Shown here: piece after piece, positions 1 through 64,000 of the stretch
Layout: every line of letters starts with the position of its first letter
How positions within the stretch are numbered: position 1 is the stretch's first letter
DNA from: Eledone cirrhosa
Taxonomy: Eukaryota
Direction: 5' to 3'
Length of the DNA: 64,000 nucleotides
Assembly (NCBI GenBank): GCA_964016885.1
Contig: OZ024746.1
Location: forward strand, 63,116,001 to 63,180,000
Notes under the pieces: generated by a model
What the model was told of the DNA's origin: nothing
Seen by the model: the letters and a program-made list of their open reading frames with translations, nothing else
Database searches by the model: none
Position numbers and translations under genes: made by a program

Positions 1-511
1 ACAACAACAATACAAACAACAATAATAACAACAGCAACGATAACACCGATGACGACGACGACGACCATGACAACAACAACAACAACAACAACAGCAACAG
101 CAACACACACACAACAACCACAACAACAACAACATCAACAGCAACAGCAACAGCAACAGTAACACCTATAACAACAACAACAACAACAACACAACAACAA
201 CCACAACAACAGCAACAGCAACAGCAATAGTAACACCTATAACAACAACAACAGCAACAGCAACACACACAACAACCACAACAACAACAACATCAACAGC
301 AACAGCAACAGCAACAGTAACACCTATAACAACAACAACAACAACACAACAACAACAACAGCAACAGCAACAGCAATAGTAACACCTATAACAACAACAA
401 CAACAGCAACAGCAACAGCAACAACAGTAGGAACACCTATAACAACAACAACAACACCCACCACCACCACCACCACCACAGCAACAACAACAACAACAAC
501 ACATCAGCAAC
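1..511. repeat. Compound (AAC)n/(AGC)n/(ACC)n microsatellite with recurring AGTAACACCTATAAC interruptions
   Basis: Direct reading; explains the spurious poly-C/poly-V ORF. Confidence 0.95.
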
Positions 512-850
512 ATATTCTACAGTGCAATATTTATATTTTCTAACACCATACAATCACTTCAAGATGGTTAAATAAGTGTGTAATAATATTAAGAAATATT
601 CAGCCGTTTATTTGTTCCTTTTACTATTTTATTTCGTTTCTTCACAAGAATAATATAACATGAATAAATATTGATAAATGTGTATGTTGTTGTTGGCTTA
701 ATGCATTGAGTATGTTTAACTTAACAACCTGAGGGGGGGAGGTTTTGAGGGACGTAGGCGAAGGTATGAACAATGTTATGTCAAGTTTGTTATATATCTA
801 GGCTTGGTTTTTTTTTACATTGCCGAACCTATTGTAACGTTTCCTCACTC

Positions 851-905
851 ACTCACACACACACATACACACACACATACACACACAGAGACAAACAGAC
901 AGTCA

Positions 906-994
<89 letters not shown>
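851..994. repeat. (AC)n microsatellite
   Basis: Direct reading. Confidence 0.97.
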
Positions 995-998
<4 letters not shown>

Positions 999-1311
999 AA
1001 ACAAATCATAGATGACAGCATGTTAAATATATTTTCTAAATATGCCATACAAAGAATAATGGGGTCGACCAGTTACAAAGTTAGCGGAAGTTAAAGTGAC
1101 CGGAAGTTGATATATTATATTAAATGGTAGAATTAATATTGATTTGTCAGCATTGAACTTGATTTGTTTTGCTTTAAATTCGTTAACAACCCGAACAGCA
1201 ACAATAACAGTAGTACCACTAATGACTTGTGATTGTAACGAAGCCAATTTGGAAGATATGTATAGCCAATTAGAGCAAAGTCAAATATCAATGCATGAGT
1301 TGGCGTTGGAA

Positions 1312-1720
1312 CAACCATAGTGGTTCTAGGGGAGGCTTGACCCAGAATTGCAGTTCAATTTAAGATGCATTCCGTGGAAAAGTATATCTATATTAATCTT
1401 CGCAAGTTCGGGGTCCTGTTTTCAGTATTGGATCCCTCTATAATATAACCATAGTGGTTAAATAGTAGAATTGCAGCTCAATTAAAGATGCATTCCGTGG
1501 AAAAATATGTCTATTTTAATCTTAGCAAGTTTCGGGTCCTGTTTTCAGTATCGGATCACTGTATTATATAACCATAGTGGTTAAATATTAGAGTTCTGGG
1601 GCAGGGGTTGACCCAGAATTGCAGCTCAATTTAAGATGCATTTCGTGGAAAAGTATGTCTATTTTAATCTTAGCCAGTTTTTGGTCCTGTTTTCAGTATT
1701 GGACCACTGTATTATACAAC
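1312..1720. repeat. Three diverged tandem copies of a ~125-150 bp unit
   Basis: Units begin ACCATAGTGGTT (~1314, ~1448, ~1571) and share AGAATTGCAG(C/T)TCAATT..AGATGCATT..GTGGAAAA...GTCCTGTTTTCAGTAT. Confidence 0.85.
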
Positions 1721-2117
1721 GGTATTTGGTCAGCAATCAAGATAATGTTTTCCTGTCAGTCTGTTAAGGGTTTTCCCCAAAAACACTGTTACTATACGAC
1801 GAATTATCAATACGACTAATCACTGACCAGGAATCTCTGCAGATGTTGCTGTTGTAGAACGTCCATGACTTTGGATCATCACCCGCTGCATTTCTAGTTC
1901 ACTCTAGAGATGCTTCGATGTCTTGGAAGATATATTTGTGGAAACATCTCATTCGCTAGCGTTAGTAAGCGACTGAAATGGCACATTGTACACATGCAGA
2001 GATTGTGTGAAAGATTCGGATAGAAGATAAGTATAAAAACTGCAAACTTGCTTATGCAGATACCGACTGGATTTCCCGAATATATCAATGTTGATTTGAA
2101 TAAACCATATCGGGTCA
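1720..2117 (-). mobile_element. Possible highly degraded piggyBac-like transposase remnant
   Basis: Minus-strand peptides LLTLANEMFPQIYLP..SIS and KTLNRLTGKHYL loosely recall piggyBac motifs; frames are broken. Confidence 0.25.
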
Positions 2118-2234
2118 TGAAGAAGAAGAAGAAGAAGAAGAAGAAGAAGAAGAAGAAGAAGAAGAAGAAGAAGAAGAAGAAGAAGAAGAAGAAGAAGAAG
2201 AAGAAGAAGAAGAAGAAGAAGAAGAAGAAGAAGA
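2118..2234. repeat. (GAA)n microsatellite
   Basis: Direct reading. Confidence 0.97.
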
Positions 2235-2439
2235 ATGCAACATAGAAAATAAATGCATGGAATGTTTTTATCAACAACATGTAATCTAAACACAGGAACG
2301 GTGTAAACAACAATAACAATGACAACGGTGATGATGTGGAGGGGAGGAGGGGAGGAGGAGGAGGAGTAACCACTCTCGATGCAATCAGTAATCAATAATT
2401 ATCTGCACTGGTTAAACTTCCCCGGTTATTTTCTTGGGA

Positions 2440-2615
2440 GATTATGGCGGTGAAACCTTTGTCAGTTTTAATGACAAGCATTCAGTTGATTGGTCAACTG
2501 AACCCCCACTCGTGAAATTTGCATGTAAGTGGCTGAGTATTCCACAGTCACGAGCACTCTTAACATATTTTTTCAGCAGACTAAATTTGCGTGACTCTGA
2601 GACAAGGTTTAACAA
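2440..2615 (+). mobile_element. Degraded copy of a second SINE-like family
   Basis: Similar to 2940-3150 (CTCGTGAAATT..GCA..AAGTGGCTGAG.ATT.CACAG). Confidence 0.55.
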
Positions 2616-2738
2616 TCTAGAGGGAGAGAAAGTGTGTGAGTGAGTGAGTGAGAGAGAGGTGGAGAGAGTTTATTGTACGAAATTGAAGACAAAGATAGCT
2701 CTGATACCGTCTTCGATTTCGTTCCATGGTTAGGATAG

Positions 2739-2932
2739 CAGACCTGCCAACCCCTAAAAACCCAAACGTGGAGTACCATGAAAAAAAGTGCCCCAAAACT
2801 TGGAGAAATTAGGCAAAATGGGGAGATTTTACATAATGAAAGCTGTACCCATTTTCACACGAGAAGACATCTCTCACCCACCCCAAAGTGGGCGGAAAAT
2901 CTCCCCGTCGGACTGGGAAATTTGACAGGTCT
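2739..2932. mobile_element. Putative MITE (hAT-like)
   Basis: TIRs AGACCTGCCAA ... TTGACAGGTCT; flanking near-direct repeat TAGGATAG/TAGGGTAG. Confidence 0.5.
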
Positions 2933-2939
2933 AGGGTAG

Positions 2940-3150
2940 TGTTTGTTTAAATCGTTAAATACCCGTAGCAGAATACGGGCACTCCATCGATTACGACGAC
3001 GAGTGTTTCAGTTGATTCGATCAACAGAACAGTCCGCTCGTGAAGTTAATGTGCAAGTGGCTGAGCATTTCACAGACACGTGTACCCATACTGTATACCC
3101 ATAGTGTGAACCCTTAACGGGAGATTCAAAGTGACACAGAATTTGACAAA
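2940..3150 (+). mobile_element. SINE-like repeat (second family)
   Basis: CTCCATCGATTACGACGACGAG...CTCGTGAAGTTAATGTGCAAGTGGCTGAGC...GTGACACAGA; resembles an abundant octopod repeat as I recall it; second copy at 2440. Confidence 0.6.
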
Positions 3151-3151
3151 T

Positions 3152-3333
3152 AATTGTTTCTACTTTTGGCACAAGGCCAACAATTACCCAGTGTATTACT
3201 GGTACTTTATTTTATCGACCCCGTAAGGATGAAAACCAAAGTTAACCTCGGCGGGATTTGAACTCAGATCATAAAGGGAGGTAACTCTATGCGTCAAAGC
3301 ATGGCGTCCGACCCTCTACCGATACTGCCAATC
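3152..3333 (-). mobile_element. tRNA-derived SINE
   Basis: Reverse complement of the SINE at 63695 (A box, B box GAGTTCAAATCC, core TTTCATCCTTACGGGGTCGATAAA). Confidence 0.9.
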
Positions 3334-3834
3334 CAAAGGTAAGCTTCTATAAACAGCAGCACTTTTCGATAACCAAAGGTAATTTTAAAAGCTTAGTTTG
3401 ATCAATTTTACAACACTAATTGTTAGTTGTTACAGATGAATATTACAAATGTATATATATATTATTATCTGAGATTAAAATACGACGTATGGTGGAGGAA
3501 TACAATTAAATTAGAATCAAAATATGTGTTCATATGTACAAATCCTTAAACAGCTTTTGATTGTTTAAAATACTTATAAATGCCAAAAGCTACACAGAAA
3601 TATGTGTAGCTTTTGGCTACACAAAAGAAGAAATGAATTCAAGCTATTCAGTTGATAGATTTGAAATGAAATGTGTGTAAAACCAAATTTTTGTCCAGCA
3701 GAAAAATATTATTAATCGTGTTTCTATCTCAATGAACATTTTATGGTTCCACTGCGAACAAATAGTTGAAACTTAGTTCAGATTCTACTGAATAAATATT
3801 ATTGTTGTTAACAGAGTTTTGTAGCTTATCATGA

Positions 3835-4035
3835 GCGGAGGATTGGCAGTATTGGTAGAACATCAGACAACATGCTTTGTGGCATATAGTTTCGGTCCTT
3901 CACGTTCTGAGTTCATATCCTGCTGAGGCTAGCTTTGCCTTTCATCCTTACAGGATCGATAAAATAAATGCCTGTAACGCACTGGGGTCAATTTGATCGA
4001 CTTTCCCTTTCAATTCAAATTGTAGAAACCATTAT
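3835..4035 (+). mobile_element. tRNA-derived SINE (diverged)
   Basis: GGATTGGCAGTATTGGTAG...GAGTTCATATCC...TTTGCCTTTCATCCTTACAGGATCGATAAAA. Confidence 0.85.
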
Positions 4036-4518
4036 TCAAAAGTAGAAACCATTATTTTTTATCATAATTTTTATCATAATGGTTAATTCCCACATTCAGA
4101 GAGGGCGACTCCATGGCAATCATGCAAGACCAGGTCTGCTCAGTCATGATTGATCCGAGGCTAAACACCATGTCATATTTTAATGTGACAGCTAGCTACA
4201 ATAAAAATGTCACCTAAAATGTACAATTCGACACATTACACAATAAAGAGATAGTTTAATGTACTATGTAGTACTTGTGCGTATAAGGTATTTCAAATAT
4301 TTCATTGCTGTTTAAATTATCAATTACTTTATTCGTTCATTTTTAATTTGTTGAACTCTTTATGTTATCAGGTATTAGATTACTTAATAACTTTTAATAA
4401 CTAATTCCTCTGCTAACGAAATACAGGCGACGCCTAAGTGAGTATTGAATACAAATTTACTAACTAGTTTAGTAAAACTATACACACCTTATATAAACAT
4501 TCAATTTGTAAATAATAA

Positions 4519-4740
4519 TGGTTTCTTATATAAGCACAAGGCCTGCAATTTTATTTTATTTTTTTGGGGGGGGGGGAGTTGATTAAATCTACCCCAGTGC
4601 AATACTGGTGCTTTATTTTATCGACCCCGTAAGGATGAAAGGCAAAGTTAACGTCGGCGGGATTTGAACTGAGAACGTAAAGGGCCATAACTCTATGGCA
4701 CTAAGTATGTTGTCCGACGCTCTACCGTTTCTGCCAATCC

Positions 4741-4741
<1 letters not shown>
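4519..4741 (-). mobile_element. tRNA-derived SINE
   Basis: Same family core on minus strand. Confidence 0.88.

Positions 4742-4788
<47 letters not shown>
4741..4788. repeat. (AAT)n microsatellite at LINE 3' end
   Basis: Direct reading. Confidence 0.95.
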
Positions 4789-4789
<1 letters not shown>

Positions 4790-6420
4790 TTTTTTTTATT
4801 AACCACAAGGGTTTACATAAAGTAGACATTAAGGACAGTGCAGGACAATACAGGACGGTACAAATGGGCATTTCTGCGTGTAAAAAACAAAAACAGAGGA
4901 TGTAACAAAAAATAACAATGAAAAATTCCCCAATAGGGGGGAGACTTCGGAGGGACATTTGTGGAGAAAGCCCAGTAAAAGGCCACAATGACCCTGACCA
5001 CCAAGGCAAGTGCCCTCTCCCAGTTTTCCACCTTTAATTTACAGAGTAGGCCCATTCACTCGGGCCATTCTTGCTTCTCTCACCCATCTTTCAACAAAAT
5101 GCTGGGAAGAGAGCACTTCCCTCTCTACTCTGATTTTCCTTTTCAAATGAAATTTGAAAAAGTCAATCAGAGCATCACCGAAGAGGTAAGTGCTCGTCTT
5201 CAGCCCTTTCAAACGTGTCCACCATACTATCTCTTTCGCCATGGCCACCAGACAGATAAAAACTGCCTGCCCTTCCCGGCTAAAGGAGGAGGGCGGGGCA
5301 ATCCTCACGATGGACTCAGATGATAGCCGGATCCGTCCTAAATGCGACAGCAGATGTTCGACATAAACCCACAAGTCAGCAATTTTCGGACACTGGACGA
5401 GTGCGTGCAGGACGGTTTCGTCGCCCTGCGCGCATCTCGGACATGCCCGGCTGACGGCACCTCCATGCCTGTAGAGTTTATCCCGAACTGGCAAGGCTCC
5501 TCGGTAGCACTGCCAGGCCAGAGATTTCTGGAAGTTGTCCATAGGCCCTGGCCCGAAAGTTCTTCCGAAGAGATTAGCTAGTTGATTTTCGTCGACGCCT
5601 AGAGTTTCCCCAAGTACGTCGCTCTTCCCCTCCACTAATCCTCTATAGAACGCCGAGGTTGAGTTTCCACCGATCACATTGCCCGATTGGTCGAGGGCTG
5701 TGAGCGCCTGAAGACATTCCAGTCTCCAGGCGCTCCCTCTCGGTCTTCGCTTGACCCAGGACTGCAGCTCCGTCAAGGAAACGAGCTGGTGAAATACGTG
5801 TCTAGCAAACGGCGACCACACCTGATCACCGTCGAGGAAGAGGTGGAGATGTCGTAGCCTGAGCGCGTGCCTGCGCATCATCAGCCACGGCATGCCCAGC
5901 CCTCAACGTAGCGGGTGTTGACAACAGACGGACCGCCTGACCATCGGAGCACGTCCCTTCCACAAAAAGCGAAAGAGCAAACGCTCCAGCGCAGTCAGGC
6001 GAGGCTTAAGACAAGATACGACGGTCAGGCGGTAGCAGATGACAGACGCGATGTACGCGTTAGCCACCTCCGCTCGACCTTTCAGGGATAGCTTCCTCTC
6101 CGCCCATTTCTGGGTGAGAGAAGCCACCCTGCTCGTCACCTCGTCCCAGTTTTTCGCAGGACTCTTTCCTCAGACGAGTTGTTATCGATCCGATTTTACG
6201 GAGGAGGTCAGCTCTCCGGGATCCAAGGACACCTGAGGTCTCGACTGCGACCGATGCAAAGAGGAAACGGCCGGACAAGCTCCTGTATTTGTTAGTCTTC
6301 CTGTCCTCTGCATTGTGAGCTGCTGTAACCGGATTTTGTGGCCGAGGCGAAATGCCTTTGCCATTTTGCCCGTGAGGCGCAACCGAAACACCGCTCTTAC
6401 CTAGGTGTAGAGTCTGTTAC
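4790..6420 (-). mobile_element. 5'-truncated, rearranged non-LTR retrotransposon (L1/Tx1-like)
   Basis: GC-rich block with post-RT motif W..RKLSLKGRAEVAN...FLW...P...GG.G.P, zf-RVT knuckle, 3' UTR ending AATAAA + A tract. Confidence 0.85.
5039..6139 (-). pseudogene. Frameshifted ORF2 C-terminus (RT-associated region + zf-RVT CCHC domain) of Tx1/L1-like LINE
   Basis: ORFs 5903-6139 and 5039-5893; CPRCAQGDETVLHALVQC. Confidence 0.85.
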
Positions 6421-6634
6421 CCTCCACCTTCCCCTTTCTTTATTCCTTTGTCAAGTAGCCCTTGCTCTTCCTCTCATTTTCCTCACATATGTGACATTTA
6501 TAGTCCTTTCCCGTGCTGCTTTCTTTTTCTCTGTTTAACCAAATAAAAATAAAATATTTATTTAGTAAATGGTATATAAATGTTATTAGCAATTATATAT
6601 AAAAACAAAAATAACATTGCAAAATTAAAACATG

Positions 6635-6707
6635 CGACCACAACGAGACTCGAACTCGCAATCTTCTGATTCGAAGTCAGACGCCTTATCCATTAGGCCA
6701 TGCGGCC
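6635..6707 (-). tRNA. trnR-UCG: tRNA-Arg(UCG), consensus
   Basis: Cloverleaf, A/B boxes, anticodon TCG. Confidence 0.95.
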
Positions 6708-6866
6708 AACCTGACAATCTCTCTAGAAATTAGTCCTAATATATCGCCATCTAAAGAATAAACTGTGTGAATTTTGGAGTGTATAGAAAAGCCACTGAAC
6801 ATGATAGAAAGAAAAAGACATAGGGAATGCGATAAGAGCAAAAAAAAATAATAAAGTTTGTAACTA

Positions 6867-6939
6867 CGACCACAACGAGACTCGAACTCGCAATCTTCTG
6901 ATTCGAAGTCAGACGCCTTATCCATTAGGCCATGCGGCC
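6867..6939 (-). tRNA. trnR-UCG: tRNA-Arg(UCG), consensus
   Basis: Identical to consensus. Confidence 0.95.
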
Positions 6940-7109
6940 AACTTGTCAGTAGATCTAGAAATTAGTCCTAATATATTGTCAAATGATTTATATTTATATA
7001 TTTGACCTAAGTATGTTTTCAAAAGATCATATTTACTGGTAATTGATATAGGTTTGAAAAAGTTAAATAAGAACTATTGTAAGTCTTTTCTACATTGGCC
7101 TTTGTGTGG

Positions 7110-7380
7110 GGTTTGGGCTTGGAAAATGGCATTTGGGCTGAACCAATGCGCCAGGGTCAGTTTCAAAATGGTAAATTGATTAAGTCAGTATACACTGACA
7201 CTGAAATCTGCCAGATATTCAAGGAACAAATGAGTTATATAGATTAGATATCTGGGGGGTCGGCACACTAGAGTGTAAGAAGTAATTAAAAAAAAAAAAA
7301 AGGAATATATCCAACCAGCTGAGATGATTCTAAAGAGTGAAGTCCTAGCAACAAAAACATAATTTCAATGAGGTAAACTA
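7110..7380 (+). mobile_element. Degraded non-LTR RT fragment (R4/Dong-like)
   Basis: MAFGLNQCARVSFK..GKL...RYLG...ILKSE resembles the post-YADD M.FGLDKCA...YKYLG region; frameshifted. Confidence 0.45.
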
Positions 7381-8522
7381 AAATATGCAAGAAAGAGAGA
7401 GAGGGTGGAGACAGAAGCAAAATACAAAACTATCGTCATAATTTAGACTACATTAACCCAAAACTTATTCACATCACATTTATATTCCTTGGCAGGATAG
7501 AAGAACGGGTTGTGTTACATTTGAGATGGTATATAAAACATGTATAATTGAACTAGACATATCTAAACAAAGCAGAACATTCTACAAGAAGTTGCTAAAC
7601 ATGACAAAAGCAAATGATCACATTGAATATACACAGAAGCACAGAAATATTTAACAGGAATAGCTACTCCGCCCAAAAATTCCTTAAAAACCACGAACTT
7701 AATTAATACTAAACACACACACACACACTGCAGAAAAAACAGGTACATCAACGCATGAAAATGAAAGCATTATTCAGCTCGTTGGAAAAAAAACTTACTC
7801 ATCAACCCAGTTCAACCCTTGATTCTCAAACCTGTTGTTTCTTTTTTCTTTTTACCCTTTTGTTAATTCAACGGGCAGTGCTCATATGAACTTGCTAGTA
7901 GCATACCACTTCCAGTCAGGCCCACTCGTTCTCAGCATTCTCTTATAATCTCTGCTGTCTCACCTTTTATATATTGCACTAACACATCTCCAATCTTTCC
8001 TACCCAGAGCTGAAGTTCTCTGAATTCCTTCCCGACTACATTACTCCGGCAGTTGCTCAAACTGAACGTCAGCTTCATCAATCTTACAAGCCTACATGAC
8101 CTACAAATGTTAAGGGCATTGCATGCTTCAATTCCTCTGGCTAACTAATGAAAAAAATAATAATAGGTGATACCTAAATGAATATTGAATACAACTTTAC
8201 TATGTACATAGTTTAATAAAAGCATAGCCACATTTTACATACATTCTGAAGTAATTAGTTTGTAGCTTGTCAAAGTTGTTTCTTTGTCACTTGAGTCAAG
8301 CAGTAAACCTTTCCCAGCTTTTATATGTTTAAGTAAGATATTGCCGAAAATGTAAGAGAGAAAAATGCAAGTATATATAGAGTCAAATAGAGTTTATACG
8401 GAAATCTTAGAGTTGTGAAACTATGTAAATTGTGGTGTATATTAAAAAAAAAAAGACACTGAACATGGTAGAGGGAGAAAGACAGAGAGAATGCCAGTGA
8501 GTGAAAAAAAAAACGGTTAATA

Positions 8523-8581
8523 CAACCACAACGAGACTCGAACTCGCAATCTTCTAATCTTATCCATTAGGCTATGCGGCC
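8523..8581 (-). pseudogene. tRNA-Arg pseudogene with 14-nt deletion of the anticodon arm
   Basis: 59 nt; ends match consensus. Confidence 0.9.
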
Positions 8582-8599
8582 AACCTGACAGCTGTTTCT

Positions 8600-8750
8600 G
8601 ACATTTGCAGCATAGTTACGTCCCTTTACGGACTGAGTTCAAATCCCGCCGAGGTTAACTTTGCCTTTCATCCTTACGGGGTCGATAAAATAAAGTACCA
8701 GTAATGCACTGGGTAATTGCTGGCCTTGTGCCAAAAGTAGAAACAATTAT
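8600..8750 (+). mobile_element. 5'-truncated tRNA-derived SINE
   Basis: B box and core present; homologous empty site near 50395. Confidence 0.85.
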
Positions 8751-8799
8751 TACAAATATATTATGTCAAATGATTTAATGGTAATATTTTAAAGTATTT

Positions 8800-9600
8800 T
8801 GACAACATTTATTGTTTAATTAACGCTCTCCATTCTTGGCTCTCCGTTTCTCTCGAAAGCAGTATGAGAATGTTGGAGACCAAGCATGCCGACCTGTCTA
8901 ATATGACTGAGAGGTTGCGCTTCGTTGACGTCCACTCATCTCTCTTCCTCCTTAGGAACTGCTTCACCCTTCCAAAATGCATATTCCTGCTGCGCGGTGC
9001 GTCTTGTCAAAGTTTCGCAAATAACCTCAGTGAACTCGATGCTACCTTCCGGCGCTGTGCGGAACTCGTCTTCAATGTTAGTTTCCAGAGTGCCGACAGG
9101 CAAAGGCGAAGCTGCCCGTGAGGTTTGGTGGCCACGGCTTCCGATCTGCATTGGATATGGCACTGCTGGCTTGCCTCTACTCAATTTCATCCAGTCGAAC
9201 CCTCATCATAGAGGTCCTCCACAAGACGGCAGAACCTGGCGTGGTTCCAGACTGGAATTAGGTCAAGCCGACTAGACCGGTGAAGGTCACTTTGTCCCCC
9301 AGTATACAAATATCCATCGTAATCTGGACGACATCAACTGCAGGTCTTGCTTCGCAGCCAAACAGCGGCGCATGATTCGATTCGATGCCTTCCTCATCGA
9401 CCGGTACCCTTCTTGATGACGAGTGCACTCACATCGGAGTAGCCTAGTACCTTGGCTTCGCGTGTGTGAGCCACATAAATACCATTGTTGAGGTGTCGTC
9501 ATGGAGTTCAGGCTGCGCCCACTTTCATGCATTCAGAGCTCAGACAGGTTCCCCGAACAAGTTGCTCTGAACGACATAATAGGGAGTCTAGACGCAGCCA
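8800..9600 (+). mobile_element. Degraded CRE-like (RLE-type) non-LTR retrotransposon fragment
   Basis: D.H..LFLLRNCFTLPKCIFLLR...LPVRFGGHG and PSSSTGTLLDD..IGVA..LG...LNDII motifs across broken frames. Confidence 0.7.
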
Positions 9601-9990
9601 GTTTAAAATCTTATTCATACCTATTTAAGAAAAACTAGGAGAGAAAAATAAAAGTATCTATTGAATCAAATAGAGTTTATACGTAAATCTGAGAGTTGAG
9701 ATAATGTTGAAATTTTCTGAAGAGTTCTATTATTAGAAGAATTATCATAACAAGTTGAACCAGTAATGTAATGTATTACAAGGTGTTTCTGTTAAAGAAA
9801 TATATTTATAACATATTGAAAAAAGGAAGGTTGGTACACTACATGATGTCTGTGTAGAGATGTTATGTTGTGCTTAGTTTGAATAGAATAAACTGTGTAA
9901 ATTGTGGTGTGTAGAGATAAGATACTAAACCTGATAGAGAGGGACAGTTAGAGAGAACGCCAGAGAGTAAAAGCAAAATGGCACTTATTA

Positions 9991-10063
9991 CGACCACAAC
10001 GAGACTCGAACTCGCAATCTTCTGATTCGAAGTCAGACGCCTTATCCATTAGGCCATGCGGCC
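9991..10063 (-). tRNA. trnR-UCG: tRNA-Arg(UCG), consensus
   Basis: Identical to consensus. Confidence 0.95.
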
Positions 10064-10856
10064 AACCAGGCAGCTGTTTCAGATATCAGCTCTAAACTCT
10101 TATATCAAACGAATTGGAGACAATATATATTTAGTATACAATGTATATACATGTGATTATGTAGCAAGTTATCCGGCGTTGCTTTGGAAATAAAACACTC
10201 GGTTGTTGGACAATCTGTTACAAAATAGATGTGGGAATTATTTCTATTTTTTCTTTCTTTGAAACCTAATGTTTATATTGTTTGACAAAAATACATGGTT
10301 CAAAATATCTATCACATCTGACAAAATATAGTCAAAGAATTCTTAGTGAAATGTTTCACGATAAACAACGTTCTTAACTTTCCCGCGATGATCATTTATA
10401 TAAAGATTGTTCTCACTTCCAACATGTCAACATCCAACATATATCTGTCCATGAGAGAAACAGGACTCTTACAACTATAGTCCAGTCATATTTAATGTCT
10501 GACATTGAGATAATATTTTTATTGACTTTGTAAAGCTAAGAGATATGTTACCAAGATGTATGACATATGATAGTTGTGACTACTTTAAGACTGTAAAACT
10601 GATATGAATCGAGAAGATAGTGAATGTGACACAATATATGTTGTTGTGATGACCTGGCTGTAGTTTAGTTGAAGTATCTGATATTAATTTGAGTAAGTTG
10701 GTTTATACCCAAGAATACGTGACTGAGCAAGGTTTAAATACTCAGTAAAATCTTATTCATTCGATCTTAAGTTTGATATTGACGAAAATCTAAGAGAGAA
10801 AAGTGAAAGTATTGATATAAGATTTTACAGCTGATATCTAAAGAACTTGCCAGGTT

Positions 10857-10929
10857 GGCCGCATGGCCTAATGGATAAGGCGTCTGACTTCGAATCAGAA
10901 GATTGCGAGTTCGAGTCTCGTTGTGGTCG
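10857..10929 (+). tRNA. trnR-UCG: tRNA-Arg(UCG), consensus
   Basis: Identical to consensus. Confidence 0.95.
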
Positions 10930-11097
10930 CAATAGGACAAATTTTGTTTTTATTCTCTTGCAATATATTTCTTTTACAGAAACACCTTGTAATACATTAC
11001 ATTACAGGTTCAACTTGTTATAATAATTCTTCTAATAGAAAATTTCAACATTATCTCAACTCTCAGATTAACGTATAAACTCTATTTGATACAATAG

Positions 11098-11259
11098 ATA
11101 CTTTCACTTTTCTCCCTTAGATTTTCCTCAATAACAAACTTAAGATCGAATGAATAAGATTTTACTGAGTATTTAATGGTTTAAATACTCAGTAAAATCT
11201 TATTCATTCGATCTTAAGTTTGATATTGACGAAAATCTAAGAGAGAAAAGTGAAAGTAT
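11098..11259. repeat. Near-perfect palindrome, ~79 bp arms, 4-nt loop
   Basis: ...TTTACTGAGTATTTAA TGGT TTAAATACTCAGTAAA... Confidence 0.9.
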
Positions 11260-11303
11260 TGATATAAGATTTTACAGCTGATATCTAAAGAACTTGCCAG
11301 GTT

Positions 11304-11376
11304 GGCCGCATGGCCTAATGGGTAAGGCGTCTGACTTCGAATCTGAAGATTACGTGTCCGATTCTCGTTGTGGTCG
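11304..11376 (+). pseudogene. tRNA-Arg(UCG) degenerate subfamily B
   Basis: A20G, A41U, T-arm/B box altered (GTCCGATTC). Confidence 0.85.
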
Positions 11377-11954
11377 CGGGAATGCTGTTTCTGTTTTTAC
11401 TCTTCCTCTCATTCTCACCCTCTCGCTCTCTCCCGCAATCTATTTTTCATGCGCATCACATATCCTTGTTTATCATAAAACCTAAGAATAATAATTTTTT
11501 GACTAAGTTTTGTCAGAGGTAAGAGATTTTTGAACCATTTACCTTTTCAAGAAATATAAATATTTATTTCCAAAAAGCAAAAAGCAAAATGGCGGGAAAG
11601 TTAAGAACGTTGTTTATCATAAAACATTTTACTAAGAATTCTTTGACTATATTTTCTCAGAGGTGATATATTTTTTGAACCGTGTATCTTGTTCAAACAA
11701 TATAAACATTTATTTCAAAAAACAAAACAAAAAACAAAAATATATGCACAATTCCCACAGCTATTGAGTAATAGAGTGACGAACAACTAAATGTTTTATT
11801 TCCAAGGTAACACCGGATAAACTACTGCGTACTTATATGAGAAAGTGTGGTATTACGGCAATCTATGTATACCATTAAAGAAGGACATGAAAAAGTTATC
11901 ATAAATAATTCAACATATTAAATTAGGACTAATTTCCAGCATGTCTAGCAGGTC

Positions 11955-12027
11955 GGCCGCGTGGCCTAATGGGTAAGGCGTCTGACTTCGAATCAGAAGA
12001 TTGCGAGTTCGAGTCTCGTTGTGGTCG
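11955..12027 (+). tRNA. trnR-UCG: tRNA-Arg(UCG) variant (A7G, A20G)
   Basis: Cloverleaf intact. Confidence 0.85.
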
Positions 12028-12754
12028 CAATAGGACAAATTTTGTTTTTATTCTCTTGCAATATTTTTCTTTTACAGAAACACCTTGTAATACATCACAT
12101 TACTGGTTCAACTTGTTATAATAATTCTTCTAATAGAAAATTTCAACATTATCTCAACTCTCAGATTTACGTATAAACTCTATTTGATACAATAGATACT
12201 TTCACTTTTCTCTCTTAGATTTTCCTCAATAACAAACTTAAGATCGAATGAATAAGATTTTACTGAGTATTTAAACCTTGCCCAGTCACGTATTCTTGGG
12301 TATAAACCAAATTACTCAAATTAATATCAGATATTTCAACTAAACTACAGCCAGGACATCACAGCAACATATATTGTGTCACATTCACTATCTTCTCGAT
12401 TCATATCTGTTTTAGAGTCTTAAAGTAGTCACAACTATCATATGTCATACATCTTGGTAACATATGTCTTTACAATGTCAATAAAAATATTATCTCCATG
12501 TCAGACATTTAATATGACTGGACTATAGTTGTAAGAGTCCTGTTTCTCTCATAGACAGATATATGTTGGATGTTGACATGTTGGAAGTGAGAACAATCTT
12601 TATATAAATGATCAACCGAGTGTTTTATTTCCAAAGCAACGCCGGATAACTTGCTACATAATCACATGTATATACGTGGTATAATAAATATATATTGTCT
12701 CCAATTCATTTGATATAAGATTTTAGAGCTGATATCTGAAACAGCTGCCATGTT

Positions 12755-12827
12755 GGTCGCATGGACTAATGGATAAGGCGTCTGACTTCGAATCAGAAGA
12801 TTGCGAGTTCGAGTCTCGTTGTGGTCG
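12755..12827 (+). tRNA. trnR-UCG: tRNA-Arg(UCG) variant (C3U, C11A)
   Basis: One D-stem mismatch. Confidence 0.7.
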
Positions 12828-12995
12828 TAATAAGTCCCATTTTGCTTTAACTCTCTCGCGTTCTCTCTAACAGTCCCTCTCTATCAGGTTTAGTATCTTA
12901 TCTCTACACACCACAATTTACACAGTTTATTCTATTTAAACTAATCACAACATAACATCTCTACACAGACATCATGTAGTGTACAAACCTTCATT

Positions 12996-13180
12996 GTGGA
13001 TTGGCAGTATCAGGAGATGGTCGGACGCCATGCTTTTCAGCATAGTTACATCCCTTTACGATCTGAGTTCAAATCCCGCCGAGGTTGACTTTGCCTTTCA
13101 TCATTACGGGGTCGATTAAATAAAGTACCAGTAATGCACTGAGTATTTGCTGGCCTTGTGCCTAAAGTAGAGATAATTAT
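12996..13180 (+). mobile_element. tRNA-derived SINE inserted in array spacer
   Basis: Interrupts AAACCTTCATT|ATTTCAATATG; same insertion at 47757. Confidence 0.9.
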
Positions 13181-13582
13181 TTCAATATGTTATAAATATA
13201 TTTCTTTAACAGAAACACCTTGTAATACATTACATTACTCGTTCAACTTGTTATAATATTTCTTCTAATAATAGAACTCTTCAGAATATTTCAACATTAT
13301 CTCAACTCTCAGATTTACGTATAAACTCTATTTGATACAATACATACTTTCACTTTTCTCTCTTAGATTTTCCTCAATAACAAACTTAAGATCGAATGAA
13401 TAAGATTTTACTGAGTATTTAAACCTTGCCCTGTCACGTATTCTTGGGTATCAACCAACTTACTCAAATTAATATCAGATATTTCAACTAAACTACAGCC
13501 AGGTCATCACAGCAACATATATTGTGTCACATTCACTATCTTCTCGATTCATATCTGTTTTAGAGTCTTAAAGTAGTCACAA

Positions 13583-13652
13583 CGCATGGCCTAATGGGTA
13601 AGGCGTCTGACTTCGAATCAGAAAATTACGAGTTCGAGTCGCGTTGTGGTCG
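13583..13652 (+). pseudogene. 5'-truncated tRNA-Arg(UCG)
   Basis: First 3 nt and upstream flank lost by deletion; A20G, G45A, G49A, U62G. Confidence 0.85.
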
Positions 13653-14734
13653 TAATAAGTGCTATTTTGCTTTTACTCTCTGGCGTTCTCTCTAACTGTC
13701 CCTCTCTATCAGGTTTAGTATCTTATCTCTACACATCACAATTTACACAGTTTATTCTATTTAAATTTATCATAACATAACATCTCCCCACAGACATCAT
13801 GTAGTGTACAACCCTTCATTATTTCAATATGTTATAAGTATATTTCTTTAACAGAAACACTTTGTAATACATCACATTACTGGTTCAACTTGTTATAATA
13901 TTTCTTCTAATAATAGAACTCTTCAGAATATTTCATCATTATCTCAACTCTCAGATTTACGTATAAACTCTGTTTGATACAATAGATACTTTCACTTTTC
14001 TCTCTTAGATTTTCCTCAATAACAAACTTAAGATCGAATGAATAAGATTTTACTGAGTATTTAAACATTGCCCAGTCACGTATTCTTGGGTATAAACCAA
14101 CTTACTCAAATTAATATCAGATACTTCAACTAAACTACAGCCAGGTCATCACAGCAACATATATTGAGTCACTTTCACTATCTTCTCGATTCATATCAGT
14201 TTTACAGTCTTAAAGTACTCACAACTATCATATGACATATATCATGGTAACATATGTCTTAGCTTTACAATGTCAATAAAAATTTAATCTCAATGTCAGA
14301 CATTAAATATGACTGGACTATAGTTGGAAGAGTCCTGTTTCTCTCATAGACAGATATATGTTGGATGTTGACATGTTGGAAGTGAGAACAATCTTTATAT
14401 AAATGATCATGGCGGGAAAGTTAAAAACTTTGTTTATCGTGAAACATTTCACTAAGAATTCTTTGACTATATTTTGTCAGAGGTGATAGATATTTTGAAC
14501 CATGTATTTTTTTTAAAGAATATAAACATTAGGTTTCAAAGAAAGAAAAAACAGAAATAATTCCCACATCTATTTTGTAACAGATTGTCCAACAACCGAG
14601 TGTTTTATTTCCAAAGCAACGCCGGATAACTTGCTACATAATCACATGTATATAGGTAGTATAATTAAAAAATATTGTCTCCAATTCATTTGATATAAGA
14701 TTTTACAGCTGATATCTGAAGCAGCTGCCATGTT

Positions 14735-14807
14735 TGCCGCATGGCCTAATGGATAAGGCGTCTGACTTCGAATCAGTAGATTGCGAGTTCGAGTCTCGTT
14801 GTGGTCG
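14735..14807 (+). tRNA. trnR-UCG: tRNA-Arg(UCG) variant (G1U, A43U)
   Basis: Terminal stem mismatches. Confidence 0.7.
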
Positions 14808-15211
14808 CATTAACTGGATTTTTTTCTTTTACTCTCTTGCATTCTCTCTCTATCGTGTTTGGTGACTTTATTTATGCACCTCAATTCACACAGTTTAAGT
14901 TTTAAAAGTTATTTATCATGAAACATTTTACTAATTTTTTTTACTATATATTGTCAGAGGTAATAGATTTTTTGAAACATTTATCTTCTCCAAAGAACCA
15001 TATAGCTGGTTTGAAAGAAAGAAAAATTATGAATAATTCCCACATCTCTTTTGTAACTGAGTGTCCAAAAACTGATAGTTTTATTTCCAAGGCAACGCTG
15101 GATAACTTGTTGCTTATTAACATGTATATACACAGTATAATTAAAAAAATATTATCTCCAATTCGGTTGATATAAGATTTTAGAGCTGATATCTGAGTCA
15201 GCTGTAAGGTT

Positions 15212-15283
15212 GGCCGCATGACCTAATGGGTAAGGCGTCTGATTCGAATTAGAAGATTGCGAGTTCGAGTCTCGTTTTGGTCG
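15212..15283 (+). pseudogene. tRNA-Arg degenerate subfamily C (6-nt anticodon loop)
   Basis: G10A, A20G, deletion of C32, C40U, G67U. Confidence 0.85.
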
Positions 15284-16365
15284 TAATAAGTGCCATTTTG
15301 CTTTTACTCTCTGGCGTTCTCTCTAACTGTCCCTCTCTATCAGGTTTAGTATCTTATCTCTACACACCACATTTTACACAGTTTATTCTATTCAAACTAA
15401 TCACAACATAACATCTCTACACAGACATCATGTAGTCTACAAACCTTCATTATTTCAATATGTTATAAATATATTTCTTTAACAGAAACACCTTGTAATA
15501 CATTACATTACTCGTTCAACTTGTTATAATATTTCTTCTAATAATAGAACTCTTCAGAATATTTCAACATTAACTCAACTCTCAGATTTACGTATAAACT
15601 CTATTTGATACGATAGATACTTTCACTTTTCTCTCTTAGATTTTCGTCAATGACAAACTTAAGATAGAATGAATAAGATTTTACTGAGTATTTAAACTTT
15701 GCCCAGTCACGTATTCTTGGGTATAAGCCAACTTACTCAAATTAATAACAGATACTTCAACTAAACTACAGCCAGGTCATCACAGCAACATATATTGTGT
15801 CACATTCACAATCTTCTCGATTCATATCAGTTTTACAGTCTTAAAGTAGTCACAACTATCATATGTCATATATCTTGGTAACATATGTCTTAGCTTTACA
15901 ATGTCAATAAAAATTTGATCTCAATGTCAGACATTAAATATGACTGGACTATAGTTGTAAGAGTCCTGTTTCTCTCATAGACAGATATATGTTGGATGTT
16001 GACATGTTGGAAGTGAGAACAATCATTATATAAATGATCATGGCGGGAAAGTTAAGAACGTTGTTTATCGTGAAACATTTCACTAAGAATTATTTGACTA
16101 TATTTTGTCAGAGGTGATAGATATTTTGAACCATATATTTTTTTCAAACAACATAAACATTAGGTTTCAAAGAAAGAAAAAATAGAAATAATTCCCACAT
16201 CTATTTTGTAACAGATTGTCCAACAACCGAGTGTTTTATTTCCAAAGCAATGCCGGATAACTTGCTACTTATTCACATGTATATAGGTAGTATAATTAAA
16301 AAATATTGTCTCCAATTCATTTGATATAAGATTTTACAGCTGATATCTGAAACAGCTGTCAGGTT

Positions 16366-16438
16366 GGCCGCATGGCCTGATGGATAAGGCGTCTGGCTTC
16401 GAATTAGAAGATTGCGAGTTCGATTCTCGTTGTGGTCG
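16366..16438 (+). tRNA. trnR-UCG: tRNA-Arg(UCG) variant (A14G, A31G, C40U, G59U)
   Basis: Foldable with extra G-U pairs; A box altered. Confidence 0.6.
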
Positions 16439-16843
16439 CATTAACTGGATTTTTTTTCTTTTACTCTCTTGCATTCTCTCTCTATCGTGTTTGGTGACTT
16501 TCTTTATGCACCTCAATTCACACAGTTTAAGTTTTAAAAGTTGTATATCATGAAACATTTTACTAATTTTTTTTACTATATATTGTCAGAGGTAATAGAT
16601 TTTTTGAAACATTTATCTTCTTCAAAGAACCATATAGCTGGTTTGAAAGAAAGAAAAATTATGAATAATTCCCACATCTATTTTGTAACTGATTGTCCAA
16701 AAAATGATCGTTTTATTTCCAAGGCAACGCTGGATAACTTGTTGCTTATTAACATGTATATACACAGTATAATTAAAAAAATATTATCTCCAATTCGGTT
16801 GATATAAGATTTTAGAGCTGATATCTGAGTCAGCTGTCAGGTT

Positions 16844-16916
16844 GGCCGCATGGCCTAATGGGTAAGGCGTCTGACTTCGAATCTGAAGATTGCTTGTCCG
16901 ATTCTCGTTGTGGTCG
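16844..16916 (+). pseudogene. tRNA-Arg(UCG) degenerate subfamily B
   Basis: A20G, A41U, broken T arm. Confidence 0.85.
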
Positions 16917-17494
16917 CGAGAATGCTGTTTCTGTTTTTACTCTTCCTCTTATTCTCACCCTCTCGCTCTCTCCCGCAATCTGTTTTTCATGCACATCACA
17001 TTTCCTTGTTTATCATAAAACCTATGAATAATAATTTTTTGACTAAGTTTTGTCAGAGGTAAGAGAATTTTGAACCATTTACCTTTTCAAGAAATATAAA
17101 TATTTATTTCAAAAAAGCAAAAAGCAAAATGGCGGGAAAGTTAAGAACGTTGTTTATCATAAAACATTTTACTAAGAATTCTTTGACTATATTTTCTCAG
17201 AGGTGATATATTTTTTGAACCGTGTATCTTTTTCAAACAATATAAACATTTATTTCAAAAAACAAAACAAAAAACAAAAATATATGCACAATTCCCACAG
17301 CTATTGAGTAATAGAGTGACGAACAACTAAATGTTTTATTTCCAAGGTAACACCGGATACACTACTGCGTACTTATATGAGAAAGTGTGGTATAACGGCA
17401 ATCTTTGTATACCATTAAAGAAGGACATGAAAAAGTTATCATAAATAATTCAACATATTATATTAGTACTAATTTCCAGCATGCCAAAGAGGTC

Positions 17495-17567
17495 GGCTGC
17501 GTGGCCTAATGGATAAGGCGTCCGACTTCGAATCAGAAGATTGCGAGTTCGAGTCTCGTTGTGTTCG
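17495..17567 (+). pseudogene. tRNA-Arg(UCG) probable pseudogene
   Basis: C4U, A7G, U29C, G70U weaken stems. Confidence 0.65.
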
Positions 17568-18420
17568 CAATAGGACAAATTTTGTTTTTATTCTCTTGCA
17601 ATATATTTCTTTTACAGAAACACCTTGTAATACATTACATTACTGGTTCAACTTGTTATAATTATTCTTCTAATAGAAAATTTCAACATTAGCTCAACTC
17701 TCAGATTTACGTATAAACTCTATTTCATACAATAGATACTTTCACTTTTCTCTCTTAGATTTTCGTCAATAACAAACTTAAGATCGAATGAATAAGATTT
17801 TCAGACACTTCAACTAAACTACAGCCAGGTCATCACAGCAACATATATTGAGTCACTTTCACTATCTTCTCGATTCATATCTGTTTTACAGTCTTAAAGT
17901 AGTCACAACTATCATATGTCATATATCTTGGTAACATATGTCTTAGCTTTACAATGTCAATAAAAATATTATCTCAATGTCAGACATTAAATAAGACTGG
18001 ACTATAGTTGTAAGAGTCCTGTTTCTCTCATGGACAGAGATATCTGTTGGATGTTGACATGTTGGAAGTGAGAACAATCATTATATAAATGATCATGGCG
18101 GGAAAGTTAAGAACGTTGTTTATCGTGAAACATTTTACTAAGAATTCTTTGACTATATTTTGTCAGAGGTGATAGATATTTTGAACCATATATTTTTTTC
18201 AAACAATATAAACATTAGGTTTCAAAGATAGAAAAAATAGAAATAATTCCCACATCTATTTTATAACAGATTGTCCAACAACCGAGTGTTTTATTTCCAA
18301 AGCAACGCCGGATAACTTGCTACATAATCACATGTATATAGTTAGTATAATTAAAAAATATTGTCTCCAATTCATTTGATATAAGATTTTAGAGCTGATA
18401 TCTGAAACAGCTGCCAGGTT

Positions 18421-18493
18421 GGCCGCATGGCCTAATGGATAAAGCGTCTGATTTCGAATCAGAAGATTGCGAGTTCGAGTCTCGTTGTGGTCG
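18421..18493 (+). tRNA. trnR-UCG: tRNA-Arg(UCG) variant (G23A, C32U)
   Basis: One D-stem mismatch. Confidence 0.7.
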
Positions 18494-18633
18494 CAATCGG
18501 AGATATTTTGTTTTTACTCTCTTGCAATATATTTCTTTAACAGAAACACCTCGTAAAACATTACATTAAATTTTAAAGTCCAAATTTTTTTATATAAGAT
18601 TTTAGTGCTGATATATGAAGGTGCTGTCAGGTT

Positions 18634-18706
18634 GGCAACATGGCCTAATGGGTAAGGCGTCTGACGTCGAATCATAGGATTGAGAGTTCGCGTCTCGTTG
18701 TGATCG
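18634..18706 (+). pseudogene. tRNA-Arg degenerate subfamily D
   Basis: GGCAAC acceptor, A20G, U33G, A58C. Confidence 0.85.
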
Positions 18707-19136
18707 CTAGAATAGCTATACTTATTCTCTCGTTCATTTTATTCTCTTTCATTCTCTCTCACTATATCGCACTCCGCGTTTTTACACATCACATTTCTCT
18801 GTTTATCATAAAACCTAAAAATAAGTATTTTTTGACTGAATTTTTTTCAGGTGTAATAGATTTTTTTAACGATTTACCTTTTCAAGAAATATAAACATTT
18901 ATTTCAAACATAAAAAAAGAAAACAAAAATATACGCATAAATCCCACAGCTACTTTGTAATAGATTGACGAACAACTAAATGTTTTATTTCCAAGGAAAC
19001 ACCGGATACACTACTGCTTAATTATATGAGGAAGTGTGGTATTACGGCAATCTATATAATTGGCGAGAAACAATAAAAAGTTGTCAAAATATTCGACATA
19101 ATATATTAGTACTAATACCAGTAGTAACAGCAGGTC

Positions 19137-19209
19137 GGCCGCGTGGCCTAATGGATAAGGCGTCTGACTTCGAATCAGAAGATTGCGAGTTTGAGTCTCG
19201 TTGTGGTCG
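19137..19209 (+). tRNA. trnR-UCG: tRNA-Arg(UCG) variant (A7G, C56U; B box damaged)
   Basis: GTTTGAGTC. Confidence 0.55.
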
Positions 19210-20294
19210 TAATAAGTGCCATTTTGCTTTTACTCTCTCGCGTTCTCTCTATCTGTCCCTCTCTATCAGGTTTAGTATCTTATCTCTACACATCACAATT
19301 TACACAGTTTATTCTATTTAAACTAATCATAACATAACATCTCTCCACAGACATCACGTAGTGTACAAACCTTCATTATTTCAATATGTTATAAATATAT
19401 TTCTTTAACAGAAACATCTTGTAATACATTACATTACTGGTTCAACTTGTTATAATATTTCTTCTAATAATAGAACTCTTCAGAATATTTCAACATTATC
19501 TCAACTCTCAGATTTACGTATAAACTCTATTTGATACAATAGATACTTTCACTTTTCTCTCTAAGATTTCCGTCAATAACAAACTTAAGATCGAATGAAT
19601 AAGATTTTACTGAGTATTTAAACCTTGCCCAGTCACATATTCTTGGGTATAAACCAGCTTACTCAAATTAATATCAGTTACTTCAACTAAACTACAGCAA
19701 CTAAATCATCACAGCAACATATATTGTGTCACATTCACTATCTTCTCAATTCATATCAGTTTTACAGTCTTAAAGTAGTCACAACTATCATATGTCATAT
19801 ATTTTGGTAACATATGTCTTAGCTTTACAATGTCAATAAAAATTTGATATCAATGTCAGACATTAAATATGACAGGACTATAGTTGGAAGAGTCCTGTTT
19901 CTCTCATAGACAGATATATGTTGGATGTTGACATGTTGGAAGTGAGAACAATCTTTATATAAATGATCATGGCGGGAAAGTTAAGAACGTTGTTTATCGT
20001 GAAACATTTCACTAAGAATTCTTTGACTATATTTTGTCAGAGGTGATAGATATTTTGAACCATGTATTTTTTTCAAACAACATAAACATTAGGTTTCAAA
20101 GAAAGAAAAAACAGAAATGATTTCCACAGCTATTTTGTAACAGATTGTCCAACAACCGAGTGTTTTATTTCCAAAGCAACGCCGGATAACTTGCTACATA
20201 ATCACATGTATATACGTATTATAATTTAAAAATATTGTCTCCAATTCATTTGATATAAGATTTTACAGCTGATATCTGAAACAGCTGCCAAGTT

Positions 20295-20367
20295 GGCCGC
20301 ATGGCCTAATGGATAAGGCGTCTGACTTCGAATCAGAAGATTGCGAGTTCGAGTCTCGTTGTGGTCG
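20295..20367 (+). tRNA. trnR-UCG: tRNA-Arg(UCG), consensus
   Basis: Identical to consensus; T8 terminator. Confidence 0.95.
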
Positions 20368-21271
20368 CATTAACTGGATTTTTTTTCTTTTACTCTCTTG
20401 CATTCTCTCTCTATCGTGTTTGGTGACTTTATTTATGCACCTCAATTCTTGCAATATATTTCTTTTACAGAAACACCTTGTAATACATTACATTACTGGT
20501 TCAACTTGTTATAATAATTCTTCTAATAGAAAATTTTAACATTATCTCAACTCTCAGATTTGCGTATAAACTCTATTTGATACAATAGATACTTTCACTT
20601 TTCTCTCTTAGATTTTCGTCAATAACAAACTTAAGATCGAATGAATAAGATTTTCAGACACTTCAACTAAACTACAGCCAGGTCATCACAGTAACATATA
20701 TTGAGTCACTTTCACTATCTTCTCGATTCATATCAGTTTTACGGTCTTAAAGTAGTCACAACTATCATATGTCATACATCTTGGTAACATATGTCTTAGC
20801 TTTACAAAGTCAATAAAAATATTATCTCAATGTCAGACATTAAATATGACTGGACTATAGTTGGAAGAGTCCTGTTTCTCTCATGGACAGATATATGTTG
20901 GATGTTGACATGTTGGAAGTGAGAACAATCTTTATATAAATGATCATGGCGGGAAAGTTAAGAACGTTGTTTATCGTGAAACATTTTACTAAGAATTCTT
21001 TGACTATATTTTGTCAGAGGTGATAGATATTTTGAACCATGTATTTTTTTCAAACAATATAAACATTAGGTTTCAAAGAAAGAAAAAATAGAAATAATTC
21101 CCACAGCTATTTTGTAACAGATTGTCCAACAACCGAGTGTTTTATTTCCAAAGCAACGCCGGATAACTTGCTACTTATTCACATGTATATAGGTATTATA
21201 ATTAAAAAATATTGTCTCCAATTCATTTGATATAAGATTTTAGAGCTGATATCTGAAACAGCTGTCAGGTT

Positions 21272-21344
21272 GGCCGCATGGCCTAATGGATAAGGCGTCT
21301 GACTTCGAATCAGAAGATTGCGAGTTCGAGTCTCGTTGTGGTCG
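21272..21344 (+). tRNA. trnR-UCG: tRNA-Arg(UCG), consensus
   Basis: Identical to consensus. Confidence 0.95.
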
Positions 21345-21748
21345 CATTAACTGGATTTTTTTCTTTTACTCTCTTGCATTCTCTCTCTATCGTGTTTGGT
21401 GACTTTATTTATGCACCTCAATTCACACAGTTTAAGTTTTAAAAGTTATTTATCATGAAACATTTTACTAATTTTTTTTACTATATATTGTCAGAGGTAA
21501 TAGATTTTTTGAAACATTTATCTTCTTCAAAGAACCATATAGCTGGTTTGAAAGAAAGAAAAATTATGAATAATTCCCACATCTCTTTTGTAACTGAGTG
21601 TCCAAAAACTGATAGTTTTATTTCCAAGGCAACGCTGGATAACTTGTTGCTTATTAACATGTATATACACAGTATAATTAAAAAAATATTATCTCCAATT
21701 CGGTTGATATAAGATTTTAGAGCTGATATCTGAGTCAGCTGTAAGGTT

Positions 21749-21820
21749 GGCCGCATGACCTAATGGGTAAGGCGTCTGATTCGAATTAGAAGATTGCGAG
21801 TTCGAGTCTCGTTTTGGTCG
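21749..21820 (+). pseudogene. tRNA-Arg degenerate subfamily C
   Basis: Same lesions as 15212. Confidence 0.85.
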
Positions 21821-22902
21821 TAATAAGTGCCATTTTGCTTTTACTCTCTGGCGTTCTCTCTAACTGTCCCTCTCTATCAGGTTTAGTATCTTATCTCTAC
21901 ACACCACATTTTACACAGTTTATTCTATTCAAACTAATCACAACATAACATCTCTACACAGACATCATGTAGTCTACAAACCTTCATTATTTCAATATGT
22001 TATAAATATATTTCTTTAACAGAAACACCTTGTAATACATTACTTTACTGGTTCAACTTGTTATAATATTTCTTCTAATAATAGAACTCTTCAGAAAATT
22101 TCAACATTATCTCAACTCTCAGATTTACGTATAAACTCTATTTGATACGATAGATACTTTCACTTTTCTCTCTTAGATTTCCGTCAATAAAAAACTTAAG
22201 ATCGAATGAATAAGATTTTACTGAGTATTTAAACCTTGCCCAGTCACGTATTCTTGGGTATAAACCAACTTACTCAAATTAATATCAGATATTTCAACTA
22301 AACTACAGCCAGGTCATCACAGCAACATATATTGTGTCACATTCACTATCTTCTCGATTCATATCAGTTTTACAGTCTTAAAGTAGTCACAACTATCATA
22401 TGTCATATATCTTGGTAACATATGTCTTAGCTTTACAATGTCAATAAAAATATTATCTCCATGTCAGACATTAAATATGACTGGACTATAGTTGTAAAAG
22501 TCCTGTTTCTCTCATGGACAGACATATGTTGGATGTTGACATGTTGGAAGTGAGAACAATCATTATATAAATGATCATGGCGGGAAAGTTAAGAACGTTG
22601 TTTATCGTGAAACATTTTACTAAGAATTCTTTGACTATATTTTGTCAGAGGTGATAGATATTTTGAACCATATATTTTTTTCAAACAATATAAACATTAG
22701 GTTTCAAAGATAGAAAAAATAGAAATGATTCCCACATCTATTTTATAACAGATTGTCCAACAACCGAGTGTTTTATTTCCAAAGCAACGCCGGATAACTT
22801 GCTACATAATCACATGTATATAGTTAGTATAATTAAAAAATATTGTCTCCAATTCATTTGATATAAGATTTTAGAGCTGATATCTGAAACAGCTGCCAGG
22901 TT

Positions 22903-22975
22903 GGCCGCATGGCCTAATGGATAAAGCGTCTGATTTCGAATCAGAAGATTGCGAGTTCGAGTCTCGTTGTGGTCG
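22903..22975 (+). tRNA. trnR-UCG: tRNA-Arg(UCG) variant (G23A, C32U)
   Basis: Duplicate of 18421 (+4482). Confidence 0.7.
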
Positions 22976-23115
22976 CAATCGGAGATATTTTGTTTTTACT
23001 CTCTTGCAATATATTTCTTTAACAGAAACACCTCGTAAAACATTACATTAAATTTTAAAGTCCAAATTTTTTTATATAAGATTTTAGTGCTGATATATGA
23101 AGGTGCTGTCAGGTT

Positions 23116-23188
23116 GGCAACATGGCCTAATGGGTAAGGCGTCTGACGTCGAATCATAGGATTGAGAGTTCGCGTCTCGTTGTGATCG
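23116..23188 (+). pseudogene. tRNA-Arg degenerate subfamily D
   Basis: Duplicate of 18634. Confidence 0.85.
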
Positions 23189-23618
23189 CTAGAATAGCTA
23201 TACTTATTCTCTCGTTCATTTTATTCTCTTTCATTCTCTCTCACTATATCGCACTCCGCGTTTTTACACATCACATTTCTCTGTTTATCATAAAACCTAA
23301 AAATAAGTATTTTTTGACTGAATTTTTTTCAGGTGTAATAGATTTTTTTAACGATTTACCTTTTCAAGAAATATAAACATTTATTTCAAACATAAAAAAA
23401 GAAAACAAAAATATACGCATAAATCCCACAGCTACTTTGTAATAGATTGACGAACAACTAAATGTTTTATTTCCAAGGAAACACCGGATACACTACTGCT
23501 TAATTATATGAGGAAGTGTGGTATTACGGCAATCTATATAATTGGCGAGAAACAATAAAAAGTTGTCAAAATATTCGACATAATATATTAGTACTAATAC
23601 CAGTAGTAACAGCAGGTC

Positions 23619-23691
23619 GGCCGCGTGGCCTAATGGATAAGGCGTCTGACTTCGAATCAGAAGATTGCGAGTTTGAGTCTCGTTGTGGTCG
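23619..23691 (+). tRNA. trnR-UCG: tRNA-Arg(UCG) variant (A7G, C56U)
   Basis: Duplicate of 19137. Confidence 0.55.
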
Positions 23692-24776
23692 TAATAAGTG
23701 CCATTTTGCTTTTACTCTCTCGCGTTCTCTCTATCTGTCCCTCTCTATCAGGTTTAGTATCTTATCTCTACACATCACAATTTACACAGTTTATTCTATT
23801 TAAACTAATCATAACATAACATCTCTCCACAGACATCACGTAGTGTACAAACCTTCATTATTTCAATATGTTATAAATATATTTCTTTAACAGAAACATC
23901 TTGTAATACATTACATTACTGGTTCAACTTGTTATAATATTTCTTCTAATAATAGAACTCTTCAGAATATTTCAACATTATCTCAACTCTCAGATTTACG
24001 TATAAACTCTATTTGATACAATAGATACTTTCACTTTTCTCTCTAAGATTTCCGTCAATAACAAACTTAAGATCGAATGAATAAGATTTTACTGAGTATT
24101 TAAACCTTACCCAGTCACATATTCTTGGGTATAAACCAGCTTACTCAAATTAATATCAGTTACTTCAACTAAACTACAGCAACTAAATCATCACAGCAAC
24201 ATATATTGTGTCACATTCACTATCTTCTCAATTCATATCAGTTTTACAGTCTTAAAGTAGTCACAACTATCATATGTCATATATTTTGGTAACATATGTC
24301 TTAGCTTTACAATGTCAATAAAAATTTGATATCAATGTCAGACATTAAATATGACAGGACTATAGTTGGAAGAGTCCTGTTTCTCTCATAGACAGATATA
24401 TGTTGGATGTTGACATGTTGGAAGTGAGAACAATCTTTATATAAATGATCATGGCGGGAAAGTTAAGAACGTTGTTTATCGTGAAACATTTCACTAAGAA
24501 TTCTTTGACTATATTTTGTCAGAGGTGATAGATATTTTGAACCATGTATTTTTTTCAAACAACATAAACATTAGGTTTCAAAGAAAGAAAAAACAGAAAT
24601 GATTTCCACAGCTATTTTGTAACAGATTGTCCAACAACCGAGTGTTTTATTTCCAAAGCAACGCCGGATAACTTGCTACATAATCACATGTATATACGTA
24701 TTATAATTTAAAAATATTGTCTCCAATTCATTTGATATAAGATTTTACAGCTGATATCTGAAACAGCTGCCAAGTT

Positions 24777-24849
24777 GGCCGCATGGCCTAATGGATAAGG
24801 CGTCTGACTTCGAATCAGAAGATTGCGAGTTCGAGTCTCGTTGTGGTCG
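24777..24849 (+). tRNA. trnR-UCG: tRNA-Arg(UCG), consensus
   Basis: Identical to consensus. Confidence 0.95.
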
Positions 24850-25753
24850 CATTAACTGGATTTTTTTTCTTTTACTCTCTTGCATTCTCTCTCTATCGTG
24901 TTTGGTGACTTTATTTATGCACCTCAATTCTTGCAATATATTTCTTTTACAGAAACACCTTGTAATACATTACATTACTGGTTCAACTTGTTATAATAAT
25001 TCTTCTAATAGAAAATTTTAACATTATCTCAACTCTCAGATTTGCGTATAAACTCTATTTGATACAATAGATACTTTCACTTTTCTCTCTTAGATTTTCG
25101 TCAATAACAAACTTAAGATCGAATGAATAAGATTTTCAGACACTTCAACTAAACTACAGCCAGGTCATCACAGCAACATATATTGAGTCACTTTCACTAT
25201 CTTCTCGATTCATATCAGTTTTACGGTCTTAAAGTAGTCACAACTATCATATGTCATACATCTTGGTAACATATGTCTTAGCTTTACAAAGTCAATAAAA
25301 ATATTATCTCAATGTCAGACATTAAATATGACTGGACTATAGTTGGAAGAGTCCTGTTTCTCTCATGGACAGATATATGTTGGATGTTGACATGTTGGAA
25401 GTGAGAACAATCTTTATATAAATGATCATGGCGGGAAAGTTAAGAACGTTGTTTATCGTGAAACATTTTACTAAGAATTCTTTGACTATATTTTGTCAGA
25501 GGTGATAGATATTTTGAACCATGTATTTTTTTCAAACAATATAAACATTAGGTTTCAAAGAAAGAAAAAATAGAAATAATTCCCACAGCTATTTTGTAAC
25601 AGATTGTCCAACAACCGAGTGTTTTATTTCCAAAGCAACGCCGGATAACTTGCTACTTATTCACATGTATATAGGTATTATAATTAAAAAATATTGTCTC
25701 CAATTCATTTGATATAAGATTTTAGAGCTGATATCTGAAACAGCTGTCAGGTT

Positions 25754-25826
25754 GGCCGCATGGCCTAATGGATAAGGCGTCTGACTTCGAATCAGAAGAT
25801 TGCGAGTTCGAGTCTCGTTGTGGTCG
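25754..25826 (+). tRNA. trnR-UCG: tRNA-Arg(UCG), consensus
   Basis: Identical to consensus. Confidence 0.95.
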
Positions 25827-26230
25827 CATTAACTGGATTTTTTTCTTTTACTCTCTTGCATTCTCTCTCTATCGTGTTTGGTGACTTTATTTATGCACCT
25901 CAATTCACACAGTTTAAGTTTTAAAAGTTATTTATCATGAAACATTTTACTAATTTTTTTTACTATATATTGTCAGAGGTAATAGATTTTTTGAAACATT
26001 TATCTTCTTCAAAGAACCATATAGCTGGTTTGAAAGAAAGAAAAATTATGAATAATTCCCACATCTCTTTTGTAACTGAGTGTCCAAAAACTGATAGTTT
26101 TATTTCCAAGGCAACGCTGGATAACTTGTTGCTTATTAACATGTATATACACAGTATAATTAAAAAAATATTATCTCCAATTCGGTTGATATAAGATTTT
26201 AGAGCTGATATCTGAGTCAGCTGTAAGGTT

Positions 26231-26302
26231 GGCCGCATGACCTAATGGGTAAGGCGTCTGATTCGAATTAGAAGATTGCGAGTTCGAGTCTCGTTTTGGT
26301 CG
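26231..26302 (+). pseudogene. tRNA-Arg degenerate subfamily C
   Basis: Same lesions as 15212. Confidence 0.85.
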
Positions 26303-27383
26303 TAATAAGTGCCATTTTGCTTTTACTCTCTGGCGTTCTCTCTAACTGTCCCTCTCTATCAGGTTTAGTATCTTATCTCTACACACCACATTTTACACAG
26401 TTTATTCTATTCAAACTAATCACAACATAACATCTCTACACAGACATCATGTAGTCTACAAACCTTCATTATTTCAATATGTTATAAATATATTTCTTTA
26501 ACAGAAACACCTTGTAATACATTACTTTACTGGTTCAACTTGTTATAATATTTCTTCTAATAATAGAACTCTTCAGAAAATTTCAACATTATCTCAACTC
26601 TCAGATTTACGTATAAACTCTATTTGATACGATAGATACTTTCACTTTTCTCTCTTAGATTTCCGTCAATAAAAAACTTAAGATCGAATGAATAAGATTT
26701 TACTGAGTATTTAAACCTTGCCCAGTCACGTATTCTTGGGTATAAACCAACTTACTCAAATTAATATCAGATATTTCAACTAAACTACAGCCAGGTCATC
26801 ACAGCAACATATATTGTGTCACATTCACTATCTTCTCGATTCATATCAGTTTTACAGTCTTAAAGTAGTCACAACTATCATATGTCATATATCTTGGTAA
26901 CATATGTCTTAGCTTTACAATGTCAATAAAAATATTATCTCCATGTCAGACATTAAATATGACTGGACTATAGTTGTAAAAGTCCTGTTTCTCTCATGGA
27001 CAGACATATGTTGGATGTTGACATGTTGGAAGTGAGAACAATCATTATATAAATGATCATGGCGGGAAAGTTAAGAACGTTGTTTATCGTGAAACATTTT
27101 ACTAAGAATTCTTTGACTATATTTTGTCAGAGGTGATAGATATTTTGAACCATGTATTTTTTTAAAGAATATAAACATTAGGTTTCAAAGAAAGAAAAAA
27201 TAGAAATAATTCCCACAGCTATTTTGTAACAGATTGTCCAACAACCGAGTGTTTTATTTCCAAAGCAACGCCGGATAACTTGCTACTTATTCACATGTAT
27301 ATAGGTATTATAATTAAAAAATATTGTCTCCAATTCATTTGATATAAGATTTTAGAGCTGATATCTGAAACAGCTGTCAGGTT

Positions 27384-27456
27384 GGCCGCATGGCCTAATG
27401 GATAAGGCGTCTGACTTCGAATCAGAAGATTGCGAGTTCGAGTCTCGTTGTGGTCG
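27384..27456 (+). tRNA. trnR-UCG: tRNA-Arg(UCG), consensus
   Basis: Identical to consensus. Confidence 0.95.
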
Positions 27457-27860
27457 CATTAACTGGATTTTTTTCTTTTACTCTCTTGCATTCTCTCTCT
27501 ATCGTGTTTGGTGACTTTATTTATGCACCTCAATTCACACAGTTTAAGTTTTAAAAGTTATTTATCATGAAACATTTTACTAATTTTTTTTACTATATAT
27601 TGTCAGAGGTAATAGATTTTTTGAAACATTTATCTTCTTCAAAGAACCATATAGCTGGTTTGAAAGAAAGAAAAATTATGAATAATTCCCACATCTCTTT
27701 TGTAACTGAGTGTCCAAAAACTGATAGTTTTATTTCCAAGGCAACGCTGGATAACTTGTTGCTTATTAACATGTATATACACAGTATAATTAAAAAAATA
27801 TTATCTCCAATTCGGTTGATATAAGATTTTAGAGCTGATATCTGAGTCAGCTGTAAGGTT

Positions 27861-27932
27861 GGCCGCATGACCTAATGGGTAAGGCGTCTGATTCGAATTA
27901 GAAGATTGCGAGTTCGAGTCTCGTTTTGGTCG
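27861..27932 (+). pseudogene. tRNA-Arg degenerate subfamily C
   Basis: Same lesions as 15212. Confidence 0.85.
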
Positions 27933-29013
27933 TAATAAGTGCCATTTTGCTTTTACTCTCTGGCGTTCTCTCTAACTGTCCCTCTCTATCAGGTTTAGTA
28001 TCTTATCTCTACACACCACATTTTACACAGTTTATTCTATTCAAACTAATCACAACATAACATCTCTACACAGACATCATGTAGTCTACAAACCTTCATT
28101 ATTTCAATATGTTATAAATATATTTCTTTAACAGAAACACCTTGTAATACATTACTTTACTGGTTCAACTTGTTATAATATTTCTTCTAATAATAGAACT
28201 CTTCAGAAAATTTCAACATTATCTCAACTCTCAGATTTACGTATAAACTCTATTTGATACGATAGATACTTTCACTTTTCTCTCTTAGATTTCCGTCAAT
28301 AAAAAACTTAAGATCGAATGAATAAGATTTTACTGAGTATTTAAACCTTGCCCAGTCACGTATTCTTGGGTATAAACCAACTTACTCAAATTAATATCAG
28401 ATATTTCAACTAAACTACAGCCAGGTCATCACAACAACATATATTGTGTCACATTCACTATCTTCTCGATTCATATCAGTTTTACAGTCTTAAAGTAGTC
28501 ACAACTATCATATGTCATATATCTTGGTAACATATGTCTTAGCTTTACAATGTCAATAAAAATATTATCTCCATGTCAGACATTAAATATGACTGGACTA
28601 TAGTTGTAAAAGTCCTGTTTCTCTCATGGACAGACATATGTTGGATGTTGACATGTTGGAAGTGAGAACAATCATTATATAAATGATCATGGCGGGAAAG
28701 TTAAGAACGTTGTTTATCGTGAAACATTTTACTAAGAATTCTTTGACTATATTTTGTCAGAGGTGATAGATATTTTGAACCATGTATTTTTTTAAAGAAT
28801 ATAAACATTAGGTTTCAAAGAAAGAAAAAATAGAAATAATTCCCACAGCTATTTTGTAACAGATTGTCCAACAACCGAGTGTTATATTTCCAAAGCAACG
28901 CCGGATAACTTGCTACATAATCACATGTATATACGTATTATAATTAAAAGATATTGTCTCCAATTCATTTGATATAAGATTTTAGAGCTGATATCTGAAG
29001 CAGCTGCCAGGTT

Positions 29014-29086
29014 GGCCGCATGGCCTAATGGATAAGGCGTCTGACTTCGAATCAGAAGATTGCGAGTTCGAGTCTCGTTGTGGTCG
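29014..29086 (+). tRNA. trnR-UCG: tRNA-Arg(UCG), consensus
   Basis: Identical to consensus. Confidence 0.95.
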
Positions 29087-29490
29087 CATTAACTGGATTT
29101 TTTTCTTTTACTCTCTTTCATTCTCTCTCTATCGTGTTTGGTGACTTTATTTATGCACCTCAATTCACACAGTTTAAGATAAAAAAGTTGTATATCATGA
29201 AACATTTTACTAATTTTTTTTACTATATATTGTCAGAGGTAATAGAATTTTTGAAACATTTATCTTCTTCAAAGAACCATATAGCTGGTTTGAAAGAAAG
29301 AAAAATTATGAATAATTCCCACATTTATTTTGTAACTGATTTTCCAAAAACTGATCGCTTTATTTCCAAGGCAACGCTGGATAACTTGTTGCTTATTAAC
29401 ATGTATATACACAGTATAATTAAAAAAATATTATCTCCAATTCGGTTGATATAAGATTTTAGAGCTGATATCTGAGTAAGCTGTCAGGTT

Positions 29491-29563
29491 GGCCGCATGG
29501 CCTAATGGGTAAGGCGTCTGACTTCGAATCTGAAGATTACGTGTCCGATTCTCGTTGTGGTCG
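29491..29563 (+). pseudogene. tRNA-Arg(UCG) degenerate subfamily B
   Basis: A20G, A41U, broken T arm. Confidence 0.85.
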
Positions 29564-30112
29564 CGAGAATGCTGTTTCTGTTTTTACTCTTCCTCTCATT
29601 CTCACCCTCTCGCTCTCTCCCGCAATCTGTTTTTCATGCGCATCACATATCCTTGTTTATCATAAAACCTAAGAATAATAATTTTTTGACTAAGTTTTGT
29701 CAGAGGTAAGAGATTTTTGAACCCTTTACCTTTTCAAGAAATATAAATATTTATTTCAAAAAAGCGAAAAGCAAAATGGCGGGAAAGTTAAGAACGTTGT
29801 TTATCATAAAACATTTTACTAAGAATTCTTTGACTATATTTTCTCAGAGGTGATATATTTTTTGAACCGTGTATCTTTTTCAAACAATATAAACATTTAT
29901 TTCAAAAAACAAAACAAAAAACAAAAATATATGCACAATTCCCACAGTAATAGAGTAATAGAGTGACGAACAACTAAATGTTTTATTTCCAAAGCAACGC
30001 CGGATAACTTGCTACTTATTCACATGTATATAGGTAGTATAATTAAAAAATATTGTCTCCAATTCGTTTGATATAAGATTTTAGAGCTGATATCTGAAAC
30101 AGCTGTCAGGTT

Positions 30113-30185
30113 GGCCGCATGGCCTAATGGATAAGGCGTCTGACTTCGAATCAGAAGATTGCGAGTTCGAGTCTCGTTGTGGTCG
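30113..30185 (+). tRNA. trnR-UCG: tRNA-Arg(UCG), consensus
   Basis: Identical to consensus. Confidence 0.95.
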
Positions 30186-30324
30186 CAATCGGAGAAATTT
30201 TGTTTTTATCTCTTGCAATATATTTCTTTAACAGAAACACCTCGTAATACATTACATTAAATTTTAAAGTCCAAATTGTTTGATATAAGATTTTAGTGCT
30301 GATATATGAAGCTGCTGCCAGTGT

Positions 30325-30397
30325 GGCAACATGGCCTAATGGGTAAGGCGTCTGACGTCGAATAACAGGATTGAGCGTTCGCGTCTCGTTGTGGTCG
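30325..30397 (+). pseudogene. tRNA-Arg degenerate subfamily D
   Basis: GGCAAC, U33G, A58C. Confidence 0.85.
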
Positions 30398-30828
30398 CTA
30401 GAATAGCTATACTTATTCTCTCGTTCATTTTATTCTCTTTCATTCTTTCTCACTACATCTCACTCCGCGTTTTTACACATCACATTTCTCTGTTTATCAT
30501 AAAACCTAAAAATAAGTATTTTTTGACTGAGTTTTTTTCAGGTGTAATAGATTTCTTTAACGATTTACCTTTTCAAGAAATATAAACATTTACTTCAAAC
30601 AACAAAAAAGAAAACAAAAATATACGCATAATTCCCAGAGCTACTTTGTAATAGATTTACGATCAACTAAATGTTTTATTTCCAAGGAAACACCGGATAC
30701 ACTACTGCTTACTTATATAAGAAAGTGTGGTATTACGGCAATCTATATAATTGGCGAGAAACAATAAAAAGTTGTCAAAATATTCGACATAATATATTAG
30801 TACTAATTTCCAACAGTGACAGCAGGTC

Positions 30829-30901
30829 GGCCGCGTGGCCTAATGGATAAGGCGTCTGACTTCGAATCAGAAGATTGCGAGTTCGAGTCTCGTTGTGGTC
30901 A
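30829..30901 (+). tRNA. trnR-UCG: tRNA-Arg(UCG) variant (A7G, G73A)
   Basis: Cloverleaf intact. Confidence 0.88.
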
Positions 30902-31983
30902 TAATAAGTATAATTTTGCTTTTACTCTCTGGCTTTCTCTCTAACTGTCCCTCTCTATCAGGTTTAGTATCTTATCTCTACACACCACAATTTACACAGT
31001 TTATTCTATTTAAACTAATCACAACATAACATCTCTACACAGACATCATGTAGTGTACAAACCTTCCTTATTTCAATATGTTATAAATATATTTCTTTAA
31101 CAGAAACACTTTGTAATACATCACATTACTCGTTCAACTTGTTATAATATTTCTTCTAATAATAGAACTCTTCAGAATATTTCAACATTATCTCAACTCT
31201 CAGATTTACGTATAAACTCTATTTGATACAATAGATACTTTCACTTTTCTCTCTTAGATTTTCGTCAATAACAAACTTAAGATCGAATGAATAAGATTTT
31301 ACTGAGTATTTAAACCTTGCCCAGTCACGTATTCTTGGGTATAAACCAACTTACCCAAATTAATATCAGATACTTCAACTAAACTACAGCCAGGTCATAA
31401 CAGCAACATATATTGTGTCACATTCACTATCTTCTCGATTCATATCAGTTTTACAGTCTTAAAGTAGTCACAACTATCATATGTCATATGTCTTGGTAAC
31501 ATATGTCTTAGCTTTACAATGTCAATAAAAATTTGATCTCAATGTCAGACATTAAATATGACTGGACTATAGTTGGAAGAGTCCTGTTTCTCTCATAGAC
31601 AGATATATGTTGGATGTTGACATGTTGGAAGTGAGAACAATCTTTATATAAATGATCATGGCGGGAAAGTTAAGAACGTTGTTTATCGTGAAACATTTTA
31701 CTAAGAATTCTTTGACTATATTTTGTCAGAGGTGATAGATATTTTGAACCATATATTTTTTTCAAACAATATAAACATTAGGTTTCAAAGAAAGAAGAAA
31801 TAGAAATAATTCTCACATCTATTTTGTAACAGATTGTCCAACAACCGAGTGTTTTATTTCCAAAGCAACGCCGGATAACTTGCTACTTATTCACATGTAT
31901 ATAGGTATTATAATTAAAAAATATTGTCTCCAATTCATTTGATATAAGATTTTACAGCTGATATCTGAAACAGCTGTCAGGTT

Positions 31984-32056
31984 GGCCGCATGGCCTAATG
32001 GATAAGGCGTCTGGCTTCGAATTAGAAGATTGCGAGTTCGAGTCTCGTTGTGGTCG
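31984..32056 (+). tRNA. trnR-UCG: tRNA-Arg(UCG) variant (A31G, C40U)
   Basis: Two G-U pairs in anticodon stem. Confidence 0.7.
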
Positions 32057-32461
32057 CATTAACTGGATTTTTTTTCTTTTACTCTCTTGCATTCTCTCTC
32101 TATCGTGTTTGGTCACTTTATTTATGCACCTCAATTCACACAGTTTAAGATAAAAAAGTTGTATATCATGAAACATTTTACTAATTTTTTTTACTATATA
32201 TTGTCAGAGGTAATAGAGTTTTTGAAACATTTATCTTCTTCAAAGAACCATATAGCTGGTTTGAAAGAAAGAAAAATTATGAATAATTCCCACATCTCTT
32301 TTGCAACTGATTGTCCAAAAACTGATCGCTTTATTTCCAAGGCAACGCTGGATAACTTGTTGCTTATTAACATGTATATACACAGTATAATTAAAAAAAT
32401 ATTATCTCCGATTCGGTTGATATAAGATTTTAGAGCTGATATCTGAGTCAGCTGTCAGGTT

Positions 32462-32534
32462 GGCCGCGTGGCCTAATGGGTAAGGCGTCTGACTTCGAAT
32501 CTAAAGATTGCGTGTTTGGGTCTCGTTGTGTTCG
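32462..32534 (+). pseudogene. tRNA-Arg(UCG) degenerate subfamily B-like
   Basis: T arm GTGTTTGGGTC, anticodon stem broken. Confidence 0.85.
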
Positions 32535-33112
32535 CGAGAATGCTGTTTCTGTTTTTACTCTTCCTCTTATTCTCACCCTCTCGCTCTCTCCCGCAATCTG
32601 TTTTTCATGCACATCACATTTCCTTGTTTATCATAAAACCTAAGAATAATAATTTTTTGACTAAGTTTTGTCAGAGGTAAGAGATTTTTGAACCATTTAC
32701 CTTTTCAAGAAATATAAATATTTATTTCAAAGAAGCAAAAAGCAAAATGGCGGGAAAGTTAAGAACGTTGTTTATCATAAAACATTTTACTAAGAAGTCT
32801 TTGACTATATTTTCTTAGAGGTGATATATTTTTTGAACCGTGTATCTTTTTCAAACAATATAAACATTTATTTCAAAAAACAAAACAAAAAGCAAAATAA
32901 TATGCACAATTCCCACAGCTATTGAGTAATAGAGTGACGAACAACTAAATGTTTTATTTCCAAGGTAACACCGGATACACTACTGCGTACTTATATGAGA
33001 AAGTGTGGTATAACGGCAATCTATGTATACCATTAAAGAAGGACATGAAAAAGTTATCATAAATAATTCAACATATTATATTAGGACTAATTTCCAGCAT
33101 GTCTGGCAGGTC

Positions 33113-33185
33113 GGCCGCGTGGCCTAATGGATAAGGCGTGTGACTTCGAATCAGAAGATTGCGAGTTCGAGTCTCGTTGTGGTCG
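33113..33185 (+). tRNA. trnR-UCG: tRNA-Arg(UCG) variant (A7G, C28G)
   Basis: One anticodon-stem mismatch. Confidence 0.7.
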
Positions 33186-33647
33186 CAATAGAACAAATTG
33201 TGTTTTTATTCTCTTGCAATATATTTCTTTTACAGAAACACCTTGTAATACATTACATTACTGGTTCAACTTGTTATAATAATTCTTCTAATAGAAAATT
33301 TCAACAGTATCTCAACTCTCAGATTTACGTATAAACTCTATTTGATACAAGAGATACTTTCACTTTTCTCTCTTAGATTTTCGTCAATAACAAACTTAAG
33401 ATCGAATGAATAAGATTTTCAGACACTTCAACTAAACTACAGCCAGGTCATCACAGCAACATATATTGAGTCACTTTCACTATCTTCTCGATTCAGACTT
33501 TCCAACAACCGAGTGTTTTATTTCCAAAGCAATGCCGGATAACTTGCTACATAATCACATGTATATAGGTAGTATAATTAAAAAATATTGTCTCCAATTC
33601 ATTTGATATAAGATTTTAGAGCTGATATCTGAAACAGCTGTCAGGTT

Positions 33648-33720
33648 GGCCGCATGGCCTAATGGATAAGGCGTCTGACTTCGAATCAGAAGATTGCGAG
33701 TTCGAGTCTCGTTGTGGTCG
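33648..33720 (+). tRNA. trnR-UCG: tRNA-Arg(UCG), consensus
   Basis: Identical to consensus. Confidence 0.95.
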
Positions 33721-33860
33721 CAATAGAAGAAATTTTGTTTTTACTCTCTTGCAATATATTTCTTTAACAGAAACACCTCGTAATACATTACATTAAATTT
33801 TAAAGTCCAAATTGTTTGATATAAGATTTTAGTGCTGAAATATGAAGCTGCTGCCAGATG

Positions 33861-33933
33861 GGCAACGTGGCCTAATGGGTAAGGCGTCTGACGTCGAATC
33901 ACAGGATTGAGAGTTCGCGTCTCGTTGTGATCG
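33861..33933 (+). pseudogene. tRNA-Arg degenerate subfamily D
   Basis: GGCAAC, U33G, A58C. Confidence 0.85.
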
Positions 33934-34363
33934 CTAGAATAGCTATACTTATTCTCTCGTTCATTTTATTCTCTTTCATTCTCTCTCACTACATCTCACT
34001 CCGCGTTTTTACACATCACATTTCTCTGTTTATCATAAAACCTAAAAATAAGTATTTTTTGACTGAGTTTTTTTCAGGTGTAAGAGATTTTTTTAACGAT
34101 TTACCTTTTCAAGAAATATAAACATTTATTTCAAACAACAAAAAGAAAAGAAAAATATACGCATAATTCCCAGAGCTATTTTGTAATAGATTGACGAACA
34201 ACTAAATGTTTTATTTCCAAGGCAACACCGGATACACTACTGCTTACTTATATAAGAAAGTGTGGTATTACGGCAATCTATATAATTGGCGAGAAACAAT
34301 AAAAAGTTGTCAAAATATTCGACATAATATATTAGTACTAAATTCCAGTAGTGACAGCAGGTC

Positions 34364-34436
34364 GGCCGCGTGGCCTAATGAATAAGGCGTCTGACTTCGA
34401 ATCAGAAGATTGCGAGTTCGAGTCTCGTTGTGGTCG
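34364..34436 (+). tRNA. trnR-UCG: tRNA-Arg(UCG) variant (A7G, G19A)
   Basis: Invariant G19 changed. Confidence 0.65.
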
Positions 34437-35550
34437 TAATAAGTATAATTTTGCTTTTACTCTCTCGCGTTCTCTCTAACTGTCCCTCTCTATCAGGTTT
34501 AGTATCTTATCTCTACACACCACATTTTACACAGTTTATTCTATTCAAACTAATCACAACATAACATCTCTACACAGACATCATGTTGTCTACAAACCAT
34601 GCACTGGGTAATTGCTGGCCTTGTGCCTAAAGTAGAAATAATTATTTCAATATGTTATAAATATATTTCTTTAACAGAAACACCTTGTAATACATTACAT
34701 TACTGGTTCAACTTGTTATAATATTTCTTCTAATAATAGAACTCTTCAGAATATTTCAACCTTATCTCAACTCTCAGATTTACATATAAACTCTATTTGA
34801 TACCATAGATACTTTCACTTTTCTTTCTTAGATTTTCGTCAATAACAAACTTAAGATCGAATGAATAAGATTTTACTGAGTATTTAAACCTTTCCCAGTC
34901 ACGTATTCTTCAGTATAAACCAACTTACTCAAGTTAATATCAGACACTTCAACTAAACTACAGCCAGGTCATCACAGCAACATATATTGAGTCACTTTCA
35001 CTATCTTCTCGATTCATATCAGTTTTACAGTCTTAAAGTAGTCACAACTATCATATGTCATATGTCTTGGTAACATATCTCTTAGCTTTACAAAGTCAAT
35101 AAAAATATTATCTCAATGTCAGACATTAAATATGACTGGACTATAGTTGGAAGAGTCCTGTTTCTCTCATAGACAGATATATGTTGGATGTTGACATGTT
35201 GGAAGTGAGAACAATCTTTATATAAATGATCATGGCGGGCAAGTTAAGAACGTTGTTTATCGTGAAACATTTTACTAAGAATTCTTTGACTATATTTTGT
35301 CAGAGGTGATAGATATTTTGAACCATGTATTTTTTTTAAAGAATATAAACATTAGGTTTCAAAGAAAGAAAAAATAGAAATAATTCCCACATCTATTTTG
35401 TAACAGATTGTCCAACAACCGAGTGTTTTATTTCCAAAGCAATGCCGGATAACTTGCTACATAATCACATGTATATAGGTAGTATAATTAAAAAATATTG
35501 TCTCCAATTCATTTGATATAAGATTTTAGAGCTGATATCTGAAACGGGTT

Positions 35551-35623
35551 GGCCGCATGGCCTAATGGGTAAGGCGTCTGACTTCGAATCTGAAGATTGC
35601 GTGTCCGATTCTCGTTGTGGTCG
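35551..35623 (+). pseudogene. tRNA-Arg(UCG) degenerate subfamily B
   Basis: A20G, A41U, broken T arm. Confidence 0.85.
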
Positions 35624-36201
35624 CGAGAATGCTGTTTCTGTTTTTACTCTTCCTCTTATTCTCACCCTCTCGCTCTCTCCCGCAATCTGTTTTTCATGCA
35701 CATCACATTTCCTTGTTTATCATAAAACCTAAGAATAATAATTGTTTGACTAAGTTTTGTCAGAGGTAAGAGATTGTTTAACCATTTACCTTTTCAAGAA
35801 ATATAAATATTTATTTCAAAAAAGTAAAAAGCAAACTGGCGGGAAAGTTAAGAACGTTGTTTATCATAAAACATTTTACTAAGAATTCTTTGACTATATT
35901 TTCTCAAGGGTGATATATTTTTTGAACCGTGTATCTTTTTCAAACAATATAAACATTTATTTCAAAAAACAAAACAAAAAACAAAAATATATGCACAATT
36001 CCCACAGCTATTGAGTAATAGAGTGACGAACAACTAAATGTTTTATTTCCAAGGTAACACCGGATACACTACTGCGTACTTATATGAGAAAGTGTGGTAT
36101 AACGGCAATCTATGTAAACCATTAAAGAAGGACATGAAAAAGTTATCATAAGTAATTCAACATATTATATTAGGACTAATTTCCAGCATGTCTGGCAGGT
36201 T

Positions 36202-36274
36202 GGCCGCGTGGCCTAATGGATGAGGCGTCTGACTTCGAATCAGAAGATTGCGAGTTCGAGTCTCGTTGTGGTCG
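36202..36274 (+). tRNA. trnR-UCG: tRNA-Arg(UCG) variant (A7G, A21G)
   Basis: Cloverleaf intact. Confidence 0.8.
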
Positions 36275-36736
36275 CAATAGGACAAATTGTGTTTTTATTC
36301 TCTTGCAATATATTTCTTTTACAGAAACACCTTGTAATACATTACATTACTGGTTCAACTTGTTATAATAATTCTTCAAATAGAAAATTTCAACAGTATC
36401 TCAACTCTCAGATTTACGTATAAACTCTATTTCATACAATAGATACTTTCACTTTTCTCTCTTAGATTTTCGTCAATAACAAACTTAAGATCGAATGAAT
36501 AAGATTTTCAGACACTTCAACTAAACTACAGCCAGGTCATCACAGCAACATATATTGAGTCACTTTCACTATCTTCTCGATTCAGACTTTCCAACAACCG
36601 AGTGTTTTATTTCCAAAGCAATGCCGGATAACTTGCTACATAATCACATGTATATAGGTAGTATAATTAAAAAATATCGTCTCCAATTCATTTGATATAA
36701 GATTTTAGAGCTGATATCTGAAACAGCTGTCAGGTT

Positions 36737-36809
36737 GGCCGCATGGCCTAATGGATAAGGCGTCTGACTTCGAATCAGAAGATTGCGAGTTCGAGTCTCG
36801 TTGTGGTCG
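36737..36809 (+). tRNA. trnR-UCG: tRNA-Arg(UCG), consensus
   Basis: Identical to consensus. Confidence 0.95.
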
Positions 36810-36949
36810 CAATAGAAGAAATTTTGTTTTTACTCTCTTGCAATATATTTCTTTAACAGAAACACCTCGTAATACATTACATTAAATTTTAAAGTCCAAA
36901 TTGTTTGATATAAGATTTTAGTGCTGATATATGAAGCTGCTGCCAGATG

Positions 36950-37021
36950 GGCAACGTGGCCTAATGGTAAGGCGTCTGACGTCGAATGACAGGATTGAAA
37001 GATCGCGTATCGCTGTGATCG
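36950..37021 (+). pseudogene. tRNA-Arg degenerate subfamily D (further decayed)
   Basis: GGCAAC, U33G, 1-nt deletion, T arm destroyed. Confidence 0.85.
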
Positions 37022-37451
37022 CTAGAATAGCTATACTTATTCTCTCGTTCATTTTATTCTCTTTCATTCTCTCTCACTACATCTCACTCCGCGTTTTTAC
37101 ACATCACATTTCTCTGTTTATCATAAAACCTAAAAATAAGTATTTTTTGACTGAGTTTTTTTCAGGTGTAAGAGATTTTTTTAACGAATTACCTATTCAA
37201 TAAATATAAACATTTATTTCAAACAACAAAAAGAAAAGAAAAATATACGCATAATTCCCAGAGCTATTTTGTAATAGATTGACGAACAACTAAATGTTTT
37301 ATTTCCAAGGAAACACCGGATACGCTACTGCTTAATTATATAAGAAAGTGTGGTATTACGGCAATCTATATAATTGGCGAGAAACAATAAAAAGTTGTCA
37401 AAATATTCGACATAATATATTAGTACTAATTTCCAGTAGTGATAGAAGGTC

Positions 37452-37524
37452 GGCCGCGTGGCCTAATGGATAAGGCGTCTGACTTCGAATCAGAAGATTG
37501 CGAGTTCGAGTCTCGTTGTGGTCG
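37452..37524 (+). tRNA. trnR-UCG: tRNA-Arg(UCG), A7G isodecoder
   Basis: Only A7G differs. Confidence 0.92.
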
Positions 37525-38540
37525 TAATAAGTGCCATTTTGCTTTTACTCTCTCGCATTCTCTCTAACTGTCCCTCTCTATCAGGTTTAGTATCTTATCT
37601 CTCCACACCACAATTTACACAGTTTATTCTATTTAAACTAATCACAACATAACATCTCTACACAGACATCATGTAGTGTACAAACCTTCCTTATTTCAAT
37701 ATGTTATAAATATATTTCTTTAACAGAAACACTTTGTAATACATCACATTACTCGTTCAACTTGTTATAATATTTCTTCTAATAATAGAACTCTTCAGAA
37801 TATTTCAACATTATCTCAACTCTCAGATTTACGTACAAAATCTTTTTGATACAATAGATACTTTCACTTTTCTGTCTTAGATTTTCGTCAATAACAAACT
37901 TAAGATCGAATGAATAAGATTTTCAGACACTTCAACTAAACTACAGCCAGGTCATCACAGCAACATGTATTGAGTCACTTTCACTATCTTCTCGATTCAT
38001 ATCTGTTTTACAGTCTTAAAGTAGTCACAACTATCATATGTCATACATCTTGGTAACATATGTCTTAGCTTTACAACGTCAATAAAAATATTATCTCAAT
38101 GTCAGACATTAAATAAGACTGGACTATAGTTGTAAGAGTCCTGTTTCTCTCATAGACAGACATATGCTGGATGTTGACATGTTGGAAGTGAGAACAATCT
38201 TTATATAAATGATCATGGCGGGAAAGTTAAGAACGTTGTTTATCGTGAAACATTTTACTAAGAATTCTTTGACTATATTATGTCAGAGGTGATAGATATT
38301 TTGAAACATATATTTGTTTCAAACAATATAAACATTAGGTTTCAAAGAAAGAAAAAATAGAAATAATTCCCACATCTATTTTGTAACAGATTGTCCAACA
38401 ACCGAGTGTTTTATTTCCAAAGCAATGCCGGATAACTTGCTACATATTCACATGTATATAGGTAGTATAATTAAAAAATATTGTCTCCAATTCATTTGAT
38501 ATAAGTTTTTAGAGCTGATATCTGAAACAGCTGTCAGGTT

Positions 38541-38613
38541 GGCCGCATGGCCTAATGGATAAGGCGTCTGACTTCGAATCAGAAGATTGCGAGTTCGAGT
38601 CTCGTTGTGGTCG
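38541..38613 (+). tRNA. trnR-UCG: tRNA-Arg(UCG), consensus
   Basis: Identical to consensus. Confidence 0.95.
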
Positions 38614-39517
38614 CATTAACTGGATTTTTTTTCTTTTACTCTCTTGCATTCTCTCTCTATCGTGTTTGGTGACTTTATTTATGCACCTCAATTCTTGCAA
38701 TATATTTCTTTTACAGAAACACCTTGTAATACATTACATTACTGGTTCAACTTGTTATAATAATTCTTCTAATAGAAAATTTTAACATTATCTCAACTCT
38801 CAGATTTACGTATAAACTCTATTTGATACAATAGATACTTTCACTTTTCTCTCTTAGATTTTCGTCAATAACAAACTTAAGATCGAATGAATAAGATTTT
38901 CAGACACTTCAACTAAACTACAGCCAGGTCATCACAGCAACATATATTGAGTCACTTTCACTATCTTCTCGATTCATATCAGTTTTACGGTCTTAAAGTA
39001 GTCACAACTATCATATGTCATACATCTTGGTAACATATGTCTTAGCTTTACAAAGTCAATAAAAATATTATCTCAATGTCAAACATTAAATAAGACTGGA
39101 CTATAGTTGGAAGAGTCCTGTTTCTCTCATGGACAGATATATGTTGGATGTTGACATGTTGGAAGTGAGAACAATCTTTATATAAATGATCATGGCGGGA
39201 AAGTTAAGAACGTTGTTTATCGTGAAACATTTTACTAAGAATTCTTTGACTATATTTTGTCAGAGGTGATAGATATTTTGAACCATGTATGTTTTTCAAA
39301 CAATATAAACATTAGGTTTCAAAGAAAGAAAAAATAGAAATAATTCCCACAGCTATTTTGTAACAGATTGTCCAACAACCGAGTGTTTTATTTCCAAAGC
39401 AACGCCGGATAACTTGCTACTTATTCACATGTATATAGGTATTATAATTAAAAAATATTGTCTCCAATTCATTTGATATAAGATTTTAGAGCTGATATCT
39501 GAAACAGCTGTCAGGTT

Positions 39518-39590
39518 GGCCGCATGGCCTAATGGATAAGGCGTCTGACTTCGAATCAGAAGATTGCGAGTTCGAGTCTCGTTGTGGTCG
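39518..39590 (+). tRNA. trnR-UCG: tRNA-Arg(UCG), consensus
   Basis: Identical to consensus. Confidence 0.95.
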
Positions 39591-39994
39591 CATTAACTGG
39601 ATTTTTTTCTTTTACTCTCTTGCATTCTCTCTCTATCGTGTTTGGTGACTTTATTTATGCACCTCATTTCACACAGTTTAAGTTTTAAAAGTTATTTATC
39701 ATGAAACATTTTACTAATTTTTTTTACTATATATTGTCAGAGGTAATAGATTTTTTGAAACATTTATCTTCTTCAAAGAACCATATAGCTGGTTTGAAAG
39801 AAAGAAAAATTATGAATAATTCCTACATCTCTTTTGTAACTGAGTGTCCAAAAACTGATCGCTTTATTTCCAAGGCAACGCTGGATAACTTGTTGCTTAT
39901 TAACAAGTATATACACAGTATAATTAAAAAAATATTATCTCCGATTCGGTTGATATAAGATTTTAGAGCTGATATCTGAGTCAGCTGTCAGGTT

Positions 39995-40067
39995 GGCCGC
40001 ATGGCCTAATGGGTAAGGCGTCTGACTTCGAATTAGAAGATTGCGAGTTCGAGTCTCGTTGTGGTCG
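39995..40067 (+). tRNA. trnR-UCG: tRNA-Arg(UCG) variant (A20G, C40U)
   Basis: Looks ancestral to subfamily C. Confidence 0.78.
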
Positions 40068-41187
40068 TAATAAGTGTCATTTTGCTTTTACTCTCTCGCG
40101 TTCTCTCTATCTGTCCCTCTCTATCAGGTTTAGTATCTTATCTCTACACACCACATTTTACACAGTTTATTCTATTCAAACTAATCACAACATAACATCT
40201 CTACACAGACATCATGTAGTCTACAAACCTTGCACTGGGTAATTGCTGGCCTTGTGCCTAAAGTAGAAAAAATTATTTCAATATGTTATAAATATATTTC
40301 TTTAACAGAAACACCTTGTAATACATTACATTACTGGTTCAACTTGTCATAATATTTCTTCTAATAATAGAACTCTTCAGAATATTTCAGCATTATCTCA
40401 ACTCTCAGATTTACATATAAACTCTATTTGATACAATAGATACTTTCACTTTTCTTTCTTAGATTTTCGTCCATAACAAACTTAAGATCGAATGAATAAG
40501 ATTTTACTGAGTATTTAAACCTTTCCCAGTCACGTATTCTTCAGTATAAACCAACTTACTCAAATTAATATCAGACACTTCAACTAAACTACAGCCAGGT
40601 CATCACAGCAACATATATTGAGTCACTTTCACTATCTTCTCGATTCATATCAGTTTTACAGTCTTAAAGTAGTCACAACTATCATATGTCATATGTCTTG
40701 GTAACATATCTCTTAGCTTTACAATGTCAATAAAAATATTATCTCAATGTCAGACATTAAATATGACTGGACTATAGTTGGAAGAGTCCTGTTTCTCTCA
40801 TAGACAGATATATGTTGGATGTTGACATGTTGGAAGTGAGAACAATCTTTATATAAATGATCATGGCGGGAAAGTTAAGAACGTTGTTTATCGTGAAACA
40901 TTTTACTATGAATTCTTTGACTATATTTTGTCAGAGGTGATAGATATTTTGAAACATGTATTTTTTCAAACAATATAAACATTAGGTTTCAAAGAAAGAA
41001 AAAATAGAAATAATTCCCACAGCTATTTTGTAACAGATTGTCCAACAACCGAGTGTTTTATTTCCAAAGCAACGCCGGATAACTTGCTACATAATCACAT
41101 GTATATAGGTAGTATAATTAAAAAATATTGTCTCCAATTCATTTGATATAAGATTTTACAGCTGATATCTGAAACAGCTGCCAAGTT

Positions 41188-41260
41188 GGCCGCATGGCCT
41201 AATGGATAAGGCGTCTGACTTCGAATCAGAAGATTGCGAGTTCGAGTCTCGTTGTGGTCG
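41188..41260 (+). tRNA. trnR-UCG: tRNA-Arg(UCG), consensus
   Basis: Identical to consensus. Confidence 0.95.
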
Positions 41261-41665
41261 CATTAACTGGATTTTTTTTCTTTTACTCTCTTGCATTCTC
41301 TCTCTATCGTGTTTGGTGACTTTATTTATGCACCTCAATTCACACAGTTTAAGTTAAAAAAGTTGTATATCATGAAACATTTTACTAATTTTTTTTACTA
41401 TATATTGTCAGAGGTAACAGAATTTTTGAAACATTTATCTTCTCCAAAGAACCATATAGCTGGTTTGAAAGAAAGAAAAATTATGAATAATTCCCACATC
41501 TATTTTGTAACTGATTGTCCAAAAACTGATAGTTTTATTTCCAAGGCAACGCTGGATAACTTGTTGCTTATTAACATGTGTATACACAGTATAATTTAAA
41601 AAATATTATCTCCAATTCGGTTGATATAAGATTTTAGAGCTGATATCTGAGTCAGCTGTCAGGTT

Positions 41666-41738
41666 GGCCGCATGGCCTAATGGGTAAGGCGTCTGACTTC
41701 GAATCTGAAGATTGCGTGTCCGATTCTCGTTGTGGTCG
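41666..41738 (+). pseudogene. tRNA-Arg(UCG) degenerate subfamily B
   Basis: A20G, A41U, broken T arm. Confidence 0.85.
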
Positions 41739-42321
41739 CGAGAATGCTGTTTCTGTTTTTACTCTTCCTCTCATTCTTACCCTCTTGCTCTCTCCCGCAA
41801 TCTGTTTTTCATGCACATCACATTTCCTTGTTTATCATAAAACCTAAGAATAATAATTTTTTGACTAAGTTTTGTCAGAGGTAAGAGATTTTTGAACCAT
41901 TTACCTTTTCAAGAAATATAAATATTTATTTCAAAAAAGCAAAAAGCAAAATGGCGGGAAAGTTAAGAACGTTGTTTATCATAAAACATTTTACTAAGAA
42001 TTCTTTGACTATATTTTCTCAGAGGTGATATATTTTTTGAACCGTGTATCTTTTTCAAACAATATAAACATTTATTTCAAAAAACAAAACAAAAAACAAA
42101 AATAAAATAAAAATATACGCATAAATCCCACAGCTACTTTGTAATAGATTGACGAACAACTAAATGTTTTATTTCCAAGGCACCACCGGATACACTACTG
42201 CTTACTTATATAAGAAAGTGTGGTATTACGGCAATCTATATAATCCGCGAGAAACAATAGAAAGTTGTCAAAATATTCGACATAATATGTTAGTACTAAA
42301 TTCCAGTAATGACAGCAGGTC

Positions 42322-42394
42322 CGCCGCGTGGCCTAGTGGATAAGGCGTCTGACTTCGAATCAGAAGATTGCGAGTTCGAGTCTCGTTGTGGTCG
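42322..42394 (+). tRNA. trnR-UCG: tRNA-Arg(UCG) variant (G1C, A7G, A15G)
   Basis: First base pair lost. Confidence 0.65.
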
Positions 42395-43476
42395 TAATAA
42401 GTGTCATTTTGCTTTTACTCTCTCGCGTTCTCTCTAACTGTCCCTCTCTATCAGGTTTAGTATCTTATCTCGACACACCACAATTTACACAGTTTATTCT
42501 ATTTAAACTAATCACAACATAACATCTCTACACAGACATCATGTAATGTACAAACCTTCATTATTTCAATATGTTATAAATATATTTCTTTAACAGAAAC
42601 ACCTTGTAATACATTACATTAGTGGTTCAACTTGTTATAATATTTCTTCTAATAATAGAACTCTTCAGAATATTTCATCATTATCTCAACTCTCAGATTT
42701 ACGTATAAACTCTATTTGATGCAATAGATACTTTCACTTTTCTCTCTTAGATTTTCGTCAATAACAAACTTAAGATCGAATGAATAAGATTTTACTGAGT
42801 ATTTAAACCTTGCCCAGTCACGTATTCTTGGGTATAAACCAACTTACTCAAATTAATATCAGATACTTCAACTAAACTACAGCCAGATCATCACAGCAAC
42901 ATATATTGTGTCACATTCACTATCTTCTCGATTCATATCAGTTTTACAGTCTTAAAGTAGTCACAACTATCATGTGTCATATATCTTGGTAACATATGTC
43001 TTAGCTTTACAATGTCAATCAAAATTTGATCTCAATATCAGACATTAAATAAGACTGGACTATAGTTGTAAGAGTCCTGTTTCTCTCATAGACAGATATA
43101 TGTTGGATGTTGACATGTTGGAAGTGAGAACAATCATTATATAAATGATCATGGCGGGAAAGTTAAGAACGTTGTTTATCGTGAAACATTTTACTAAGAA
43201 TTCTTTGACTATCTCATGTCAGAGGTGATAGATATTTTGAACCATATATTTTTTTCAAACAATATAAACATTAGGTTTCAAAGAAAGAAAAAATAGAAAT
43301 AATTCCCACATCTATTTTGTAACAGATTGTCCAACAACCGAGTGTTTTATTTCCAAAGCAATGCCGGATAACTTGCTACATAATCACATGTATATACGTG
43401 GTATACTAAATATATATTGTCTCCAATTCGTTTGATATAAGAGTTTAGAGCTGATATCTGAAACGGCTGTGAGGTT

Positions 43477-43549
43477 GGCCGCATGGCCTAATGGATAAGG
43501 CGTCTGACTTCGAATTAGAAGATTGCGGGTTCGAGTCTCGCTGTGGTCG
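43477..43549 (+). tRNA. trnR-UCG: tRNA-Arg(UCG) variant (C40U, A52G, U65C)
   Basis: All changes compatible with pairing. Confidence 0.85.
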
Positions 43550-43689
43550 CAATTGGAGAAATTTAGTTTTTACTCTCTTGCAATATATTTCTTTAACAGA
43601 AACACCTCGTAATACATTACATTAAATTTTAAAGTCCAAATTGTTTGATATAAGATTTTAGTGCTGATATATGAAGCTGCTGCCAGGTG

Positions 43690-43762
43690 GGCAACATGGC
43701 CTAATGGGTAAGGCGTCTGACGTCGAATCACAGGATTGAAAGTTCGCGTCTCGTTGTGGTCG
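43690..43762 (+). pseudogene. tRNA-Arg degenerate subfamily D
   Basis: GGCAAC, U33G, A58C. Confidence 0.85.
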
Positions 43763-44193
43763 CTAGAATAGCTATACTTATTCTCTCGTTCATTTTATTC
43801 TCTTTCATTCTCTCTCACTACATCTCACTCCGCGTTTTTACACATCACATTTCTCTGTTTATCATAAAACCTAAAAATAAGTATTTTTTGACTGAGTTTT
43901 TTTCAGGTGTAAGAGATTTTTTTAACGATTTACCTTTTCAATAAATATAAACATTTATTTCAAACGACAAAAAAGAAAACAAAAATATACGCATAATTCC
44001 CAGACCTACTTTGTAATAGATTGACGAACAACTAAATGTTTTATTTCCAAGGAAACACCGGATACACTACTGCTTAATTATATAAGAAAGGGTGGTATTA
44101 CGGCAATCTATATAATTGGCGAGAAACAATAAAAAGCTGTCAAAATATTCGACATAATATATTAGTACTAATTTCCAACAGTGACAGCAGGTC

Positions 44194-44266
44194 GGCCGCG
44201 TGGCCTAATGGATAAGGCGTCTGACTTCGAATCAGAAGATTGCGAGTTCGAGTCTCGTTGTGGTCA
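44194..44266 (+). tRNA. trnR-UCG: tRNA-Arg(UCG) variant (A7G, G73A)
   Basis: Cloverleaf intact. Confidence 0.88.
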
Positions 44267-44760
44267 TAATAAGTATAGTTTTGCTTTTACTCTCTGGCTT
44301 TCTCTCTAACTCTCCCTCTCTATCAGGTTTAGTATCTTATCTCTCCACACCACAATTTACACAGTTTATTCTATTTAAACTAATCACAACATAACATCTC
44401 TACACAGACATCATGTAGTGTACAAACCTTCATTATTTCAATATATAGGTTATCGTTGTTTATCGTGAAACATTATACTAAGAATTCTTTGACTATATTT
44501 TGTCATAGGTGATAGATATTTTGAACCATGTATTGTTTTTAAAGAATATAAACATTAGGTTTCAAAGAAAGAAAAAACAGAAATAATTCCCACATCTATT
44601 TTGTAACAGATTGTCCAACAACCGAGTGTTTTATTTCCAAAGCAACGCCGAATAACTTGCTACATAATCACATGTATATAGGTAGTATAATCAAAAAATA
44701 TTGTCTCCAATTCATTTGATATAAGATTTTACAGCTGATATCTGAAACAGCTGCCATGTT

Positions 44761-44833
44761 TGCCGCATGGCCTAATGGATAAGGCGTCTGACTTCGAATC
44801 AGAAGATTGCGAGTTCGAGTCTCGTTGTGGTCG
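44761..44833 (+). tRNA. trnR-UCG: tRNA-Arg(UCG) variant (G1U)
   Basis: First base pair lost. Confidence 0.72.
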
Positions 44834-45237
44834 CATTAACTGGATTTTTTTCTTTTACTCTCTTGCATTCTCTCTCTATCGTGTTTGGTGACATTATTTA
44901 TCCACCTCAATTCAAACAGTTTAAGTTTTAAAAGTTGTATATCATGAAACATTTTACTAATTTTTTTTACTATATATTGTCAGAGGTAATAGATTTTTTG
45001 AAACATTTATCTTCTCCAAAGAACCATATAGCTGGTTTGAAAGAAAGAAAAATCATGAATAATTCCCACATCTCTTTTGTAACTGATTATCCAAAAAATG
45101 ATCGCTTTATTTCCAAGGCAACGCTGGATAACTTGTTGCTTATTAACATGTATATACACAGTATAATTTAAAAAATATTATCTCCAATTCGGTTGATATA
45201 AGATTTTAGAGCTGATATCTGAGTCAGCTGTCTGGTT

Positions 45238-45310
45238 GGCCGCATGGCCTAATGGGTAAGGCGTCTGACTTCGAATCTGAAGATTGGGTGTGCGATTCTC
45301 GTTGTGGTCG
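45238..45310 (+). pseudogene. tRNA-Arg(UCG) degenerate subfamily B
   Basis: A20G, A41U, broken T arm. Confidence 0.85.
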
Positions 45311-45887
45311 CGAGAATGCTGTTTCTGTTTTTACTCTTCCTCTTATTCTCACCCTCTCGCTCTCTCCCGCAATCTGTTTTTCATGCACATCACATTTCCT
45401 TGTTTATCATAAAACCTAAGAATAATAACTTTTTGACTAAGTTTTGTCAGAGGTAAGAGATTTTTGAACCATTTACCTTTTCAAGAAATATAAATATTTA
45501 TTTCAAAAAAGCAAAAAGCAAAATGGCGGGAAAGTTAAGAACGTTGTTTATCATAAAACATTTTACTAAGAATTCTTTGACTATATTTTCACAGAGGTGA
45601 TATATTTTTTGAACCGTGTATCTTTTTCAATCAATATAAACATTTATTTCAAAAAACAAAACAAACAAAAAAATATGTGCACAATTCCCACAGCTATTGA
45701 GTAATAGAGTGACCAACAACTAAATGTTTTATTTCCAAGGTAACACCGGATACACTACTGCGTACTTATATGAGAAAGTGTGGTATAACGGCAATCTATG
45801 TATACCATTAAAGAAGGACATGAAAAAGTTATCATAAATAATTCAACATATTATATTAGGACTAATTTCCAGCATGTCTGACAGGTC

Positions 45888-45960
45888 GGCCGCGTGGCCT
45901 AATGGATAAGGCGTCTGACTTCGAATCAGAAGATTGCGAGTTCGAGTCTCGTTGTGGTCG
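45888..45960 (+). tRNA. trnR-UCG: tRNA-Arg(UCG), A7G isodecoder
   Basis: Only A7G differs. Confidence 0.92.
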
Positions 45961-46812
45961 CAATAGTCAAATTTTGTTTTTATTCTCTTGCAATATATTT
46001 CTTTTACAGAAACACCTTATAATACATTACATTACTGGTTCAACTTGTTATAATAATTCTTCTAATAGAAAATTTCAGCATTATCTCAACTCTCAGATTT
46101 ACGTATAAACTCTATTTCATACAATAGATACTTTCACTTTTCTCTCTTAGATTTTCGTCAATAACAAACTTAAGATCGAATGAATAAGATTTTACTGAGG
46201 ATTTCAACTAAACTACAGCCAGGTCATCACAGCAACATGTATTGAGTCACTTTCACTATCTTCTCGATTCATATCTGTTTTACAGTCTTAAAGTAGTCAC
46301 AACTATCATATGTCATACATCTTGGTAACATATGTCTTAGCTTTACAACGTCAATAAAAATATTATCTCAATGTCAGACATTAAATAAGACTGGACTATA
46401 GTTGTAAGAGTCCTGTTTCTCTCATAGACAGACATATGTTGGATGTTGACATGTTGGAAGTGAGAACAATCTTTATATAAATGATCATGGCGGGAAAGTT
46501 AAGAACGTTGTTTATCGTGAAACATTTTACTAAGAATTCTTTGACTATATTTTGTCAGAGGTGATAGATATTTTGAAACATATATTTGTTTCAAACAATA
46601 TAAACATTAGGTTTCAAAGAAAGAAAAAATAGAAATAATTCCGACATCTATTTTGTAACAGATTGTCCAACAACCGAGTGTTTTATTTCCAAAGCAACGC
46701 TGGATAACTTGCTACTTATTCACATGTATATAGGTAGTATAATCAAAAAATATTGTCTCCAATTCATTTGATATAAGATTTTAGAGCTGATATCTGAAAC
46801 AGGTGTCATGTT

Positions 46813-46885
46813 GGCCGCATGGCCTAATGGATAAGGCGTCTGACTTCGAATCAGAAGATTGCGAGTTCGAGTCTCGTTGTGGTCG
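46813..46885 (+). tRNA. trnR-UCG: tRNA-Arg(UCG), consensus
   Basis: Identical to consensus. Confidence 0.95.
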
Positions 46886-47025
46886 CAATCGGAGAAATTT
46901 TGTTTTTACTCTCTTGCAATATATTTCTTTAACAGAAACACCTCGTAATACATTACATTAAATTTTAAAGTCCAAATTGTTTGATATAAGATTTTAGTGC
47001 TGATATATGAAGCTGCTGCCAGGTG

Positions 47026-47098
47026 GGCAACATGGCCTAATGGGTAAGGCGTCTGACGTCGAATGACAGGATTGAAAGTTCGCGTCTCGTTGTGGGCG
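47026..47098 (+). pseudogene. tRNA-Arg degenerate subfamily D
   Basis: GGCAAC, U33G, A58C. Confidence 0.85.
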
Positions 47099-47527
47099 CT
47101 AGAATAGCTGTACTTATTCTCTCGTTCATTTTTTTCACTTTCATTCTCTCTCACTACATCTCACTCCGCGTTTTTACACATCACATTTCTCTGTTTATCA
47201 TAAAACCTAAAAATAAGTATTTTTTGACTGAGTTTTTTTCAGGTGTAAGAGATTTTTTAACGATTTACCTTTTCAATAAATATAAACATTTATTTCAAAC
47301 AACAAAAAGAAAAGAAAAATATACGCATAATTCCCAGAGCTATTTTGTAATAGATTGACGAACAACTAAATGTTTTATTTCCAAGGAAACGCCGGATACA
47401 CTACTGCTTACTTATATAAGAAAGTGTGGTATTACGGCAATCTATATAATTGGCGAGAAACAATAAAAAGTTGTCAAAATATTCGACATAGTATATTAGT
47501 ACTAATTTCCAGTAGTGACAGCAGGTC

Positions 47528-47600
47528 GGCCGCGTGGCCTAATGGATAAGGCGTCTGACTTCGAATCAGAAGATTGCGAGTTCGAGTCTCGTTGTGGTCG
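47528..47600 (+). tRNA. trnR-UCG: tRNA-Arg(UCG), A7G isodecoder
   Basis: Only A7G differs. Confidence 0.92.
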
Positions 47601-47756
47601 AAATAAGTGCTATTTTGCTTTTTCTCTCTAACAGTCCCTCTCTATCAGGTTTAGTATCTTATCTCTACACACCACAATTTAAACAGTTTATTCTATTTAA
47701 ACTAATCACAACATAACATCTCTACCCAGACATCATGTAGTGTACAAACCTTCATT

Positions 47757-47940
47757 GTGGATTGGCAGTATCAGTAGATGGTCGGACGCCATGCTTTCCA
47801 GCATAGTTACGTCCCTTTACGATCTGAGTTCAAATCCCGCCGAGGTTGACTTTGCCTTTCATCCTTACGGGGTCGATAAATTAAAGTACCAGTAATGCAC
47901 TGAGTATTTGCTGGCCTTGTGCCTAAAGTAGAGATAATTA
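47757..47940 (+). mobile_element. tRNA-derived SINE inserted in array spacer
   Basis: Same site and sequence as 12996. Confidence 0.9.
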
Positions 47941-48847
47941 TTTCAATATGTTATAAATATATTTCTTTAACACCTTGTAATACATTATATTACTGGTTCA
48001 ACTTGTTATAATATTTCTTCTAATAATAGAACTCTTCAGAATATTTCAACGTTATCTCAACTCTCAGATTTACGTATAAACTCTATTTGATACAATAGAT
48101 ACTTTCACTTTTCTCTCTTAGATTTTCGTCAATAACAAACTTAAGATCGAATGAATAAGATTTTACTGAGGATTTCAACCTTGCCCAGTCACGTATTCTT
48201 GGGTATAAACCAACTTACTCAAATTAATATCAGATATTTCAACTAAACTACAGCCAGGTCATCACAGCAACATATATTGTGTCACATTCACTATCTTCTC
48301 GATTCATATCGGTTTTACAGTCTTAAAGTAGTCACAACTATCATATGTCATATGTCGTGGTAACATATGTCTTAGCTTTACAACGTCATTAAAAATTTGA
48401 TCTCAATGTCAGACATTAAATATGACTGGACTATAGTTGGAAGAGTCCTGTTTCTCTCATAGACAGATATATGTTGGATGTTGACATGTTGGAAGTGAGA
48501 ACAATCTTTATATAAATGATCATGGCCGGAAAGTTAAGAACGTTGTTTATCGTGAAACATTATACTAAGAATTCTTTGACTATATCATTTCAGAGGTGAT
48601 AGATATTTTGAACCATATATTTTTTTCAAACAATATAAACATTAGGTTTCAAAGAAAGAAAAAATAGAAATAATTCCCACATCTATTTTGTAACAGATTG
48701 TCCAACAACCGAGTGTTTTATTTCCAAAGCAATGCCGGATAACTTGCTACTTATTCACATGTATATAGGTAGTATAATTAAAAAATATTGTCTCCAATTC
48801 ATTTGATATAAGATTTTAGAGCTGATATCTGAAACAGCTGTCAGGTT

Positions 48848-48920
48848 GGCCGCATGGCCTAATGGATAAGGCGTCTGACCTCGAATCAGAAGATTGCGAG
48901 TTCGAGTCTCGTTGTGGTCG
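48848..48920 (+). tRNA. trnR-UCG: tRNA-Arg(UCG) variant (U33C)
   Basis: Anticodon loop CC TCG AA. Confidence 0.72.
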
Positions 48921-49060
48921 CAATCGGAGAAATTTTGGTTTTACTCTCTTGCAATATATTTCTTTAACAGAAACACCTCGTAATACATTACATTAAATTT
49001 TAAAGTCCAAATTGTTTGATATAAGATTTTAGTGCTGATATATGAAGCTGCTGCCAGGTG

Positions 49061-49133
49061 GGCAACATGGCCTAATGGGTAAGGCGTCTGACGTCGAATC
49101 ACAGGATTAAGAGTTCGCGTCTCGTTGTGGTCG
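49061..49133 (+). pseudogene. tRNA-Arg degenerate subfamily D
   Basis: GGCAAC, U33G, A58C. Confidence 0.85.
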
Positions 49134-49563
49134 CTAGAATAGCTGTACGTATTCTCTCGTTCATTTTATTCTCTTTCATTCTCTCTCACTACATCTCACT
49201 CCGCATTTTTTCACATCACATTTCTCTGTTTATCATAAAACCTAAAAATAAGTATTTTTTGACTGAATTTTTTTCAGGTGTAAGAGATTTCTTTAACGAT
49301 TTACCTTTTCAAGAAATATAAACATTTATTTCAAACAACAAAAAAAATAAAAAAATATACGCATAATTCCCAGAGCTACTTTGTAATAGATTGACGATCA
49401 ACTAAATGTTTTATTTCCAAGGAAACACCGGATACACTACTGCTTAATTATATAAGAAAGGGTGGTATTACGGCAATCTATATAATTGGCGAGAAACAAT
49501 AAAAAGCTGTCAAAATATTCGACATAATATATTAGTACTAATTTCCAACAGTGACAGCAGGTC

Positions 49564-49636
49564 GGCCGCGTGGCCTAATGGATAAGGCGTCTGACTTCGA
49601 ATCAGAAGATTGCGAGTTCGAGTCTCGTTGTGGTCG
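49564..49636 (+). tRNA. trnR-UCG: tRNA-Arg(UCG), A7G isodecoder
   Basis: Only A7G differs. Confidence 0.92.
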
Positions 49637-50469
49637 TAATAAGTGCCATTTTGCTTTTACTCTCTGGCTTTCTCTCTAACTGTCCCTCTCTATCAGGTTT
49701 AGTATCTTATCTCTACACACCACAATTTACACAGTTTATTCTATTTAAACTAATCACAACATAACATCTCTACACAGACATCATGTAATGTACAAACCTT
49801 CATTATTTCAATATGTTATAAATATATTTCTTTAACAGAAACACCTTGTAATACATTACATTACTGGTTCAACTTGTTATAATAATTCTTCTAATAATAG
49901 AACTCTTCAGAATATTTCAACATTATCTCAACTCTCAGATTTACGTATAAACTCTATTTGATACAATAGATACTTTCACTTTTCTCTCTTAGATTTTCGT
50001 CAATAACAATCTGTTACAAAATAGCTGTGGGAATTATTTCTATTTTTTTCTTTCTTTGAAACCTAATGCTTATATTCATTAAAAAAGATATACCGTTCAA
50101 AATATCTATCACCTCTGACAAAATATAGTCAAAGAAACTTAGTAAAATATTTTAGGGTAAACAACGTTCTTAACTTGCCGGCCATGATCATTTATATAAT
50201 GATTGTTCTCACTTCCAACATGTCAACATCCAACATATATCTGTCTATGAGAGAAACAGGACTCTTACATCTATAGTCCAGTCATATTTAATGTCTGACG
50301 TTGAGATCATATTTTTATTGACATTGTAAAGCTAAGACATATGTTACCAAGACTTATACATTAGGCCATGCAGCCAGCTTGACATCTACTTCAGATATTA
50401 TTACAAATATATTATGTCAAATGATTTAATGGTAATGTTTTAAAGTATTTTGACAACATTTATTGTTTC

Positions 50470-50995
50470 TTAAGAATTAACGCCCAAGATGCTGTTTGCA
50501 TTCTTGGCTCTCCAATTCTCTCGAAACCGTATGAGAATACTTGGAGACCAAGCATGCCGACCTATCTAATATGACTGAGAGGTTGCGCTTCATTGACGTG
50601 CACTCATGTGTCGTCCTCCTTAGGAACTGCTTCACCCTTCCAAAGTGCATATTCCTGCTGCGCGGAGCGCTTTGTCAGACTTTCGCAGATCGCTTCGGTG
50701 AACTCGATGCTACCTTCCTACGCTGTGCGGAACACGTCTGCAATGTTAGTTTCGACGGCACCGGCAAGCAAAGAGGAACTTCCCGTGAGGTTTAGTGGCC
50801 ACGGCTTCCGATCAGCATTGGATATGGCACTACTGCTTGCCGCTACTCAATTTCCTCCAGTCGAACCATCACCAGAGAGGTCCTCAACAAATCGGCAGAA
50901 CCTGGCGTGGTTCCAGAAAGGAAGGTCACTTTGTCCCCCAGTATACAAATATCCATCGTAACCTGGACGACATCAACTGCACGCCTTGTTTGGTG
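50470..50995 (+). mobile_element. CRE-like retrotransposon fragment, copy 2
   Basis: ETKHADLSNMTERLRFIDVH..LLRNCFTLPKC; homologous to 8800-9350. Confidence 0.7.
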
Positions 50996-51395
50996 GAAAT
51001 CTTATTCATTCGATCTTAAGTTTGATATGGAAGAAAATCTAAGAGAGGAAAGTAAAAGTATCTATCGTATCAAATAGAGTTTATACGTAAATCTGAGATT
51101 TGAGATAATGTTGAAATTTTCTGAAGAGTTCTATTATTAGAAGAATTATCATAACAGGTTGAACCAGTAATGTAATGTATTACAAGGTGTTTCTGTTAAA
51201 GAAATATATTTATAACATATTGAAATAAGGAAGGTTGGTACACTACATGATGTCCGTGTAGAGATGTTATGTTGTGATTAGTTTAAATAGAATAAACTGT
51301 GTAAATTATGGTGTGTAGAGATAAGATAATAAACCTGACAGTTAGTGACAGTTAGAGAAAACGCAGGGAGAGTAAAAACAAAATGTCTCCTACTG

Positions 51396-51468
51396 CGACC
51401 ACAACGAGACTCGAACTCGCAATCTTCTGATTCGAAGTCAGACACCTTATCCATTAGGCCATGCGGCC
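51396..51468 (-). tRNA. trnR-UCG: tRNA-Arg(UCG) variant (C25U)
   Basis: G10-U25 wobble, otherwise consensus. Confidence 0.88.
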
Positions 51469-51929
51469 GACATAGCGTGGTGCTGGAAATTAGTATTAAT
51501 ATAATATGGTGAATTATTTTGACAAGTTTTTATTGTTTCTCACGAATTATATAGATTGCCGTAATACCACACTTTCTCATATAAGTAAGCAGTAGTGTAT
51601 CCGGTGTTGCCTTGGAAATAAAACATTTAGTTGATCGTCAATCTATTACAAAGTAGCTCTGAGTAATAAGCGTATATTTTTGTTTTCTTTTTTGTTTTTG
51701 AAATAAACATTTGTATTTCTTGAAAAGGTAAATCGTTAAAAAGATCTCTTACCTCTGAAAAAAACTTAGTAAAAATATACTTATTTATAGGTTTTATGAT
51801 AAATAAGGAAATGTGATGTGGATAAAAACGCAGAGGGAGATGGAGAGAGAGAATGAATGAGCGTGAAACAGAGAGTGAGAATGAAAGAGACAGTAATAAG
51901 AGGGAATAAAAACAAAACTAGCATTCATG

Positions 51930-52002
51930 CGACCGCAATGAGATTCGAATTCACAATCTTCTAATTCGAAGTCAGACGCAATATCCATTAGGCCACGCGG
52001 CC
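51930..52002 (-). pseudogene. Diverged tRNA-Arg(UCG), probable pseudogene
   Basis: D-stem mismatches, G53A; also pairing-compatible U50-A64 and U68C. Confidence 0.75.
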
Positions 52003-53081
52003 AACACGATGACCGACTCAGATATCAGCTCTAAAATCTTATATCAAACGATTTGGAGACAATATACTTTTAGTATACCACGTATACACATGTTAATAAG
52101 CAACAAGTTATGCGCCGTAGCCTTGGAAATAAAACGATCAGTTGTTGGACAATCAGTTACTAAATAGATGTGGGAATAATTTCTTTTTCTTTCTTTGAAA
52201 CCTAATGGCTATGTTCTTTATAAAAGATATACCGTTCAAAATATCTATCACCTCTGACAAAATATAGTCAAAGAATTCTTAGTGAAATGTTTCACGATAA
52301 ACAACGTTCTTAACTTTCCCGCCATAATCATTTATATAATGATTGTTCTCACTTCCAACATGTCAACATCCAACATATATCTGTCTATGAGAGAAACAGG
52401 ACTCTTACAACTATAGTCCAGTCATATTTAATGTCTGACATTGAGATAATATGTTTATTGACATTGTAAAGCTAAGACATATGTTACCAAGATATATGAC
52501 ATATGATAGTTGTGACTACTTTAAGACTGTAAAACTGATATGAATCGAGAAGATAGTGAATGTGACACAATATATGTTGTTGTGATGACCTGGCTGTAGT
52601 TTAGTTGAAGTATCTGATATTAATTTGAGTAAGTTGGTTTATACCCAAGAATATGTGACTGGGCAAGGTTTAAATACTCAGTAAAATCTTATTCATTCGA
52701 TCTTAAGTTTGATATTGACGAAAATCTAAGAGAGAAAAGTGAAAGTATCTATTGTATCAAATAGAGTTTATACGTAAATCTGAGAGTTGAGATAATGTTG
52801 AAATTTTCTGAAGAGTTCTATTATTAGAAGAATTATCATAACAAGTTGAACCAGGAATGTAATGTATTACAAGGTGTTTCTGTTAAAGAAATATATTTAT
52901 AACATATTGAAATAAGGAAGGTTGGTACACTACATGATGTCTGTGTAGAGATGTTATGTTGTGCTTAGTTTGAATAGAATAAACTGTGTAAAATGTGGCG
53001 TGTAGAGATAAGATACTAAACCTGATAGTTAGGGACAGTTAGAGAGAACGCCAGAGAGTAAAAGCAAAATGGCACTTATTA

Positions 53082-53153
53082 CGACCACAACGAGACTCGA
53101 ACTCGTATTTTCTAATTTGAAGTCAGACGCCTTTTCCATTAGGCCATGCGGCC
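53082..53153 (-). tRNA. tRNA-Arg-derived tRNA with UCA anticodon (candidate opal suppressor)
   Basis: GGCCGCATGGCCTAATGGAAAAGGCGTCTGACTTCAAATTAGAAAATACGAGTTCGAGTCTCGTTGTGGTCG; all four stems pair, A/B boxes intact. Confidence 0.75.
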
Positions 53154-53493
53154 GATCTGTTTAGGCCATTGGATATTAGTATTAATATATTATGGTGAAT
53201 TATTTTGACAACTTGTTATCGTTACGATTATTGTCGTTATACCATACTTTCTCATATAAGTATGCGTATATTTTCGTTTTCTCTTCTGCTTTTTGAAATA
53301 CAATGTTTATATTTCTTAAAAAAGTAAATCGTAAAAAAAATCTCTTACCTCTGACAAAACTTAGTCAAAAAATTCTTCTACGTAGTTTCATGATAAATAC
53401 GAAAATGTGAGATGGATAAAAACGCAGAGAGGGAGAGGCGGAGAGATAGAAAATGAAAGAGAAAGTAAATATAGGAGAATACCAACATCCTTG

Positions 53494-53566
53494 CGACCAC
53501 AACGAGACTCGAATACTCAATCTTCTGATTCGTGATCAGACGCCTTATCCATTAGGCCATGCGTCC
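53494..53566 (-). pseudogene. tRNA-Arg pseudogene with ACG at anticodon position
   Basis: Loop TC ACG AA; T stem disrupted; C3A. Confidence 0.8.
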
Positions 53567-54263
53567 CACTTGACAGCTGCTTCAGATATCAGCACTAAAA
53601 TCTTATATCAAACGATTTGGAGACAATATTTTTTGATTATACTACGTATATATATGTTAATAAACAGCAAGTTATCCGCTGTTGCCTTGGAAATAAAACC
53701 ATCAGTTGTTGGACAATCTGTTAGAAAAATAGCTGTGGGAATTATTTTTATTTTTTTCTTTCTTTGAAACCTAATGGTTATATACATTAAAAAAGATACA
53801 TGCTCCAAATATCTATCACCTCTGACAAAATATAGTCAAAGAATTCTTAGTAAAATGTTTCACGATAAACAACGTTCTTAACTTTCCCGCCATGATCATT
53901 TATATAAAGATTGTTCTCACTTCCAACATGTCAACATCCAACATATATCTATCTATGAGCAACAAGTTATCCAGCGTTGCCTTGGAAATAAAGCGATCAG
54001 TTGTTGGACAATCAGTACAAAATAGATGTGGGAATTATTCATAATTTTTCTTTCTTTCAAACCAGCTATATGGTTCTTTGAAGAAGATAAATGTTTCAAA
54101 AAATCTATTACCTCTGACAATATATAGTAAAAAAAAAATTAGTAAAATGTTTCATGATATACAACTTTTTAAACTTAAACTGTGTGAATTGAGGTGCATA
54201 AATAAAGTGACCAAACACGATAGAGAGAGAATGCAAGAGAGTAAAAGTATAAGTCAATTAATG

Positions 54264-54336
54264 CGACCACAACGAGACTCGAACTCGCAATCTTCTGATT
54301 CGAAGTCAGACGCCTTATCCATTAGGCCACGCGGCC
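54264..54336 (-). tRNA. trnR-UCG: tRNA-Arg(UCG), A7G isodecoder
   Basis: Only A7G differs. Confidence 0.92.
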
Positions 54337-54663
54337 GACCTGCTAACTGATAAGAAATTAGTACAAATATATTATGTTGAATTACTTTGACAACTTTATA
54401 TTCTTTCTTACGATTATTGTCGTCATACCACACTTTCTCATATAAGTAAGCAGTAGTGTATCCGGTTTTGCCTTGGAATTAAAACATTTGGTTGTTCGTC
54501 AATCTATTACAAAACTTAGTCAAACAATTCTTATTTATAGGTTTCATGATAAACAATGAAATGTGATGTGCATAAAACACAGAGAGAGCGAGAGGGAGAG
54601 AGGGGGAGAGATAAACAGAGAGAGATCAAATACGAGAGGATAAAAACAAAATTAATATTCCTG

Positions 54664-54739
54664 CGACCACAACGAGACTCGAACTAGCAATCTTCTAATA
54701 ATTCTAAGACAGACGCCTAACCATTAGGCGGATGGGGCC
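54664..54739 (-). pseudogene. Heavily altered tRNA-Arg pseudogene (TAG at anticodon position)
   Basis: Loop CT TAG AA plus 3-nt insertion; remodelled D arm. Confidence 0.8.
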
Positions 54740-55349
54740 AACCTGGCAGCTGCTTCAGATATCAGCACTAAAATCTTATATCAAACGATTTGGACTCAAT
54801 ATTTTTTTATTATACTACGTATATATATGTTAATAAACAGCAAGTTATCCGGCGTTGCCTTGGAAATAAACCATCAGTTGTTGGACAATCTGTTACAACA
54901 TAGCTGTCTTTGAAAATATAACTTTCTTTGAAAAATAGCTTTCTGTGAAACCTATTGTTTATATTCTTTGAAAAAGATACATGCTCCAAATATCTATTAT
55001 CTCTGACAAAATATAGTCAGAGAATACTTAGTATAATGTTTCACGATAAACAATGTTCTTAACTTTTCCGCCATGATCATTTATATAATGATTGTTCTCA
55101 CTTCCAACATGTCAACATCCAACATATATCTGTCTATGAGAGAAACAGGACTCTTACAACTATAGTCCAGTCTTATTTAATGTCTGACATTGAGATCATA
55201 TTTTTATTGACATTGTAAAGCTAAGACATATGTTACCAAGACTTATACATTAGGCCATGCAGCCAGCTTGACATCTGCTTCAGATATTATAACAAATATA
55301 TTGTCAAATGATTTAATGGTAATATTTTAAAGTATTTTGACAACATTTA

Positions 55350-55885
55350 TTGTTTCTTAACGCCCAAGATGCCGTTTGCATTCTTGGCTCTCCAATTCTC
55401 TCGAAAGCAGTATGAGAATACTTGGAGACCAAGCATGCCGACCTATCTAATATGACTGAGAGGTTGCGCTTCATTGACGTGCACTCATGTGTCGTCCTCC
55501 TTAGGAACTGCTTCACCCTTCCAAAATGCATATTCATGCTGCGCGGTGCGCTTTGTCAGACTTTCGCAGATGCTACCTTCCGACGCTGTGCGGAACTCGT
55601 CTGCAATCTTAGTTTCGACGGCACCGGCAAGCAAAGCGGAGCTGTCCGTGAGGTTTAGTGGCCACGGCTTCCGATCAGCATTGGATATGGCACTACTGCT
55701 TGCCTCTACTCAATTTCCTCCAGTCGAACCCTCACCAGAGAGGTCCTCAGCACAACGGCAGAACCTGGTGTGGTTCCAGACTAGAGTTAGATCAGGCCGA
55801 TTGGACCGGTGAAGGTCACTTTGTCCCCCAGTATACAAATATCCATCGTAACCTGGACGACATCAACTGCAGGCCTTGTTTGGAG
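55350..55885 (+). mobile_element. CRE-like retrotransposon fragment, copy 3
   Basis: Homologous to 50470 and 8800 copies. Confidence 0.7.
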
Positions 55886-56268
55886 CAAATCTTATTCATT
55901 CGATCTTAAGTTTGATATGGAAGAAAATCTAAGAGAGAAAAGTAACAGTATCTATCGTATCAAATAGAGTTTATACGTAAATCTGAGATTTGAGATAATG
56001 TTGAAATTTTCTAAAGAGTTCTATTATTAGAAGAATTATCATAACAAGTTGAATCAGTAATGTAATGTATTACAAGGTGTTTCTGTTAAAGAAATATATT
56101 TGTTGAAATAAGAAAGGTTTGTACACTACATGATATCTGTGTAGAGATGTTAAGTTGTCCTTAGTTTGAATAGAATAAATTGTGGTGTGTCGAGATAAGA
56201 TACTAAACCTGATAGTAAGAGACAGATAGAGAAAATGCCAGTGTATAAAAACAAAATAGCACTAAATA

Positions 56269-56341
56269 CGACCACAACGAGACTCGAACTCGCAATTTTC
56301 TGATTCGAAGTCAGACGCCTTATCCATTAGGCCATGCGGCC
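56269..56341 (-). tRNA. trnR-UCG: tRNA-Arg(UCG) variant (G45A)
   Basis: Cloverleaf intact. Confidence 0.9.
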
Positions 56342-56709
56342 GATCTGCTAATGCTACTGAAAATTAGTACTAATATATTTTTATTGTTTCTTACGAATAT
56401 TGTCGTAATACAAAGACTTTCTCATATAAGTAAGCAGTAGTGTATCCGGTGTTGCCTTGGAAATAAAACAGTTAGTTGTTCGTCAATCTATTACAAAGTA
56501 GCTGTGGGATTTATGCGTATATTTTTGTGTTTTTTTTTTGTTCTTTGAAAGGTAAATGGTTAAAAAAATTCGTTTACTTCTGACAAAACTTAGTCAAAAA
56601 ATTCTTCTTTATAGGTTTCATGATAAACAACGAAATGTGATGTGCATAAAAAACAGAGAGTTAGAGTAAGAGAGAGAAACGGAGAATGAAAACAAAACTA
56701 GCATTATTG

Positions 56710-56782
56710 CGACCACAACGAGACCCAAACACGCAATCTTCAGATTCGAAGTCAGACGCCTTATCCATTAGGCCATGCGGTC
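56710..56782 (-). pseudogene. tRNA-Arg(UCG) degenerate subfamily B-like
   Basis: T arm GTGTTTGGGTC as in 32462; A41U. Confidence 0.85.
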
Positions 56783-57166
56783 AACCTGACAGCTGACTCA
56801 GATATCAGCTCTAAAATCTTATATCAACCGATTTGGAGATAATATTTTTTTAATTATACTGTGTATATACATGTTAATAAGCAACAAGTTATCCAGCGTT
56901 GCCTTGGAAATAAAGCGATCAGTTGTTGGACAATCAGTTACAAAATAGATGTGGGAATTATTCATAATTTTACTTTCTTTCAAACCAGCTATATGGTTCT
57001 TTGAAGATGTTTCAAAAAATCTATTACCTCTGACAATATATAGTAAAAAAAATTAGGAAAATGTTTCATGATATACAACTTTTTAAACTTAAACTGTGTG
57101 AATTGAGGTGCATAAAGTCACCAAACACGATAGAGAGAGAATGCAAGAAAAAAAAGTCAGTTAATG

Positions 57167-57239
57167 CGACCACAACGAGACTCGAACTCGCAATCTTCTG
57201 ATTCGAAGTCAGACGCCTTATCCATTAGGCCATGCGGCC
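57167..57239 (-). tRNA. trnR-UCG: tRNA-Arg(UCG), consensus
   Basis: Identical to consensus. Confidence 0.95.
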
Positions 57240-57519
57240 AACTTGTCAACTTGACAGAATTTAGTCATAATATACTATTTCAAATGAATCGGAGCCACTC
57301 CTTTTAATAATTTGAATGACGTTTTATTCCTTCTCATGAATTACATAGATTACCGTGATACTCCGTACACTAACTCATGTTAGTAAACAGTAGTTTATCC
57401 GGCGTTGCCTTGAAAATAAAATACGCTGTTGATGACCTATCTATTGCATAATAGCTTTGAGTATTATGCGACATCTTTTTCTTTAAAACATGGTATTTAT
57501 TTATATTAAATAATATAAT

Positions 57520-57600
57520 GATTGTTTCTACTTTCGGCAAAGGCCTGCAATTATCACAGTGTATTACTGGTACTTTATTTTATCGACCCCGTAAGGATGA
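57520..57600 (-). mobile_element. SINE 3' fragment
   Basis: TTTTATCGACCCCGTAAGGATGA core. Confidence 0.8.
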
Positions 57601-57634
57601 TAAAATATAATATAATAATGATAATAATAATAAT

Positions 57635-57830
57635 GAAATTATTGTGTACAGTGCTTAGGTGCACTAGAACTCATCAAAGGTGCATGTATAGTACATAGAA
57701 TAATATACAAATGTCAGGGAAGTGAATAGTGTATGAGTCATGATATACATGTGTGCGTGTGTATGGAGGGGGAATATTAGGTGTAGTGTTTGTGAATCTC
57801 AGGAAGCATGGAGGTTTTAAAGGATTCTTT
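57635..57830 (-). mobile_element. 3' end of a CR1/L2-like LINE
   Basis: Minus strand ..SFKTSMLPEIHKHYT* followed by UTR and (ATT)n-like tail. Confidence 0.45.
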
Positions 57831-58070
57831 GAAAAAGATACAAGGTTCAAAAATTCATGATAATCAACGAAATGTTATGTGTGTAGAAAACCACTGGTCT
57901 CGAAAGAAAGAGACAGATAAAGAAAAACCACGTCAACATTTAAGAGAAATGCCTATGTAAGAGATTTTGCTTTATAGATATGTGTACGAACGTTGGGTTT
58001 AGGGATAGGGGTTTCTTGAATGTCGTCTAATCTTTTAACGATGGTTTGCTGTGGAGCTTGCCAGCCTCTA

Positions 58071-58928
58071 TTGCTTGACGTGTAGTCGCTGTGGTTGTGC
58101 TGTAGTGATTCTGGTTGGTACTTTATTAATCGTGTTATGGTTAGGGATGGAGTTAAGTAGGATGAAAGGCGGAGATAGAAGGGATACCTCTCTTCCCATT
58201 CGAGAGAGGTAAGTCTCTAATCAGTGACGTCACATGCTGTGACACGTTCTTCGCCTCCATTTTTGTCGCTGCGGCCATCAATCCTGGCACCGCAACCCGA
58301 AATGCAGGGGAGAGAAAGATAGCTAAATACCGGCATTTTACCAACCACTTTCTTTAGATGAGAGTCGCCGTCGAGACCTCTAGTCCCCGATCTTCCGTTT
58401 CCCCTCGCAAAATTGGGAGGAGTGCACCCTTCCTAAAGAAGCACCCTCATGAGGTCGAGTGGCTGTTGCAGCGGGTGTATTCTCCGCGGCAATACCGACG
58501 TCATTTTCTCCACGGAGCGCAGTTGAGATATACCGCCCAGACTTGGTTGTAATGTTTGTCGACCCCCCCCCCCCTGCTCTTTCCCCATATTTCGTTATTT
58601 TTTTCTGTTCTCTTTCGTTTTCGTTTCTTCTTTCTTTCTATTGTATTATTTTACGTATTTTCATTTTCATGAATAAAGATTTACACTATAAATATATCAC
58701 AGATAAATGTGTAGGTTTCAATGATCTTTATTTCAAGTAAGTGAAAGGAATGTAATTTTAACCATACTGATGAAACTATGTGTAGGTCATGATTAGAAAT
58801 GGATTGATCTTTTCGAACTCTGTTGCTTGACATGTAGTCGCTGTGGTTGTGCTGTAGTGATTCTGGTTGGAACTTTATTAATCGTGTTATGGTTAGGGAT
58901 AGGGATGGAAAAGATGAAAGACGGAGAT
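58071..58928. repeat. ~105 bp direct repeats (58071-58177, 58823-58928) flanking a GC-rich core
   Basis: TTGCTTGAC(G/A)TGTAGTCGCTGTGGTTGTGCTGTAGTGATTCTGG...GATGAAAG(G/A)CGGAGAT. Confidence 0.85.
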
Positions 58929-59029
58929 GGTATCGCCAGAATGTGAAACTAGTATATAGATTTATCCTGGCACCTAACTAACAATTTCAATTTCAATACA
59001 ATATAATACATATATATATACATATATAT

Positions 59030-59095
<66 letters not shown>

Positions 59096-59208
59096 GTCAT
59101 ATTAAGTTGAGTTAACAATTTATATCTACTCCAAAAATTTGTCGAGTGCTTTATATCAGTTATAAAAATATTTACTTGTTGTATCCCAACAACTTTAAAT
59201 AGAACTTT

Positions 59209-59282
<74 letters not shown>

Positions 59283-59527
59283 TAAATCCACCAATTAATG
59301 GTAGGGTCGAAGCCGTATGAAGAACTCAATGTAATCCGTATGTAGATGTCGTGAAGCAAAGTTTAAAATACAAAATTTTCAACGATATAATTCATTGGAT
59401 ACAGAGTCAAAAATACAAATAGTGAAAACAATGAAATTAAACAAAAAACGGTTAATTCATAGTAAAACGAGTTTTACTATGAATTAACCATTTTTTGTTT
59501 AATCTCATTGTTTTCACTATTTGTATT

Positions 59528-59591
<64 letters not shown>

Positions 59592-59715
59592 AACGAGTAG
59601 GATACTTAGGGTAGTAGAGTGGGTAATAGGAACGAGTAGGACCCCGACGGCTAATTCTGGACTAAATCTAGTCCAGAATTAGCCGTCGAAACGGCTTGAG
59701 CTCAGCCGTCGGGGT

Positions 59716-59842
59716 CCTACTCGTTCCTATTACCCACTCTACTACCCTAAGTATCCTACTCGTTCCTATTACCCACTCTACTACCCTAAGTATCCTACTC
59801 GTTCCTATTACCCAATCTACTACCCTAAGTATCCTACTCGTT

Positions 59843-59846
<4 letters not shown>
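59716..59846. repeat. 39-bp minisatellite, ~3.3 copies
   Basis: CCTACTCGTTCCTATTACCCACTCTACTACCCTAAGTAT. Confidence 0.9.
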
Positions 59847-59900
<54 letters not shown>

Positions 59901-59929
59901 ATTATGTAATAAACAACACAATATAATTA

Positions 59930-60000
59930 TTCCATTACCTAAGGTTTCACGAAGTCAGACGATTCTAACAGAGGCGTCTGAAGTCGCTCATCAGATAGAA
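59930..60000 (-). ncRNA. Type I hammerhead ribozyme (Penelope-like element pLTR type)
   Basis: TTCTAT CTGATGA [GCGA..CAGACG..CGTCTG..TCGT] GAAA CC TTA GG TA ATGGAA; stem I TTCTAT/ATGGAA, GUA cleavage triplet. Confidence 0.75.
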
Positions 60001-60451
60001 ATCTTTAATTTGGATATCGAACGACTTCAGACACCTCTGTTAGAATCGTCTGACTTCGTGAAACCTTTGGTAATGGAATAATTATATTATGTTGTTTATT
60101 ACATAATTAAATAGCTCTGTACTATACATAGAACACTCTCTTTCCTTTATCTTTCCCACAGAAATACCTAACATATATATATATATATATATGAATCACT
60201 ACCTCCCTACGGACGACTGACGCTGCACGCCAGGTCTGAACACAGAAGAGCAAAACTCCCACTGTCATCGCCTCCATCTCTCTCGCCCTCCCCATCTCTG
60301 TGTATTATGAGCAAGTGGGGTCCCACGTGCTGGCTGCCCCACGGTCCCGCCGGACAGAATGGAGAAGGCGTTTCCACGGAGGATGTTAAGGGAGATTGAC
60401 TTGTCATGATAGGTGTAATAAGAGCTATGAATAAATTAATGAGACAGTTAT

Positions 60452-60652
60452 AATTGTTTCTACAATTGACACAAGGCCAGCAATTTGAAGGGAAGAAGAA
60501 AATGGGTTAAATAAACCCTAGTGCATTACTGATACTATATTTTATTCACCCTGTAAGGATGAAAGTGTGATTTGAACTCAGAACGTAAAAACACTGTAAC
60601 TATATGCCACAAAACATGTTTCCGACGCTCTACAGATACCGTCGATCCACCA
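60452..60652 (-). mobile_element. tRNA-derived SINE (diverged)
   Basis: Family core and B box on minus strand. Confidence 0.8.
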
Positions 60653-60989
60653 TTATAATGTGATAGTAGTAATGATAGGTGTAATAACAATAGTAATAAT
60701 AGGGGTAATAAATGTGGTAATGATAGGAATAATAACAGCTATGAACCAATTAATTTGACAGTAATAATGATAGGGGACTCAGGGTGAAGACTGACAACGA
60801 AAGTGAATAAATAATAAAAAGGCTGGAATGAATGTGAATTAAAATTAAAAAAGAAAACACTAATTCATAAACATTTGTTCATAAACATTTGCAGTTTTAC
60901 TGCAAGAGCGATGTGAAAGCACGTCTGAACAAGTTAGCAGTCAAATTCAACAACAATAAAAACAGATAATAACTCTTTCTTTTTAGTTA

Positions 60990-61172
60990 ATAATTGTTTC
61001 TACTTTTGGTACAAGGCCAGCAATTATCCCAGTGGATTAGTGGTGCTTTATTTTATCGACAGCGTAAGCATGAAGGGCAAAGTTAACCTCGGTGGGATTT
61101 TCACTCATATCATAAAGGGCCGTAACTCTATGCTGCAAAGCATGGCGTCCGACCCTCTACCGATACTGACAA
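60990..61172 (-). mobile_element. tRNA-derived SINE
   Basis: Homologous to 3152-3333. Confidence 0.85.
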
Positions 61173-61174
61173 TC

Positions 61175-61302
61175 ATGATTTCTTCTATAGGCACAGGGCC
61201 AGCAATTTTTTTGTGGGGACGGGAAAGTCGATTAAATCGACCCACTGCGTTACTGGTACTTTATTTTATCGACCCTGTAAGGAAGAAAGGCAAAGCTAAC
61301 CT
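61175..61302 (-). mobile_element. 5'-truncated tRNA-derived SINE
   Basis: TTTTATCGACCCTGTAAGGAAGAAAGGCAAAG core. Confidence 0.8.
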
Positions 61303-62131
61303 CCAGTCTTTGTGCAATAGACGTTATGACTTCTATTGCACAATTATTGAATTTTTTTGTAATCTGATAGCTATTATATAAAATAGGTTAGTGGGATATA
61401 ATAGATATAAAATATTACTGAAGAAAAAGATAAAAATGATAACAAATTTGACATCATAAAGCGGCCCGCTGTAATTGGTTGTGGCGGTGATGGTGCTGGC
61501 GGTGGTGGTGGTGGTGGTGGTGGGTGCAAGTATTATCAATTTGACATTTCTTAACAAATGAAATTTAGCATAAGCTCCAACTCTCTCAGTCAAAAATTTG
61601 GCGTTAAGACTTTTTGTTTTACATTGGCACAAGACCAGACATTGGAAAGATAGGAATAGAATAACTTGAATCACCCCAAGTACTTGATTACTGCTTAACT
61701 TATCGATAACAAAAGAATATGAGAAACAGTTGATTCCAGAGAAGTTGAACTCGGTAAAGAGCCTTAACTAAATATAACAAAACATATTGTCCAAATTAAT
61801 TAGTAACAGGTTGCACTGACCACGAGTTTTCAGAACAGTGAGCTAATACAATTGTTATTCTGTTTCAACGTTTATGAGAAGAAACGATGAAGCAAAAAAA
61901 TATAGGAAACATGCGTATTTAACAAAGAATTAACAAACAAGTGTTTAATACAAGATGTAGCGGGTGAGACACAATAGCAATGAAAAGATAAGTATTTCAC
62001 GTAGCCCTGGTTGAAAGGGGGATATCGTTATCTATTTCTCCTTCTTCTTGTCGTATGACATATGCAGAGTAACTAGAGATGCAAGTTGACACCGACGAGA
62101 CAAACCAAGGTGTCATTTGAAGCATTATCTA

Positions 62132-62655
62132 CAGGATGATTGAAAAGTAACTCCCTATTGAATGCCGAAAGGTACCTCACCATGCTGGAAGATGAAATCT
62201 GACCAGTTATCAGTACTTGGGAGAATATTTAAGATTTGATGATTTTGCTATTGTTGTTCGTGAATGGCTGAATGCTCACTTCCCTGGGAAATGGATGGGT
62301 CGTCGTGGTCTGCATGAGTGGCCAGCCAGAATCCCTGACTTTAAACCATGCGACTTTTTTTCTTTGGAGTTGGTTAAAGGAGCAAATCTACTCTACCAAA
62401 CCAACGACTTTGGAAAAACTTGAAGGGCGAATATGAGAAGTTATGTCTTCCATTCCGCAAGAGTTCCTGGTGAAATCAGTTGATGCGGTTCCCGGGTGGC
62501 TTGAGAATCTGGTGACGAATGCTGGTGCCCATATTGAATGTTAACTAACACTCCATGCTATACACTTCCTTCTCATATTCATTTCTTGTCAAAATTATAG
62601 TTAAGAAATAAATCATAAGAATTTTAAAATAGGGACTTATTTTTCAATCACCCTG
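62132..62655 (+). mobile_element. Internally deleted Tc1/mariner (maT/DD37D-like) DNA transposon
   Basis: TA|CAGGATGATTGAAAAGTAACTCCCTATT ... AATAGGGACTTATTTTTCAATCACCCTG|TA; transposase remnant VREWLNAHFPGKWMGRRG..EWPAR.PD..PCDFF. Confidence 0.9.
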
Positions 62656-63229
62656 TATATCAAAGGATCAGAAAGAAATTTTGTAAGAGACTAATAAAAT
62701 TATCGAATTATCGTTCACAAAACGAAATAAGTCTATTTGTCGAGAGAATCTAATATGATGTAACTTTTGTTGTCATTATTTTCCTTTTGCTGATGCAAAG
62801 CAGCGTTTATTCTCTTAAACTTTAGTGATTTACTTTAATAAAATTAAAGAGACGTATAGTTGATTCAGTCTGCGTGGTTTCGCCCTTTTGTTCAGTTGCC
62901 AAATAATTATTTGCCAAATGATTAAGTACAAATATTATTAGTCATATTGAGATGGAAAACTTCCAGCACACAACCACAAAATTTAGATATTGCGTGGAAA
63001 CCACACATACAATTTTGAAGAAGCAATGCGGTAACTTTGAAACATTTTTGTTGTATTTAATTTATGTCTTAATCTTTAAATCAATTTATGTCTATTTTTC
63101 TTTCTTTATTTATTTATTTCTCTCTGTTTATGCTAAAGTCAACGCCGCAAATCGACAAATCCATTCGTAGGCCTTGAACACCAGAGCACAGTGAGGAGGA
63201 GAGGCAGAGGAAGAAACAGCTCAATAGTG

Positions 63230-63380
63230 AACTGGTTCTTTATTTACCGACCCTAAAAGTATGAAAGGCAGTGTTGACCTTAGAGGGATTGAACTCAAAG
63301 CATAGAAGGCCAAAACAAATACCAAAAAAAAAAAAAAAAAAAAGCAGTCTATCCGAAGTTTTAACGACGCTGCCAGTTAG
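63230..63380 (-). mobile_element. Degraded tRNA-derived SINE
   Basis: TTTATTTACCGACCCTAAAAGTATGAAAGGCA..GGGATTGAACTC. Confidence 0.65.
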
Positions 63381-63694
63381 TCACCTATTCCAAGTAATAT
63401 ACTAAACGCAAAGCAGTACAAACCATGCGATCCAAATCGTTGATCCATCGGTTGTCAGCTTGAGTTTCGAATGTACTGGAAGATGTGAATGTATATTATA
63501 ACTAATTATATAGAAATTAACAAAACAAAGAAATGTTTTTTGATCAGACAAAAATATGAAGAATAATGTGACATCAATTTCTTCCCAATGACGATATCCT
63601 GGCAAGTTAAGTTATTTCAAATTGGACTCGAAACCAAATAGAGAACTTGTCTAAACAAAAGCTTATTTCTAATTCTATTATTAACTGCACACTA

Positions 63695-63911
63695 AGGGCG
63701 GGGGATTGGCAGTATCGGTAGAGAGTCGGACACCATGCTTTGCAGCATAGAGTTACGGTCCTTTACGGTCTGAGTTCAAATCCCGCCGAGTTCAACTTTG
63801 CCTTTCATCCTTACGGGGTCGATAAGATAAAGCACCAGTAACGTACTAGGATCGATTTAATCGACTTTCCCCTCCCCCAAGATTGATGGCCTTGTGCCTA
63901 TATAAGAAACA
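63695..63911 (+). mobile_element. Full-length tRNA-derived SINE with ~18 bp target-site duplication
   Basis: A box TGGCAGTATCGG, B box GAGTTCAAATCC; ATTATTAACTGCACACTA at 63677 and 63912. Confidence 0.93.
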
Positions 63912-64000
63912 ATTATTAACTGCACACTAGAAAATACCCTAAGTCGGCCTCGAACCCGGAGACTCATCAGGCCCGTGTTTAACCCGGTTCCCGTGATCTT

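Follow-up and report, generated by a model that had tools for sequence, protein, structure and literature searches.

The window that we have analysed, a continuous stretch of 64 kb from the genome of Eledone cirrhosa, contains an extended array of tRNA-Arg(UCG) genes and pseudogenes (Table 1). A blastn search of this window with the first copy as query yielded 73 matches, 71 of which are near-full copies and two 5' fragments of 23 nt, located at 50353 and 55242. This search confirmed the 71-copy array of a single tRNA type that was proposed in a first-pass annotation of the sequence, and in a scan with Rfam no RNA family besides tRNA was found in the window. Automated gene calls amount to 58 with ARAGORN and 60 with the Rfam model RF00005. 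Along the array, four copies on the minus strand are followed by 58 on the plus strand and another nine on the minus strand, with start-to-start distances of 212–1832 bp, which mostly agree with the previously noted spacing of about 0.2–1.6 kb but exceed it in three gaps. No tRNA was found in the 20 kb flanking the window on each side.

Eighteen of the 71 copies are exact matches of the consensus and five differ from it by A7G only, in line with the 23 copies counted initially. Together with nine other intact variants, they make up 32 copies in which the cloverleaf, the UCG anticodon and the invariant bases are all retained and which we classify as structurally intact. The other 39 show a disrupted stem pair, a substitution at an invariant position or in the anticodon, or an indel, and are thus counted as defective, by strict criteria under which a few copies with one mismatch may work. 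Exact copies fold as cloverleaf and score 66.6 bits with Rfam; the folding z-scores of intact copies (–1.0 to –1.9) are uninformative. The substitution A19G is found in 21 copies, at a position that we take to be the arginine identity base A20. In all 71 copies, a run of at least four T, as expected for a terminator of RNA polymerase III, begins within 40 nt downstream (at 30 in the pseudogene family P1). With neighbour gaps below 1000 nt in 52 of 70 cases and every copy being derived from Arg(UCG), the locus classifies as a homogeneous tDNA cluster as defined in PMC2888827.

Table 1. Features of the tRNA-Arg(UCG) array, with positions counted from the first letter of the window.
Feature	Position	Strand	Description
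Whole tRNA-Arg(UCG) array	6635..57239	mixed	71 copies: 32 intact, 39 defective
Left old block	6635..10063	-	exact copies at 6635, 6867 and 9991; copy at 8523 with 14-nt deletion
Recently amplified core	10857..49636	+	58 copies; six recurring spacer types and four one-off spacers
Youngest higher-order duplication	17801..27490	+	offset 4484 bp; 99.3% identical over 5.2 kb
Pseudogene family P1 (example)	18634..18706	+	U33 and A58 lost; no cloverleaf fold
Pseudogene family P2 (example)	41666..41738	+	7 copies; trailer type D4; changes in T-arm and anticodon stem
Pseudogene family P3 (example)	21749..21820	+	4 identical bodies with base 32 deleted: 15212, 21749, 26231, 27861
Right old block	50353..57239	-	9 copies and two 23-nt fragments
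UCA-anticodon copy	53082..53153	-	only one such copy; all stems paired; cloverleaf fold; 64 bits
Terminal exact copy	57167..57239	-	trailer matches retrocopy L072 on another chromosome in 15/15 bases

Architecture and growth of the array

The array is built of repeated units with homologous spacers and a nested higher-order duplication, in which intact and defective genes are intermixed. Within the core, the spacers of each recurring type are homologous repeats with a mean divergence of 1–5%, and the GC content of 31–34% is not elevated. The right old block is about 80–85% identical to the core and inverted with respect to it. Leaders and trailers occur in different combinations, with the leader U0 being found with the trailers D0, D1, D2 and D4 and G7-type leaders with D0, D1 and D2. 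The defective copies fall into three amplified families plus singletons, with the eight members of P1 located at 18634, 23116, 30325, 33861, 36950, 43690, 47026 and 49061. The single copy with UCA anticodon is a putative opal-suppressor-like variant. We also considered an array of tRNA-derived SINEs, which was rejected since each copy is followed by a short trailer and a T-run without SINE body or tail; SINE-like sequence is found as scattered insertions only.

The presence of six homologous spacer types and the amplification of pseudogenes beside intact genes make unequal crossing-over the likely mode of growth, which would have left its traces in the recurring order of the spacer types, the 4.5-kb duplication at 99.3% identity, the reshuffled leader–trailer pairs and the inverted older blocks at both ends. 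Misaligned crossovers within the near-identical bodies of 73 bp would add or remove units and at the same time homogenize the bodies. An inflation of the copy number by assembly error, as could be suspected from the 5.2-kb stretch that is nearly identical to its neighbour, appears extremely improbable, since most units differ by 1–8%, the old inverted blocks are far more diverged, the sequence contains no Ns and a fraction of 0.41 of the sampled words is present in three public runs of a single sample, which is possibly the source of the assembly.

A different reason for the persistence of the array could lie in a function as TFIIIC/Pol III chromatin boundary or nuclear organizer, with the tRNA product being secondary. 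Its A and B boxes are densely distributed across 50 kb, tRNA genes are discussed as barriers in PMC2888827 and the human 1q23.3 repeat has been suggested to act as a boundary (PMC4041453). We regard this function as very improbable, because pseudogenes with damaged boxes were likewise amplified, many tRNAs have similar arrays and no protein-coding neighbour was recognized among long frames within 20 kb to the left or right of the window, a search that would miss small exons.

Sequence variation and transcription

The tRNA body was initially proposed to be subject to selection or gene conversion. On a long timescale this is supported by the comparison of ten intact copies, whose bodies differ by 0–1% and their 60-nt flanks, if belonging to different families, by about 17–52%, which is consistent with constraint or conversion acting on the body. 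The related claim that the outermost copies have remained exact despite diverged flanks holds for the copies at 6635 and 6867 and for the 5' flank of 57167, but not for the 3' flank of the latter, which is only 4% different from the core family. In the recent expansion, intact-type families show a ratio of body to far-flank variation of 0.83 (p=0.54), and selection on single array copies is thus, as far as can be judged from variant counts, weak. A lower ratio of 0.65 (p=0.08) was dropped, since it was inflated by recombinant 3' flanks, and replaced by the value obtained from gap-free columns. Intact-type families contain 23 variants in the body and 47 in the far flank, compared to 25 and 19 in pseudogene-type families (Fisher p=0.019), in counts that cover 53 of 71 copies (leaving out 12755, 35551, copies with singleton flanks and all minus-strand copies) and that ignore shared ancestry and recombination.

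In intact-type families, the 20 bases upstream of the gene vary 2.9 times as much as the far flank (p=0.0001) and the inner 3' flank 2.6 times (p=0.009). Raised variation in the inner flanks of tRNA genes is a pattern described in PMC6130373, and transcription would raise the mutation rate at such genes. Since pseudogene-type families show the same excess in the inner 5' flank (2.9-fold, p=0.011), it is not specific to active copies.

Indirect evidence for transcription is also provided by dispersed retrocopies. Four out of seven with a readable trailer carry trailers of the array that end at the T-run, matching it in 15/15, 15/16, 15/16 and 15/16 bases vs 9/15 for the best match outside of the array. 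Two of these four contain A58T, and a convincing target-site duplication was identified in only two of eight retrocopy candidates. Because the retrocopies retain trailers that stem from the array and terminate at the T-run, and the upstream 20 bases vary fast, partial transcription of the array by RNA polymerase III is likely. Judged by the retrocopies, the array is probably not silent; silence had been listed in the first-pass annotation as an objection to its reading. The tRNA/LINE chimeric retrocopies of primates are described as mostly antisense tRNA halves (bioRxiv 10.1101/2025.02.02.635956). The elements found here resemble them in the fusion of a tRNA to the 3' part of a retroelement, sometimes with target-site duplications, but differ from them as sense pre-tRNAs with trailers that are traceable to their source genes.

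Other tRNA arrays and the question of dosage

The array is one of at least six large ones in the genome. The largest single-type array that we found contains 112 Thr(AGU)-like copies in about 50 kb. Arg(ACG) accounts for 83 pattern matches, 78 of them in one array of 186 kb shared with Ser(GCU) that includes a strand flip, Lys(CUU) for 55 including two arrays of 21 and 25, and Gln for an array of 24 matches in 64 kb, and an Asp-Glu array extends with a 1.34-kb unit over at least 30 kb. In contrast, Lys(UUU) with nine and Arg(CCG) with three matches are dispersed. These numbers are lower bounds from exact matches to patterns of different strictness, in a survey that left out Ala, Val, Gly, Leu, Pro, Ile, Phe and others. 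Three patterns for Arg(UCU), one of them mis-spaced, gave no match, which is not evidence of absence. Copies with CUA anticodon in the Gln array have a broken anticodon stem and were therefore not regarded as suppressors. With many other tRNA types being arrayed, the general arraying of isoacceptors, which would count against a special status of the locus, is therefore largely found, though not for each of them.

The intact-core pattern of Arg(UCG) has 48 matches in the genome, with 31 of them inside the array. The view that such a dosage is unexpected for a CGA decoder is not supported in view of the higher number for Arg(ACG), if read with the caveat that the two patterns differ in strictness. 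Codon usage was sampled in one gene family, with 6455 codons from paralogous hemocyanin exons. The closest match of these hemocyanin genes is PDB 1js8, presumably the octopus protein, which supports the earlier conjecture of a coleoid host. In this sample, the Lys codon AAA is found 205 times vs 99 for AAG, yet the respective tRNA matches are 9 for UUU and 55 for CUU, and CGA and CGG together make up 34 of 252 Arg codons. The counts thus point to an arrayed state that does not follow demand in this small one-family sample.

We consider it unlikely that the size of the array was selected for dosage, as a high-output reserve for instance in oocytes or neurons, with the UCG supply matching the demand for CGA and CGG, including CIA and CIG codons edited from Gln. 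The host is octopod-like and octopuses are credited with 80–130,000 coding editing sites in PMC13321053, the array holds most of the intact-core UCG matches and its bodies are constrained relative to pseudogenes. Editing can also give rise to G-containing codons that are read by the arrayed tRNAs for Arg, Ser-GCU, Glu, Asp and Lys-CUU. However, more than half of the copies are defective and were co-amplified, CGA and CGG are infrequent in the one-family sample, and the scarcity of Arg(CCG), which would read CIG directly, leaves the editing idea unsupported, as do the arrays of Thr(AGU), the largest of a single type, and Gln, which comprise tRNAs for codons that cannot arise by editing. Edited sites would likely constitute about 1% or less of all codons and therefore be too few to require several-fold more genes. 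It is very improbable that octopods keep much of their tRNA dosage in large germline-transcribed arrays of single isoacceptors or pairs, whose sizes were selected toward decoders of G-codons created by A-to-I editing, with the tRNA set having co-evolved with editing and retrocopies marking the active members. The decoders concerned in such a scheme are Arg-UCG, Arg-ACG, Ser-GCU, Glu, Asp and Lys-CUU.

Relation to known arrays and implications

In Entamoeba, many tRNA types are reportedly each organized in tandem arrays. The genome studied here similarly contains several arrayed types, but unlike in Entamoeba-type arrays the spacers at this locus are devoid of short tandem repeats, none of which were detected with Tandem Repeats Finder between 4787 and 54900. 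The 81-gene array on chromosome 1 of Arabidopsis (PMC2886086) is similar in size and also combines homologous spacers with a mixture of working and non-working genes. Its growth was modelled by unequal crossing-over and it is described as bearing no sign of dosage selection, but it repeats a fixed unit of three genes in place of a single isoacceptor within a mosaic of six spacer types and inverted ends. Large homogeneous tDNA clusters with at least 50 mostly parallel tDNAs and interspersed pseudogenes, features that are shared by our array, show lineage-specific turnover for which codon usage offers no explanation (PMC2888827). The very large clusters named there are those of Nematostella and teleosts, with heterogeneous pairs prevailing in the former and in zebrafish (PMC2888827), unlike the one isoacceptor family found here. 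The human 1q23.3 VNTR likewise consists of tRNA genes repeated in tandem, with a copy number that varies, but has a GC-rich unit of 7.3 kb with a conserved CTCF site (PMC4041453), compared to units of 0.2–1.3 kb with about 32% GC in our case.

In summary, we conclude with good confidence that 71 tRNA-Arg(UCG) genes and pseudogenes form a tandem array at this locus, with growth by unequal crossing-over and partial transcription by RNA polymerase III both being likely, and the array is likely the ordinary outcome of repeated local duplication instead of a source of tRNA dedicated to one codon. Given about 30 intact copies and additional dispersed genes, defects would be removed only weakly in each copy. 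Selection would then act mainly on keeping enough working copies, with the total number drifting in a near-neutral manner.

As it stands, the array reflects ordinary multigene-family evolution in a member of the cephalopods, for which no description of nuclear tRNA arrays was found among the papers listed in our literature searches. If array sizes tracked the demand of edited codons, tRNA evolution would be tied to cephalopod recoding, but the present evidence points away from such a link. The source-specific trailers on retrocopies offer a way to infer the array members that are transcribed in the germ line from DNA alone. Finally, arrays and pseudogenes inflate the number of tRNA genes counted in octopus genomes, and such counts may be a poor guide to tRNA supply.

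Copy content and growth of the Arg(UCG) array

A search of the window with its first copy (blastn) bears out the first-pass annotation of 71 near-full tRNA-Arg(UCG) copies forming a single-isoacceptor array at 6635-57239, besides two 23-nt fragments. ARAGORN recognizes 58 and Rfam 60 tRNA genes in the window, where Rfam detects no other RNA family. The window covers 63.116-63.180 Mb of chromosome C6 in a genome of 3.0 Gb. Since no tRNA was found in the 20 kb on either side, the array is considered complete; inflation of its copy number by the assembly is the least probable of the readings weighed here. Four left copies reside on the minus strand, 58 core copies on the plus strand and nine right copies again on the minus strand. 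The copies were graded on whether stems pair, invariant bases and the anticodon are kept, and indels are absent. On this basis 39 of the 71 are defective; of the others, 18 are exact and five differ by A7G alone, in agreement with the 23 counted initially, seven are further intact variants, and two are intact yet bear A19G, presumably at the arginine identity base A20. All 18 exact matches found in a genome search (40 scored of 113 candidates) are located in the window. One copy of Arg origin has UCA as its anticodon and is a possible opal suppressor, if expressed; its stems are paired, its variable loop is 4 nt long and a terminator is present.

The 57 core spacers consist of 53 members of six recurring types, with mean divergences within types of 1.1-4.9% (maximum 8%), and four one-offs; the types come in recurring order, every c for instance being succeeded by d. 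The youngest duplication shows an offset of 4484 bp at 99.3% identity, and three pseudogene families were amplified along with their neighbours. Identity to the core is lower, about 80-85%, in the block of minus-strand copies on the right. Leader U0 is paired with trailers D0, D1, D2 and D4, and G7-type leaders with D0, D1 and D2, a recombination of types around the body that would be expected from crossovers within the shared 73-bp bodies. In dispersed Arg(UCG) genes, base 7 is G wherever it could be aligned, which suggests that 'A7G' is likely the older state and that A7 was derived within the array. Retroelement-like fragments lie next to both changes of orientation and may mark inversion junctions.

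The closest matches are an 81-gene array of Arabidopsis, for which unequal crossing-over with neutral drift is given as the origin (PMC2886086), and the large tRNA gene clusters covered in a survey (PMC2888827). The Arg(UCG) array is a further case of this known type, like that of Arabidopsis. It is not an Entamoeba-type array, and classification as SINE array was rejected. Our literature search, with its poor coverage of subscription papers, found no description of cephalopod nuclear tRNA arrays.

Dosage and other tRNA arrays of the genome

The genome contains 39 matches to the molluscan hemocyanin domain. For one exon, the best single-stretch match is PDB 1js8 (855 bits), ahead of 4yd9_C (738 bits), presumably octopus and squid proteins, respectively, which supports the supposed coleoid host.

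The dosage initially regarded as unexpected for a CGA decoder has counterparts in 112 copies of Thr(AGU) and in 83 and 55 pattern matches of Arg(ACG) and Lys(CUU), and thus is not exceptional. Of the Arg(ACG) matches, 78 are inside an Arg-Ser array, which flips strand internally like the Arg(UCG) array; where its first half was sampled, the Arg copies seem intact and most Ser copies are degraded, and after the inversion, in the second half, it is Ser that seems intact, with Arg changed and missed by ARAGORN. In the Thr(AGU) array, two of 112 copies are exact to the reference used and many are degenerate, some with shifted anticodons (UGU, ACU, AAU). The core pattern of Arg(UCG) has 48 matches genome-wide, 31 of them in this array, and Arg(UCU) gave no match with the patterns tried. 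Among the isoacceptors surveyed, arraying extends to Thr, Arg(ACG), Ser(GCU), Lys(CUU), Gln and Asp-Glu but not to all, as Lys(UUU) and Arg(CCG) are dispersed. A tRNA-like dispersed family with scrambled anticodons, which scores over the Rfam cut-off, likely represents SINE heads, and counting these would overstate the number of tRNA genes. Five amplified Gln-derived CUA copies are likely pseudogenes, as judged from their broken anticodon stem.

In a hemocyanin sample of 6455 codons, which as a single gene family constitutes weak evidence, the 252 Arg codons include 33 CGA, and AAA is commoner than AAG (205 vs 99), yet Lys(CUU) is the arrayed type. Selection of array size for dosage, including a demand created by editing, appears unlikely: editing is extensive in octopus (PMC13321053), but Arg(CCG) lacks amplification, Thr(AGU) is amplified and over half of the Arg(UCG) copies are broken, which also disfavours the proposed supply for edited CIA/CIG codons. 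We give still less credence to a chromatin role of the array.

Features of the array and of related loci (plain positions refer to the window; C, chromosomes; L, stretches extracted elsewhere; pattern matches are lower bounds from patterns of differing strictness)
Feature	Location	Detail
Non-LTR retrotransposon frame, 3' part	5039-5902 (-)	Pfam zf-RVT, E=1e-8; adjoins left side of array
Retroelement-like fragments	about 8860-9340, 50530-50990	homologous, degenerate
SINE-like insertions in spacers	12996-13171, 47757-47932
SINE-like remnants, short	about 34599 and 40231
UCA-anticodon copy	53082-53153 (-)
Thr(AGU) single-type array	C1:243.648-243.70 Mb (L031, L013, L032, L011, L033, L034)	about 50 kb
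Arg(ACG)-Ser(GCU) array	C4:297.73-297.92 Mb (L040-L044)	2.08-kb unit over 186 kb
Lys(CUU)		two arrays with 21 and 25 matches
Gln array		at least 24 matches in 64 kb, among 100 of 445 matches listed
CUA-anticodon copies in Gln array	C1:168.216-168.226 Mb (L024)
Asp-Glu array		1.34-kb unit, at least 30 kb, among matches listed
Arg(CCU)		19 matches, 8 in one small cluster
Lys(UUU)		9 matches
Arg(CCG)		3 matches
Second Arg(UCG) mini-array	C4:128.816-128.823 Mb (L064-L065)	decayed, G7/C66 type, about 75 kb from Lys(CUU) array
Helitron-like helicase region, long	C4:128.79-128.80 Mb (L062)	by eye from sequence
Scrambled-anticodon family	L012, L014-L021, L003:1765-1838	GGC, GAC, GGT, GTC, AGC
Hemocyanin genes	C1:173.74-173.91 Mb, C26:21.93-22.02 Mb, C27	at least five near-complete copies; inverted pair on C26
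Retrocopies with sense-fused short retroelement or SINE tails	L072:4662-4790, L073:5047-5180, L075:4938-5205, L076:1516-1770, L077:1486-1630, L078:1449-1520, L070, L074

Constraint on the tRNA body and signs of transcription

The bodies of 10 intact copies are 0-1% apart, whereas divergence between 60-nt flanks of different families is about 17-52%, close to the 48% of shuffled sequence. This indicates long-term constraint or conversion on the tRNA body, as the first-pass annotation had proposed. For the recent expansion, we counted variants in 53 of the 71 copies, from seven families. With shared ancestry ignored, 23/292 sites vary in intact-type bodies and 47/496 in far flanks, a ratio of rates of 0.83 (p=0.54). 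In pseudogene-type families the counts are 25/217 for bodies and 19/372 for far flanks, a ratio of 2.3 (p=0.008). The contrast between the two (p=0.019) indicates that selection exists and lets many defects through.

Variation around intact-type copies is 2.9 times that of far flanks in the 20 bases upstream and 2.6 times in the 10 bases downstream. These inner flanks match the pattern of transcription-associated mutagenesis described in PMC6130373; the upstream excess is also found in pseudogene families and is thus weaker as a sign of transcription.

Eight dispersed copies resemble retrocopies, with upstream sequences unlike any array leader, a fused repeat tail and often a truncated 5' end; clear target-site duplications are confined to L075 and L076. 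Of seven readable trailers, four match the array, one the dispersed genes and two have no assigned source. Up to the T-run, the trailer of L072 equals that of copy 57167 at 15/15 positions and those of L073, L076 and L078 match array trailers at 15/16 each, compared to 9/15 for the best non-array match. All four are of types used by intact copies, with D0 also found in pseudogene family P3. L078 retains 5 nt of leader in the form usual for array copies with G7, and L075 and L077 carry A7. Base 58 is changed in three of the eight, presumably a reverse-transcription mark of m1A58, with two showing A58T, which is seen in none of the 71 array copies. Instead of a silent array, the retrocopies with array trailers point to array pre-tRNAs that were likely made in cells contributing to the germ line.

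It is highly probable that the array reflects birth-and-death growth by unequal crossing-over and partial homogenisation via the tRNA body, with intact members presumably transcribed by Pol III and selection on each copy being weak.
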